From contig JAUCBJ010006673.1 in assembly GCA_032718475.1 (NCBI GenBank), positions 1 through 55,807 of the forward strand: 55,807 bases of DNA. Direction: 5' to 3'. Positions 1-55,807 of this stretch are shown piece after piece. The stretch is from Nemertoderma westbladi. Its lineage: Eukaryota > Animalia > Xenacoelomorpha. Position 1 is the first letter of the stretch. Each line of letters begins with the position of its first letter. The notes beneath the pieces were generated by a model. The model saw nothing but the letters and a program-made list of their open reading frames with translations. It was not told the DNA's origin and ran no database searches. The position numbers and the translations under genes were made by a program.

Positions 1-628
1 TACATAACTGTAAATAGTTATCTCGCACTCAGACTATACTGTGGTGTGAATTAAAATAACTTCATGTCTGTTTAGGGTCGAATAGGCCTACATTTATAGT
101 AAGTATACTGATGTGGGGCGAGCCACGATGCAGTGATTAGATATTTCTTACTCTAAACGGTAATAAATCGTGTATTAAATACATTTTTACTATAATAAAT
201 AATTAGTCGATATAGGCCCGACAATATCTTTAAAATGTGATTCGTTTTATTTACAGTGAAAGTGAAACAATAAGAGGTAAAGCATTTAGAAACCAAACCA
301 CAACATGTCGACTCACATTTAACTAAATGAAATACGAATTATTAAACTTCAGCTTAGCAGATTTAGCTTCAAGACCACAGTGGAATCCTGCTTTTTTCAT
401 TTTTCTTAGAATCCTAACAAAACTGTTTGAATTTGAAACCCACTGTAGCCCATACTGCAGTTTGGCCTCCTGACTTTTTACTCGCGCTTTCAATCTGTTG
501 CTCCAAGCGTTGAAACTGTGTTGGGGGCTTGATTTATTTTCGTTATTTGTTGATACTGGGGAAGAGCTAACGTTCCCATCTCTACTATAGGCCAATCTCA
601 CCGAAATAAGTAATTTTTACAAATTTCC

Positions 629-677
629 GGGGGAAATCGACGCAGATAACAGCTGATCACTCTCAAAAATGAAACTG
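629..677 (+). repeat. Dispersed ~50-70 bp repeat (copy 1 of 3; others at ~1506-1573 and ~6978-7043)
   Basis: Shared core gg(g/a)aaatcRacgcaRataacaRctgatYac...aaa...ctg(t) in all three places. Confidence 0.55.
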
Positions 678-755
678 CCAATCAAGCAAGCCGTCGTTTT
701 CCATTTCTGTTTAGTTCTCGCCATTGGCATTGTTACTTCATTCTGGCACTGGCTC

Positions 756-1361
756 TGTGGGGCGAGACACGTAGTCGGCGAGCCTTGGCATACGGTTCAT
801 ATAGGGCAAATGGGGCATGTCCGTCTGTCTGTCTGTCCGTCCGTCTGGTAAATGTTTGAACGCGAATATCTCGGCATTGCTGGTTCGGAATTGAACCAAA
901 CTTAGTAGGTAAGTAGTAGAGAGAAAGTTTGTAAAGTTTGGTGAAAAATCATGCAGTCTGACGTCAGCTACGACAGATTATGTGGTTTTTAGAAAATGTT
1001 AAATTTCTCGAGAAGGCCTCATTTTCCTGAGCTGAAATTTTGGTGGCCGGTAGAGAATCATGAAGTATATCTTTTACGAAATTGAAAAGTTAAGACATTT
1101 AATTGGGGATCCGCTAGAGACTCAGAAGTAATGACATAGGCCTACCGGTACGGTACTGCTATACAGTGCTGCACTGGTAAGTACGAAATTGCAGAATAAC
1201 AATTTGACACCACCTAGCGGATTAACATATGATTGTATGTAACGAATGAATACATTTATAGCATGGGATATGGGGTCCAAACTAGACATGCCCCATTTGC
1301 TCTATATGAACCGTATGCCAAGGCTTGCCGACTACGTGCTGCGCGAAGTCCCCACGAACGT
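756..1361 (+). mobile_element. Non-autonomous inverted-repeat element (MITE or DINE-1/HINE-like)
   Basis: 54-bp inverted repeats at 768-821 and 1285-1338 (52/54 identical). A (GTCY)n microsatellite (ccgtctgtctgtctgtccgtccgtctg) follows the left repeat, as in DINE-1/Helentron-associated elements. End motifs recur at 112-127, 39873-39900 and 51026-51050. Confidence 0.7.
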
Positions 1362-3112
1362 GTTTGTCTTTGCACGATAACTTCTATATATTTTTATTAA
1401 ATTGTGTAAAAGTAGGCCTACCGTTCCCTTTTGCAGCGATACGGCCTATTAAATAAATAACTTAAATTGACTTCTGGAACAATTTCAAAGTTCATCCCTC
1501 TCCATGGGTAAATAGTCACAAATAACAGCTGATTACTCCCAACAAATGAAACTGTTACCTGTACTATTGACTTACGTTTATTGTTTTGGTTATAATTTTG
1601 TCTAAATTATTAACAATTTGCTGCAGTAGGCTTAACTGCAGTTAGTTTCATAAATTAATAATTATTAAATGTTCAGAATCACGAAAATTGACATAACGTA
1701 AAAAAATTACAAACATCATTGTATGAAAAGGATGCCTTCTTATAGCTTCTAGATGCCATGTCAACTTTTCAGATTTGTTGTTAAAGTGTTTTTCATATCG
1801 CTTAGCTGTTGTGAAAGATCGCATATATCCAATAATCAATAAAGGAAATGTATAGGAAGCAATACTACTAATCTTCATCATTTTATTACACACCAATAAA
1901 TTCCGATGGATATCGCAGAGAGATATACCGAATTCTGGGAAAATCCGAATATGGGATGAAAGGATATTCTGTAATTCACGGAGGATACAACAATCATTGT
2001 AAACGAAAGGGAATTTTCAAATAAAATATTCAAAATTAAATTACTTGCATTGGACAGGAAACCATCATACATGAAATTAAAGATACAAAACAGGAATCAA
2101 ATATTAATGATATTAGGGGGATTGGCTTAGAGACATAAAAAAGTGAAATTGTGACAAACATTGTGACAACAATTTTTATTCTAATTCTTTGTGTACAGTA
2201 GGTTATATACATGAAAAAATGCCATGGTCCAAAAAATCTGACCATATTACTTGAATCTGACACTGACCATGAATATTTTCATGTTTATTTTTTTAGCAAC
2301 ATGGGTTTTACATAGCAACAAGGTAACTTTAGTGAGACTATCGATTGACTGAAACATGCACTTTTACATAGTTTCCTATTATTTTCCAGAGCAACGGAAA
2401 TGTGACTATTTATTTAATCAGTTGTATTATCATTTAGCTGGTAAAGTATAGGGAGTCTATTTACAAAACTTCTCGACTAAACGAGGGAATTTAACCCAAC
2501 CCATCAGATTACGACTTCAAAAACCCTTGTTCCCAAAAAATGTACTTGTTATATCGAAACGTATTGTCGTTTATAAACTAAAACAAATAAATAAATTACA
2601 CATTAAATGAATAGCGAAATCCCTATTGTTATGAGTAACTAAACTATCGTTTTTACTTAGTTGCTATGGTAATAAAAAAAATCGAAATATGCCATTAAAT
2701 TCTATTTCTTAATATCCAATATATTAATCTGCTATAAATTTTTAATTGACATATCTACTCTTAGAGCTGTTACTATGACAATTTTGCTATGTTTAAGAAC
2801 CTCTAAAAAACGAGTGCAACCGTTTGGTGAAGTCTACCCAAATTTTTTAATGTTCCTAGTCCTAATCCATCTCCACTTCTAGGTAACCTAGACAACCTAG
2901 TCCACCACCTCCTAGTCCACTACCACCAACACCAACACCTATAATACAGTAGTCCACTGCTACCTAGTCCGCTAGTCTACATCACCAACTCCAGTTACTA
3001 TCCACCGAACACCAAAAGTCTACGGTGGCTAATTTAGGCCAATAAATGTTGTAATTTGATATGAAACGCAGCAACATGCAGCCACATTAGTTTGCCACAT
3101 TTATTTCCTACA

Positions 3113-3225
3113 GTACTTTAATTTGAAACTTTTTCTATTTCCTACTTTAGTTTGAATCTTTTTCTATTTGATTCGCTATTGTTTGAAACTTTTTCTTTTT
3201 TCGACTTTAGTTTGAAACTTTTTCA
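3113..3225. repeat. Degenerate ~29-bp tandem repeat, ~4 copies
   Basis: Repeated (t)actttaRtttgaaactttttctattt-like units. Confidence 0.55.
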
Positions 3226-3370
3226 TCTCCAACAAAAAATGGAAACTAAATTGGCTTGAATCAGCCACCTTAAAAGATCACATTTCCGGCAAAGCAATTT
3301 CTTCACTCATATCGCTGAGTGGAAATGGTGGAAATAAAAACCTATTTTTATTCTAAAAGTAGGATCTACA

Positions 3371-3870
3371 GACCCCTGGGATATAAAGAAAGACCCTTGG
3401 GATATACTGATATACCCCTGGGATATAAAGAAAGACCCTTGGGATATACTGATATACCCCTGGGATATAAAGAAAGACCCTTGGGATATACTGATATACC
3501 CCTGGGATATAAAGAAAGACCCTTGGGATATACTGATATACCCCTGGGATATAAAGAAAGACCCCTGGGATATAAAGAAAGACCCTTGGGATATACTGAT
3601 ATACCCCTGGGATATAAAGAAAGACCCTTGGGATATACTGATATACCCCTGGGATATAAAGAAAGACCCTTGGGATATACTGATATACCCCTGGGATATA
3701 AAGAAAGACCCTTGGGATATACTGATATACCCCTGGGATATAAAGAAAGACCCTTGGGATATACTGATATACCCCTGGGATATAAAGAAAGAACCTTGGG
3801 ATATACTGATATACCCCTGGGTTATAAAGAAAGAACCTTGGGATATACTGATATACCCCTGGGTTATAAA
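3371..3870. repeat. 42-bp minisatellite (dimer of two 21-bp subunits), ~12 copies
   Basis: Alternating cccctgggatataaagaaaga / cccttgggatatactgatata units, with one doubled subunit near 3562. Confidence 0.95.
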
Positions 3871-6190
3871 GACCTGAGCCCTATTAATTAATTAATCTTT
3901 ATTATAAGGATTAATATTGTAATAAATTTTTCTAAAGCAAAATTTATTGTTTATGTGAATAAAAATTTATTGGCCTAAATCAGCTGTTGTAGTAATTTGT
4001 ATTTCAGGTATTTGTAATGAGTAAAGCTATCAGCTCAGGTTCTCAATTCAGCAATTGTTACAGGCTGACAGTGCAGGACCAGTAACTGCAGTACAACAGT
4101 ACAGCAGTACCGGTCCGCGGTCCGGTATTAATTCTGTAATTGTGTAAACCATGAAATTTAATCGGTTTCAGGTCCTGGCAGCCAGTTTGCAGTTAGGTCT
4201 TTATATAAACACAGAAACGGTACCGGTAGGCCAACTAACTCAGTACAGCAGTAACTGCTGAACCGAACCTCGAACCTGTGACTGTGAAGAGTGAAGTGAA
4301 CTGTAACAAAAAACATACAACTAATCAGATGACGTCAAACAACCCGCAAAGAATTGTTTTCTGCCGAAAAATTCATGATTTACGCTGCGCCGATCGTCCA
4401 ACATTCAGTTCTGATCAACAACTTAAGATCAGGTGTGTTATAATTAAACTGATTAACATTAACAGATTAAACATAGTACAGTACAGTAGTGCTGTAGTGG
4501 TGGCAGCCGCAGCCTGACAGCAGCAGCCTGGCAGCACCCCATTCATTACTGTGTACTGCATTAGGTAGTGGAATTATATGATCCCAGTCCCAGTACTCGG
4601 TACAGACAGGAGGACAGACAGACACAACTCGTGTCAGTCGTGTGGACTGTATGACATCTGACAATCCAATCCAATGGCATATACTGACAGACTGATATAG
4701 CTCTGACTGCGCACTCTGCTAGCTGGCTAGTGACTAATACAGTGATAAGGGATAGGAGACCAGACCGCAGACCCTCCTAATCCAGTAATCTGCCAGTCTG
4801 CTAATCCTGAAATCACTTAAACTGAAGTCACTCGACGTCCCCGGACGAGAGTCAGAGAGTTAGGAATATTGTAGAATAGAAAGGTAAATTTAAAACCAGT
4901 TTACAGGTTTAGCAGATACATTTCAGGATTAGCAGATTATGAGCCCTGGCAGCCTGGGGTTGGCTGGTTGGGGTATTTATTAGTCACTGGTCTGCTTTCT
5001 GCTAGTAAGTAGTACCTCTGACTGTCCGAAGTTCGTCGTACTGTAGTATCTTCCAACATAACCGACCACTTCCACCAGACTAAACAGCTAAACGCAACAC
5101 AAACACACTAACGCTTAATTAATTTCATAAATTGACTGAGGTGATAAATCTATGCAAAAGTACGGCATAAAGTACCGTATAGTTGTAATTATATAATGGA
5201 AGATTCGCTATCGCTAAATACAAAACATATAAGATTAAACGCAAACACACATCGGGCTTAATACCGTAATTATAGATAACGTTAAGCAAACTAATCAAAC
5301 TGTTGGGTAATTCATACTAATCCACTGAACAATTGTACCGCCCATTCTGCCATTGATAATATAATTTGCATTGCATTTCCCATTCCATCTACACACCTAG
5401 GTCCTAGGTAGACTCATTCATATGTTCCGCTCTCAATGTCACGATGTACTTTTATTTTCTTCGAAATTTGAAATTGTTTAATTTATCTATGTACTATTCT
5501 ATCATGTATCATTTCGTTTACGTTTACACACCGGTGTCTAGTTGTACCGGTACGATATTACCGTAACTAATATTTCCCCGTTAGGAAGTGGTTCTTGTAG
5601 GTACACGTTGTGTTCTCGTACAAAGACATGAATGCAACCGATATAGTACCGGTACCTTCTTTAGCTTTGAGCTTTATCTTTAGCTTTGATAATTCACTTT
5701 GTTTGTCATTAAATTATGTTAAATTTGTTTAATAAAATAAAATTACGTACTCCACAGCTCCAGGCTTGAGGTGTTAATATATATCATTTCATTATATTGC
5801 TCTATTATATTTTCTTATAACTGTATGTAAAGTAAAGTAGCACATTCAGTGTGATGATCTGAGTGGTTAGGTATACGAGCGGCCGTAGTGAGGAAGAGGA
5901 GCAGAAAAATGTAAAGTACATCGCCTAAAGTACGTATTTAGTTTTATTCAAACTTACACGACACGACTGCTGATGAAAAACCTCCAGATGGAGCTACCCC
6001 CACCCCTCCCCTACTTTTGATGAAATCAAAATCCTATCAGTCCACCTGTCTCAAAACAACAAAATTACAAAACGAACCGTCAAAAGATTACACTAAGAAA
6101 GGATCTTAAACATTGCCTTCTATCCTCCTCCCTTAAGTGGGTATTACAGAATACAGGGTAATTCAGTATAGTAGGCCTTGTTCGCGCGGT

Positions 6191-6343
6191 ATGACTTCCT
6201 GCAATCGCTTCCTTAAATTTTTTCGCACAGGAGATTATGACTCAGCATTACGACTGGTAGCCAATCGGAGTTGCTCAATAGATGAACGAAGTGAGAATAA
6301 CACAACGCCGTTGATGGTGGCTTGTTGGCTTGGACAACTGAAG
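6191..6343 (+). CDS. KIDINS220: KIDINS220/ARMS orthologue, first coding exon (start of ankyrin repeats)
   Basis: MTSCNRFLKFFRTGDYDSALRLVANRSCSIDERSENNTTPLMVACWLGQLK resembles the Kidins220 N-terminus (VDERNECGQTPLMIAAEQGNLEIV). Phase-0 donor AAG|gtcagc at 6344. An acceptor-like tttttcgcacag ending at 6230 means an upstream exon cannot be excluded. Confidence 0.8.
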
Positions 6344-8232
6344 GTCAGCCTCTATACTATATAATCTGCTGGTCTCTGTTTATACGATTATATCTCTAGA
6401 ATCGTCTAACGTAGGAAACTGCAACAGTTACGCAAGCAATACCAACGATTTGGTGAAGTTTCCTGTATTTCTATTTTATTAAATTTATATAATAATATAG
6501 AGGCTTCAAACATATATAAAATGGTTTTGTTTGGGGTGGTGATTAAATATGGGACGGATTTTATCACTATTTTTCATCCTATATTGATGCCATTTAATTG
6601 AACAAATATAACTTATGGTAGACATTATTGGGTAATCTTATTATTTAAGTCATTTTTAATGCTTTTTTAAGTGGCCTTTCTACCTTCGAGCAATAAATTT
6701 GTTAAATTCTTTAAAGTAGACAACAGCGTAAGTTTTCTAGCTCTATTTCTCGGATGTGTTTCACAGCGACAGATATGGGTGTAGCCAGGCGGATCTCTGC
6801 GTTGCATTCTTAAATAGTAGCTAAATGAGTAGCTTTAGGAATACTGCGGGGGTGGAGAGTATTATAGTACTGGGGGACCGGACTTGAAATAAGTCGTCAG
6901 ACTTTGTGCGTAATCGGTAATCCCAGGCCCAAATCCCGAAGAAAATTTACTTTTAATTTTTTTTATACCGCTCTAAGGGAAAATCAACGCAAATAACAAC
7001 TGATTACAACAAAAAATATAGCTGTAACCTGTTCTATTTACTTTAATAGATAATTTAACATTAAGACGAGATATTAATTCGCTGAGAAGGGATTTGCGTC
7101 CAATTAAGTTCTATAAAAGCAACAATATTCCTTCTAGAATAATAATTTTTAATAAAAGAAATGACAAACATACTTTCGTACAAATCATACATCATTAAAA
7201 TGAATGGCATTGAAACAATTTCAATTACCGTATTCCAAAATGTATTATTTCCATTTATATTAATGATTGCAGCTTATCCAGTTTGCAGTGAAGGGACTAG
7301 CTACTGTATGTAAATAATTGTTTAACGTGTAGTGTAATCCATTATGGCGAAACGTCCAATAGAAGACACTGAAATAACCAAAGAAAATGGCGACAGTGTT
7401 CAGGAAAACTGAACGGACACTGACAGTGAATAAGTTTGCTTCAGTCGACTGTCGATTAATGATTTATCACATCCATGCAGGAGATAAACTTCCAATAAAC
7501 TTTAATTAATTTTAAATGTATAATTAATACTGTGTACCTTACCTGAAAATATGTTTCACTTATATTCGATATAGTACATGATTAAAATGTATAAATGAGT
7601 ATCCATAAAATCCTTTCTTCACATACCGAACGGTGATAAGTTGACATAATGTAACAAAATTACATACATCATTGCTTGGAAAGGTTAAGTACTAATTTAA
7701 GAAATAATTTAGCGTATTACTTCTGAAAAAACCGTAGAACATTTTTTTCAATATTCTCTCGACCCTTTATTAACCTCGCTCACGCTCTTTAAATAAAATA
7801 CCTCGAGAATAGTGAACGAAATGTTCTACAATTTTTTCCCAAGTAATAAATAATTACTTGTCCCCAAAAGCAGACATTAATATTTATTAATAAATTAAAA
7901 GTTCCCGAGATGGAATTTGCGCCAAGCCCCCCCCCCCCCCCCCCCCCCTTCCTAGCTATCATTACTGAGATATAGCAAGTAATGTGCGACAGATCAGTGT
8001 AAATCTTATTCCTCACATTGAATCTACAGCTAAATTATTAAATATATGTTTCACTACAACAACTATACACATATTGTTTGAATCATGGTATCTTTGTCAT
8101 CAATTTATAAGTTAATCTACTCACAAAAAACTTTTCTCACATTTTTTGCCACTAATCGTCCCCACTAAGTAACGACCGATTGATTAAATATTTATTTTAT
8201 TAATAATGTTGAGTTAATATTTATCGCTTTAG

Positions 8233-8383
8233 ATTGTAAACGCTTTGTTGCTAAGAAACGCTTCGGTAAATTCCCAAGACAACGATGGTTGGACTCCTTT
8301 ACACTTCGCTGCCAAGGCAGGTCATCGTGATATTGTCGATGTTTTAGTGAACGAGGGAGCTGATATAGACCGTAAAGATATAG
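8233..8383 (+). CDS. KIDINS220: KIDINS220 exon 2 (ankyrin repeat)
   Basis: Acceptor ctttag|ATT. Translates IVNALLLRNASVNSQDNDGWTPLHFAAKAGHRDIVDVLVNEGADIDRKDI-G. Phase-1 donor ATAG|gttagt at 8384, compatible with exon 3. Not in the ORF track. Confidence 0.9.
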
Positions 8384-11300
8384 GTTAGTGAACAAGGGAG
8401 CTGATATAGACAGTAAAGATATAGGTAAGTGAACGAGGGAGCGGATACAGACCGTAAAGATATAGGTAAGTGAACGAGGGAGCGGATACAGACCGTAAAG
8501 ATATAGGTAAGTGAACGAGGGAGCGGATATAGACCGTAAAGATATTGGTAAGTGAACGAGGGAGCGGATACAGACCGTAAAGATATAGGTAAGTGAACGA
8601 GGGAGCGGATATAGACCGTAAAGATATTGGTAAGTGAACGAGGGAGCGGATATAGACCGTAAAGATATTGGTAAGTGAACGAGGGAGCTGATATAGACAG
8701 TAAAGATATAGGTAAGTGAACGAGGGAGCGGATACAGACCGTAAAGATATAGGTAAGTGAACGAGGGAGCTGATATAGACAGTAAAGATATAGGTAAGTG
8801 AACGAGGGAGCTGATATAGACAGTAAAGATATAGGTAAGTGAACGAGGGAGCGGATACAGACCGTAAAGATATAGGTAAGTGAACGAGGGAGCGGATACA
8901 GACCGTAAAGATATAGGTTAGTGAACAAGGGAGCTGATATAGACAGTAAAGATATAGGTAAGTGAACGAGGGAGCGGATATAGACCGTAAAGATATTGGT
9001 AAGTGAACGAGGGAGCTGATATAGACAGTAAAGATATAGGTAAGTGAACGAGGGAGCGGATACAGACCGTAAAGATATAGGTAAGTGAACGAGGGAGCGG
9101 ATACAGACTGTAAAGATATAGGTAAGTGAACGAGGGAGCTGATATAGACAGTAAAGATATAGGTAAGTGAACGAGGGAGCGGATACAGACCGTAAAGATA
9201 TAGGTAAGTGAACGAGGGAGCGGATACAGACTGTAAAGATATAGGTAAGTGAACGAGGGAGCTGATATAGACCGTAAAGATATAGGTAAGTGAACGAGGG
9301 AGCTGATATAGACAGTAAAGATATAGGTAAGTGAACGAGGGAGCGGATACAGACCGTAAAGATATAGGTAAGTGAACGAGGGAGCGGATACAGACTGTAA
9401 AGATATAGGTAAGTGAACGAGGGAGCTGATATAGACCGTAAAGATATAGGTAAGTGAACGAGGGAGCTGATATAGACCGTAAAGATATAGGTAAGTGAAC
9501 GAGGGAGCGGATATAGACCGTAAAGATATAGGTAAGTGAACGAGGGAGCTGATATAGACAGTAAAGATATAGGTAAGTGAACGAGGGAGCGGATACAGAC
9601 CGTAAAGATATAGGTAAGTGAACGAGGGAGCGGATACAGACTGTAAAGATATAGGTAAGTGAACGAGGGAGCTGATATAGACCGTAAAGATATAGGTAAG
9701 TGAACGAGGGAGCTGATATAGACCGTAAAGATATAGGTAAGTGAACGAGGGAGCGGATATAGACCGTAAAGATATAGGTAAGTGAACGAGGGAGCTGATA
9801 TAGACCGTAAAGATATAGGTAAGTGAACGAGGGAGCGGATATAGACCGTAAAGATATAGGTAAGTGAACGAGGGAGCTGATATAGACAGTAAAGATATAG
9901 GTAAGTGAACGAGGGAGCGGATACAGACTGTAAAGATATAGGTAAGTGAACGAGGGAGCGGATATAGACCGTAAAGATATAGGTAAGTGAACGAGGGAGC
10001 GGATACAGACCGTAAAGATATAGGTAAGTGAACGAGGGAGCGGATACAGACTGTAAAGATATAGGTAAGTGAACGAGGGAGCTGATATAGACCGTAAAGA
10101 TATAGGTAAGTGAACGAGGGAGCGGATATAGACCGTAAAGATATAGGTAAGTGAACGAGGGAGCTGATATAGACCGTAAAGATATAGGTAAGTGAACGAG
10201 GGAGCTGATATAGACCGTAAAGATATAGGTAAGTGAACGAGGGAGCGGATATAGACCGTAAAGATATAGGTAAGTGAACGAGGGAGCTGATATAGACAGT
10301 AAAGATATAGGTAAGTGAACGAGGGAGCGGATATAGACAGTAAAGATATAGGTAAGTGAACGAGGGAGCGGATATAGACAGTAAAGATATAGGTAAGTGA
10401 ACGAGGGAGCGGATATAGACAGTAGAGATATAGGTAAGTGAACGAGGGAGCGGATATAGACAGTAAAGATATAGGTAAGTGAACGAGGGAGCGGATACAG
10501 ACTGTAAAGATATAGGTAAGTGAACGAGGGAGCGGATATAGACAGTAGAGATATAGGTAAGTGAACGAGGGAGCGGATATAGACAGTAGAGATATAGGTA
10601 AGTGAACGAGGGAGCGGATATAGACAGTAAAGATATAGGTAAGTGAACGAGGGAGCGGATATAGACAGTAGAGATATAGGTAAGTGAACGAGGGAGCGGA
10701 TATAGACAGTAAAGATATAGGTAAGTGAACGAGGGAGCGGATATAGACAGTAGAGATATAGGTAAGTGAACGAGGGAGCTGATATAGACCGTAAAGATAT
10801 AGGTAAGTGAACGAGGGAGCGGATATAGACAGTAGAGATATAGGTAAGTGAACGAGGGAGCGGATATAGACAGTAAAGATATAGGTAAGTGAACGAGGGA
10901 GCGGATACAGACCGTAAAGATATAGGTAAGTGAACGAGGGAGCGGATACAGACTGTAAAGATATAGGTAAGTGAACGAGGGAGCGGATATAGACTGTAAA
11001 GATATAGGTAAGTGAACGAGGGAGCGGATATAGACAGTAGAGATATAGGTAAGTGAACGAGGGAGCGGATATAGACAGTAAAGATATAGGTAAGTGAACG
11101 AGGGAGCGGATATAGACAGTAAAGATATAGGTAAGTGAACGAGGGAGCGGATACAGACCGTAAAGATATAGGTAAGTGAACGAGGGAGCGGATATAGACA
11201 GTAAAGATATAGGTAAGTGAACGAGGGAGCGGATATAGACAGTAAAGATATAGGTAAGTGAACGAGGGAGCGGATATAGACAGTAGATATATAGGTAAGT

Positions 11301-14300
11301 GAACGAGGGAGCGGATATAGACAGTAGAGATATAGGTAAGTGAACGAGGGAGCGGATATAGACAGTAAAGATATAGGTAAGTGAACGAGGGAGCGGATAT
11401 AGACAGTAGAGATATAGGTAAGTGAACGAGGGAGCGGATATAGACAGTAGAGATATAGGTAAGTGAACGAGGGAGCGGATATAGACAGTAAAGATATAGG
11501 TAAGTGAACGAGGGAGCGGATATAGACAGTAGAGATATAGGTAAGTGAACGAGGGAGCGGATATAGACAGTAGAGATATAGGTAAGTGAACGAGGGAGCG
11601 GATATAGACAGTAAAGATATAGGTAAGTGAACGAGGGAGCGGATATAGACAGTAAAGATATAGGTAAGTGAACGAGGGAGCGGATATAGACAGTAAAGAT
11701 ATAGGTAAGTGAACGAGGGAGCGGATATAGACAGTAGAGATATAGGTAAGTGAACGAGGGAGCGGATATAGACAGTAAAGATATAGGTAAGTGAACGAGG
11801 GAGCGGATATAGACAGTAGAGATATAGGTAAGTGAACGAGGGAGCGGATATAGACAGTAGAGATATAGGTAAGTGAACGAGGGAGCGGATATAGACAGTA
11901 AATATATAGGTAAGTGAACGAGGGAGCGGATATAGACAGTAGAGATATAGGTAAGTGAACGAGGGAGCGGATATAGACAGTAGAGATATAGGTAAGTGAA
12001 CGAGGGAGCGGATATAGACCGTAAAGATATTGGTAAGTGAACGATGGAGCTGATACAGACAGTAAAGTTATAGGTAAGTGAACGAGGGAGCGGATATAGA
12101 CAGTAAAGATATAGGTAAGTGAACGAGGGAGCGGATACAGACAGTAAAGATATAGGTAAGTGAACGAGGGAGCGGATATAGACAGTAGAGATATAGGTAA
12201 GTGAACGAGGGAGCGGATATAGACCGTAAAGATATAGGTAAGTGAACGAGGGAGCGGATATAGACAGTAGAGATATAGGTAAGTGAACGAGGGAGCTGAT
12301 ACAGACAGTAAAGATATAGGTAAGTGAACGATGGAGCTGATACAGACAGTAAAGATATAGGTAAGTGAACGAGGGAGCTGATACAGACCGTAAAGATATA
12401 GGTAAGTGAACGAGGGAGCGGATATAGACAGTAAAGATATAGGTAAGTGAACGAGGGAGCGGATATAGACAGTAGAGATATAGGTAAGTGAACGAGGGAG
12501 CGGATATAGACCGTAAAGATATAGGTAAGTGAACGAGGGAGCGGATATAGACAGTAGAGATATAGGTAAGTGAACGAGGGAGCTGATACAGACAGTAAAG
12601 ATATAGGTAAGTGAACGAGGGAGCGGATATAGACAGTAGAGATATAGGTAAGTGAACGAGGGAGCGGATATAGACCGTAAAGATATAGGTAAGTGAACGA
12701 GGGAGCGGATATAGACAGTAGAGATATAGGTAAGTGAACGAGGGAGCTGATACAGACAGTAAAGATATAGGTAAGTGAACGATGGAGCTGATACAGACAG
12801 TAAAGATATAGGTAAGTGAACGAGGGAGCGGATACAGACCGTAAAGATATAGGTAAGTGAACGAGGGAGCGGATATAGACAGTAAAGATATAGGTAAGTG
12901 AACGAGGGAGCGGATATAGACAGTAGAGATATAGGTAAGTGAACGAGGGAGCGGATATAGACCGTAAAGATATAGGTAAGTGAACGAGGGAGCGGATATA
13001 GACAGTAGAGATATAGGTAAGTGAACGAGGGAGCGGATACAGACCGTAAAGATATAGGTAAGTGAACGAGGGAGCGGATATAGACAGTAGAGATATAGGT
13101 AAATGAACGAGGGAGCTGATACAGACAGTAAAGATATAGGTAAGTGAACGATGGAGCTGATACAGACAGTAAAGATATAGGTAAGTGAACGAGGGAGCGG
13201 ATACAGACCGTAAAGATATAGGTAAGTGAACGAGGGAGCGGATATAGACAGTAAAGATATAGGTAAGTGAACGAGGGAGCGGATATAGACAGTAGAGATA
13301 TAGGTAAGTGAACGAGGGAGCGGATATAGACCGTAAAGATATAGGTAAGTGAACGAGGGAGCGGATACAGACCGTAAAGATATAGGTAAGTGAACGAGGG
13401 AGCTGATACAGACAGTAAAGATATAGGTAAGTGAACGAGGGAGCGGATATAGACAGTAGAGATATAGGTAAGTGAACGAGGGAGCGGATATAGACCGTAA
13501 AGATATTGGTAAGTGAACGATGGAGCTGATACAGACAGTAAAGTTATAGGTAAGTGAACGAGGGAGCGGATATAGACAGTAAAGATATAGGTAAGTGAAC
13601 GAGGGAGCGGATACAGACAGTAAAGATATAGGTAAGTGAACGAGGGAGCGGATATAGACAGTAGAGATATAGGTAAGTGAACGAGGGAGCGGATATAGAC
13701 CGTAAAGATATAGGTAAGTGAACGAGGGAGCGGATATAGACAGTAGAGATATAGGTAAGTGAACGAGGGAGCTGATACAGACAGTAAAGATATAGGTAAG
13801 TGAACGATGGAGCTGATACAGACAGTAAAGATATAGGTAAGTGAACGAGGGAGCGGATACAGACCGTAAAGATATAGGTAAGTGAACGAGGGAGCGGATA
13901 TAGACAGTAAAGATATAGGTAAGTGAACGAGGGAGCGGATATAGACAGTAGAGATATAGGTAAGTGAACGAGGGAGCGGATATAGACCGTAAAGATATAG
14001 GTAAGTGAACGAGGGAGCGGATATAGACAGTAGAGATATAGGTAAGTGAACGAGGGAGCGGATACAGACCGTAAAGATATAGGTAAGTGAACGAGGGAGC
14101 GGATACAGACAGTAAAGTTATAGGTAAGTGAACGAGGGAGCTGATACAGACAGTAAAGATATAGGTAAGTGAACGAGGGAGCGGATATAGACCGTAAAGA
14201 TATAGGTAAGTGAACGAGGGAGCGGATATAGACAGTAAAGATATAGGTAAGTGAACGAGGGAGCGGATATAGACAGTAGATATATAGGTAAGTGAACGAG

Positions 14301-17300
14301 GGAGCGGATACAGACCGTAAAGATATAGGTAAGTGAACGAGGGAGCGGATACAGACAGTAAAGTTATAGGTAAGTGAACGAGGGAGCTGATACAGACAGT
14401 AAAGATATAGGTAAGTGAACGAGGGAGCGGATATAGACAGTAAAGATGTAGGTAAGTGAACGAGGGAGCGGATATAGACCGTAAAGATATAGGTAAGTGA
14501 ACGAGGGAGCGGATATAGACAGAGTAAAGATATAGAGGTAAGTGAACGAGGGAGCGGATATAGACAGTAAAGATATAGGTAAGTGAACGAGGGAGCGGAT
14601 ATAGACAGTAAAGATATAGGTAAGTGAACGAGGGAGCGGATATAGACAGTAAAGATATAGGTAAGTGAACGAGGGAGCGGATATAGACAGTAGATATATA
14701 GGTAAGTGAACGAGGGAGCGGATACAGACCGTAAAGATATAGGTAAGTGAACGAGGGAGCGGATACAGACAGTAAAGATATAGGTAAGTGAACGAGGGAG
14801 CGGATATAGACAGTAAAGATGTAGGTAAGTGAACGAGGGAGCGGATATAGACCGTAAAGATATAGGTAAGTGAACGAGGGAGCGGATATAGACAGTAAAG
14901 ATATAGGTAAGTGAACGAGGGAGCGGATATAGACAGTAGATATATAGGTAAGTGAACGAGGGAGCGGATACAGACCGTAAAGATATAGGTAAGTGAACGA
15001 GGGAGCGGATACAGACAGTAAAGTTATAGGTAAGTGAACGAGGGAGCTGATACAGACAGTAAAGATATAGGTAAGTGAACGAGGGAGCGGATATAGACAG
15101 TAAAGATGTAGGTAAGTGAACGAGGGAGCGGATATAGACCGTAAAGATATAGGTAAGTGAACGAGGGAGCGGATATAGACCGTAAAGATATAGGTAAGTG
15201 AACGAGGGAGCGGATATAGACTGTAAAGATATAGGTAAGTGAACGAGGGAGCGGATATAGACCGTAAAGATATAGGTAAGTGAACGAGGGAGCGGATATA
15301 GACTGTAAAGATATAGGTAAGTGAACGAGGGAGCGGATATAGACCGTAAAGATATAGGTAAGTGAACGAGGGAGCGGATACAGACAGTAAAGTTATAGGT
15401 AAGTGAACGAGGGAGCTGATACAGACAGTAAAGTTATAGGTAAGTGAACGAGGGAGCTGATACAGACCGTAAAGATATAGGTAAGTGAACGAGGGAGCGG
15501 ATATAGACCATAAAGATATAGGTAAGTGAACGAGGGAGCGGATATAGACCGTAAAGATATAGGTAAGTGAACGAGGGAGCGGATACAGACCGTAAAGATA
15601 TAGGTAAGTGAACGAGGGAGCGGATACAGACCGTAAAGATATAGGTAAGTGAACGAGGGAGCTGATATAGACCGTAAAGATATAGGTAAGTGAACGAGGG
15701 AGCGGATATAGACCGTAAAGATATAGGTAAGTGAACGAGGGAGCGGATACAGACCGTAAAGATATAGGTAAGTGAACGAGGGAGCTGATATAGACCGTAA
15801 AGATATAGGTAAGTGAACGAGGGAGCGGATATAGACCGTAAAGATATAGGTAAGTGAACGAGGGAGCGGATACAGACCGTAAAGATATAGGTAAGTGAAC
15901 GAGGGAGCGGATATAGACCGTAAAGATATAGGTAAGTGAACGAGGGAGCGGATATAGACCGTAAAGATATAGGTAAGTGAACGAGGGAGCGGATACAGAC
16001 CGTAAAGATATAGGTAAGTGAACGAGGGAGCTGATACAGACAGTAAAGATATAGGTAAGTGAACGAGGGAGCGGATATAGACCGTAAAGATATAGGTAAG
16101 TGAACGAGGGAGCGGATATAGACCGTAAAGATATAGGTAAGTGAACGAGGGAGCGGATACAGACCGTAAAGATATAGGTAAGTGAACGAGGGAGCTGATA
16201 CAGACCGTAAAGATATAGGTAAGTGAACGAGGGAGCTGATACAGACAGTAAAGATATAGGTAAGTGAACGAGGGAGCGGATATAGACCGTAAAGATATAG
16301 GTAAGTGAACGAGGGAAGCGATATAGACCGTAAAGATATAGGTAAGTGAACGAGGGAGCGGATATAGACCGTAAAGATATAGGTAAGTGAACGAGGGAGC
16401 TGATATAGACAGTAAATATATATAGGTAAGTGAACGAGGGAGCGGATATAGACCGTAAAGATATAGGTAAGTGAACGAGGGAAGCGATATAGACCGTAAA
16501 GATATAGGTAAGTGAACGAGGGAGCGGATATAGACCGTAAAGATATAGGTAAGTGAACGAGGGAGCGGATACAGACCGTAAAGATATAGGTAAGTGAATG
16601 AGGGAGCGGATACAGACCGTAAAGATATAGGTAAGTGAACGAGGGAGCTGATACAGACCGTAAAGATATAGGTAAGTGATCGAGGGAGCTGATATAGACA
16701 GTAAATATATATAGGTAAGTGAACGAGGGAGCGGATATAGACCGTAAAGATATAGGTAAGTGAACGAGGGAAGCGATATAGACCGTAAAGATATAGGTAA
16801 GTGAACGAGGGAGCGGATATAGACCGTAAAGATATAGGTAAGTGAACGAGGGAGCTGATACAGACCGTAAAGATATAGGTAAGTGAACGAGGGAGCTGAT
16901 ATAGACAGTAAATATATATAGGTAAGTGAACGAGGGAGCGGATATAGACCGTAAAGATATAGGTAAGTGAACGAGGGAAGCGATATAGACAGTAAAGATA
17001 TAGGTAAGTGAACGAGGGAGCGGATATAGACAGTAAAGATATAGGTAAGTGAACGAGGGAGCGGATATAGACAGTAAAGATATAGGTAAGTGAACGAGGG
17101 AGCGGATATAGACAGTAAAGATATAGGTAAGTGAACGAGGGAGCGGATATAGACTGTAAAGATATAGGTAAGTGAACGAGGGAGCGGATATAGACCGTAA
17201 AGATATAGGTAAGTGAACGAGGGAGCGGATATAGACTGTAAAGATATAGGTAAGTGAACGAGGGAGCGGATATAGACCGTAAAGATATAGGTAAGTGAAC

Positions 17301-20300
17301 GAGGGAGCGGATACAGACAGTAAAGTTATAGGTAAGTGAACGAGGGAGCTGATACAGACAGTAAAGTTATAGGTAAGTGAACGAGGGAGCTGATACAGAC
17401 CGTAAAGATATAGTATAGGTAAGTGAACGAGGGAGCGGATATAGACCGTAAAGATATAGGTAAGTGAACGAGGGAGCGGATATAGACCGTAAAGATATAG
17501 GTAATTGAACGAGGGAGCGGATACAGACCGTAAAGATATAGGTAAGTGAACGAGGGAGCTGATATAGACCGTAAAGATATAGGTAAGTGAACGAGGGAGC
17601 GGATATAGACCGTAAAGATATAGGTAAGTGAACGAGGGAGCGGATACAGACCGTAAAGATATAGGTAAGTGAACGAGGGAGCGGATATAGACCGTAAAGA
17701 TATAGGTAAGTGAACGAGGGAGCGGATATAGACCGTAAAGATATAGGTAAGTGAACGAGGGAGCGGATACAGACCGTAAAGATATAGGTAAGTGAACGAG
17801 GGAGCTGATACAGACCGTAAAGATATAGGTAAGTGAACGAGGGAGCTGATATAGACAGTAAATATATATAGGTAAGTGAACGAGGGAGCGGATATAGACC
17901 GTAAAGATATAGGTAAGTGAACGAGGGAAGCGATATAGACCGTAAAGATATAGGTAAGTGAACGAGGGAAGCGATATAGACCGTAAAGATATAGGTAAGT
18001 GAACGAGGGAGCGGATATAGACCGTAAAGATATAGGTAAGTGAACGAGGGAGCTGATACAGACCGTAAAGATATAGGTAAGTGAACGAGGGAGCTGATAT
18101 AGACAGTAAATATATATAGGTAAGTGAACGAGGGAGCGGATATAGACCGTAAAGATATAGGTAAGTGAACGAGGGAAGCGATATAGACCGTAAAGATATA
18201 GGTAAGTGAACGAGGGAGCGGATATAGACAGTAAATATATATAGGTAAGTGAACGAGGGAGCGGATATAGACCGTAAAATATAGGTAAGTGAACAAGGGA
18301 GCGGATATAGACAGTAAAGATATAGGTAAGTGAACGAGGGAGCTGATACAGACCGTAAAGATATAGGTAAGTGAACAAGGGAGCTGATACAGACCGTAAA
18401 GATATAGGTAAGTGAACGAGGGAGCGGATATAGACAGTAAATATATAGGTAAGTGAACGAGGGAGCGGATATAGACAGTAAATATATATAGGTAAGTGAA
18501 CGAGGGAGCGGATATAGACAGTAAATATATAGGTAAGTGAACGAGGGAGCTGATACAGACAGTAAAGATATAGGTAAGTGAACGAGGGAGCTGATACAGA
18601 CCGTAAAGATATAGGTAAGTGAACAAGGGAGCTGATACAGATCGTAAAGATATAGGTAAGTGAACAAGGGAGCTGATACAGACCGTAAAGATATAGGTAA
18701 GTGAACGAGGGAGCGGATATAGACACAGACAGTAAATATATAGGTAAGTGAACGAGGGAGCGGATATAGACAGTAGAGATATAGGTAAGTGAACGAGGGA
18801 GCTGATATAGACCGTAAAGATATAGGTAAGTGAACAAGGGAGCTGATACAGACCGTAAAGATATAGGTAAGTGAACGAGGGAGCGGATATAGACAGTAAA
18901 TATATATAGGTAAGTGAACGAGGGAGCGGATATAGACCGTAAAGATATAGGTAAGTGAACGAGGGAGCTGATACAGACCGTAAAGATATAGGTAAGTGAA
19001 CAAGGGAGCTGATACAGACCGTAAAGATATAGGTAAGTGAACGAGGGAGCGGATATAGACAGTAAATATATAGGTAAGTGAACGAGGGAGCGGATATAGA
19101 CAGTAGAGATATAGGTAAGTGAACGAGGGAGCGGATATAGACAGTAAATATATAGGTAAGTGAACGAGGGAGCTGATATAGACAGTAAATATATATAGGT
19201 AAGTGAACGAGGGAGCGGATATAGACAGTAAATATATATAGGTAAGTGAACGAGGGAGCGGATATAGACTGTAAAGATATAGGTAAGTGAACGAGGGAGC
19301 TGATATAGACAGTAAATATATATAGGTAAGTGAACGAGGGAGCGGATATAGACCGTAAAGATATAGGTAAGTGAACGAGGGAGCTGATACAGACCGTAAA
19401 GATATAGGTAAGTGAACGAGGGAGCTGATATAGACAGTAAATATATATAGGTAAGTGAACGAGGGAGCGGATATAGACCGTAAAGATATAGGTAAGTGAA
19501 CGAGGGAAGCGATATAGACCGTAAAGATATAGGTAAGTGAACGAGGGAGCGGATATAGACAGTAAATATATATAGGTAAGTGAACGAGGGAGCGGATATA
19601 GACCGTAAAGATATAGGTAAGTGAACGAGGGAGCGGATATAGACAGTAAATATATATAGGTAAGTGAACGAGGGAGCTGATATAGACCGTAAAGATATAG
19701 GTAAGTGAACGAGGGAGCTTATATAGACAGTAAAGATATAGGTAAGTGAACGAGGGAGCGGATATAGACAGTAGAGATATAGGTAAGTGAACGAGGGAGC
19801 GGATATAGACAGTAGAGATATAGGTAAGTGAACGAGGGAGCGGATACAGACAGTAAAGTTATAGGTAAGTGAACGAGGGAGCTTATATAGACAGTAAAGA
19901 TATAGGTAAGTGAACGAGGGAGCGGATATAGACAGTAGAGATATAGGTAAGTGAACGAGGGAGCGGATATAGACAGTAGAGATATAGGTAAGTGAACGAG
20001 GGAGCGGATACAGACAGTAAAGTTATAGGTAAGTGAACGAGGGAGCTGATATAGACAGTAAATATATATAGGTAAGTGAACGAGGGAGCGGATACAGACC
20101 GTAAAGATATAGGTAAGTGAACGAGGGAGCGGATATAGACTGTAAAGATATAGGTAAGTGAACGAGGGAGCGGATATAGACAGTAAATATATATAGGTAA
20201 GTGAACGAGGGAGCGGATATAGACCGTAAAGATATAGGTAAGTGAACGAGGGAGCTGATACAGACCGTAAAGATATAGGTAAGTGAACGAGGGAGCTGAT

Positions 20301-23300
20301 ATAGACAGTAAATATATATAGGTAAGTGAACGAGGGAGCGGATATAGACCGTAAAGATATAGGTAAGTGAACGAGGGAAGCGATATAGACAGTAAAGATA
20401 TAGGTAAGTGAACGAGGGAGCGGATATAGACTGTAAAGATATAGGTAAGTGAACGAGGGAGCGGATATAGACAGTAAAGATATAGGTAAGTGAACGAGGG
20501 AGCGGATATAGACCGTAAAGATATAGGTAAGTGAACAAGGGAGCGGATATAGACAGTAAAGATATAGGTAAGTGAACGAGGGAGCGGATATAGACCGTAA
20601 AGATATAGGTAAGTGAACGAGGGAGCTGATACAGACCGTAAAGATATAGGTAAGTGAACGAGGGAGCGGATATAGACAGTAAATATATATAGGTAAGTGA
20701 ACGAGGGAGCGGATATAGACCGTAAAGATATAGGTAAGTGAACAAGGGAGCTGATACAGACCGTAAAGATATAGGTAAGTGAACAAGGGAGCTGATATAG
20801 ACCGTAAAGATATTGGTAAGTGAACGAGGGAGCGGATATAGACAGTAGAGATATAGGTAAGTGAACGAGGGAGCGGATATAGACAGTAGAGATATAGGTA
20901 AGTGAACGAGGGAGCGGATATAGACAGTAGAGATATAGGTAAGTGAACGAGGGAGCGGATATAGACAGTAAAGATATAGGTAAGTGAACGAGGGAGCGGA
21001 TACAGATCGTAAAGATATAGGTAAGTGAACGAGGGAGCTGATATAGACAGTAAAGATATAGGTAAGTGAACGAGGGAAGCGATATAGACCGTAAAGATAT
21101 AGGTAAGTGAACGAGGGAAGCGATATAGACCGTAAAGATATAGGTAAGTGAACGAGGGAGCTGATATAGACCGTAAAGATATAGGTAAGTGAACGAGGGA
21201 AGCGATATAGACCGTAAAGATATAGGTAAGTGAACGAGGGAGCGGATACAGATCGTAAAGATATAGGTAAGTGAACGAGGGAGCTGATATAGACAGTAGA
21301 TACAGGTAAGTGAACGAGGGAGCGGATATAGACAGTAGAGATATAGGTAAGTGAACGAGGGAGCTGATATAGACCGTAAAGATATAGGTAAGTGAACGAG
21401 GGAGCGGATATAGACAGTAGAGATATAGGTAAGTGAACGAGGGAGCGGATATAGACCGTAAAGATATAGGTAAGTGAACGAGGGAGCTGATATAGACCGT
21501 AAAGATATAGGTAAGTGAACGAGGGAGCGGATATAGACAGTAAATATATATAGGTAAGTGAACGAGGGAGCTGATATAGACCGTAAAGATATTGGTAAGT
21601 GAACGAGGGAGCTGATATAGACAGTAAATATATATAGGTAAGTGAACGAGGGAGCTGATATAGACCGTAAAGATATTGGTAAGTGAACGAGGGAGCTGAT
21701 ATAGACCGTAAAGATATAGGTAAGTGAACGAGGGAGCGGATATAGACAGTAAATATATATAGGTAAGTGAACGAGGGAGCTGATATAGACCGTAAAGATA
21801 TTGGTAAGTGAACGAGGGAGCTGATATAGACCGTAAAGATATTGGTAAGTGAACGAGGGAGCTGATATAGACCGTAAAGATATAGGTAAGTGAACGAGGG
21901 AGCGGATATAGACAGTAAATATATATAGGTAAGTGAACGAGGGAGCTGATATAGACCGTAAAGATATAGGTAAGTGAACGAGGGAGCTGATACAGACCGT
22001 AAAGATATAGGTAAGTGAACGAGGGAGCGGATATAGACCGTAAAGATATAGGTAAATGAACGAGGGAAGCGATATAGACCGTAAAGATATAGGTAAGTGA
22101 ACGAGGGAGCGGATACAGACCGTAAAGATATAGGTAAGTGAACGAGGGAGCGGATATAGACAGTAAAGATATAGGTAAGTGAACGAGGGAGCGGATATAG
22201 ACAGTAAATATATATAGGTAAGTGAACGAGGGAGCTGATATAGACCGTAAAGATATAGGTAAGTGAACGAGGGAGCTGATACAGACCGTAAAGATATAGG
22301 TAAGTGAACGAGGGAGCGGATACAGACCGTAAAGATATAGGTAAGTGAACGAGGGAGCGGATACAGACCGTAAAGATATAGGTAAGTGAACGAGGGAGCG
22401 GATACAGACCGTAAAGATATAGGTAAGTGAACGAGGGAGCGGATACAGACAGTAGAGATATAGGTAAGTGAACGAGGGAGCGGATACAGACCGTAAAGAT
22501 ATAGGTAAGTGAACGAGGGAGCGGATACAGACCGTAAAGATATAGGTAAGTGAACGAGGGAGCGGATATAGACAGTAAAGATATAGGTAAGTGAACGAGG
22601 GAGCGGATATAGACAGTAAAGATATAGGTAAGTGAACGAGGGAGCGGATATAGACAGTAAAGATATAGGTAAGTGAACGAGGGAGCGGATATAGACTGTA
22701 AAGATATAGGTAAGTGAACGAGGGAGCGGATATAGACAGTAAAGATATAGGTAAGTGAACGAGGGAGCTGATATAGACCGTAAAGATATAGGTAAGTGAA
22801 CGAGGGAGCGGATATAGACCGTAAAGATATAGGTTAGTGAACGATAGAGCTGATATAGACAGTAGAGATATAGGTAAGTGAACGAGGGAGCGGATATAGA
22901 CTGTAAAGATATAGGTAAGTGAACGAGGGAGCGGATACAGACTGTAAAGATATAGGTAAGTGAATGAGGGAGCGGATATAGACAGTAGAGATATAGGTAA
23001 GTGAACGAGGGAGCGGATATAGACAGTAAAGATATAGGTAAGTGAACGAGGGAGCGGATATAGACAGTAAATATATATAGGTAAGTGAACGAGGGAGCGG
23101 ATATAGACAGTAAATATATATAGGTAAGTGAACGAGGGAGCTGATATAGACCGTAAAGATATAGGTAAGTGAACGAGGGAGCGGATATAGACAGTAAATA
23201 TATAGGTAAGTGAACGAGGGAGCGGATATAGACAGTAAATATATAGGTAAGTGAACGAGGGAGCGGATACAGACTGTAAAGATATAGGTAAGTGAACGAC

Positions 23301-26300
23301 GGAGCGGATATAGACAGTAAAGATATAGGTAAGTGAACGAGGGAGCGGATATAGACCGTAAAGATATAGGTAAGTGAACGAGGGAGCTGATACAGACAGT
23401 AAAGATATAGGTAAGTGAACGAGGGAGCTGATATAGACAGTAAAGATATAGGTAAGTGAACGAGGGAGCGGATATAGACAGTAAATATATAGGTAAGTGA
23501 ACGAGGGAGCGGATATAGACAGTAAATATATAGGTAAGTGAACGAGGGAGCGGATACAGACCGTAAAGATATAGGTAAGTGAACGAGGGAGCTGATATAG
23601 ACCGTAAAGATATAGGTAAGTGAACGAGGGAGCGGATATAGACAGTAAAGATATAGGTAAGTGAACGAGGGAGCTGATACAGACCGTAAAGATATAGGTA
23701 AGTGAACGAGGGAGCTGATATAGACCGTAAAGATATAGGTAAGTGAACGAGGGAGCGGATATAGACAGTAAATATATAGGTAAGTGAACGAGGGAGCGGA
23801 TATAGACTGTAAAGATATAGGTAAGTGAACGAGGGAGCGGATACAGACCGTAAAGATATAGGTAAGTGAACGAGGGAGCTGATATAGACCGTAAAGATAT
23901 AGGTAAGTGAACGAGGGAGCGGATACAGACCGTAAAGTTATAGGTAAGTGAACGAGGGAGCGGATACAGACCGTAAAGTTATAGGTAAGTGAACGAGGGA
24001 GCGGATATAGACAGTAAAGATATAGGTAAGTGAACGAGGGAGCTGATACAGACCGTAAAGATATAGGTAAGTGAACGAGGGAGCTGATACAGACCGTAAA
24101 GATATAGGTAAGTGAACGAGGGAGCTGATATAGACAGTAAATATATAGGTAAGTGAACGAGGGAGCTGATACAGACCGTAAAGTTATAGGTAAGTGAACG
24201 AGGGAGCTGATACCGTAAAGATATAGGTAAGTGAACGAGGGAGCGGATATAGACCGTAAAGATATAGGTAAGTGAACGAGGGAGCTGATATAGACCGTAA
24301 AGATATAGGTAAGTGAACGAGGGAGCGGATATAGACAGTAAATATATATAGGTAAGTGAACGAGGGAGCTGATATAGACCGTAAAGATATAGGTAAGTGA
24401 ACGAGGGAGCGGATACAGACCGTAAAGTTATAGGTAAGTGAACGAGGGAGCTGATATAGACCGTAAAGATATAGGTAAGTGAACGAGGGAGCGGATATAG
24501 ACAGTAAAGATATAGGTAAGTGAACGACGGAGCGGATATAGACAGTAAAGATATAGGTAAGTGAACGAGGGAGCGGATATAGACCGTAAAGATATAGGTA
24601 AGTGAACGAGGGAGCTGATACAGACAGTAAAGATATAGGTAAGTGAACGAGGGAGCTGATATAGACAGTAAAGATATAGGTAAGTGAACGAGGGAGCGGA
24701 TATAGACAGTAAATATATAGGTAAGTGAACGAGGGAGCGGATATAGACAGTAAATATATAGGTAAGTGAACGAGGGAGCGGATACAGACCGTAAAGATAT
24801 AGGTAAGTGAACGAGGGAGCGGATATAGACCGTAAAGATATAGGTAAGTGAACGAGGGAGCGGATACAGATCGTAAAGATATAGGTAAGTGAACGAGGGA
24901 GCGGATACAGACCGTAAAGTTATAGGTAAGTGAACGATGGAGCTGATACAGACCGTAAAGATATAGGTAAGTGAACGAGGGAGCTGATACAGACCGTAAA
25001 GATATAGGTAAGTGAACGAGGGAGCTGATATAGACAGTAAATATATAGGTAAGTGAACGAGGGAGCTGATACAGACCGTAAAGTTATAGGTAAGTGAACG
25101 AGGGAGCTGATACCGTAAAGATATAGGTAAGTGAACGAGGGAGCGGATATAGACCGTAAAGATATAGGTAAGTGAACGAGGGAGCTGATATAGACCGTAA
25201 AGATATAGGTAAGTGAACGAGGGAGCGGATATAGACCGTAAAGATATAGGTAAGTGAACGAGGGAGCTGATATAGACCGTAAAGATATAGGTAAGTGAAC
25301 GAGGGAGCTGATATAGACCGTAAAGATATAGGTAAGTGAACGAGGGAGCTGATATAGACCGTAAAGATATAGGTAAGTGAACGAGGGAGCGGATATAGAC
25401 CGTAAAGATATAGGTAAGTGAACGAGGGAGCTGATATAGACCGTAAAGATATAGGTAAGTGAACGAGGGAGCGGATATAGACAGTAGAGATATAGGTAAG
25501 TGAACGAGGGAGCGGATATAGACAGTAAATATATATAGGTAAGTGAACGAGGGAGCTGATATAGACCGTAAAGATATAGGTAAGTGAACGAGGGAGCGGA
25601 TACAGACCGTAAAGTTATAGGTAAGTGAACGAGGGAGCTGATATAGACCGTAAATATATAGGTAAGTGAACGAGGGAGCTGATATAGACAGTAAACATAT
25701 ATAGGTAAGTGAACGAGGGAGCGGATATAGACCGTAAAGATATAGGTAAGTGAACGAGGGAGCTTATATAGACCGTAAAGATATAGGTAAGTGAACGAGG
25801 GAGCGGATACAGACCGTAAAGTTATAGGTAAGTGAACGAGGGAGCTAATATAGACAGTAAATATATATAGGTAAGTGAACGAGGGAGCGGATATAGACAG
25901 TAAATATATAGGTAAGTGAACGAGGGAGCTGATATAGACAGTAAATATATATAGGTAAGTGAACGAGGGAGCGGATATAGACCGTAAAGATATAGGTATG
26001 TGAACGAGGGAGCTGATATAGACAGTAAATATATATAGGTAAGTGAACGAGGGAGCGGATATAGACAGTAAATATATAGGTAAGTGAACGAGGGAGCTAA
26101 TATAGACAGTAAATATATATAGGTAAGTGAACGAGGGAGCGGATATAGACAGTAAATATATAGGTAAGTGAACGAGGGAGCTGATATAGACAGTAAATAT
26201 ATATAGGTAAGTGAACGAGGGAGCGGATATAGACCGTAAAGATATTGGTAAGTGAACGAGGGAGCTGATATAGACCGTAAAGATATAGGTAAGTGAACGA

Positions 26301-29300
26301 GGGAGCGGATACAGACCGTAAAGTTATAGGTAAGTGAACGAGGGAGCTAATATAGACAGTAAAGATATAGGTAAGTGAACGAGGGAGCTGATACAGACCG
26401 TAAAGTTATAGGTAAGTGAACGAGGGAGCTAATATAGACAGTAAAGATATAGGTAAGTGAACGAGGGAGCTGATACAGACCGTAAAGATATAGGTAAGTG
26501 AACGAGGGAGCTGATATAGACCGTAAAGATATAGGTAAGTGAACGAGGGAGCGGATATAGACAGTAAATATATATAGGTAAGTGAACGAGGGAGCAGATA
26601 TAGACCGTAAAATATAGGTAAGTGAACGAGGGAGCGGATATAGACCGTAAAGATATAGGTAAGTGAACGAGGGAGCGGATACAGACCGTAAAGTTATAGG
26701 TAAGTGAACGAGGGAGCGGATATAGACAGTAAAGATATAGGTAAGTGAACGAGGGAGCGGATATAGACAGTAGATATATAGGTAAGTGAACGAGGGAGCT
26801 GATATAGACCGGAAAGATATAGGTAAGTGAACGAGGGAGCGGATATAGACAGTAAATATATAGGTAAGTGAACGAGGGAGCTGATATAGACAGTAAATAT
26901 ATATAGGTAAGTGAACGAGGGAGCGGATATAGACCGTAAAGATATAGGTAAGTGAACGAGGGAGCTGATATAGACCGTAAAGATATAGGTAAGTGAACGA
27001 GGGAGCGGATACAGACCGTAAAGTTATAGGTAAGTGAACGAGGGAGCTAATATAGACAGTAAAGATATAGGTAAGTGAACGAGGGAGCTGATACAGACCG
27101 TAAAGTTATAGGTAAGTGAACGAGGGAGCTAATATAGACAGTAAAGATATAGGTAAGTGAACGAGGGAGCTGATACAGACCGTAAAGATATAGGTAAGTG
27201 AACGAGGGAGCTGATATAGACAGTAAATATATATAGGTAAGTGAACGAGGGAGCGGATATAGACAGTAAATATATATAGGTAAGTGAACGAGGGAGCGGA
27301 TATAGACAGTAAATATATATAGGTAAGTGAACGAGGGAGCGGATATAGACAGTAAAGATATAGGTAAGTGAACGAGGGAGCGGATATAGACAGTAAATAT
27401 ATATAGGTAAGTGAACGAGGGAGCGGATATAGACAGTAAAGATATAGGTAAGTGAACGAGGGAGCGGATATAGACAGTAAATACATAGGTAAGTGAACGA
27501 GGGAGCTGATATAGACAGTAAATATATATAGGTAAGTGAACGAGGGAGCGGATATAGACCGTAAAGATATAGGTAAGTGAACGAGGGAGCTGATATAGAC
27601 CGTAAAGATATAGGTAAGTGAACGAGGGAGCGGATACAGACCGTAAAGTTATAGGTAAGTGAACGAGGGAGCTAATATAGACAGTAAAGATATAGGTAAG
27701 TGAACGAGGGAGCTGATACAGACCGTAAAGTTATAGGTAAGTGAACGAGGGAGCTGATATAGACAGTAAAGATATAGGTAAGTGAACGAGGGAGCTGATA
27801 CAGACCGTAAAGATATAGGTAAGTGAACGAGGGAGCTGATATAGACAGTTAATATATATAGGTAAGTGAACGAGGGAGCGGATATAGACAGTAAATATAT
27901 ATAGGTAAGTGAACGAGGGAGCGGATATAGACAGTAAATATATATAGGTAAGTGAACGAGGGAGCGGATATAGACAGTAAAGATATAGGTAAGTGAACGA
28001 GGGAGCGGATATAGACAGTAAATATATATAGGTAAGTGAACGAGGGAGCGGATATAGACAGTAAAGATATAGGTAAGTGAACGAGGGAGCGGATATAGAC
28101 AGTAAATATATATAGGTAAGTGAACGAGGGAGCGGATATAGACAGTAAATATATATAGGTAAGTGAACGAGGGAGCGGATATAGACAGTAAAGATATAGG
28201 TAAGTGAACGAGGGAGCGGATATAGACAGTAAAGATATAGGTAAGTGAACGAGGGAGCGGATATAGACCGTAAAGATATAGGTAAGTGAACGAGGGAGCG
28301 GATATAGACCGTAAAGATATAGGTAAGTGAACGAGGGAGCGGATATAGACCGTAAAGATATAGGTAAGTGAACGAGGGAGCTGATATAGACCGTAAAGAT
28401 ATAGGTAAGTGAACGAGGGAGCGGATACAGACCGTAAAGTTATAGGTAAGTGAACGAGGGAGCTGATACAGACCGTAAAGATATAGGTAAGTGAACGAGG
28501 GAGCTGATACAGACCGTAAAGATATAGGTAAGTGAACGAGGGAGCTGATACAGACAGTAGAGATATAGGTAAGTGAACGAGGGAGCGGATATAGACCGTA
28601 AAGATATAGGTAAGTGAACGAGGGAGCGGATATAGACAGTAGAGATATAGGTAAGTGAATGAGGGAGCGGATATAGACCGTAAAGATATAGGTAAGTGAA
28701 CGAGGGAGCGGATATAGACAGTAGAGATATAGGTAAGTGAATGAGGGAGCGGATATAGACCGTAAAGATATAGGTAAGTGAACGAGGGAGCGGATACAGA
28801 CCGTAAAGTTATAGGTAAGTGAACGAGGGAGCTGATATAGACAGTAGAGATATAGGTAAGTGAATGAGGGAGCGGATATAGACAGTAGAGATATAGGTAA
28901 GTGAATGAGGGAGCGGATATAGACCGTAAAGATATAGGTAAGTGAACGAGGGAGCGGATATAGACCGTAAAGATATAGGTAAGTGAACGAGGGAGCGGAT
29001 ATAGACAGTAAATATATAGGCAAGTGAACGAGGGAGCTGATACAGACCGTAAAGATATAGGTAAGTGAACGAGGGAGCGGATATAGACAGTAAATATATA
29101 TAGGTAAGTGAACGAGGGAGCTGATATAGACCGTAAAGATATAGGTAAGTGAACGAGGGAGCGGATACAGACCGTAAAGATATAGGTAAGTGAACGAGGG
29201 AGCTGATACAGACCGTAAAGATATAGGTAAGTGAACGAGGGAGCTGATATAGACCGTAAAGATATAGGTAAGTGAACGAGGGAGCTGATATAGACCGTAA

Positions 29301-32300
29301 AGATATAGGTAAGTGAACGAGGGAGCGGATATAGACCGTAAAGATATAGGTAAGTGAACGAGGGAGCGGATATAGACAGTAGAGATATAGGTAAGTGAAT
29401 GAGGGAGCGGATATAGACCGTAAAGATATAGGTAAGTGAACGAGGGAGCGGATATAGACAGTAGAGATATAGGTAAGTGAATGAGGGAGCGGATATAGAC
29501 CGTAAAGATATAGGTAAGTGAACGAGGGAGCGGATACAGACCGTAAAGTTATAGGTAAGTGAACGAGGGAGCTGATATAGACCGTAAAGATATAGGTAAG
29601 TGAACGAGGGAGCTGATATAGACCGTAAAGATATAGGTAAGTGAACGAGGGAGCTGATATAGACCGTAAAGATATAGGTAAGTGAACGAGGGAGCGGATA
29701 CAGACCGTAAAGTTATAGGTAAGTGAACGAGGGAGCGGATACAGACCGTAAAGTTATAGGTAAGTGAACGAGGGAGCTGATACAGACCGTAAAGATATAG
29801 GTAAGTGAACGAGGGAGCGGATATAGACAGTAAATATATATAGGTAAGTGAACGAGGGAGCGGATACAGACCGTAAAGTTATAGGTAAGTGAACGAGGGA
29901 GCTGATATAGACCGTAAAGATATAGGTAAGTGAACGAGGGAGCTGATATAGACCGTAAAGATATAGGTAAGTGAACGAGGGAGCGGATATAGACAGTAGA
30001 GATATAGGTAAGTGAATGAGGGAGCGGATATAGACCGTAAAGATATAGGTAAGTGAACGAGGGAGCGGATACAGACCGTAAAGTTATAGGTAAGTGAACG
30101 AGGGAGCTGATATAGACCGTAAAGATATAGGTAAGTGAACGAGGGAGCTGATATAGACCGTAAAGATATAGGTAAGTGAACGAGGGAGCTGATATAGACC
30201 GTAAAGATATAGGTAAGTGAACGAGGGAGCGGATACAGACCGTAAAGTTATAGGTAAGTGAACGAGGGAGCTGATACAGACCGTAAAGATATAGGTAAGT
30301 GAACGAGGGAGCGGATATAGACAGTAAATATATATAGGTAAGTGAACGAGGGAGCGGATACAGACCGTAAAGTTATAGGTAAGTGAACGAGGGAGCTGAT
30401 ACAGACCGTAAAGATATAGGTAAGTGAACGAGGGAGCGGATATAGACTGTAAAGATATATGTAAGTGAACGAGTGAGCTGATACAGACCGTAAAGATATA
30501 GGTAAGTGAACGAGGGAGCTGATATAGACAGTAAATATATATAGGTAAGTGAACGAGGGAGCGGATACAGACCGTAAAGTTATAGGTAAGTGAACGAGGG
30601 AGCTGATACAGACCGTAAAGATATAGGTAAGTGAACGAGGGAGCGGATATAGACAGTAAATATATATAGGTAAGTGAACGAGGGAGCTGATATAGACCGT
30701 AAAGATATTGGTAAGTGAACGAGGGAGCTGATATAGACCGTAAAGATATAGGTAAGTGAACGAGGGAGCGGATATAGACAGTAAATATATAGGTAAGTGA
30801 ACGAGGGAGCGGATACAGACAGTAAAGATATAGGTAAGTGAACGAGGGAGCGGATATAGACTGTAAAGATATAGGTAAGTGAACGATGGAGCTGATACAG
30901 ACCGTAAAGATATAGGTAAGTGAACGAGGGAGCTGATATAGACCGTAAAGATATTGGTAAGTGAACGAGGGAGCTGATATAGACCGTAAAGATATAGGTA
31001 AGTGAACGAGGGAGCTGATATAGACCGTAAAGATATAGGTAAGTGAACGAGGGAGCGGATATAGACTGTAAAGATATATGTAAGTGAACGAGTGAGCTGA
31101 TACAGACCGTAAAGATATAGGTAAGTGAACGAGGGAGCTGATACAGACCGTAAAGATATAGGTAAGTGAACGAGGGAGCGGATATAGACTGTAAAGATAT
31201 ATGTAAGTGAACGAGTGAGCTGATACAGACCGTAAAGATATAGGTAAGTGAACGATGGAGCTGATACAGACCGTAAAGATATAGGTAAGTGAACGAGGGA
31301 GCTGATATAGACCGTAAAGATATTGGTAAGTGAACGAGGGAGCTGATATAGACCGTAAAGATATAGGTAAGTGAACGAGGGAGCTGATATAGACCGTAAA
31401 GATATAGGTAAGTGAACGAGGGAGCGGATACAGACCGTAAAGTTATAGGTAAGTGAACGAGGGAGCTGATACAGACCGTAAAGATATAGGTAAGTGAACG
31501 AGGGAGCTGATACAGACCATAAAGATATAGGTAAGTGAACGAGGGAGCGGATATAGACTGTAAAGATATATGTAAGTGAACGAGTGAGCTGATACAGACC
31601 GTAAAGATATAGGTAAGTGAACGAGGGAGCTGATATAGACAGTAAATATATATAGGTAAGTGAACGAGGGAGCGGATACAGACCGTAAAGTTATAGGTAA
31701 GTGAACGAGGGAGCTGATACAGACCGTAAAGATATAGGTAAGTGAACGAGGGAGCGGATATAGACAGTAAATATATATAGGTAAGTGAACGAGGGAGCTG
31801 ATATAGACCGTAAAGATATTGGTAAGTGAACGAGGGAGCTGATATAGACCGTAAAGATATAGGTAAGTGAACGAGGGAGCGGATACAGACCGTAAAGTTA
31901 TAGGTAAGTGAACGAGGGAGCGGATATAGACAGTAAATATATAGGTAAGTGAACGAGGGAGCGGATACAGACAGTAAAGATATAGGTAAGTGAACGAGGG
32001 AGCGGATATAGACTGTAAAGATATAGGTAAGTGAACGATGGAGCTGATACAGACCGTAAAGATATAGGTAAGTGAACGAGGGAGCTGATATAGACCGTAA
32101 AGATATTGGTAAGTGAACGAGGGAGCTGATATAGACCGTAAAGATATAGGTAAGTGAACGAGGGAGCTGATATAGACCGTAAAGATATAGGTAAGTGAAC
32201 GAGGGAGCGGATACAGACCGTAAAGTTATAGGTAAGTGAACGAGGGAGCTGATACAGACCGTAAAGATATAGGTAAGTGAACGAGGGAGCGGATATAGAC

Positions 32301-35300
32301 AGTAAATATATATAGGTAAGTGAACGAGGGAGCGGATATAGACAGTAAATATATATAGGTAAGTGAACGAGGGAGCGGATACAGACCGTAAAGTTATAGG
32401 TAAGTGAACGAGGGAGCTGATACAGACCGTAAAGATATAGGTAAGTGAACGAGGGAGCGGATATAGACAGTAAATATATATAGGTAAGTGAACGAGGGAG
32501 CGGATATAGACAGTAAATATATATAGGTAAGTGAACGAGGGAGCTGATATAGACCGTAAAGATATAGGTAAGTGAACGAGGGAGCGGATATAGACAGTAA
32601 ATATATATAGGTAAGTGAACGAGGGAGCGGATACAGACCGTAAAGTTATAGGTAAGTGAACGAGGGTGCTGATACAGACCGTAAAGATATAGGTAAGTGA
32701 ATGAGAGAGTGGATATAGACTGTAAAGATATAGGTAAGTGAACGAGGGTGCTGATACAGACCGTAAAGATATAGGTAAGTGAACGAGGGAGCTGATACAG
32801 ACCGTAAAGATATAGGTAAGTGAACGAGGGAGCGGATATAGACTGTAAAGTTATAGGTAAGTGAACGAGGGAGCTGATATAGACCGTAAAGATATAGGTA
32901 AGTGAACGAGGGAGCGGATACAGACCGTAATTGATATAGGTAAGTGAACGAGGGAGCTGATACAGACCGTAAAGATATAAAAAAGGTAAGTGAACGAGGG
33001 AGCGGATACAGACTGTAAAGATATAGGTAAGTGAACGAGGGAGCTGATACAGACCGTAAAGATATAGGTAAGTGAACGAGGGAGCGGATATAGACAGTAG
33101 AGATATAGGTAAGTGAACGAGGGAGCTGATACAGACCGTAAAGATATAGGTAAGTGAACGAGGGAGCGGATATAGACTGTAAAGATATAGGTAAGTGAAC
33201 GATGGAGCTGATACAGACCGTAAAGATATAGGTAAGTGAACGAGGGAGCTGATATAGACCGTAAAGATATTGGTAAGTGAACGAGGGAGCTGATATAGAC
33301 CGTAAAGATATAGGTAAGTGAACGAGGGAGCTGATATAGACCGTAAAGATATAGGTAAGTGAACGAGGGAGCGGATACAGACCGTAAAGTTATAGGTAAG
33401 TGAACGAGGGAGCTGATACAGACCGTAAAGATATAGGTAAGTGAACGAGGGAGCGGATATAGACAGTAAATATATATAGGTAAGTGAACGAGGGAGCGGA
33501 TATAGACAGTAAATATATATAGGTAAGTGAACGAGGGAGCGGATACAGACCGTAAAGTTATAGGTAAGTGAACGAGGGAGCTGATACAGACCGTAAAGAT
33601 ATAGGTAAGTGAACGAGGGAGCGGATATAGACAGTAAATATATATAGGTAAGTGAACGAGGGAGCGGATATAGACAGTAAATATATATAGGTAAGTGAAC
33701 GAGGGAGCTGATATAGACCGTAAAGATATAGGTAAGTGAACGAGGGAGCGGATATAGACAGTAAATATATATAGGTAAGTGAACGAGGGAGCGGATACAG
33801 ACCGTAAAGTTATAGGTAAGTGAACGAGGGTGCTGATACAGACCGTAAAGATATAGGTAAGTGAATGAGAGAGTGGATATAGACTGTAAAGATATAGGTA
33901 AGTGAACGAGGGTGCTGATACAGACCGTAAAGATATAGGTAAGTGAACGAGGGAGCTGATACAGACCGTAAAGATATAGGTAAGTGAACGAGGGAGCGGA
34001 TATAGACTGTAAAGTTATAGGTAAGTGAACGAGGGAGCTGATATAGACCGTAAAGATATAGGTAAGTGAACGAGGGAGCGGATACAGACCGTAATTGATA
34101 TAGGTAAGTGAACGAGGGAGCTGATACAGACCGTAAAGATATAAAAAAGGTAAGTGAACGAGGGAGCGGATACAGACTGTAAAGATATAGGTAAGTGAAC
34201 GAGGGAGCTGATACAGACCGTAAAGATATAGGTAAGTGAACGAGGGAGCGGATATAGACAGTAGAGATATAGGTAAGTGAACGAGGGAGCTGATACAGAC
34301 CGTAAAGATATAGGTAAGTGAACGAGGGAGCTGATATAGACCGTAAAGATATAGGTAAGTGAACGAGGGAGCTGATATAGACAGTAAAGATATAGGTAAG
34401 TGAACGAGGGAGCGGATATAGACTGTAAAGATATAGGTAAGTGAACGAGGGAGCTAATACAGACCATAAAGATATAGGTAAGTGAACGAGGGAGCGGATA
34501 CAGACCGTAAAGTTATAGGTAAGTGAACGAGGGAGCGGATATAGACAGTAGAGATATAGGTAAGTGAATGAGGGAGCTGATACAGACCGTAAAGATATAG
34601 GTAAGTGAACGAGGTAGCTGATACAGACCGTAAAGATATAGGTAAGTGAACGAGGGAGCTGATATAGACAGTAGAGATATAGGTAAGTGAATGAGGGAGC
34701 GGATATAGACCGTAAAGATATATAGGTAAGTGAACGAGGGAGCTGATACAGACCGTAAAGATATAGGTAAGTGAACGAGGGAGCTGATACAGACCGTAAA
34801 GATATAGGTAAGTGAACGAGGGAGCTGATACAGACCGTAAAGATATAGGTAAGTGAACGAGGGAGCTGATATAGACCGTAAAGATATATAGGTAAGTGAA
34901 CGAGGGAGCTGATACAGACCGTAGAGATATAGGTAAGTGAACGAGGGAGCGGATATAGACAGTAGAGATATAGGTAAGTGAACGAGGGAGCTGATACAGA
35001 CCGTAAAGATATAGGTAAGTGAACGAGGGAGCTGATATAGACCGTAAAGATATATAGGTAAGTGAACGAGGGAGCTGATACAGACCGTAAAGTTATAGGT
35101 AAGTGAACGAGGGAGCGGATACAGACCGTAAAGATATAGGTAAGTGAACGAGGGAGCTGATATAGACCGTAAAGATATATAGGTAAGTGAACGAGGGAGC
35201 TGATACAGACCGTAGAGATATAGGTAAGTGAACGAGGGAGCGGATATAGACAGTAGAGATATAGGTAAGTGAACGAGGGAGCGGATATAGACCGTAGAGA

Positions 35301-38300
35301 TATAGGTAAGTGAACGAGGGAGCGGATATAGACAGTAAATATATATAGGTAAGTGAATGAGGGAGCTGATACAGACCGTAAAGATATAGGTAAGTGAACG
35401 AGGGAGCTGATACAGACCGTAAAGATATAGGTAAGTGAACGAGGGAGCGGATATAGACAGTAAATATATAGGTAAGTGAACGAGGGAGCGGATACAGACA
35501 GTAAAGATATAGGTAAGTGAACGAGGGAGCGGATATAGACTGTAAAGATATAGGTAAGTGAACGATGGAGCTGATACAGACCGTAAAGATATAGGTAAGT
35601 GAACGAGGGAGCTGATATAGACCGTAAAGATATTGGTAAGTGAACGAGGGAGCTGATATAGACCGTAAAGATATAGGTAAGTGAACGAGGGAGCTGATTA
35701 GACCGTAAAGATATAGGTAAGTGAACGAGGGAGCGGATACAGACCGTAAAGTTATAGGTAAGTGAACGAGGGAGCTGATACAGACCGTAAAGATATAGGT
35801 AAGTGAACGAGGGAGCGGATATAGACAGTAAATATATATAGGTAAGTGAACGAGGGAGCGGATATAGACAGTAAATATATATAGGTAAGTGAACGAGGGA
35901 GCGGATACAGACCGTAAAGTTATAGGTAAGTGAACGAGGGAGCTGATACAGACCGTAAAGATATAGGTAAGTGAACGAGGGAGCGGATATAGACAGTAAA
36001 TATATATAGGTAAGTGAACGAGGGAGCGGATATAGACAGTAAATATATATAGGTAAGTGAACGAGGGAGCTGATATAGACCGTAAAGATATAGGTAAGTG
36101 AACGAGGGAGCGGATATAGACAGTAAATATATATAGGTAAGTGAACGAGGGAGCGGATACAGACCGTAAAGTTATAGGTAAGTGAACGAGGGAGCGGATA
36201 CAGACCGTAAAGTTATAGGTAAGTGAACGAGGGTGCTGATACAGACCGTAAAGATATAGGTAAGTGAACGAGGGAGCTGATACAGACCGTAAAGATATAG
36301 GTAAGTGAACGAGGGAGCGGATATAGACAGTAAAGATATAGGTAAGTGAACGAGGGAGCGGATATAGACTGTAAAGATATAGGTAAGTGAACGAGGGAGC
36401 TAATACAGACCATAAAGATATAGGTAAGTGAACGAGGGAGCGGATACAGACCGTAAAGTTATAGGTAAGTGAACGAGGGAGCTGATATAGACCGTAAAGA
36501 TATAGGTAAGTGAACGAGGGAGCGGATACAGACCGTAATTGATATAGGTAAGTGAACGAGGGAGCTGATACAGACCGTAAAGATATAAAAAAGGTAAGTG
36601 AACGAGGGAGCGGATACAGACTGTAAAGATATAGGTAAGTGAACGAGGGAGCGGATACAGACCGTAAAGATATAGGTAAGTGAACGAGGGAGCGGATACA
36701 GACCGTAATTGATATAGGTAAGTGAACGAGGGAGCTGATACAGACCGTAAAGATATAAAAAAGGTAAGTGAACGAGGGAGCGGATACAGACTGTAAAGAT
36801 ATAGGTAAGTGAACGAGGGAGCTGATACAGACCGTAAAGATATAGGTAAGTGAACGAGGGAGCGGATATAGACAGTAGAGATATAGGTAAGTGAACGAGG
36901 GAGCTGATACAGACCGTAATTGATATAGGTAAGTGAACGAGGGAGCTGATACAGACCGTAAAGATATAGGTAAGTGAACGAGGGAGCGGATACAGACCGT
37001 AATTGATATAGGTAAGTGAACGAGGGAGCTGATACAGACCGTAAAGATATAAAAAAGGTAAGTGAACGAGGGAGCGGATACAGACTGTAAAGATATAGGT
37101 AAGTGAACGAGGGAGCGGATACAGACCGTAAAGATATAGGTAAGTGAACGAGGGAGCGGATACAGACCGTAATTGATATAGGTAAGTGAACGAGGGAGCT
37201 GATACAGACCGTAAAGATATAAAAAAGGTAAGTGAACGAGGGAGCGGATACAGACTGTAAAGATATAGGTAAGTGAACGAGGGAGCTGATACAGACCGTA
37301 AAGATATAGGTAAGTGAACGAGGGAGCGGATATAGACAGTAGAGATATAGGTAAGTGAACGAGGGAGCTGATACAGACCGTAAAGATATAGGTAAGTGAA
37401 CGAGGGAGCTGATATAGACCGTAAAGATATAGGTAAGTGAACGAGGGAGCTGATATAGACAGTAAAGATATAGGTAAGTGAACGAGGGAGCGGATATAGA
37501 CTGTAAAGATATAGGTAAGTGAACGAGGGAGCTAATACAGACCATAAAGATATAGGTAAGTGAACGAGGGAGCGGATACAGACCGTAAAGTTATAGGTAA
37601 GTGAACGAGGGAGCGGATATAGACAGTAGAGATATAGGTAAGTGAATGAGGGAGCTGATACAGACCGTAAAGATATAGGTAAGTGAACGAGGGAGCTGAT
37701 ACAGACCGTAAAGATATAGGTAAGTGAACGAGGGAGCTGATATAGACAGTAGAGATATAGGTAAGTGAATGAGGGAGCGGATATAGACCGTAAAGATATA
37801 TAGGTAAGTGAACGAGGGAGCTGATACAGACCGTAAAGATATAGGTAAGTGAACGAGGGAGCTGATACAGACCGTAAAGATATAGGTAAGTGAACGAGGG
37901 AGCTGATACAGACCGTAAAGATATAGGTAAGTGAACGAGGGAGCTGATATAGACCGTAAAGATATATAGGTAAGTGAACGAGGGAGCTGATACAGACCGT
38001 AAAGATATAGGTAAGTGAACGAGGGAGCGGATATAGACAGTAGAGATATAGGTAAGTGAACGAGGGAGCGGATATAGACAGTAGAGATATAGGTAAGTGA
38101 ATGAGGGAGCTGATACAGACCGTAAAGATATAGGTAAGTGAACGAGGGAGCTGATACAGACCGTAAAGATATAGGTAAGTGAACGAGGGAGCGGATATAG
38201 ACAGTAAAGATATAGGTAAGTGAACGAGGGAGCTGATATAGACGGTAAAGATATAGGTAAGTGAACGAGGGAGCTGATTTAGACCGTAAAGATATAGGTA

Positions 38301-39686
38301 AGTGAACGAGGGAGCGGATATAGACAGTAGAGATATAGGTAAGTGAACGAGGGAGCTGATATAGACAGTAGAGATATAGGTAAGTGAACGAGGGAGCGGA
38401 TATAGACCGTAAAGATATAGGTAAGTGAACGAGGGAGCGGATATAGACAGTAGAGATATAGGTAAGTGAACGAGGGAGCTGATATAGACCGTAAAGATAT
38501 ATAGGTAAGTGAACGAGGGAGCTGATACAGACCGTAAAGATATAGGTAAGTGAACGAGGGAGCGGATATAGACAGTAGAGATATAGGTAAGTGAATGAGG
38601 GAGCGGATATAGACCGTAAAGATATAGGTAAGTGAACGAGGGAGCGGATATAGACAGTAGAGATATAGGTAAGTGAACGAGGGAGCTGATATAGACCGTA
38701 AAGATATATAGGTAAGTGAACGAGGGAGCTGATACAGACCGTAAAGATATAGGTAAGTGAACGAGGGAGCTGATACAGACCGTAAAGATATAGGTAAGTG
38801 AACGAGGGAGCGGATATAGACAGTAGAGATATAGGTAAGTGAACGAGGGAGCTGATATAGACAGTAGAGATATAGGTAAGTGAACGAGGGAGCGGATACA
38901 GATTGTAAAGATATAGGTAAGTGAACGAGGGAGCGGATACAGACCGTAAAGATATAGGTAAGTGAACGAGGGAGCGGATACAGACCGTAAAGTTATAGGT
39001 AAGTGAACGAGGGAGCTGATACCGTAAAGATATAGGTAAGTGAACGAGGGAGCTGATACAGACCGTAAATATATAGGTAAGTGAACGAGGGAGCTGATAC
39101 AGACCGTAAAGATATAGGTAAGTGAACGAGGGAGCTGATACAGACCGTAAAGATATAGGTAAGTGAACGAGGGAGCGGATACAGACCGTAAAGTTATAGG
39201 TAAGTGAACGAGGGAGCTGATACCGTAAAGATATAGGTAAGTGAACGAGGGAGCTGATACAGACCGTAAAGTTATAGGTAAGTGAACGAGGGAGCTGATA
39301 CAGACCGTAAAGATATAGGTAAGTGAACGAGGGAGCTGATACAGACCGTAAAGATATAGGTAAGTGAACGAGGGAGCTGATACAGACCGTAAAGATATAG
39401 GTAAGTGAACGAGGGAGCGGATACAGACCGTAAAGTTATAGGTAAGTGAACGAGGGAGCTGATACAGACCGTAAAGTTATAGGTAAGTGAACGAGGGAGC
39501 TGATACAGACCGTAAAGATATAGGTAAGTGAACGAGGGAGCTTATATAGACCGTAAAGATATAGGTAAGTGAACGAGGGAGCGGATATAGACCGTAAAGA
39601 TATAGGTAAGTGAACGAGGGAGCGGATACAGACCGTAAAGTTATAGGTAAGTGAACGAGGGAGCTTATATAGACCATAAAGATATA
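8344..39686 (+). repeat. ~31.3 kb tandem array of a 41-bp unit (~760 copies) derived from the KIDINS220 exon-2 end plus 5' splice site
   Basis: Consensus gtgaacgagggagc(g/t)gata(t/c)agac(c/a)gtaaagatatag|gtaa. The first unit overlaps coding sequence (V-N-E-G-A-D-I-D-R-K-D-I-G). The copy number is an estimate from length/41. Confidence 0.98.
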
Positions 39687-40758
39687 TTCCTGCCTGTTAT
39701 CAATCCTATGTGCGCCTTGTTTGGGTTGGGGTGCAGATTAAAAGGGGTTGAAGGGGAGGAACTTTCCGCTCTTCTTTGATTTATTGACGGTTTGGTTAAC
39801 TTTGTTTGGTTATATTCCGATTTTGTGTTAGAAGAATTGCTCAAATTTAGTTTGTATCTCATAACTGAGCCTCGTGCTGTGCGAAGGCCCCCACGAACGT
39901 CTACTCATTGTCAACCGGGCTCCATATAGAGACTCATTGTCGATTGTGGCCCCTGTGAAGTACAGCAGACTTTCTGCTGTTATATAATAGGACACGCTGC
40001 CAATGCCTTTACTGCATTAAAATAATTAACTGCTTTTATCTTAGATTCCCGAAGGCCACACGTAAATTATATTTGGAAAAATTCTCAACTTTTGACATAT
40101 TTATTTGTATACAATAAATACAAAGTTTGGTTAGAATTAATCGAGGATTGGCTGAGTTATTAACGTTTAAAATAAATATTGAGATCTACAAATCGACAGA
40201 CACACAGTTGAGATAGCGGTACCCGGCATTAGTTCATTTGGTCTTTAGGTTCTGCGTCTTCAGGTCATTCTTAACGGTAGTGCAGTTAGGTACAGTAGGT
40301 GCTCGCGGGTAAATATTAATACAATGCAAAGGGGGTAATATAGAAATAAAAATTATTATTCAACCCATGAATATTAATATTATTATTACCTTAGTTATAT
40401 TTGGGTGTCGACCTTCATCCCCTGTAATATTTCCTATACCCGCATGGCCATCATGTTCTTCGCACATTCATTTGCATATATAAATATTATTAACTTGATA
40501 CTACAGAATACATTTACGAAAATACCATCCTAGTTTTTTTTATCAGCAAATATATTTATAATATCACCCCAGTCAATAAATTTTGAAAATAACTGTGGCA
40601 TGATGGGATTCAATTTAGATATTGTTTATTGTTTTGGTTTAGAAAAGTCCGCCTCTGTAACCGGCTCCTTTCCATTACCCGTAATTGGTTTGGTACCATG
40701 GATATCGATTATTGTTTTGGTTACAAAACCGTCTCTGTAACCTTCTCCTTTCCCTTAA

Positions 40759-43088
40759 ACCTTGTCCAACGGGAAATAAAAAAAGCTAAATCTGAATATT
40801 TGTACAACAAAATAAGTGAGAATAAAGATAATCCAAAAAGTCTATGGTCTACCCTAAAATCTTTAGGTTATAAAAACCTTAAATCTAAATCGAATATTGT
40901 TCTGCAAGATAACGGTGAGCTGATTCATGATCATACTCTAGTTAGTAATTTATTTAATAATTATTTTACTAATGTTGCCTCTAATTTAGTTAAGAAATTA
41001 CCGTTATCAAGTAATAAATATAGTATAGGGTCCGAAACTCTAAATAATTTTTATTTAGAAAAGTTACAAAATTCAGAAAAGTTATTTTTAAAACCCGTTT
41101 CTGAGGATTTCGTTTTTAAAAATCTACTTAGCCTATCAGCCTCAAAAAGTACCGGTCTAGATCTAATACCTGCCCGTTTTCTTACGGATGGTGCTGAAGT
41201 ACTTAAAGTGCCTATTACTTTTATTATTAATTACTCTATCGTAGATAATGTAGTACCAGACGAACTGAAATTAGCTAAGGTTGTTCCTCTGTATAAAAAG
41301 AATAGTAAAGTAGAACCCTGTAATTACAGACCTGTTAGTATCTTAAGTATTGTATCTAAAATTCTAGAACGTTCTGTTTTTCTACAGCTGGAAGCACATC
41401 TTAGTAGGCTAAATCTGATCTATGAACTTCAGTCCGGTTTTCGTAAATCATATTCTACACCTGCCTTATTAACTTAACTGATACAATTAGATGTAATAAC
41501 GCAAAGGGTTTATATACTGGTATGGTAATGTTGGACCTACAAAAGGCTTTCGATACTGTAGATCACGAAATTCTGCTTGGTAAGTTAGGCCTGATGGGTG
41601 TAGGTTCTATAGACTGGTTCAAGTCCTACCTGTCAGACAGAGGTCAAACTGTAGTCATTAGCAAATCGCTGTCTACTGTACAAGAGATTACCTGTGGTGT
41701 ACCGCAAGGTAGTATATTAGGTCCTCTGCTTTGTGTATGCTATGTAAATGATATGATAGTAGTATAGATCCCGATTTTAAACTCATTTTATATGCCGACG
41801 ACAGTGCTCTTATTTTCTCTCATAAAGATCCTATCCATATTTCCCAAAAGTTAAGTGCAGTTCTAGAATCCTGTAATGAGTGGTTGATTGATAATAAGCT
41901 ATCCATTCACTACGGTAAAACTGAAAGTATTTTGTTTGGTTCCAAAAGAAAGTTAAAGAAGGTAACTAAGTTTGAAGTCACTAGTAATGGACATAAGATT
42001 GAAAATAAAAAGGAAGTTAAATATTTAGGCGCCACATTGGATAACTGCTTATCAGGAGAAAGCATAGCGAAAAATATTTTCTCGAAAGTTAACAGTAGGC
42101 TTAGGTTTCTATACAGAAATAAAAATAGTTTGAACACCGACTCCCGCAAGTTACTTTGCTCTTCTTTAATACAGTGTCACATGGACTATGCGTGCTCTTC
42201 TTGGTATGAAGGCTTAACCAAACAGCTTAAATGTAAATTACAAGTAGCTCAGAATAAAGTAGTACGATTTATTAAAGACTACAAACCTAGGCACCACCTA
42301 ACTCCAGATGACTTTTCTGAATCTGGACTACTTAACTTAGATAGTAGAGTTAAGCAGCTACGCCTTAACCATGTGCATAAAGTGTATAATGGTAAATGTC
42401 CCAATTACCTAAAACAAAAATTCAACAGAGTACGCGATACACACTCTTACAGTACCAGAGCTAGTGCTTCAAACTTCTACCTCCCGAATTGTAAATCCTT
42501 TGAATCTGATACTTTCTTTTTTAACGGCATAAAAAATTGGAACGCTCTGCCTAATGAAATTAAAAACCTAGATAATCAACATTCTTTTAAATCTGCAGTT
42601 AAATCTCACCTCCGTTTGCAATGTAAAAATAGGTACAATAGTCCTACAGTAAGTTATTAGTTTATTAATTATTTACTATTTATACTGTAATTACGTTTTA
42701 TAATAAATTGTTCTGTACATTACATCTTTATCGTTGAGTCGGGCATTGTCACGCTCTCGGTAAAGTTGTACATGTACATAGTGTAATTACGTTTTATAAT
42801 AAATTGTTCTGTACATTACATCTTTATTGTTGAGTCAGACATTGTCACGCTCTCGGTAAAGTTGTACATGTACATAGTGTAATTACGTTTTATATTGGTT
42901 TTAGGTTAGCGTAGTGTAATATTGTATTTGTAACCAAGTAACATAAAGGACCCCCTTGGAAATAAGCTGCAAAGCTTTAGGGGTAATCCTATATGTTATG
43001 TTGGACAATACCTTTATACCGGTACATTGTTTGGTGTATTTGTTATTGTTTTTACATAATGTATAAATAAATCTATCTATCTATCTAT
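40759..43088 (+). mobile_element. 5'-truncated, frameshifted non-LTR retrotransposon (CR1/L2 group)
   Basis: RT motifs NYRPVSILSIVSKILER, QSGFR, LDLQKAFDTVDH, GVPQGSILGPLL and YADD (41791-41802). Frameshifts near 41460 and 41757, stop at 42660. The 3' end is AATAAA plus a (TCTA)4 tail. Possible TTAA target duplication at 40755-58 and 43089-92. Confidence 0.92.
42686..42894 (+). repeat. 96-bp direct repeat (~2.2 copies) in the LINE 3' UTR
   Basis: tgtaattacgttttata... starts at 42686, 42782 and 42878. Confidence 0.9.
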
Positions 43089-43865
43089 TTAATTGTTATT
43101 CTATACCTATTAGAAAATAAGACTCTTACACCTGATTATTCCCCTCATTTGGTATTGATATTGTTTATTGTTTTGGTTAGAAATAAAAGCCTGAGTCTGT
43201 AATTTGCTCCTTTCCCTAAATTATGGCCAATGTTCGCGTATCCTAGTGGGTAAACGCTATTCCTACACGTACTTGTAACCTGCTTCTTTACTAACCTTCC
43301 TGCAATTAGGTGTAGGTGTGTGTGTAGGCCTAGCGTTTAACCCCACACCCCCCGTTTTTTTGTTTGTTTGTTATTGTTTGTACAGGTACTGTTGTACTGT
43401 ACCGTATTGTCTACAATTCCCGTAGTTTGTAACCTATAATAGTCTGATAGTGTGTATCGAGTGGCGTCGGTTCTGTATATGTGGACAAACATTGCAGACA
43501 CAACAGCACAAGTTGCTCCATACCGCACCGCGTACTGGTACCCCTGTATGATGGATGAGGGTGGGTCAGGGTGGGTGGGCTGGGCGGTCCTGAGGGTATT
43601 GCAATTACATTGTATTTTAATTTAGGTGCTTATTACTGTACAGCAGTATCAATACAGTACAGCAGTACCGGTAGGCCTATTGCTAAATTAATTGCCCTGG
43701 CTGTAAAATATATTTTTACCTACCAGTTGCCGGTAGGCCCTATACAAGCACAAGTCCTACTACAACAGTACTCTGGTAGGCTACTAGAAGTAACAGTCTC
43801 ACAGTACCGGTACCGGTACCAGTAATGCTGGAATTCTGTAGGTCTAATGCTGTACTGTTTCCGAT

Positions 43866-46800
43866 ATGTCTAACGCGACTCAACTGCGAGTGGATCGCAC
43901 CTCTATATCGTCATCCACAGACGGCGCCCCCCATTCCCCCTCCAATGCGTCCCCACCGCCACCGCCCCCCTGCAACCCATCCCTTCTACGCCGGACTCGA
44001 GCCGTCGCAGTCTTCTCCCTTCTCACTGCTTCCACGCCGGTGCGACGCGCTTACGATTCTCTAACCACCGCCTCCAACCAATCCAACATCGATTTAAACA
44101 CGGTATGTTTCGAGCGGCTCGACTTTCTCGAGGTTGACGCTCTAGACGCGTTCTACAACGCCGACGTCGTTGTCGTAGATATGTCGGTGGCCTCGCAGCA
44201 CTCTGGACTATTCTACCATCTGGGATTCCGGGACAGTTTCCGTATGTCTACCAACAAGGTTATCTGTCTCTATTATAACACGGATCCCCAAGTTGCCCTC
44301 TCTCTCAAACTCTCCTGTGCCAACAGTAACTACACCTTCATACAATACGTTGCTGAGTCTGACTCTGTTTTCATAGACAACCCCTGCGGACTGCACCCAT
44401 ACGTACCAGGACCTACAGCACCTTCGCGTGGTAACAACGGCCCATCACCCTCGGCATGTAGTAACTGCGACAAATATAAACGTGATTCACTGTCCATCCA
44501 TCTACACAGGCTACTCAAAGACATTCAAGTTGCCTCCAGTATGAACGCTAAAGAATTCTTCCTTAATGATCTCCGTAAGGTTCGCGAAAACCTCTCGACG
44601 CAGCCGGTAGAGTTCTCTCGCGAATTGTCACGTTTAAAACGACGAATGGACGACCCCAAACTATTCAGTTGCGACACGGTCCTTCAGATGTTACTGACCT
44701 ACAGGGAGATCCAGGACTACCATGCTATGGTCCACTTTGTGGAGGACGTTGATAGAGCTTTGCCAGACAACCGGATCACCTCCATCGGATGCATAACGCA
44801 TCTGTTCGCGTTCGCATTAAACAGACGGAATTCCCCAGGGGATAGGCAGCGTTCGTTATCCGTTGTAACTAAGGCTCTGGAGACCAAGGAGAATCACTTC
44901 CCAGACATGTTGTGTCTTTGTGGCCGAATCTATAAGGATTTATTTATCGACTCCGAGTATTCCGACTTAGAATCTCTTAGTAACGCGATTCTCTGGTACC
45001 GTAAAGGGTTTGAGATTCAACCCAACGAGTATGCTGGGATTAATCTCGCCACTTTGTTGGTCGTCTCTGGGGAAGAATTCTCAAAGTGTCCAGAGTTACA
45101 GAGGATTGCTATGACGCTCAATAATCTTATAGGCCGACGAGGTAATCTGGATACGATAGAAGACTATTGGATCATCGCGACCTTCTTTGAGATCAGTCTG
45201 TTAGCTGATGACGTCGGTAAGGCTGTACAGGCTGCCGAGTGTATGTTTAAACTGAAACCGCCGACCTGGTTTATTACCTCTACTCTACGCAACGTAAAGT
45301 TAATCAACACCTACCAGGGGCAGTGCACGGGGGATCCCCCCACTACAGACTCACATCGCTCGCTACAATTCTACCTTGAATTCTTCGTAGAAGCCACGAA
45401 GTCTCCCGTCAGCTCTATCCGATTCCCAGTACTGGTTCTCGAACCAAATAAAGTCTACCTGCCTAGTTACGTTACGGTGAACCTTGAAGACAATGGCAGC
45501 GATAAATCCGTGCGATTGTGGCATGTAAATGGCGATGATGATTGGGTTTTCCACGCGGAGAGTATCAGAAGTATCAGTATCTATAAACGCGATCAGCGGT
45601 GTATCTTCTTGTATGTTCAACACAACGGCGACGACTTCCAGATATTCTTCCCATCCGAAGATCAATGTCGTTGTTTCTACGAGTTGGTTGTGGAGATGCT
45701 CTGTGTCTGCGGATGTTCGGCGGGCGTCGAAGGTGAAGAGGACGACGACGGCGGTGAGTCGGAGGTGGTTTACGATTACGAGTACGACGATTTGGGTAGG
45801 AGAGTTGTGTTGGGGCAGGGGAGTTTCGGTGTCGTTTACGCCGGGAGGACCGTAGACACGCAGATTCGTGTCGCCATAAAGGAGGTCCCCGAGAGGGACA
45901 GTGGCGATGTTCAACCCCTTCATGAAGAAATCCGTCTGCACAAACGATTGAGTCACAAGAACATAGTGAAGTATCTTGGTTCCATTTCCGATAACGGCGT
46001 CTTTAAGATCTTTATGGAGTGCGTGCCGGGCGGCAGTCTAGCGGAACTGCTGCGAAGGAAATGGGGTCCCTTGAAGGACAACGAACACACGATGTCCTTC
46101 TATACGCGGCAGATAGTAGAAGGATTGAAGTATCTCCACGAAAATAAGATAGTCCACCGAGACATTAAAGGCGATAATGTTTTAGTAAACACGTACAGCG
46201 GGCAGTTAAAGATATCGGATTTTGGTACTAGTAAACGTCTGGCGGGTATAAACCCGTGCGCTGATACCTTTACTGGTACTATGCAGTACATGGCGCCGGA
46301 GGTGATCGCCAAGGGGTTGAGGGGTCACGGTGCCCCCGCTGATATATGGAGTCTCGGGTGTACAATCGTTGAGATGGCAACGGGTAAGCCCCCGTTCATA
46401 GAGTTGGGTGCGCCATCCGTCGCTATGTTTAAGGTCGGGATGTACAAGATGCATCCGGACATACCGGACAGTTTGTCCGACATCTGTAAGGAGTTTATGT
46501 TGATGTGTTTCGAGCCGGTCCCAGAGTTGCGTCCGACCTCTGCCGATCTACTGGATCACGCCTTCCTCTACAAAGTAAAGGGCGGTCGGCGGTCCACGGG
46601 GCTGCATATACCGGCCAAACCGCCGTCAACGGAGCGGAGTATATCGCTCCCGCTAGGCGGCGCTGCGGCAGACAGTCCCGCACCTCATCCCATGTCTCAC
46701 TACATCGGGTCTCCCGTAGCGACTATAGCGGAGTCGCCCAGCCCGGAACGTCGTCGGGACAACCCCCAGACTCCGGACAGTGTCCCGGACACTCCGTCCG

Positions 46801-47771
46801 GATTCTATATGATCCGGAAGGAGAGCGAACGTCGGAACACCTTGCTGAAAGTGTTGACGGACGACGCGGGGTTGCTATGCGACCTGTGGACCGAGCGAAT
46901 CGAGCAGGAGAACTCCGAGGTCTTATCGTCACAACTACAGTCGGTCCTATTGGTGGGATTACGTGACTACATACGGGACGAAGACGCGACTAAGTTAACC
47001 AAATCGATTAAATCGTTTCGGGCTGAGTTGGTAGGTTTGGATGCGGCTCGGGTCGCCTTGTATCTACTGCACGAACCGGTCACTACTGTACTGCGGCGGC
47101 GCAATGTGCAGCCCCATTGGCTGTTCGCTATAGACACTCGGTTGCGGGGGGTTATCGAACTGGTGCTGGCTATGCTGGAAGACGAGGATGGAGGGATGGT
47201 TGACGGGTTAGACACTGTGCGTGATGGGTTACACCCTGGGGGAGGCGGGTTACACCCCGGGGGTGGAGGGTTGCACCCCGGGGGTGGGGGGTTGCAACAC
47301 CTTATTGACGACGAGGCTGGCGTGTCCTCTGGTGTGTCCACTCTCAGCTCGACCCAACCCCCTTTTACCCACCGAGCTCACGAGGCCGAGCTCCGTTCCC
47401 AGTACCAGAGACTGACCCAGGAACATTCTGTACTTCTTGGTGAACTCGTGTCGGTCCAGCAGTCCTTCAACCAGATGCTCCACTCAACCATCGCACACAC
47501 CCGTCATTGTATGAACGCTCTATCAGCACTGTCCACTGCCTCCCGTGCCCCCCAGACCAATGATAATCGTTTGGATGACGTGGCACTCGCTGATTGGTTA
47601 ATCTCGCTTGGCGTACCAGACTCGGCTATAGAAGCTTTCTCAGCGGAAGAATATAGTTTGGATGATGTAGTACACTTTGTTACGAGAGAGGATCTCAGAC
47701 ACATGAAGTTGTCTGGAGCAGTACAGTCCCGTATTTGGGATGCTATAATTCGTTTAAGACAATCCAAGTGA
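43866..47771 (+). CDS. ASK1: ASK1-family MAP kinase kinase kinase (MAP3K5/MAP3K15-like), intronless, 1301 aa
   Basis: N-terminal LDF..DAFYNADVVVVDMS..LFYHLGFRDSF domain and TPR region (FAFALNRRN..GDR, CLCGRIYKD, YAGINLATLL), followed by a PH-like region. Kinase domain has LGQGSFG, VAIKE, HRDIKGDN, DFGTSKRLAGINP and TFTGTMQYMAPE. Also the RSISLP 14-3-3 site, a coiled coil and a C-terminal SAM domain. An in-frame stop at 43845 precedes the ATG. Confidence 0.96.
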   Translation: MSNATQLRVDRTSISSSTDGAPHSPSNASPPPPPPCNPSLLRRTRAVAVFSLLTASTPVRRAYDSLTTASNQSNIDLNTVCFERLDFLEVDALDAFYNADVVVVDMSVASQHSGLFYHLGFRDSFRMSTNKVICLYYNTDPQVALSLKLSCANSNYTFIQYVAESDSVFIDNPCGLHPYVPGPTAPSRGNNGPSPSACSNCDKYKRDSLSIHLHRLLKDIQVASSMNAKEFFLNDLRKVRENLSTQPVEFSRELSRLKRRMDDPKLFSCDTVLQMLLTYREIQDYHAMVHFVEDVDRALPDNRITSIGCITHLFAFALNRRNSPGDRQRSLSVVTKALETKENHFPDMLCLCGRIYKDLFIDSEYSDLESLSNAILWYRKGFEIQPNEYAGINLATLLVVSGEEFSKCPELQRIAMTLNNLIGRRGNLDTIEDYWIIATFFEISLLADDVGKAVQAAECMFKLKPPTWFITSTLRNVKLINTYQGQCTGDPPTTDSHRSLQFYLEFFVEATKSPVSSIRFPVLVLEPNKVYLPSYVTVNLEDNGSDKSVRLWHVNGDDDWVFHAESIRSISIYKRDQRCIFLYVQHNGDDFQIFFPSEDQCRCFYELVVEMLCVCGCSAGVEGEEDDDGGESEVVYDYEYDDLGRRVVLGQGSFGVVYAGRTVDTQIRVAIKEVPERDSGDVQPLHEEIRLHKRLSHKNIVKYLGSISDNGVFKIFMECVPGGSLAELLRRKWGPLKDNEHTMSFYTRQIVEGLKYLHENKIVHRDIKGDNVLVNTYSGQLKISDFGTSKRLAGINPCADTFTGTMQYMAPEVIAKGLRGHGAPADIWSLGCTIVEMATGKPPFIELGAPSVAMFKVGMYKMHPDIPDSLSDICKEFMLMCFEPVPELRPTSADLLDHAFLYKVKGGRRSTGLHIPAKPPSTERSISLPLGGAAADSPAPHPMSHYIGSPVATIAESPSPERRRDNPQTPDSVPDTPSGFYMIRKESERRNTLLKVLTDDAGLLCDLWTERIEQENSEVLSSQLQSVLLVGLRDYIRDEDATKLTKSIKSFRAELVGLDAARVALYLLHEPVTTVLRRRNVQPHWLFAIDTRLRGVIELVLAMLEDEDGGMVDGLDTVRDGLHPGGGGLHPGGGGLHPGGGGLQHLIDDEAGVSSGVSTLSSTQPPFTHRAHEAELRSQYQRLTQEHSVLLGELVSVQQSFNQMLHSTIAHTRHCMNALSALSTASRAPQTNDNRLDDVALADWLISLGVPDSAIEAFSAEEYSLDDVVHFVTREDLRHMKLSGAVQSRIWDAIIRLRQSK

Positions 47772-47960
47772 TTTACAGCTAATTTATTTCAATCATTTAT
47801 TGTGATTTTAATTTGTAAATTATTAATATATTACTTACTTTGTATTTGTTGATGCTTTGCATTGTGCTTTATGTTTTAATTCACTAGCGCCCTCTCTTAA
47901 AATTATCATTTATTTGTTAGTTACAGTTTTTATTGATTTTTAAAAGATTCGCAGTAGTAA

Positions 47961-48018
47961 AATAAAGTGATAACTTGTATTGAGGCAATTCAACTTATCC
48001 TTTTTTTTGTATTGTGTG
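47961..48018 (+). terminator. Candidate polyadenylation signal of the ASK gene
   Basis: AATAAA at 47961-47966, 190 nt after the stop, followed by a U/GU-rich stretch ttttttttgtattgtgtg at 48001. Confidence 0.55.
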
Positions 48019-48802
48019 ACCAATCTTCCAAACAACATTTCAACCTGTTTCGCGGCTACTCAATTTCATTATAAAGTCTTAATTGTTTTACTCCAGCAAG
48101 ATTTAGGGTGGGAGGAGTTGGGGGTTGAGCTTTACCTTTTATAGGTTAAAAAATTCAAAAACCTTATTTTTGTCGACCATTAAAGCCCCTATACTTTGAC
48201 TGACAAACCAACAGACAGACAAGCATCTAGACAGACAGCATAACAAGATTTTCCGAACTCAAAACTGACATCAGAAATGAAATCGACGACCGCGAAAACC
48301 CCCGCAGTTAAAATTCCAGCGGTCTGTCAAGAAAGCATATATGCTTCCTTTCCTTAATAACATTCACGCCGCCATTTTTAATCAATTCGTTTGAAATTTT
48401 CAGTGAATGGTCTTGACATATTGACCAATAAAACTTGTAGACAGAATTTTGAGATAGTTACAATCCAAGGAGTTTTGGAGTAGTTACATTTTGAAAAATA
48501 CTACCAGTAAAATCTGAATGATATGGACGAAAATACAATTAAAAAAAAACGAAAATAGAATTTATAGGTATCTTCTGAAAGTCGGTTATCTAACTTACAC
48601 TTGGTTAAGTGTCTATTAATTTGGTTGCCATGGGAACTAGTACCTATTGTATTTCTATTTGGCCTCAATTTTGCACCTTACCCTATATAAGAAAGCTGTC
48701 AGTATTCCAATATGTTCCATATTTTGACAACTTATCAGCGAAATCATTTTAATCGGAATGCTGCAATGCGGATAAATTTGAAAATCTTACTGGTGTGCCG
48801 GC

Positions 48803-49000
48803 TTATCGGCAAAATTGCGCAGCCACAACGACCTTGGTACCCATGATTTTCGCGAGATTATCTGCATCTTCGAGGTCAGTGTTCATGGTGGATGCCCACA
48901 CCCAGTACCAACCATGCTTATTCACTCCATCATTGCGCCAAAGCACAAGATCGTGCACTGGCTGGTCCTCACGGCGACAGCAATGTCCTGCAACACATGC
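48803..49000 (-). mobile_element. Degenerate fragment resembling the C-terminus of an RTE-clade LINE ORF
   Basis: VAGHCCRREDQPVHDLVLW...TDLEDADNLAKIM resembles the xAGHCxR..P..xVLW...TGL..L...M C-terminal pattern of RTE elements (from recall). Confidence 0.45.
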
Positions 49001-49027
49001 TGACATGGAAAGTTTCCATAGCAACCA

Positions 49028-50247
49028 TCTATTCTTGGACCGGTACTATTTCTGATTTATATTAATGATATTACAGAATGTTCATCCATTCTAAATTTTG
49101 TTCTTTTTGCCGATGACACGAATATTTTCCACTCAGGATCTGTCTTAAATATACTCATTGATCAACTTAACAGCGAATTACTTAATATATATAAATGGCT
49201 TGCAACAAATAAACTATCCCTAAATTTAGATAAAACTAAGTTTATAATATTTTCTACTAAACAATACAGCTGGGCAAACCAACACATTTTGATTAACGGA
49301 AACTTAATCGAAAAAGTAAATGAAATGAAATTTCTTGGAATTATTATAAGTAGTGATTTAAAATGGAACAAGCATATTCAATACATACGACTAAAAATAG
49401 CTAAAAATGTGGGAATTCTTGGTAAACTTAAACATTTCATCCCGTACAAAATTCGCCTGACATTATACCACACACTGATCCGCCCATATCTCACATTCGC
49501 ACTTACGGTATGGGGCAATGGTGCCAGTTCAAATAGTACAGCTACAAATTCATTACTTATTTTACAAAAAAGGGCAATTCGCTACATACACTTAAAACAT
49601 TCACAATACCATACAGAGGAACTCATGAAAACCCAGAACGAATTAACACTATCTAATATATATAAATATCAATGTTTACTTTTCATGTACAAATCTATTA
49701 ATGGAAAACTAGATCTTCCAGAAAATTTAAAATCTATTTTAATAGTAAATCGACAGTTTCACAATTACAACACTCGTACATTGTACAATATTCATCTTCC
49801 TCTATATCGCAAATCATTAACTCAAACTGCAGTAACTTACCAAGGCCCACTATACTGGAATGACCTTCTCCCTGAAATACGCAGATCTCCTACATTAAAT
49901 CAATTCAAAAATAATCTCAAAAAAGGATTACTGACTTCCCAACACAAGGTAAACAAATAAAATACAGTATCTACTGTACATAAGCATAAATATTGTTCAA
50001 TAAGGAATAAACAAAGACTGCCGAACAGTGTAATACCAAAATACCAATGAGACATAACTTTATTATTTTATAAGCTTTTTAAGTGCCAAATAAGCTTGCT
50101 TCCGGCACCTTAACTAGCACGTTGGTACCAGGGGGGGGGGGGTAGTTTTTTTTTTTTTTTTTTTGTATATTAATTGCATGTTATAATTATTCACTAAACA
50201 TTATACAACGAATATTAAAGGCTTGGGCGGGCCGCTAAACCGTGCCT

Positions 50248-50277
<30 letters not shown>
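49028..50277 (+). mobile_element. 5'-truncated non-LTR retrotransposon (CR1/L2 group) with poly(A) tail
   Basis: Open frame from 49028: SILGPVLFLIYINDI..FADD (49106-17)..WLATNKLSLNLDKTK..KFLGIII..LKWNKHI, stop at 49960. 28-nt A run at 50252-79. Candidate TSD AACCA at 49023-27 and 50278-82. Confidence 0.92.
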
Positions 50278-50281
<4 letters not shown>

Positions 50282-50458
50282 AAATGAAGCGATATTTAGA
50301 CCAACAATATGATACTGGCTATTAGAAGATACAAATCGTATATTTTCGTTGATATTTCAACGAGTTAATCAAAAGTGAAATCGTATTCACCCTGTATTAT
50401 TATTATAAAAAAGGGCAGAGTAATTACTATTTACTTCAAGATACACTGAAGAGGTTCT

Positions 50459-50490
<32 letters not shown>

Positions 50491-50784
50491 TACAGATGGC
50501 GTCACACCTGCAATTCCTGTATAATATTGTCTAAAAACTGATCTGACATACCCCCCAGTAGGCCTAAGGTTGCACCGTACAGTTTGTAGAAAGTCAGCAA
50601 AATGAAAGTAAAGTGGTAGCTGACCTGTACCGGTAATGGGCCTACGCCTAACTCATACGTGTTACTACGCATACTCATATTTCAAAAATAAGTCATAAAA
50701 AAAGCCCGTAAACGGCCATTTGTCTTAGTTCGAGTCGATTACTACTGTATATATATATTAACGAATCACGCCATGGTGTCGGCA

Positions 50785-51825
50785 GATTCCCCGTACTTAG
50801 TTCCAATTTAAGCCTCATGCGAATTTAGTTCCAATGGAAACGAATTTAGTTCCAATTTTGGCGAATTTAGTTCCAATTTAGGCGAACTTAGTTCCAATAA
50901 CTAGAGAGAAACGAAAACGAACTTAGTTCCAATGCATGCGAACTTAGTTCCAATGTATGCGAACTTAGTTCCAATAGATGCGAATTTAGTTCCAAGGGAA
51001 GCGAATTTAGTTCCAATGTTTCAGGTGTGAGGCGAGCCACGTAGTTGGCGAAGAATCTGTTTAATGACACTATTTTAACTAACCCATAACGCCCAACCTC
51101 CTAACCAAAACTATCTTATCCCAAACAACGCCCAACCTCTTAACCCAAACAATTCAATTAAGTTCATTATATTTAATCATTTAAAATGATTATTCATTGT
51201 AAAAAACAATGCCTACGCTCTTAACCCAAACTACGCCCAACCTCCTAACCCAATCAACGCCCATCCACCTAAACCGAAACAACTGGTAAATATTGTAATT
51301 GATGTGAAAATGGCACAATGTGCATGACTTGAGTAGGCCTATATAATAATACTACAGACTCAGTCAGTCAGTATCAGTATACTCGCGAGTTGTTATTAAT
51401 ATATATTTCCAAATGTGTAATTATACATTTAATTCATTAATAATAATTCGTTGTTTAAAAATGACAGAAGGGTTTTACAATTATTTACAATTATTGTTGA
51501 CCCTGACCCACCCCAAATAGTGGCAATACGCAATAGGCTTCGCCTACTACGCCCTACGATTGAAACATTGACATTGTAACTAAGTTCGTAACCATTGGAA
51601 CTAAATTCGCTTCCATTGGAACTAAATTCGCTTCCATTGGAACTAAATTCGCATGCATTGGAACTAAATTCGCATGCATTGGAACTAAATTCACATCCAT
51701 TGGAACTAAATTCACATACATTGGAACTAAGTTAGTTTTGATATTCTGGGATTGGAACTAAGTTCGCCTCGATTGGAACTAAGTTCGCTTTGTAAACTTT
51801 ATTTTGGAACTAAATTCGTGCTACC
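50785..51825. mobile_element. Non-autonomous foldback/Mutator-like element with modular inverted repeats and a 9-bp TSD
   Basis: Left arm of ~20-bp gcgaaYttagttccaat.. repeats (50795-51017) and right arm of the inverse ..attggaactaaRttcgc (51575-51820). Flanked by identical gtgtcggca at 50776-84 and 51826-34. G...C termini. Confidence 0.85.
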
Positions 51826-52460
51826 GTGTCGGCACAGTAAAATAAGAAATAAAATATAATTAAATGCACAGCGCAGTATTTTAAAACAGATTAGATTTAA
51901 TTAAAGTAAATAAATAAAGGTCGGAGTTTAAAATAGGCAAACTAGGGGGTGGGGCAAAACAATGTTGCCCAGTGTCGAAGTGGCTCGTGGTTCGCGGTGC
52001 ACTCAGTGAGATTATAAAGTGTGGCGGTATCCCCATCAGACGGAACCTACAGTCAATGCCTGGGGCGTGATATCCCGTTGTACAACAAATTAAGTTGTGG
52101 AACACCCATGGCAACTAAAGCGGGTTGTCACGTGGCGTAGGGGTTGGTTAGACTCTGCCCAACTTCTGTTTGTAAAACCCGGTGATCGCCAGAATTCAGG
52201 AGTAATTTCGGCCATTTTAATCGCTTGGAGTTCGGCGTATTGTCGAGTCCATTACTGGCATAGGAATACTTATATAAGGAATTTGGTGAATAACCACAAA
52301 AGGCCAAATCTTGTGAAAATTAAATCTGAAAAAAAGGGGATTTCTCTATCTAAAGAATTAATGTTCAGGTTTTGGTGTGATATTCAGAATATAGGAACTT
52401 CAGAACTGTCAACGGCTGTTGTGTTTGATTATTTATTTATTGTTTGTATTATTATTACAG

Positions 52461-52629
52461 GCGGGTGGACTGCTATTACTTGGGCTGCGTACAATGGTTA
52501 TCTTCCGATCGCAGAGACCCTTGCACGTGGCTGCGTTTCATTGGATCTGAGGGATGTTCACAACGTAACACCTTTAATATGGGCCGCCGGAAGGGGTCAT
52601 TTCGCTCTAGTTCGATTTTTACTTGCGAG
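52461..52629 (+). CDS. KIDINS220: KIDINS220 exon 3 (ankyrin repeats)
   Basis: Acceptor ttattacag|GC. Translates GWTAITWAAYNGYLPIAETLARG..VTPLIWAAGRGHFALVRFLLA, matching Kidins220 IIWAAGRGH. Phase-2 donor AG|gtaagt at 52630. Confidence 0.92.
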
Positions 52630-52754
52630 GTAAGTTGCTGAGGGCGTTGCTAACGACAACGCCCTCGGAAATCAGTGTTAAATAATTTAAACAAACATAA
52701 TTTAATAGTTTAAATAATAATAACTTGTATTTATGTTTATAACGTCATAATGTG

Positions 52755-53153
52755 TAATTTACCACTGCCACTAATTTACCACTGCCACTAATTTACCACT
52801 GCCACTAATTTACCACTGCCACTAATTTACCACTGCCACTAATTTACCACTGCCACTAATTTACCACTGCCACTAATTTACCACTGCCACTAATTTACCA
52901 CTGCCACTAATTTACCACTGCCACTAATTTACCACTGCCACTAATTTACCACTGCCACTAATTTACCACTGCCACTAATTTTCCACTTCCACTAATTTAC
53001 CACTGCCACTAATTTACCACTGCCACTAATTTACCACTGCCACTAATTTACCACTGCCACTAATTTACCACTGCCACTAATTTACCATGCTGCCACTAAT
53101 TTACCACTGTCACTAATTTACCACTGCCACTAATTTACCACTGCCACTAATTT
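52755..53153. repeat. 17-bp minisatellite (taatttaccactgccac), ~23 copies, in KIDINS220 intron 3
   Basis: Near-perfect tandem copies visible directly. Confidence 0.97.
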
Positions 53154-53318
53154 TTATGAAATAATATTATTGTAGGTTGGAATGCTGTTGGGTATGTTGC
53201 AATAGAAGTTGGTTTCATGGGCAATATTATTAAGTAGGTCAGTAGATGGGGTAAATAAGTGAGTTATTATTAGCAAGTTATAATAATAGATACAAATCGA
53301 TTTGATTAATACTTTTAG

Positions 53319-55807
53319 ATCGGTGGATGTGCACGCTAGCGATAAGTACGGGTCTACGGCCTTGTTATGGGCGTGTCGACGGGGTCATGTCGAATGCGCT
53401 CGAGCGCTACTAGAGGGCGGTGCGACGGTAGACGCGATCGGGATGCACGGATGGACACCGCTGATCGCGGCTACGCGCGTTGGCAACGCGGCCTTAGTCG
53501 CGCTGTTGCTAGGTTACCGACCCAACGTGAACACGCGCGACCGCCGCGGTGCTACTGCCGTGTTCCCGGCGTGTCGCCGAGGATCCCTCGAGATTCTGCG
53601 ACTTCTCGTCTCTCATAAACCCTACCTGGACGTCACCAACGGCGCGGGTAACACGCCGCTGTTACTAGCGGCGCGCGGGGGGCATAGCGAGGTGGTGAGA
53701 CTGCTCCTGAGTCAGAACCGAGTCGACGTGAACAAACCGGGAAAGGAAGGGAAAACTCCGCTGTACACGGCGGTAGAGAGGAAACACATCGGGATCGTCG
53801 AGCAACTCCTGGAGTCGGGAGCCAACGTCGACGTATTTTGCGACGCCGGGGAAACGCCGTTGATTAAAGCGACGCGAATCGGCAATGAGAGGATCGTAGC
53901 TGCGTTGCTAGGTAACGGGGCGCGGGTGTCGCTTAGCGACCGACGCGGTGATACCGCCGTGCACATTGCGGTCCGCGGCGGGATGCAGACCGTCGTTGAG
54001 TTGCTTCTCTCGAACCCGCGGAATGGACGACTCCTCTACCGACCCAACAAACTCGGCGAGATCCCCTACAGGATGAACGCATCGCTGCCTCGCTCTGTCC
54101 TCGGTAACATATTCGGGGTATCCCGTAGCAACGCCGACGCTACCGACCGGTTGCTAGGCTACGATCTGTACTCGAGTTCGGTGGCGGACTTCCTCTCCGA
54201 GCCGGGACTCGTCACTCCTATCACCGTGGCTCTCTACGCGAGTTGGACTTCTGGGAAGAATCGGTTGCTCAACAACCTCACCGAGGATATGCGGGTGTTC
54301 GCCAGTCAGGGGGACCTGGAGTTGCTGAAGTTCTCCTGGTCTGTGGTCGCTGTAGTGACGTCATTGAGTCTTGTCGTCGGTCTTCTTACTTTCGCGGCTT
54401 GCGGTGCGGATTACCGTTACGGGTTACTGGCGGCGAGTGTGTTCGCGTTGGTGGTCTCACTCGTGTTGGCGATGGTCTGTGCTGGCGCGGAGCGCGCCGA
54501 ATGGCCCTGGGCGGTGACCTCGTCGCTGTGGCTGCGTCGACGCTGTGATCGTTTCGGTCTCGCCGCTTCCGTGGCGTTCCGTCGACCGGGACCTCCGTCT
54601 GCCCATCCCAGTCCGTCCGACCGACCCATCCGCTACTTGTTCGCCCGTAGAGCCGCCACCTACTCCGGCTCCGGGGAGGCCACCGTGGCCCGTCTAATCG
54701 CCACTCTACTCGACGTTTTAGAAAGCAACTTCGGTCTTATTGCCTGTCGTATATTCGCCGCCCTTCGTTCCAGAACTAAAACCAACGCAGATGACGGAGG
54801 TTACTCCTGTGAACAGTATTCTAGAACGCGTTGCTATTGCCTTCTCCCTAATATTGTTTGGGTTTTACTAATTGCTATATTTTTATTCGCTACTGCGGCT
54901 CTACTAACTGCTTATATATTCGTAGACTCGTCTTCTGTTCTTATCTTTCTTAAAGGTTTCTCCATCTCTCTGTTCGCACTACTCCTCTCCTTCTCTTGGC
55001 CTCTCGGTAAGTTTATTTACTCACTTTGTTACTCGGAGTCCCGCCGTATTCGGGACTTCCCGGAATCCGCTTCCGGTGGTCTCTCCCCGGACGACGGACT
55101 GCTCGCTCTCCTCCGGGACCAGGTCCAGTTCATCTCGGAGTTGGTCCGACTCATCGACGGGTTCGGGAGCCAGCAGAGTCGGCTTGTCCTCGTCGTCGAC
55201 CAATTGGACGCGAGCGGACCCGAGCATCTGATGGGCGTGCTGGACGCGGTGCATCAGCTGTTCGGTTGCCTAGCGACCGGTCCCTTTGTGGTCGTCGTCT
55301 CGGTTGACCCCAGGGTTGTGGTCCGCGCCGTGGAGCAGGGCCTCCCCTCGCGGCTCGCCCCTTACTTATCCGGATACTCTTACCTGCGTAACATCGTCCA
55401 CCTCCCCTTCTATTTGAAGGATCATCCGGTTGAACGAAGGCCGAACCGCCGCAAATATTCATCGATTAAAGGGAATCTCCCGAAGGACTCTGCCAACCGG
55501 AGGTTCTCCGAAGCCGGGTTGAGTCGTTCCTGCAGCGTGTCGCTCGTCGACATATCCAAAGTTCTCGAGGGTAACGACTTCTACTCGGAGGTGGGGCCGC
55601 ACAATCTCCGACGTATGGCCAACTCGGTAGCGATCACTGGCCGACTGCTGCGCGCTTACAACGTGTCCTTCGACTGGGAGCGCCTCGCCTCCTGGGTACA
55701 TCTCGTCGAGAAGTGGCCATACAAGGTCTCCTGGTTGGTCTACGTCTGGATGGAGGGGAGCACCCCGGACGGGACCACACTGAAGGAACTCTACGAGTCG
55801 GTGGCGG
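53319..55807 (+). CDS. KIDINS220: KIDINS220 exon 4 (partial; ankyrin repeats, KAP NTPase with inserted TM segments), open to the window end
   Basis: Acceptor ttttag|A. Translates SDKYGSTALLWACRRGHVEC, GETPLIKATR, LLLSNPRNGRLLYRPNKLGEIPY, LGYDLYSSSVADFLSEP, LYASWTSGKN, hydrophobic TM pairs, RLVLVVDQLDAS, GYSYLRNIVHLPFYL and ITGRLLRAYNVSFDWERLASWVHLVEKWPY. All are diagnostic of Kidins220. Missing from the ORF track because there is no stop in the window. Confidence 0.95.

Follow-up and report, generated by a model that had tools for sequence, protein, structure and literature searches.

Minisatellites that span an exon-intron boundary and reiterate its 5' splice site form a class that is already known from human F7, CBS, 6-16 and ABCA7 and from the amphioxus 'mirages'. 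Next to the 37-bp VNTR in intron 7 of F7, the available text of PMC1557585 lists 6-16 (25 pseudo-sites), CBS intron 13 (15-20), LMNB2 (10-15) and PDGF (16-18). According to the same text, F7 minigenes with 1-12 repeats used the most upstream donor only, even against stronger later sites up to a consensus value of 91; later sites of perfect consensus captured 70-90% of splicing. In ABCA7, the VNTR of intron 18 repeats a unit of 25 bp from the donor of exon 18 onwards and ranges from 12 to ~427 copies (10.7 kb); the donor of the second unit is used and exon skipping rises with length (PMC5954066, part of the text). The amphioxus mirages, found in Adh3 and in the globins BflGb6 and BflGb9, show 'concerted evolution with cluster boundaries excluded' (PMC3087553, part of the text).

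The window analysed here, 55,807 nt of Nemertoderma westbladi DNA, holds such an array in a KIDINS220 gene (Table 1). As in the described portion of the F7 group, the first unit straddles the exon-intron boundary of an intact gene (frame open, 5/5 homologs), the donor is reiterated into the intron, the unit size is similar and the most upstream donor appears to be used. Unlike that group, the array has 760 copies instead of 5-25, its later donors are nearer to the consensus than the real donor, and its unit is almost wholly exonic, whereas the F7 unit is mostly intronic with 4 exonic nt. With ABCA7, as far as the text at hand describes it, the locus shares an array beginning at the donor, hundreds of copies and a much lengthened intron. 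Relative to the largest ABCA7 allele, though, the array is 3 times as long and has ~1.8 times as many copies; the ABCA7 unit starts at GT and is free of coding sequence, whereas the KIDINS220 unit carries it, and ABCA7 has demonstrated splicing and disease effects, whereas the KIDINS220 array is known here from sequence. The mirages, in the accessible account, are likewise tandem duplications of an exon-intron boundary in a non-vertebrate, with concerted evolution that excludes the edge units and with normal splicing, but the globin example has 3-6 units and either boundary can be copied. Repeat-driven intron gigantism with its burden on transcription and splicing recalls the Drosophila Y fertility genes, whose giant introns, unlike this one, reach hundreds of kb to Mb (PMC11207136, part of the text). 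In the literature searched, in which subscription journals are thinly covered, a donor array of more than ~427 copies was not found, and the accessible parts of PMC10078293, PMC4227790 and PMC13322065 add no case. Within that literature the KIDINS220 array is the largest donor-spanning array, notable for its size and not for its type. The intron repeats of the Drosophila Y fertility genes are, to our knowledge, not copies of the gene's own splice junction.

The KIDINS220 locus and its array

The gene has the architecture of KIDINS220/ARMS, N-terminal ankyrin repeats followed by a KAP P-loop NTPase (Pfam Ank, PF07693), and its frame stays open for 996 aa to the window end; KIDINS220/ARMS proteins have in addition a C-terminal SAM region. 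Among the 120 matches listed, the named ones with 99-100% coverage were KIDINS220 or KAP-NTPase proteins of 33-36% identity. In all five homologs tested, the best tblastn match of the region 6191..6343 lay at the N-terminus and that of 'exon 3' continued from 'exon 2' without a gap. The label 'exon 2' comes from the initial annotation; this exon does carry the seed of the array, but its number is provisional with respect to 5' UTR exons. The initial annotation of the intron missed two LINE fragments and, on the same strand, a complete kinase gene. The kinase is ASK/MAP3K15-like, with best matches of 42-55% identity across many animal phyla.

Table 1 Features of the KIDINS220 locus in the window; a slash marks the exon-intron boundary in donor sequences
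Feature	Position	Strand	Remarks
KIDINS220 first coding exon seen	6191..6343	+	open frame; start ATG 6191 uncertain; donor AAG/GTCAGC
KIDINS220 'exon 2', 151 nt, ankyrin repeat	8233..8383	+	Pfam Ank E=1.7e-14; colinear homology; 3' end seeds array
Seed unit	8344..8390	+	TTAGTG at 8344, again at 8385
Minisatellite	8345..39686	+	760 units, mostly 41 nt (range 37-47); 759 donor positions
Authentic donor TAG/GTTAGT	8381..8389	+	7/9 consensus matches; sole donor yielding protein
Perfect tandem duplication, 28 units (2 x 1164 bp)	31988..34315	+	longest exact repeat inside array
Last unit	39649..39686	+	stops at exon-end sequence, no donor; unique sequence after
LINE-like reverse transcriptase remnant, three frames	40593..42660	+	RVT_1 E=0.0019, 4e-15, 3.2e-6
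Intact intronless ASK/MAP3K15-like kinase ORF, 1301 aa	43866..47771	+	MAP3K_TRAF_bd, ASK_PH, Pkinase, HisK-N-like
Second LINE-like RT fragment	49022..49960	+	RVT_1 E=3e-8
KIDINS220 'exon 3', 169 nt	52461..52629	+	acceptor of 44,077-nt intron, inferred from homology; frame stays open
KIDINS220 large exon (ankyrin repeats, KAP NTPase)	53319..55807	+	runs off window

The array of about 760 copies and 31 kb with a period of 41, as first annotated, was borne out by two procedures. TRF returned a single array (8346-39686, period 41, 759.9 copies, 93% matches), and unit splitting gave 760 starts over 31.3 kb, spaced by 41 nt in 658 of 759 cases and by 37-47 nt in all; single-base indels were few (spacing of 40 or 42 nt in 10/759). 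In two DNA studies, X1 and X2, the unit stood at several hundred times the depth of single-copy sequence. The array comprises 87 distinct unit types and zero N. Its span 8345-39686 is free of AATAAA and ATTAAA, and Rfam gave 0 matches across the whole window. Stop-free frames of up to 2980 codons on the minus strand of the array were rejected as a gene; 30% of shuffled units were equally free of minus-strand stops.

Each unit, mostly 41 bp, joins the end of the exon to the opening bases of the intron. At the 759 donor positions, GT is retained 758 times; the contexts are TAG/GTAAGT (720), TTG/GTAAGT (19), AAG/GTAAGT (6), TAT/GTAAGT (4), TAG/GTTAGT (3), GAG/GTAAGT and CAG/GTAAGT (1 each) and 5 others. 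The statement that AG/GTAAGT recurs nearly everywhere holds for 728 of the 758 downstream copies, which are closer to the consensus than the real donor AG/GTTAGT, but not for the authentic donor at 8384, which reads GTTAGT. The motif AGGTAAGT occurs 728 times on the plus strand of the array, never on its minus strand and twice in the other 24.5 kb of the window.

Apparent choice of the first donor

The 728 stronger copies match 8 or 9 of the 9 consensus positions, and the first downstream donor lies 41 nt behind the authentic one; a weaker donor seems to prevail over hundreds of better ones at a place where every error yields a null product. Exit at any downstream donor leads to an immediate stop (read-through to a stop after one codon), and skipping of the 151-nt exon causes a frameshift. 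Transcript-like evidence came from one contig (n=1, depth 8.8) in a run, X4, labelled 'DNA?'. This contig, record 31, takes in 55 letters from exon 1 and the whole of exon 2, plus exactly 1 base past its end; it matches 8231-8384 with 0 other letters, covers only the two exons and departs at 8383/8384, in a comparison that excludes the joints and the last 17 letters. T occupies +2 in every later donor except one, whereas exon 3 starts with GC. The junction 8383->52461 of the initial annotation is supported on the donor side by this contig and for the join by colinear homology, which places the acceptor. Exit at the first donor into a normal mRNA is supported by one exon-only contig together with an acceptor placed by homology. 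A splice from exon 2 to a site resembling an acceptor, spotted by eye shortly before the kinase ORF, was rejected: it would be out of frame and begins with GT, which does not fit the end of the X4 contig. Contigs lose rare isoforms, and the X4 contig shows presence only; a retrocopy would give the same contig pattern and might predate the array.

Folding of 8345-8590 was unremarkable (z = -1.61; 13 of 200 shuffles as good). Predicted RNA structure does not mask the later donors, the calculated openness of the real donor being 0.011 versus 0.05-0.14 for them.

We consider it likely that the array is a neutral minisatellite of 760 tandem exon-end and donor copies, grown from junction slippage by unequal exchange and tolerated through first-donor choice; of the options first put forward, a runaway minisatellite that the gene tolerates reads best. 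The spliceosome would commit to the first donor after the exon: as in human F7, the exon's own acceptor would define the exon and fix the nearest donor to emerge during transcription. The other 758 donors, which lack a good upstream acceptor, would be silent, or rarely used and cleared by nonsense-mediated decay, and the array would be removed within the 44-kb intron. Elongation proceeds at 1-3 kb/min; the cost would amount to ~10-30 min of transcription.

Tolerance is supported by two intact genes, the nested kinase and KIDINS220, whose frame continues without a stop as far as the window extends. Against this, the length and second-donor effects of ABCA7 mean, on the partial text, that neutrality is not guaranteed, and the later sites that won 70-90% of splicing in F7 were perfect, TAG/GTAAGT being one base short of that consensus. 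For the choice of a 5' splice site, the locus offers a natural test between site-strength and order-of-emergence models, with far more repeats than the 12 reached in the F7 minigenes.

Seed, probable slippage and turnover of the units

Derivation of the array from the exon end of KIDINS220 is supported because the ankyrin residues encoded by the seed align with 5/5 KIDINS220 homologs tested. The seed is the end of exon 8233-8383, and 2 of its 41 positions depart from the array consensus. For the conserved ankyrin residues it encodes, an exonised satellite was rejected as the source. Slippage between the exonic TTAGTG and the intron start, proposed earlier as the trigger, agrees with the recurrence of TTAGTG exactly 41 nt on, at 8385; as the last unit ends without a donor, the ancestral start of the intron has been lost, and the real length of the microhomology is unreadable. 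Slippage at the exon-donor junction likely started the array, and unequal exchange likely enlarged it.

Mean pairwise differences rise from 2.12 between neighbouring units to 2.52 at more than 400 units apart. The T allele (GTTAGT) is confined to 8384, 8917 and 22833, with A in 756 of 759 donors. The units evolve in concert with the edge unit excluded. The one near-fixed difference from the seed shifts toward better U1 pairing. That the first donor has T where nearly all others have A can be explained without selection. The first site may have read GTAAGT ancestrally and been overwritten by the exon copy; alternatively, T may have changed to A early on and this change been amplified while the edge unit escaped homogenisation.

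By alleles, the donor is ordinary: 0.89 variant alleles per site were counted in its 9 positions versus 1.0 in the other 32 (rank 21 of 41 windows). By copies it is the least variable part of the unit, with a median of 1 variant copy per site versus 5 elsewhere (rank 5/41). Of the 41 nine-nt windows, the five that rank lowest each include part of the donor. None of the six most variable sites falls within the donor, an outcome with a chance of 0.20. The low variation by copy count is a hint of constraint and not a result.

Dosage, U1 binding, assembly and recursive splicing

A length-dependent dosage dial as in ABCA7, in which longer alleles would lead to more use of downstream donors or exon skipping, nonsense-mediated decay and a delay of transcription, is an unlikely alternative. 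All alternative products would be nonproductive, by the immediate stop or by the frameshift, and exon skipping rises with length in the ABCA7 precedent (PMC5954066, part of the text). The unit depth relative to single-copy sequence is also unequal between two DNA studies, ~410-500x in X1 and ~710-850x in X2, and scatters from 18 to 977 in X3, although contig depth is no copy number in any of them. Yet site choice in F7 was unaffected by repeat numbers of 1-12 (PMC1557585, part of the text), and a measurable effect would not prove selection for it.

It is rather improbable that the donors were selected as a zone that loads U1 or as the seed of a local condensate. Such a structure would hold the nascent RNA at the chromatin or sustain the processivity of the polymerase, and KIDINS220 would then be transcribed past the LINE fragments and the nested kinase without premature 3' cleavage. 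The 728 near-consensus U1 sites all lie on the sense strand, but this polarity is expected from the origin of the array alone. Predicted accessibility is no lower at these sites (0.11-0.12) than in the remainder of the RNA (0.09-0.12). By copies the donor window varies least, and single U1 motifs hold reporter RNA on chromatin (bioRxiv 10.1101/310433, part of the text). There would be signals to guard against in the remaining 12.8 kb of the intron, with 22 AATAAA and 15 ATTAAA including the signal of the kinase gene; the array itself has none. The kinase AATAAA at 47961 is, however, 8314 nt beyond the last donor, outside the median range of ~500 nt (fly) or 1000 nt (mammals) given for telescripting (PMC5499120, part of the text). 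In the accessible text of PMC13322065, telescripting is argued to depend largely on splicing. At 1-20 polymerases in flight the array would bind 0.08-1.5% of a U1 pool of one million; this pool size is the mammalian figure (PMC10870369) and may be smaller in this organism. An array-bearing contig was absent from X4 (depth 0.1), although mature-RNA libraries would miss such RNA. Nesting of genes in the same orientation is common without such arrays (PMC11694760, part of the text). The U1 sponge or condensate of the initial annotation is not supported, with no clear selection on donor positions (P ~0.2), a capacity of ~1% of a mammal-sized U1 pool at most and no array contig in X4. Equally doubtful is the extended form, in which the 760 donors were selected as a U1 runway through the LINE remnants and the kinase poly(A) site and the array length sets the balance between two genes sharing a strand. 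Should the array prove to be under selection, or transcription through the nested kinase prove to depend on it, this would be a new use of U1 sites; the locus is also a natural place to ask whether dense U1 sites nucleate a nuclear focus.

There is likewise little probability that the assembly inflated or misjoined the array, leaving its length or its link to the right flank wrong. No read or contig spans it, the right boundary is without read support, the last unit misses the expected donor and one exact 1164-bp tandem duplication is present. Set against this are the lack of N, the local turnover among the 87 unit types with exact repeats all <= 1.2 kb, and the scarcity of single-base indels. 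Moreover, in X1 and X2 the unique contigs stop at the beginning of the repeat (8360 and 8375), with depth climbing several hundred-fold there. The flanking exons are consecutive in homologs, and ankyrin-like matches above 22 bits were absent between 39.7 and 52.4 kb.

A recursive-splicing ratchet point consists of a pyrimidine-rich acceptor directly before a donor. Stepwise removal of the intron with every unit acting as such a point (YAG then GT) is highly improbable, despite TAG/GTAAGT in 720 units and an intron of 44 kb: the 18 nt upstream are 39% pyrimidine, compared with 61-67% for the three genuine acceptors of the gene, the units follow each other every 41 nt with only 1 donor-like site in the other 12.8 kb of the intron, and the AG of the unit is simply the last two exon bases.

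Array structure and host gene

Tandem Repeats Finder reported one array with a period of 41 and 759.9 copies, and splitting it into units gave 760 unit starts, spaced by 41 nt in 658 of 759 cases (range 37-47 nt). Among 87 unit types, 34 were singletons; the window contained no N. GT was kept at 758 of 759 donor positions, the full AG|GTAAGT at 728. This 8-mer was absent from the minus strand of the array and occurred twice in the remaining 24.5 kb of the window. Period, unit starts and donor count confirm the array of exon end plus 5' splice site described in the initial annotation; the AG|GTAAGT donors expected there stand at 728 positions, but not at the real donor, which reads TAG|GTTAGT. 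The seed, the last ~40 bases of KIDINS220 exon 2 (provisional numbering), showed 2 mismatches to the 41-bp array consensus. The final unit ends without a donor, thus the original intron start is lost. On the minus strand of 8384-39686, stop-free frames reached 2980 codons, a state that chance produces in 30 % of shuffled units.

Four KIDINS220 exons gave an open frame of 996 residues carrying ankyrin repeats and a KAP NTPase domain; among the matches listed, those named and of full coverage were KIDINS220 or KAP-NTPase proteins (33-36 % identity). A tblastn comparison covered five of at least 120 homologs, two from fishes, one from a mollusc and two from beetles. The best exon matches were ordered and gap-free in 5/5, e.g., residues 19-53, 50-103, 103-157 and 163-479, and 39.7-52.4 kb yielded no match above 22 bits to these five. 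The array thus lies inside a 44,077-nt intron and occupies 71 % of it. Since the seed encodes conserved ankyrin residues, the array was derived from the exon and not the exon from the array, which bears out the proposed origin in the host exon end.

Splice-site choice and array history

The array is a very large, most likely neutral member of a published class. Donor arrays in F7, 6-16, CBS, LMNB2 and PDGF comprise 5-25 copies (PMC1557585, in part), the amphioxus mirages are further published members (PMC3087553, in part), and the ABCA7 array reaches ~427 copies in 10.7 kb (PMC5954066, in part). With 760 copies, the KIDINS220 array exceeds these published counts and is new chiefly in size; no larger donor array was found in the literature searched, subscription journals being mostly outside its reach. 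Noteworthy are the array size, the weak first donor against stronger copies and the nested kinase gene.

The real donor matched the PMC1557585 consensus at 7 of 9 positions, whereas 728 of 758 later donors scored 8 or 9. Translation beyond the real donor runs for one codon and then hits a stop, which bars every later donor from yielding protein, irrespective of frame. As in F7, the exon's acceptor would pair with the first donor as both emerge. Later donors would be left without an acceptor (39 % pyrimidine upstream versus 61-67 % at real acceptors), and mis-splicing products would enter NMD. Folding and accessibility predictions gave no RNA structure hiding the array copies. In F7 minigenes, the most upstream donor alone was used against later sites up to a consensus value of 91, and this choice held with 1-12 repeats; perfect later sites captured 70-90 % (PMC1557585, in part). 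The constancy over 1-12 repeats opposes a dosage dial, an unlikely reading suggested by ABCA7, where a second donor is used and exon skipping rises with array length (PMC5954066, in part).

The mean unit divergence from the consensus was 4.1 %, differences per unit pair rose from 2.12 between neighbours to 2.52 beyond 400 units, and the longest exact repeat was a 28-unit tandem duplication of 1164 bp. The array history is ordinary local turnover, and the runaway minisatellite tolerated by the gene, one option in the initial annotation, is the favoured reading. Distinct alleles per site numbered 0.89 in the donor versus 1.0 elsewhere (donor window rank 21 of 41). By copy count the donor was least variable (rank 5 of 41, the four lower windows overlapping it), with a median of 1 variant copy per site versus 5 elsewhere; the chance of all six hot sites missing the donor was 0.20. 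Selection on donor positions was not shown; the copy-count ranking speaks against the neutral reading.

The near-fixed +3 A (756 of 759 donors) betters U1 pairing. Two neutral histories explain it: an ancestral first-site GTAAGT was overwritten by an exon copy, or an early change was amplified and the edge unit escaped. A selected U1 runway or condensate we consider very unlikely. A local U1 focus is conceivable, as RNA is retained on chromatin by single U1 motifs (bioRxiv 10.1101/310433, in part). The U1 sponge suggested earlier finds little backing in the numbers: with 1-20 nascent chains carrying 759 sites each, 0.08-1.5 % of one million U1 would be held, the million being the mammalian pool figure (PMC10870369, in part). 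Guarding of the kinase poly(A) site is opposed by distance, since the site lies 8314 nt past the last donor and the median reach is 500-1000 nt (PMC5499120, in part); a runway serving the nested gene is opposed by the commonness of same-orientation nesting in mammals (PMC11694760, in part).

Sequencing runs

Four public runs (X1-X4) from three studies were compared with the window at 5600-8470; one could be the assembly source, and every run differs from the window at several sites. Unique contigs of X1 and X2 stopped at 8360 and 8375, the repeat start, and depth at 8384-8470 was 9961 and 19736, respectively, versus ~20-28 in unique sequence. Unit/unique ratios of ~410-500 (X1) and 710-850 (X2) are depths and no copy numbers, and the copies could sit elsewhere in the genome. 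X3, from the X1 sample, was unevenly covered (ratio 18-977). An assembly error in the array is hardly probable given these contig ends and the several-hundred-fold depth beyond them, both of which concern the left array end. Recursive splicing can be dismissed almost entirely on the low pyrimidine content before the later donors.

One contig of X4 (record 31; 226 letters, depth 8.8, run label 'DNA?') matched 8231-8384 exactly. According to the bin depths, exon 1 accounts for 55.0 of its letters, the region around exon 2 for 56.9 + 96 and the sequence past exon 2 for 1.0. The two extra left letters are the AG common to exon 1 end and acceptor, the extra right letter the G common to intron and exon 3. 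The T at 8385 was not matched, therefore the contig enters no array unit. This single contig, with its last 17 letters and joints outside the rows shown, is taken for a spliced transcript with its exit at the first donor; assembly drops rare isoforms, and a retrocopy would give the same picture. Of the junction 8383->52461 predicted earlier, the exit is thus supported by the contig, while the acceptor side rests on homolog colinearity.

Nested kinase gene and other elements

Features of the window
Feature	Position	Strand	Remarks
KIDINS220 exon 1	~6191-6343		
KIDINS220 exon 2	8233-8383		source of the seed
KIDINS220 exon 3	52461-52629		
KIDINS220, following exon	53319-window end		
Array	8346-39686	+	in KIDINS220 intron
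ASK/MAP3K15-like ORF	43866-47771	+	intact, intronless, 1301 aa; nested in KIDINS220 44-kb intron
LINE-like RT remnant	40593-43085	+ (sense)	in KIDINS220 44-kb intron
LINE-like RT remnant	49022-49960	+ (sense)	in KIDINS220 44-kb intron
42-bp minisatellite, 12 copies	3370-3872	open on +	188-aa repeat ORF 3325-3891
17-bp repeat, 23 copies, 97 %	52755-53153		fills most of intron after exon 3
Long inverted arms of 21-bp subrepeats	50795-51819		foldback- or MITE-like transposon
54-nt inverted repeat, 96 %, around ~460 nt	768-821 and 1285-1338		probable non-autonomous DNA transposon

The kinase gene has an AATAAA at 47961. A 19-nt exact match (4096-4114 and 43654-43672) lies upstream of both KIDINS220 and the kinase gene, with a third copy of 13 nt at 4241; the short palindromes GTACCGGT and TAGGCCTA cluster near these matches and also elsewhere. 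The shared sequence is a possible promoter motif and hints at a kinase promoter of its own. One KIDINS220 exon is longer than 2.4 kb; together with the kinase gene, it may point to frequent intron loss or retroposition in the lineage. Similar stretches of 56-59 nt at 40618 and 43157 flank the first LINE-like remnant. By eye, the 17-bp repeat showed no exon-boundary origin. Intron 1 carries dense high-copy dispersed repeats at 6752-7999, where the summed run depth reached up to 1e5.

Follow-up and report, generated by a model that had tools for sequence, protein, structure and literature searches.

An Intronless ASK Gene Within a KIDINS220 Intron

The window considered here is the whole 55,807-nucleotide stretch analyzed from the xenacoelomorph Nemertoderma westbladi (assembly GCA_032718475.1, contig JAUCBJ010006673.1). 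Its forward strand carries part of a KIDINS220 gene and, between two of its exons, a complete coding sequence of the ASK family of MAP3Ks:

6191..6343 (+): KIDINS220 coding exon 1, with ATG and phase-0 donor, by homology (alone it gives no Pfam hit)
8233..8383 (+): KIDINS220 exon 2, ankyrin, phase-1 donor, by Pfam and homology
8346..39686 (+): 41-bp tandem array of ~760 copies, each unit made of the final 38 nt of exon 2 and the 3 intron bases that follow
8384..52460 (+): KIDINS220 intron 2, 44,077 nt, containing ASK
43866..47771 (+): coding sequence for an ASK-family MAP3K of 1301 aa, in one exon, by reading frame, Pfam and structure alignments
52461..52629 (+): KIDINS220 exon 3, ankyrin, phase 1 to phase 2, by Pfam and homology
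53319..55807 (+), leaving the window: KIDINS220 exon 4, uninterrupted for at least 2489 nt and encoding ankyrin repeats plus the KAP NTPase domain, by Pfam and homology

Upon translation, positions 43866-47771 give one 1301-aa frame with its stop codon and no internal stop, bearing out a preliminary description of the locus that had claimed an intact 3.9-kb single-exon open reading frame with every ASK domain. Pfam places DRHyd-ASK at residues 66-100, MAP3K_TRAF_bd at 115-506, ASK_PH at 517-611, the kinase at 648-901 and HisK-N-like at 981-1107, with PF20309, PF13281, PF20308 and PF19039 all scoring over the cut-off. The protein contains the N-terminal thioredoxin-binding (DRHyd) domain, the TPR region and the PH domain, and residues 61-930 align to structure 8QGY at E 2e-257, while the C-terminus matches the ASK3 SAM domain 6V0M (E 7.5e-10). 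A 14-3-3-type motif follows the kinase at 924-929, lined up with the human motif. The kinase is predicted to be active, as its catalytic motifs are intact (glycine loop 650, AIK 670, HRD 764, DFG 785, APE 810) and the activation-loop threonines 801 and 805 are kept in an alignment to the human domain. Redox- and stress-responsive MAP3Ks of this family feed the p38 and JNK pathways (PMC8705584).

In a FastTree phylogeny of 46 sequences and 775 columns, vertebrate MAP3K5 and MAP3K15 formed their own clade (0.99) with the Nemertoderma protein outside it, weakly (0.33) beside Ambulacraria and also near amphioxus and Trichoplax; its terminal branch was 0.55, compared with 0.44 for amphioxus and 0.64 for Trichoplax. 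Judged by this tree, the gene is a pro-orthologue of ASK1/2/3 rather than ASK1 proper, and the earlier label ASK1 was too narrow. The highest identity among the 120 best full-length hits was 54%, and on the conserved core the top-scoring hits reached 57-58%; neither the exact sequence nor proteins of the same species or close relatives were present in the protein collection searched. The protein retains 271 of 288 near-invariant columns (94%), lower than 33 of the 36 homologues scored alike (96.5% or more) by a measure that favors sequences whose close kin are in the set. Some relaxation of constraint is therefore possible. Third-position GC content (GC3) is 0.59 in ASK and 0.64 in the host, codon usage of the two correlates at 0.62, and most of the nearby non-coding sequence has only 31-38% GC, a composition consistent with long residence at the locus.

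The Host Gene and the Integrity of the Nesting

The four KIDINS220 exons have canonical GT-AG borders and give a joined product of 987 aa without stops. They correspond to residues 2-52, 53-102, 104-158 and 160-1008 of a shark KIDINS220 (P0125); another candidate for host exon 1, with its ATG at 4329 and its donor at 4432, was dropped in favor of 6191-6343, which aligns to the first of these segments. End-to-end tiling is also the best local match in seven of the nine homologues shown, and in the remaining two (P0203 and P0200) exon 2 scores best on a later ankyrin repeat. Upon global alignment to three mammalian homologues, P0203 included, all three junctions were gapless for 10 codons on each side. 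Both PF12796 and PF07693 were detected (ankyrin repeats, then KAP NTPase), the C-terminal part lying beyond the window. Exon 4 shows 35-37% identity to named KIDINS220 proteins over 100% of its length, and the best KIDINS220 identity in the protein search was 41-42%. Because the exons join in frame and tile their homologues without gaps, we infer from frame and homology that exon 2 is spliced to exon 3 and that ASK lies wholly inside intron 2. The placement of ASK between these exons on the same strand, as first described, is upheld by exons that are collinear, in frame and in phase. No KIDINS220 match was found in 26 ASK loci of other animals, most of them with short flanks.

Repeats stand on both sides of ASK, namely the array and two LINE-type fragments:

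40593..42660 (+): upstream of ASK, a broken piece of a LINE-type reverse transcriptase (RVT_1)
49022..50279 (+): second fragment of the LINE type, with an A28 run after it, by sequence

The RVT_1 match at 41752-42657 (E 3.2e-06) falls under the curated cut-off, and 40593-41474 has no Pfam hit. Such surroundings invite the suspicion that faulty assembly, either at the array or at the LINE pieces, produced the nesting, especially as the array, with ~31 kb at 93% identity, exceeds many long reads and may be wrong in its length. This explanation is nevertheless very improbable. A join within the array would still connect the two halves of KIDINS220, and the frequencies of array variants drift gradually along its length without a step. 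The LINE pieces are just 27% identical in protein and cannot serve as a matching pair; a LINE-mediated move or mis-join was rejected on the same ground. A false insertion of ASK would need two errors returning to the same locus, and the window contains no N letters. Since the array unit derives from the end of exon 2 itself and the next exon follows in order and in phase, a mis-join at the array, which had been named as one case that would undo the nesting, appears unlikely.

The Donor Array of Intron 2

Within the array, 731 donor-like sites extend from 8384 to 39647, and 728 of the 731 units start with the full donor consensus. Against the U1 consensus, the downstream copies match at 8 of 11 positions and the real donor at 7 of 11. 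The host would splice exon 2 to exon 3 across 44 kb from the first of the 731 donors, as in human F7, of whose repeat the array resembles a giant version. Splicing from the donors at 8424 and later would shift the reading frame and run straight into a stop. A role of the units as recursive-splice sites was rejected, as a purine-rich run precedes their AG. Birth of intron 2 by tandem duplication of exon sequence is less likely, given the near-universal donor consensus and an intron 3′ end unlike the unit. Such a birth would account for a 1-nt offset from the human intron site.

Intron Loss in ASK and Its Host

Human MAP3K5 has ~30 exons. Among ASK loci, 41 intron positions were mapped, six of which are common to arthropod-like and non-arthropod-like loci. 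All six are missing from the ASK gene described here, so by this comparison its intronless state is derived; to this extent the earlier proposal of an old retro-derived or relocated gene is supported. Isoform indels revealed none of the N-terminal exon borders of vertebrate ASK genes.

The host shows a similar history. It keeps none of the 13 human intron positions seen exactly, and one is offset by a single nucleotide: intron 2 maps to mammalian c.307, one base away from the human intron after c.306. All three host introns lie within the first 160 codons, ahead of the long intron-free stretch of exon 4. A bias of introns toward the 5′ end is the expected pattern of reverse-transcription-mediated loss. 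The contrast with intron-rich vertebrate ASK1 genes, drawn in the preliminary description, is thus correct as to ASK but overstates how special it is, as the host also lacks all the human positions seen. The two genes seen (n=2) may point to lineage-wide intron loss. On average, Nemertoderma has 3.3 exons per gene (PMC10565955), and Xenoturbella has 8.5 (PMC11521371).

For ASK, a cDNA route of loss is probable, either by a retrocopy replacing its parent or by loss in place followed by a move. As had been noted before, neither a poly(A) remnant nor a target-site duplication is seen: the longest A-run in the 430 nt after the stop is 6 nt, and the two flanks share no direct repeat as long as 11 nt. 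Decay of both features would be expected if the copy is old.

These observations also bear on the idea that ASK is an extra retrocopy with a narrow role, e.g., in the germline, with the main ASK function left to an intron-containing parent at another site. Every ancestral intron is gone, LINE reverse transcriptases occur in the genome, and conservation is slightly under that of most homologues; moreover, same-strand nested genes of Drosophila are enriched for testis expression (PMC3814207). Conversely, the poly(A) tail and target-site repeat were not found, and the host is intron-poor as well, so no special event is needed. The regulatory domains of ASK are all kept and its branch is not long. 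An extra retrocopy is therefore unlikely.

Flanks of ASK and the Question of Shared Exons

The expression of ASK could depend on the following elements:

43200..43865 (+): candidate ASK promoter or 5′ leader, the region before the ASK start
43898..43921 (+): candidate phase-1 acceptor in the ASK N-terminus, joining exon 2 in frame to ASK residue 19
47961..47966 (+): predicted ASK poly(A) signal, AATAAA, the first after the stop and 190 nt downstream, putative in function

The AATAAA at 47961 stands between a 3′ region of 48% T and a T/GT-rich tract. At the other end, two out-of-frame ATGs (43825 and 43847) precede the ASK ATG by 41 and 19 nt, and one of them opens a 79-codon frame overlapping ASK, which would be awkward for a simple leader. 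A 6-mer test of the ASK upstream region against the presumed host promoter did not single it out (rank 3 of 37 segments, z 1.4). Promoter-like motifs picked by eye as common to 43.2-44.2 kb and 4.0-4.5 kb were unsupported by this unbiased test, the only similarity left between the two being a 33-nt low-complexity match (E 0.001).

It is conceivable, if doubtful, that the KIDINS220 transcription unit includes ASK as an alternative last exon, with one promoter for both. Two routes can be drawn. In the first, a common non-coding first exon would be spliced to one of several T-rich acceptor-like sites within the 500 nt that precede the ASK start codon (the exon would begin at 43386, 43626 or 43727), and an acceptor-like site at 6138, ahead of host exon 1, is a hint of such a non-coding exon. 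In the second, exon 2 would be joined in frame to 43921, skipping both upstream ATGs and fusing three ankyrin repeats to ASK. Either way, the ASK acceptor and the poly(A) signal at 47961 would compete with exon 3, rendering the proteins mutually exclusive per transcript, and sharing of a promoter and non-coding exons has a precedent in CPNE1/RBM12 (PMC2568002). Several findings weigh against this scheme. The 43921 site has 6 T in 20 positions, whereas the three host acceptors have 10, 13 and 10. Of 876 intronic AGs, about 7% reach an equal score; with seven phase-1 AGs in the opening 430 nt of the ASK frame, one such site is expected by chance. The ASK frame also stays open for 18 codons upstream of this AG, up to an ATG. 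When exon 1, or exons 1-2, are spliced to 43626, a stop is met before ASK. Finally, the ASK N-terminus is of normal length, its residue 96 lining up with residues 54-128 of 40 homologues (median 101), so it requires no contribution from a host exon, and none of the 201 ASK-search hits showed an ankyrin match.

A bolder extension, in which a single transcription unit yields both KIDINS220 and the sole ASK of the animal, governed by a splice/poly(A) switch in intron 2 with the 731 U1-binding sites as a length-variable control, is quite unlikely. If it were true, each transcript would encode either the growth-factor scaffold or the stress kinase, the latter possibly as an ankyrin-ASK fusion.

A Probable Separate Nested Gene

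The reading preferred here, to which we assign a probability of roughly 55%, is that ASK is a separate same-strand nested gene with independent start and poly(A) sites, that its introns were lost via a reverse-transcribed copy, and that it is the animal's working ASK. An own promoter and single-copy status are presumed in this account. The absence of internal splice sites would let the host tolerate a passenger on its own strand. The protein would work as a redox- and stress-responsive MAP3K for p38 and JNK, as established for the family. Its transcription would end part of the host transcripts early, as at H13/Mcts2. Truncation of the host at the ASK poly(A) site had been proposed before; the mechanism has been demonstrated at H13/Mcts2 and would extend to this locus by analogy. 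A further suggestion, that a shared role in MAPK signaling implies coupling of the two genes, is weak: ASK acts toward p38/JNK, whereas KIDINS220 feeds neurotrophin Ras-MAPK and PI3K signaling (PMC11408833), and nested pairs are less co-expressed than neighbors (PMC3814207).

As an ordinary nested gene, ASK would add one more case, with a passenger that is unusually large and conserved. Both genes are seen without old intron positions, and the three host introns match no human ones seen, suggesting a lineage with rebuilt intron positions. If ASK borrows host exons, the relative output of a survival scaffold and a death kinase would hinge on a single RNA-processing choice. The donor array, in turn, offers a natural test of first-come splice-site choice in several hundred copies.

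Comparison With Known Systems

Among the published matches listed, there was no ASK-KIDINS220 link and no intronless ASK. The domain order seen here is that reported for human MAP3K5/6/15 and invertebrate Ask1, i.e., thioredoxin-binding, TPR, PH, kinase, 14-3-3-type motif, HisK-N-like and SAM (PMC8705584). Other invertebrate ASK loci examined have up to 17 mapped introns, compared with one coding exon here.

The array finds its counterpart in the minisatellite of human F7 intron 7, whose first unit likewise lies across the exon-intron border (Borensztajn et al., 2006; PMC1557585). There, downstream donor copies are silent, and splicing takes the most upstream site even when stronger ones compete (PMC1557585). 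Unlike F7, the present unit is 41 bp long, and its donor sites are spread over 31 kb. For exon sharing, the model is CPNE1/RBM12, where two unrelated proteins arise from one promoter and sharing was demonstrated by cDNA and RT-PCR (PMC2568002); ASK has candidate acceptors only.

In Drosophila, 71.27% of nested genes are on the opposite strand and 28.7% on the same strand. Of the latter, 72.53% have a single exon, which is attributed to selection against mis-splicing (Lee and Chang, 2013; PMC3814207). ASK is likewise on the same strand with one exon. The earlier remark that nested genes are mostly antisense agrees with these figures, but a single exon is what one would expect of a same-strand nested gene, and the arrangement is of a known kind, less surprising than had been claimed. 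Most of those same-strand, single-exon Drosophila genes are short (median coding length 817.5 nt), evolve fast and show a testis bias (PMC3814207), in contrast to the 3.9-kb conserved signaling gene found here.

The closest precedent is mouse H13/Mcts2, in which, much as proposed here, a retro-derived gene occupies an early host intron with both genes in sense orientation, and nested transcription drives early host termination (PMC13309782). Mcts2 differs in that its parent, Mcts1, is known and its CpG-island promoter is imprinted, and transcripts of its host end at intronic poly(A) sites belonging to the host; the passenger in Nemertoderma is a 1301-aa multidomain kinase.

KIDINS220 and the nested position

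The host gene is represented by four predicted exons:

6191-6343, +, KIDINS220 exon 1, GT-AG border
8233-8383, +, KIDINS220 exon 2, GT-AG borders
52461-52629, +, KIDINS220 exon 3, GT-AG borders
53319 onwards, +, KIDINS220 exon 4, GT-AG border

Joined, these exons give 987 codons with no stop and encode ankyrin repeats and a KAP NTPase domain (Pfam); exon 4, over its full length, matches named KIDINS220 proteins at 35-37%. The exons tile end to end on homologues in seven of the nine printed cases; in the other two, the best-scoring match of exon 2 fell on an ankyrin repeat further along. Global alignment with three mammalian proteins shows no gaps around any of the three junctions. From this tiling and the gapless junctions it follows that the ASK kinase frame (43866-47771) lies within KIDINS220 intron 2 (44,077 nt) on the same strand, and the in-frame exons predict splicing of exon 2 to exon 3 across it. 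The nesting proposed in the preliminary description is thus real and correctly located.

Most of intron 2 is a 31-kb array of about 760 copies of a 41-bp unit (8346-39686), consisting of the end of exon 2 and its donor. Compared with the consensus unit, the copy within the exon carries 3 changes in 41 positions. Donor-like sites number 731, from 8384 to 39647 (728 with full consensus); against the U1 consensus, the first and real donor matches at 7 of 11 bases versus 8 of 11 in the copies. Since any downstream donor adds stops at once, the host must use the first. One could argue that the donor array is more remarkable than the nested gene itself.

An assembly join at the array had been named as a threat to the nesting. 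Because each unit holds the end of exon 2 and its donor, a mis-join inside the array would still link exons 2 and 3 in the right order and phase. Sequence variants shift gradually along the array, the window has 0 N, and the two LINE fragments flanking ASK share just 27% protein identity. An artefactual nesting is accordingly very unlikely; the array length is less certain than the nesting itself.

Further repeats occur in the window:

3370-3872, array of a 42-bp unit in 12 copies, 5' of KIDINS220
52755-53153, array of a 17-bp unit in 23 copies, taking up most of KIDINS220 intron 3
47226-47293, 21-bp repeat, 3.2 copies, within the ASK frame, which stays unbroken; it encodes a glycine-rich seven-residue repeat
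50790-51830, a 21-bp unit arrayed twice, in facing orientation, between ASK and exon 3; the resulting foldback- or MITE-like structure has extended inverted repeats of about 190 nt at 81%
40593-42660 and 49022-50279, two broken, unrelated LINE fragments in host sense direction, contributing extra AATAAA signals to intron 2
40618-40673 and 43157-43215, 56-nt repeat, 80% identical, bracketing the upstream LINE fragment
768-821 and 1285-1338, 54-nt inverted repeat, its arms 96% identical and enclosing about 460 nt, probably a small non-autonomous DNA transposon

With other arrays present, one of them inside the ASK frame, the genome appears prone to arrays.

The ASK kinase

The ASK frame (+), intact as described previously, is open throughout its 1301 codons, and its Pfam architecture is complete. 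Alignment to human ASK1 spans residues 61-930 (E 2e-257), the C-terminal tail matches the ASK3 SAM structure, and all catalytic motifs are intact. The protein retains 271 of 288 near-invariant columns defined on 36 homologues, fewer than 33 of those 36 under identical scoring. Among named matches, the best are MAP3K5/15-like proteins from hemichordates, echinoderms, amphioxus, molluscs, annelids and insects, most of them 43-48% identical; the best three matches to the conserved core among 1.84 billion cluster representatives reach 57-58%. In a FastTree phylogeny of 46 sequences, ASK falls outside the vertebrate ASK clade and beside Ambulacraria at weak support (0.33), on a branch of 0.55, compared with 0.44 for amphioxus and 0.64 for Trichoplax. 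The label ASK1 is too narrow, and the gene is best called an invertebrate pro-orthologue of ASK1/2/3.

Expression of the nested gene

A separate nested gene is the favored reading, at slightly better than even odds (about 0.55), because the N-terminus is of normal length, ankyrin repeats occur in 0 of 201 ASK-search matches, a candidate poly(A) signal lies 190 nt past the stop, and GC3 and codon use resemble those of KIDINS220. Two out-of-frame ATGs shortly 5' of the start, and a negative test for promoter-like similarity in the upstream region, count against a simple leader. KIDINS220 exons might instead feed ASK: a phase-1 AG at 43921 would place ASK residue 19 in frame behind exon 2, acceptor-like T-rich sites lie at 43386-43727, and CPNE1/RBM12 is a reported precedent for such sharing (PMC2568002). 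However, 43921 makes a poorer acceptor than those at the real host junctions, and chance alone predicts one like it, leaving exon sharing a tentative and rather unlikely alternative. That ASK is an extra retrocopy is less probable still; as noted before, neither a poly(A) tail nor a target-site repeat was found in its flanks, from which its route into the intron can thus not be read. Doubtful to a similar degree is a model in which the donor array tunes a choice of splice and poly(A) site that switches between scaffold and kinase.

Intron loss in both genes

A metagenome contig scan yielded 26 animal ASK loci. Introns were mapped in 12, picked because their alignments were split and with some near-duplicates among them; each of the 12 contains introns, at 41 distinct positions overall. 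Six positions (query residue/phase 148/0, 283/0, 319/2, 414/1, 521/0 and 719/0) are common to arthropod-like and non-arthropod-like loci. The window gene has none of the 41, and by this comparison its intronless state is evidently derived. Among the 14 unmapped loci, four (L001, L002, L003 and L005) align near-continuously and could represent either transcripts or additional ASK genes that lack introns; the rest are near-duplicates or short.

Human KIDINS220 is reported to have 30 exons (PMC11431642), and a variant table places 13 intron positions between c.108 and c.3011 (PMC11302933). None of these 13 is kept exactly in the window, whose three introns all lie within the first 160 codons:

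6343/8233, +, maps by alignment to mammalian c.156
8383/52461, +, maps to mammalian c.307, 1 base from the human c.306 site
52629/53319, +, maps by alignment to mammalian c.476

The one-base offset of intron 2 could reflect sliding or independent gain. The earlier contrast with intron-rich vertebrate ASK1 genes overstates the case, since the host was stripped too. On the strength of just two genes, this points to a lineage-wide process; the KIDINS220 positions suggest a lineage with wholesale intron turnover.

Comparison with known systems

Nested genes are indeed more often antisense, as had been stated: 71.27% of those in Drosophila are reported on the opposite strand (PMC3814207), as are two-thirds in humans, with mostly unrelated functions, according to a review (PMC4394429). 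In Drosophila, 72.53% of same-strand nested genes are single-exon, attributed by the authors to selection against mis-splicing, and nested pairs are co-expressed less than neighbors (PMC3814207). None of the papers listed in literature searches reports an ASK-KIDINS220 pair; the same-strand intronless gene is a further case of an already known arrangement. At H13/Mcts2, a sense-strand retrogene is reported to cause early termination of its host (PMC13309782), so the truncation mechanism proposed for ASK is already known, and by analogy ASK-driven truncation of KIDINS220 transcripts is plausible. Repeated donors are likewise known: in human F7, the most upstream is reportedly chosen even over stronger ones (PMC1557585), an arrangement like that of the KIDINS220 array, which differs in its giant scale.
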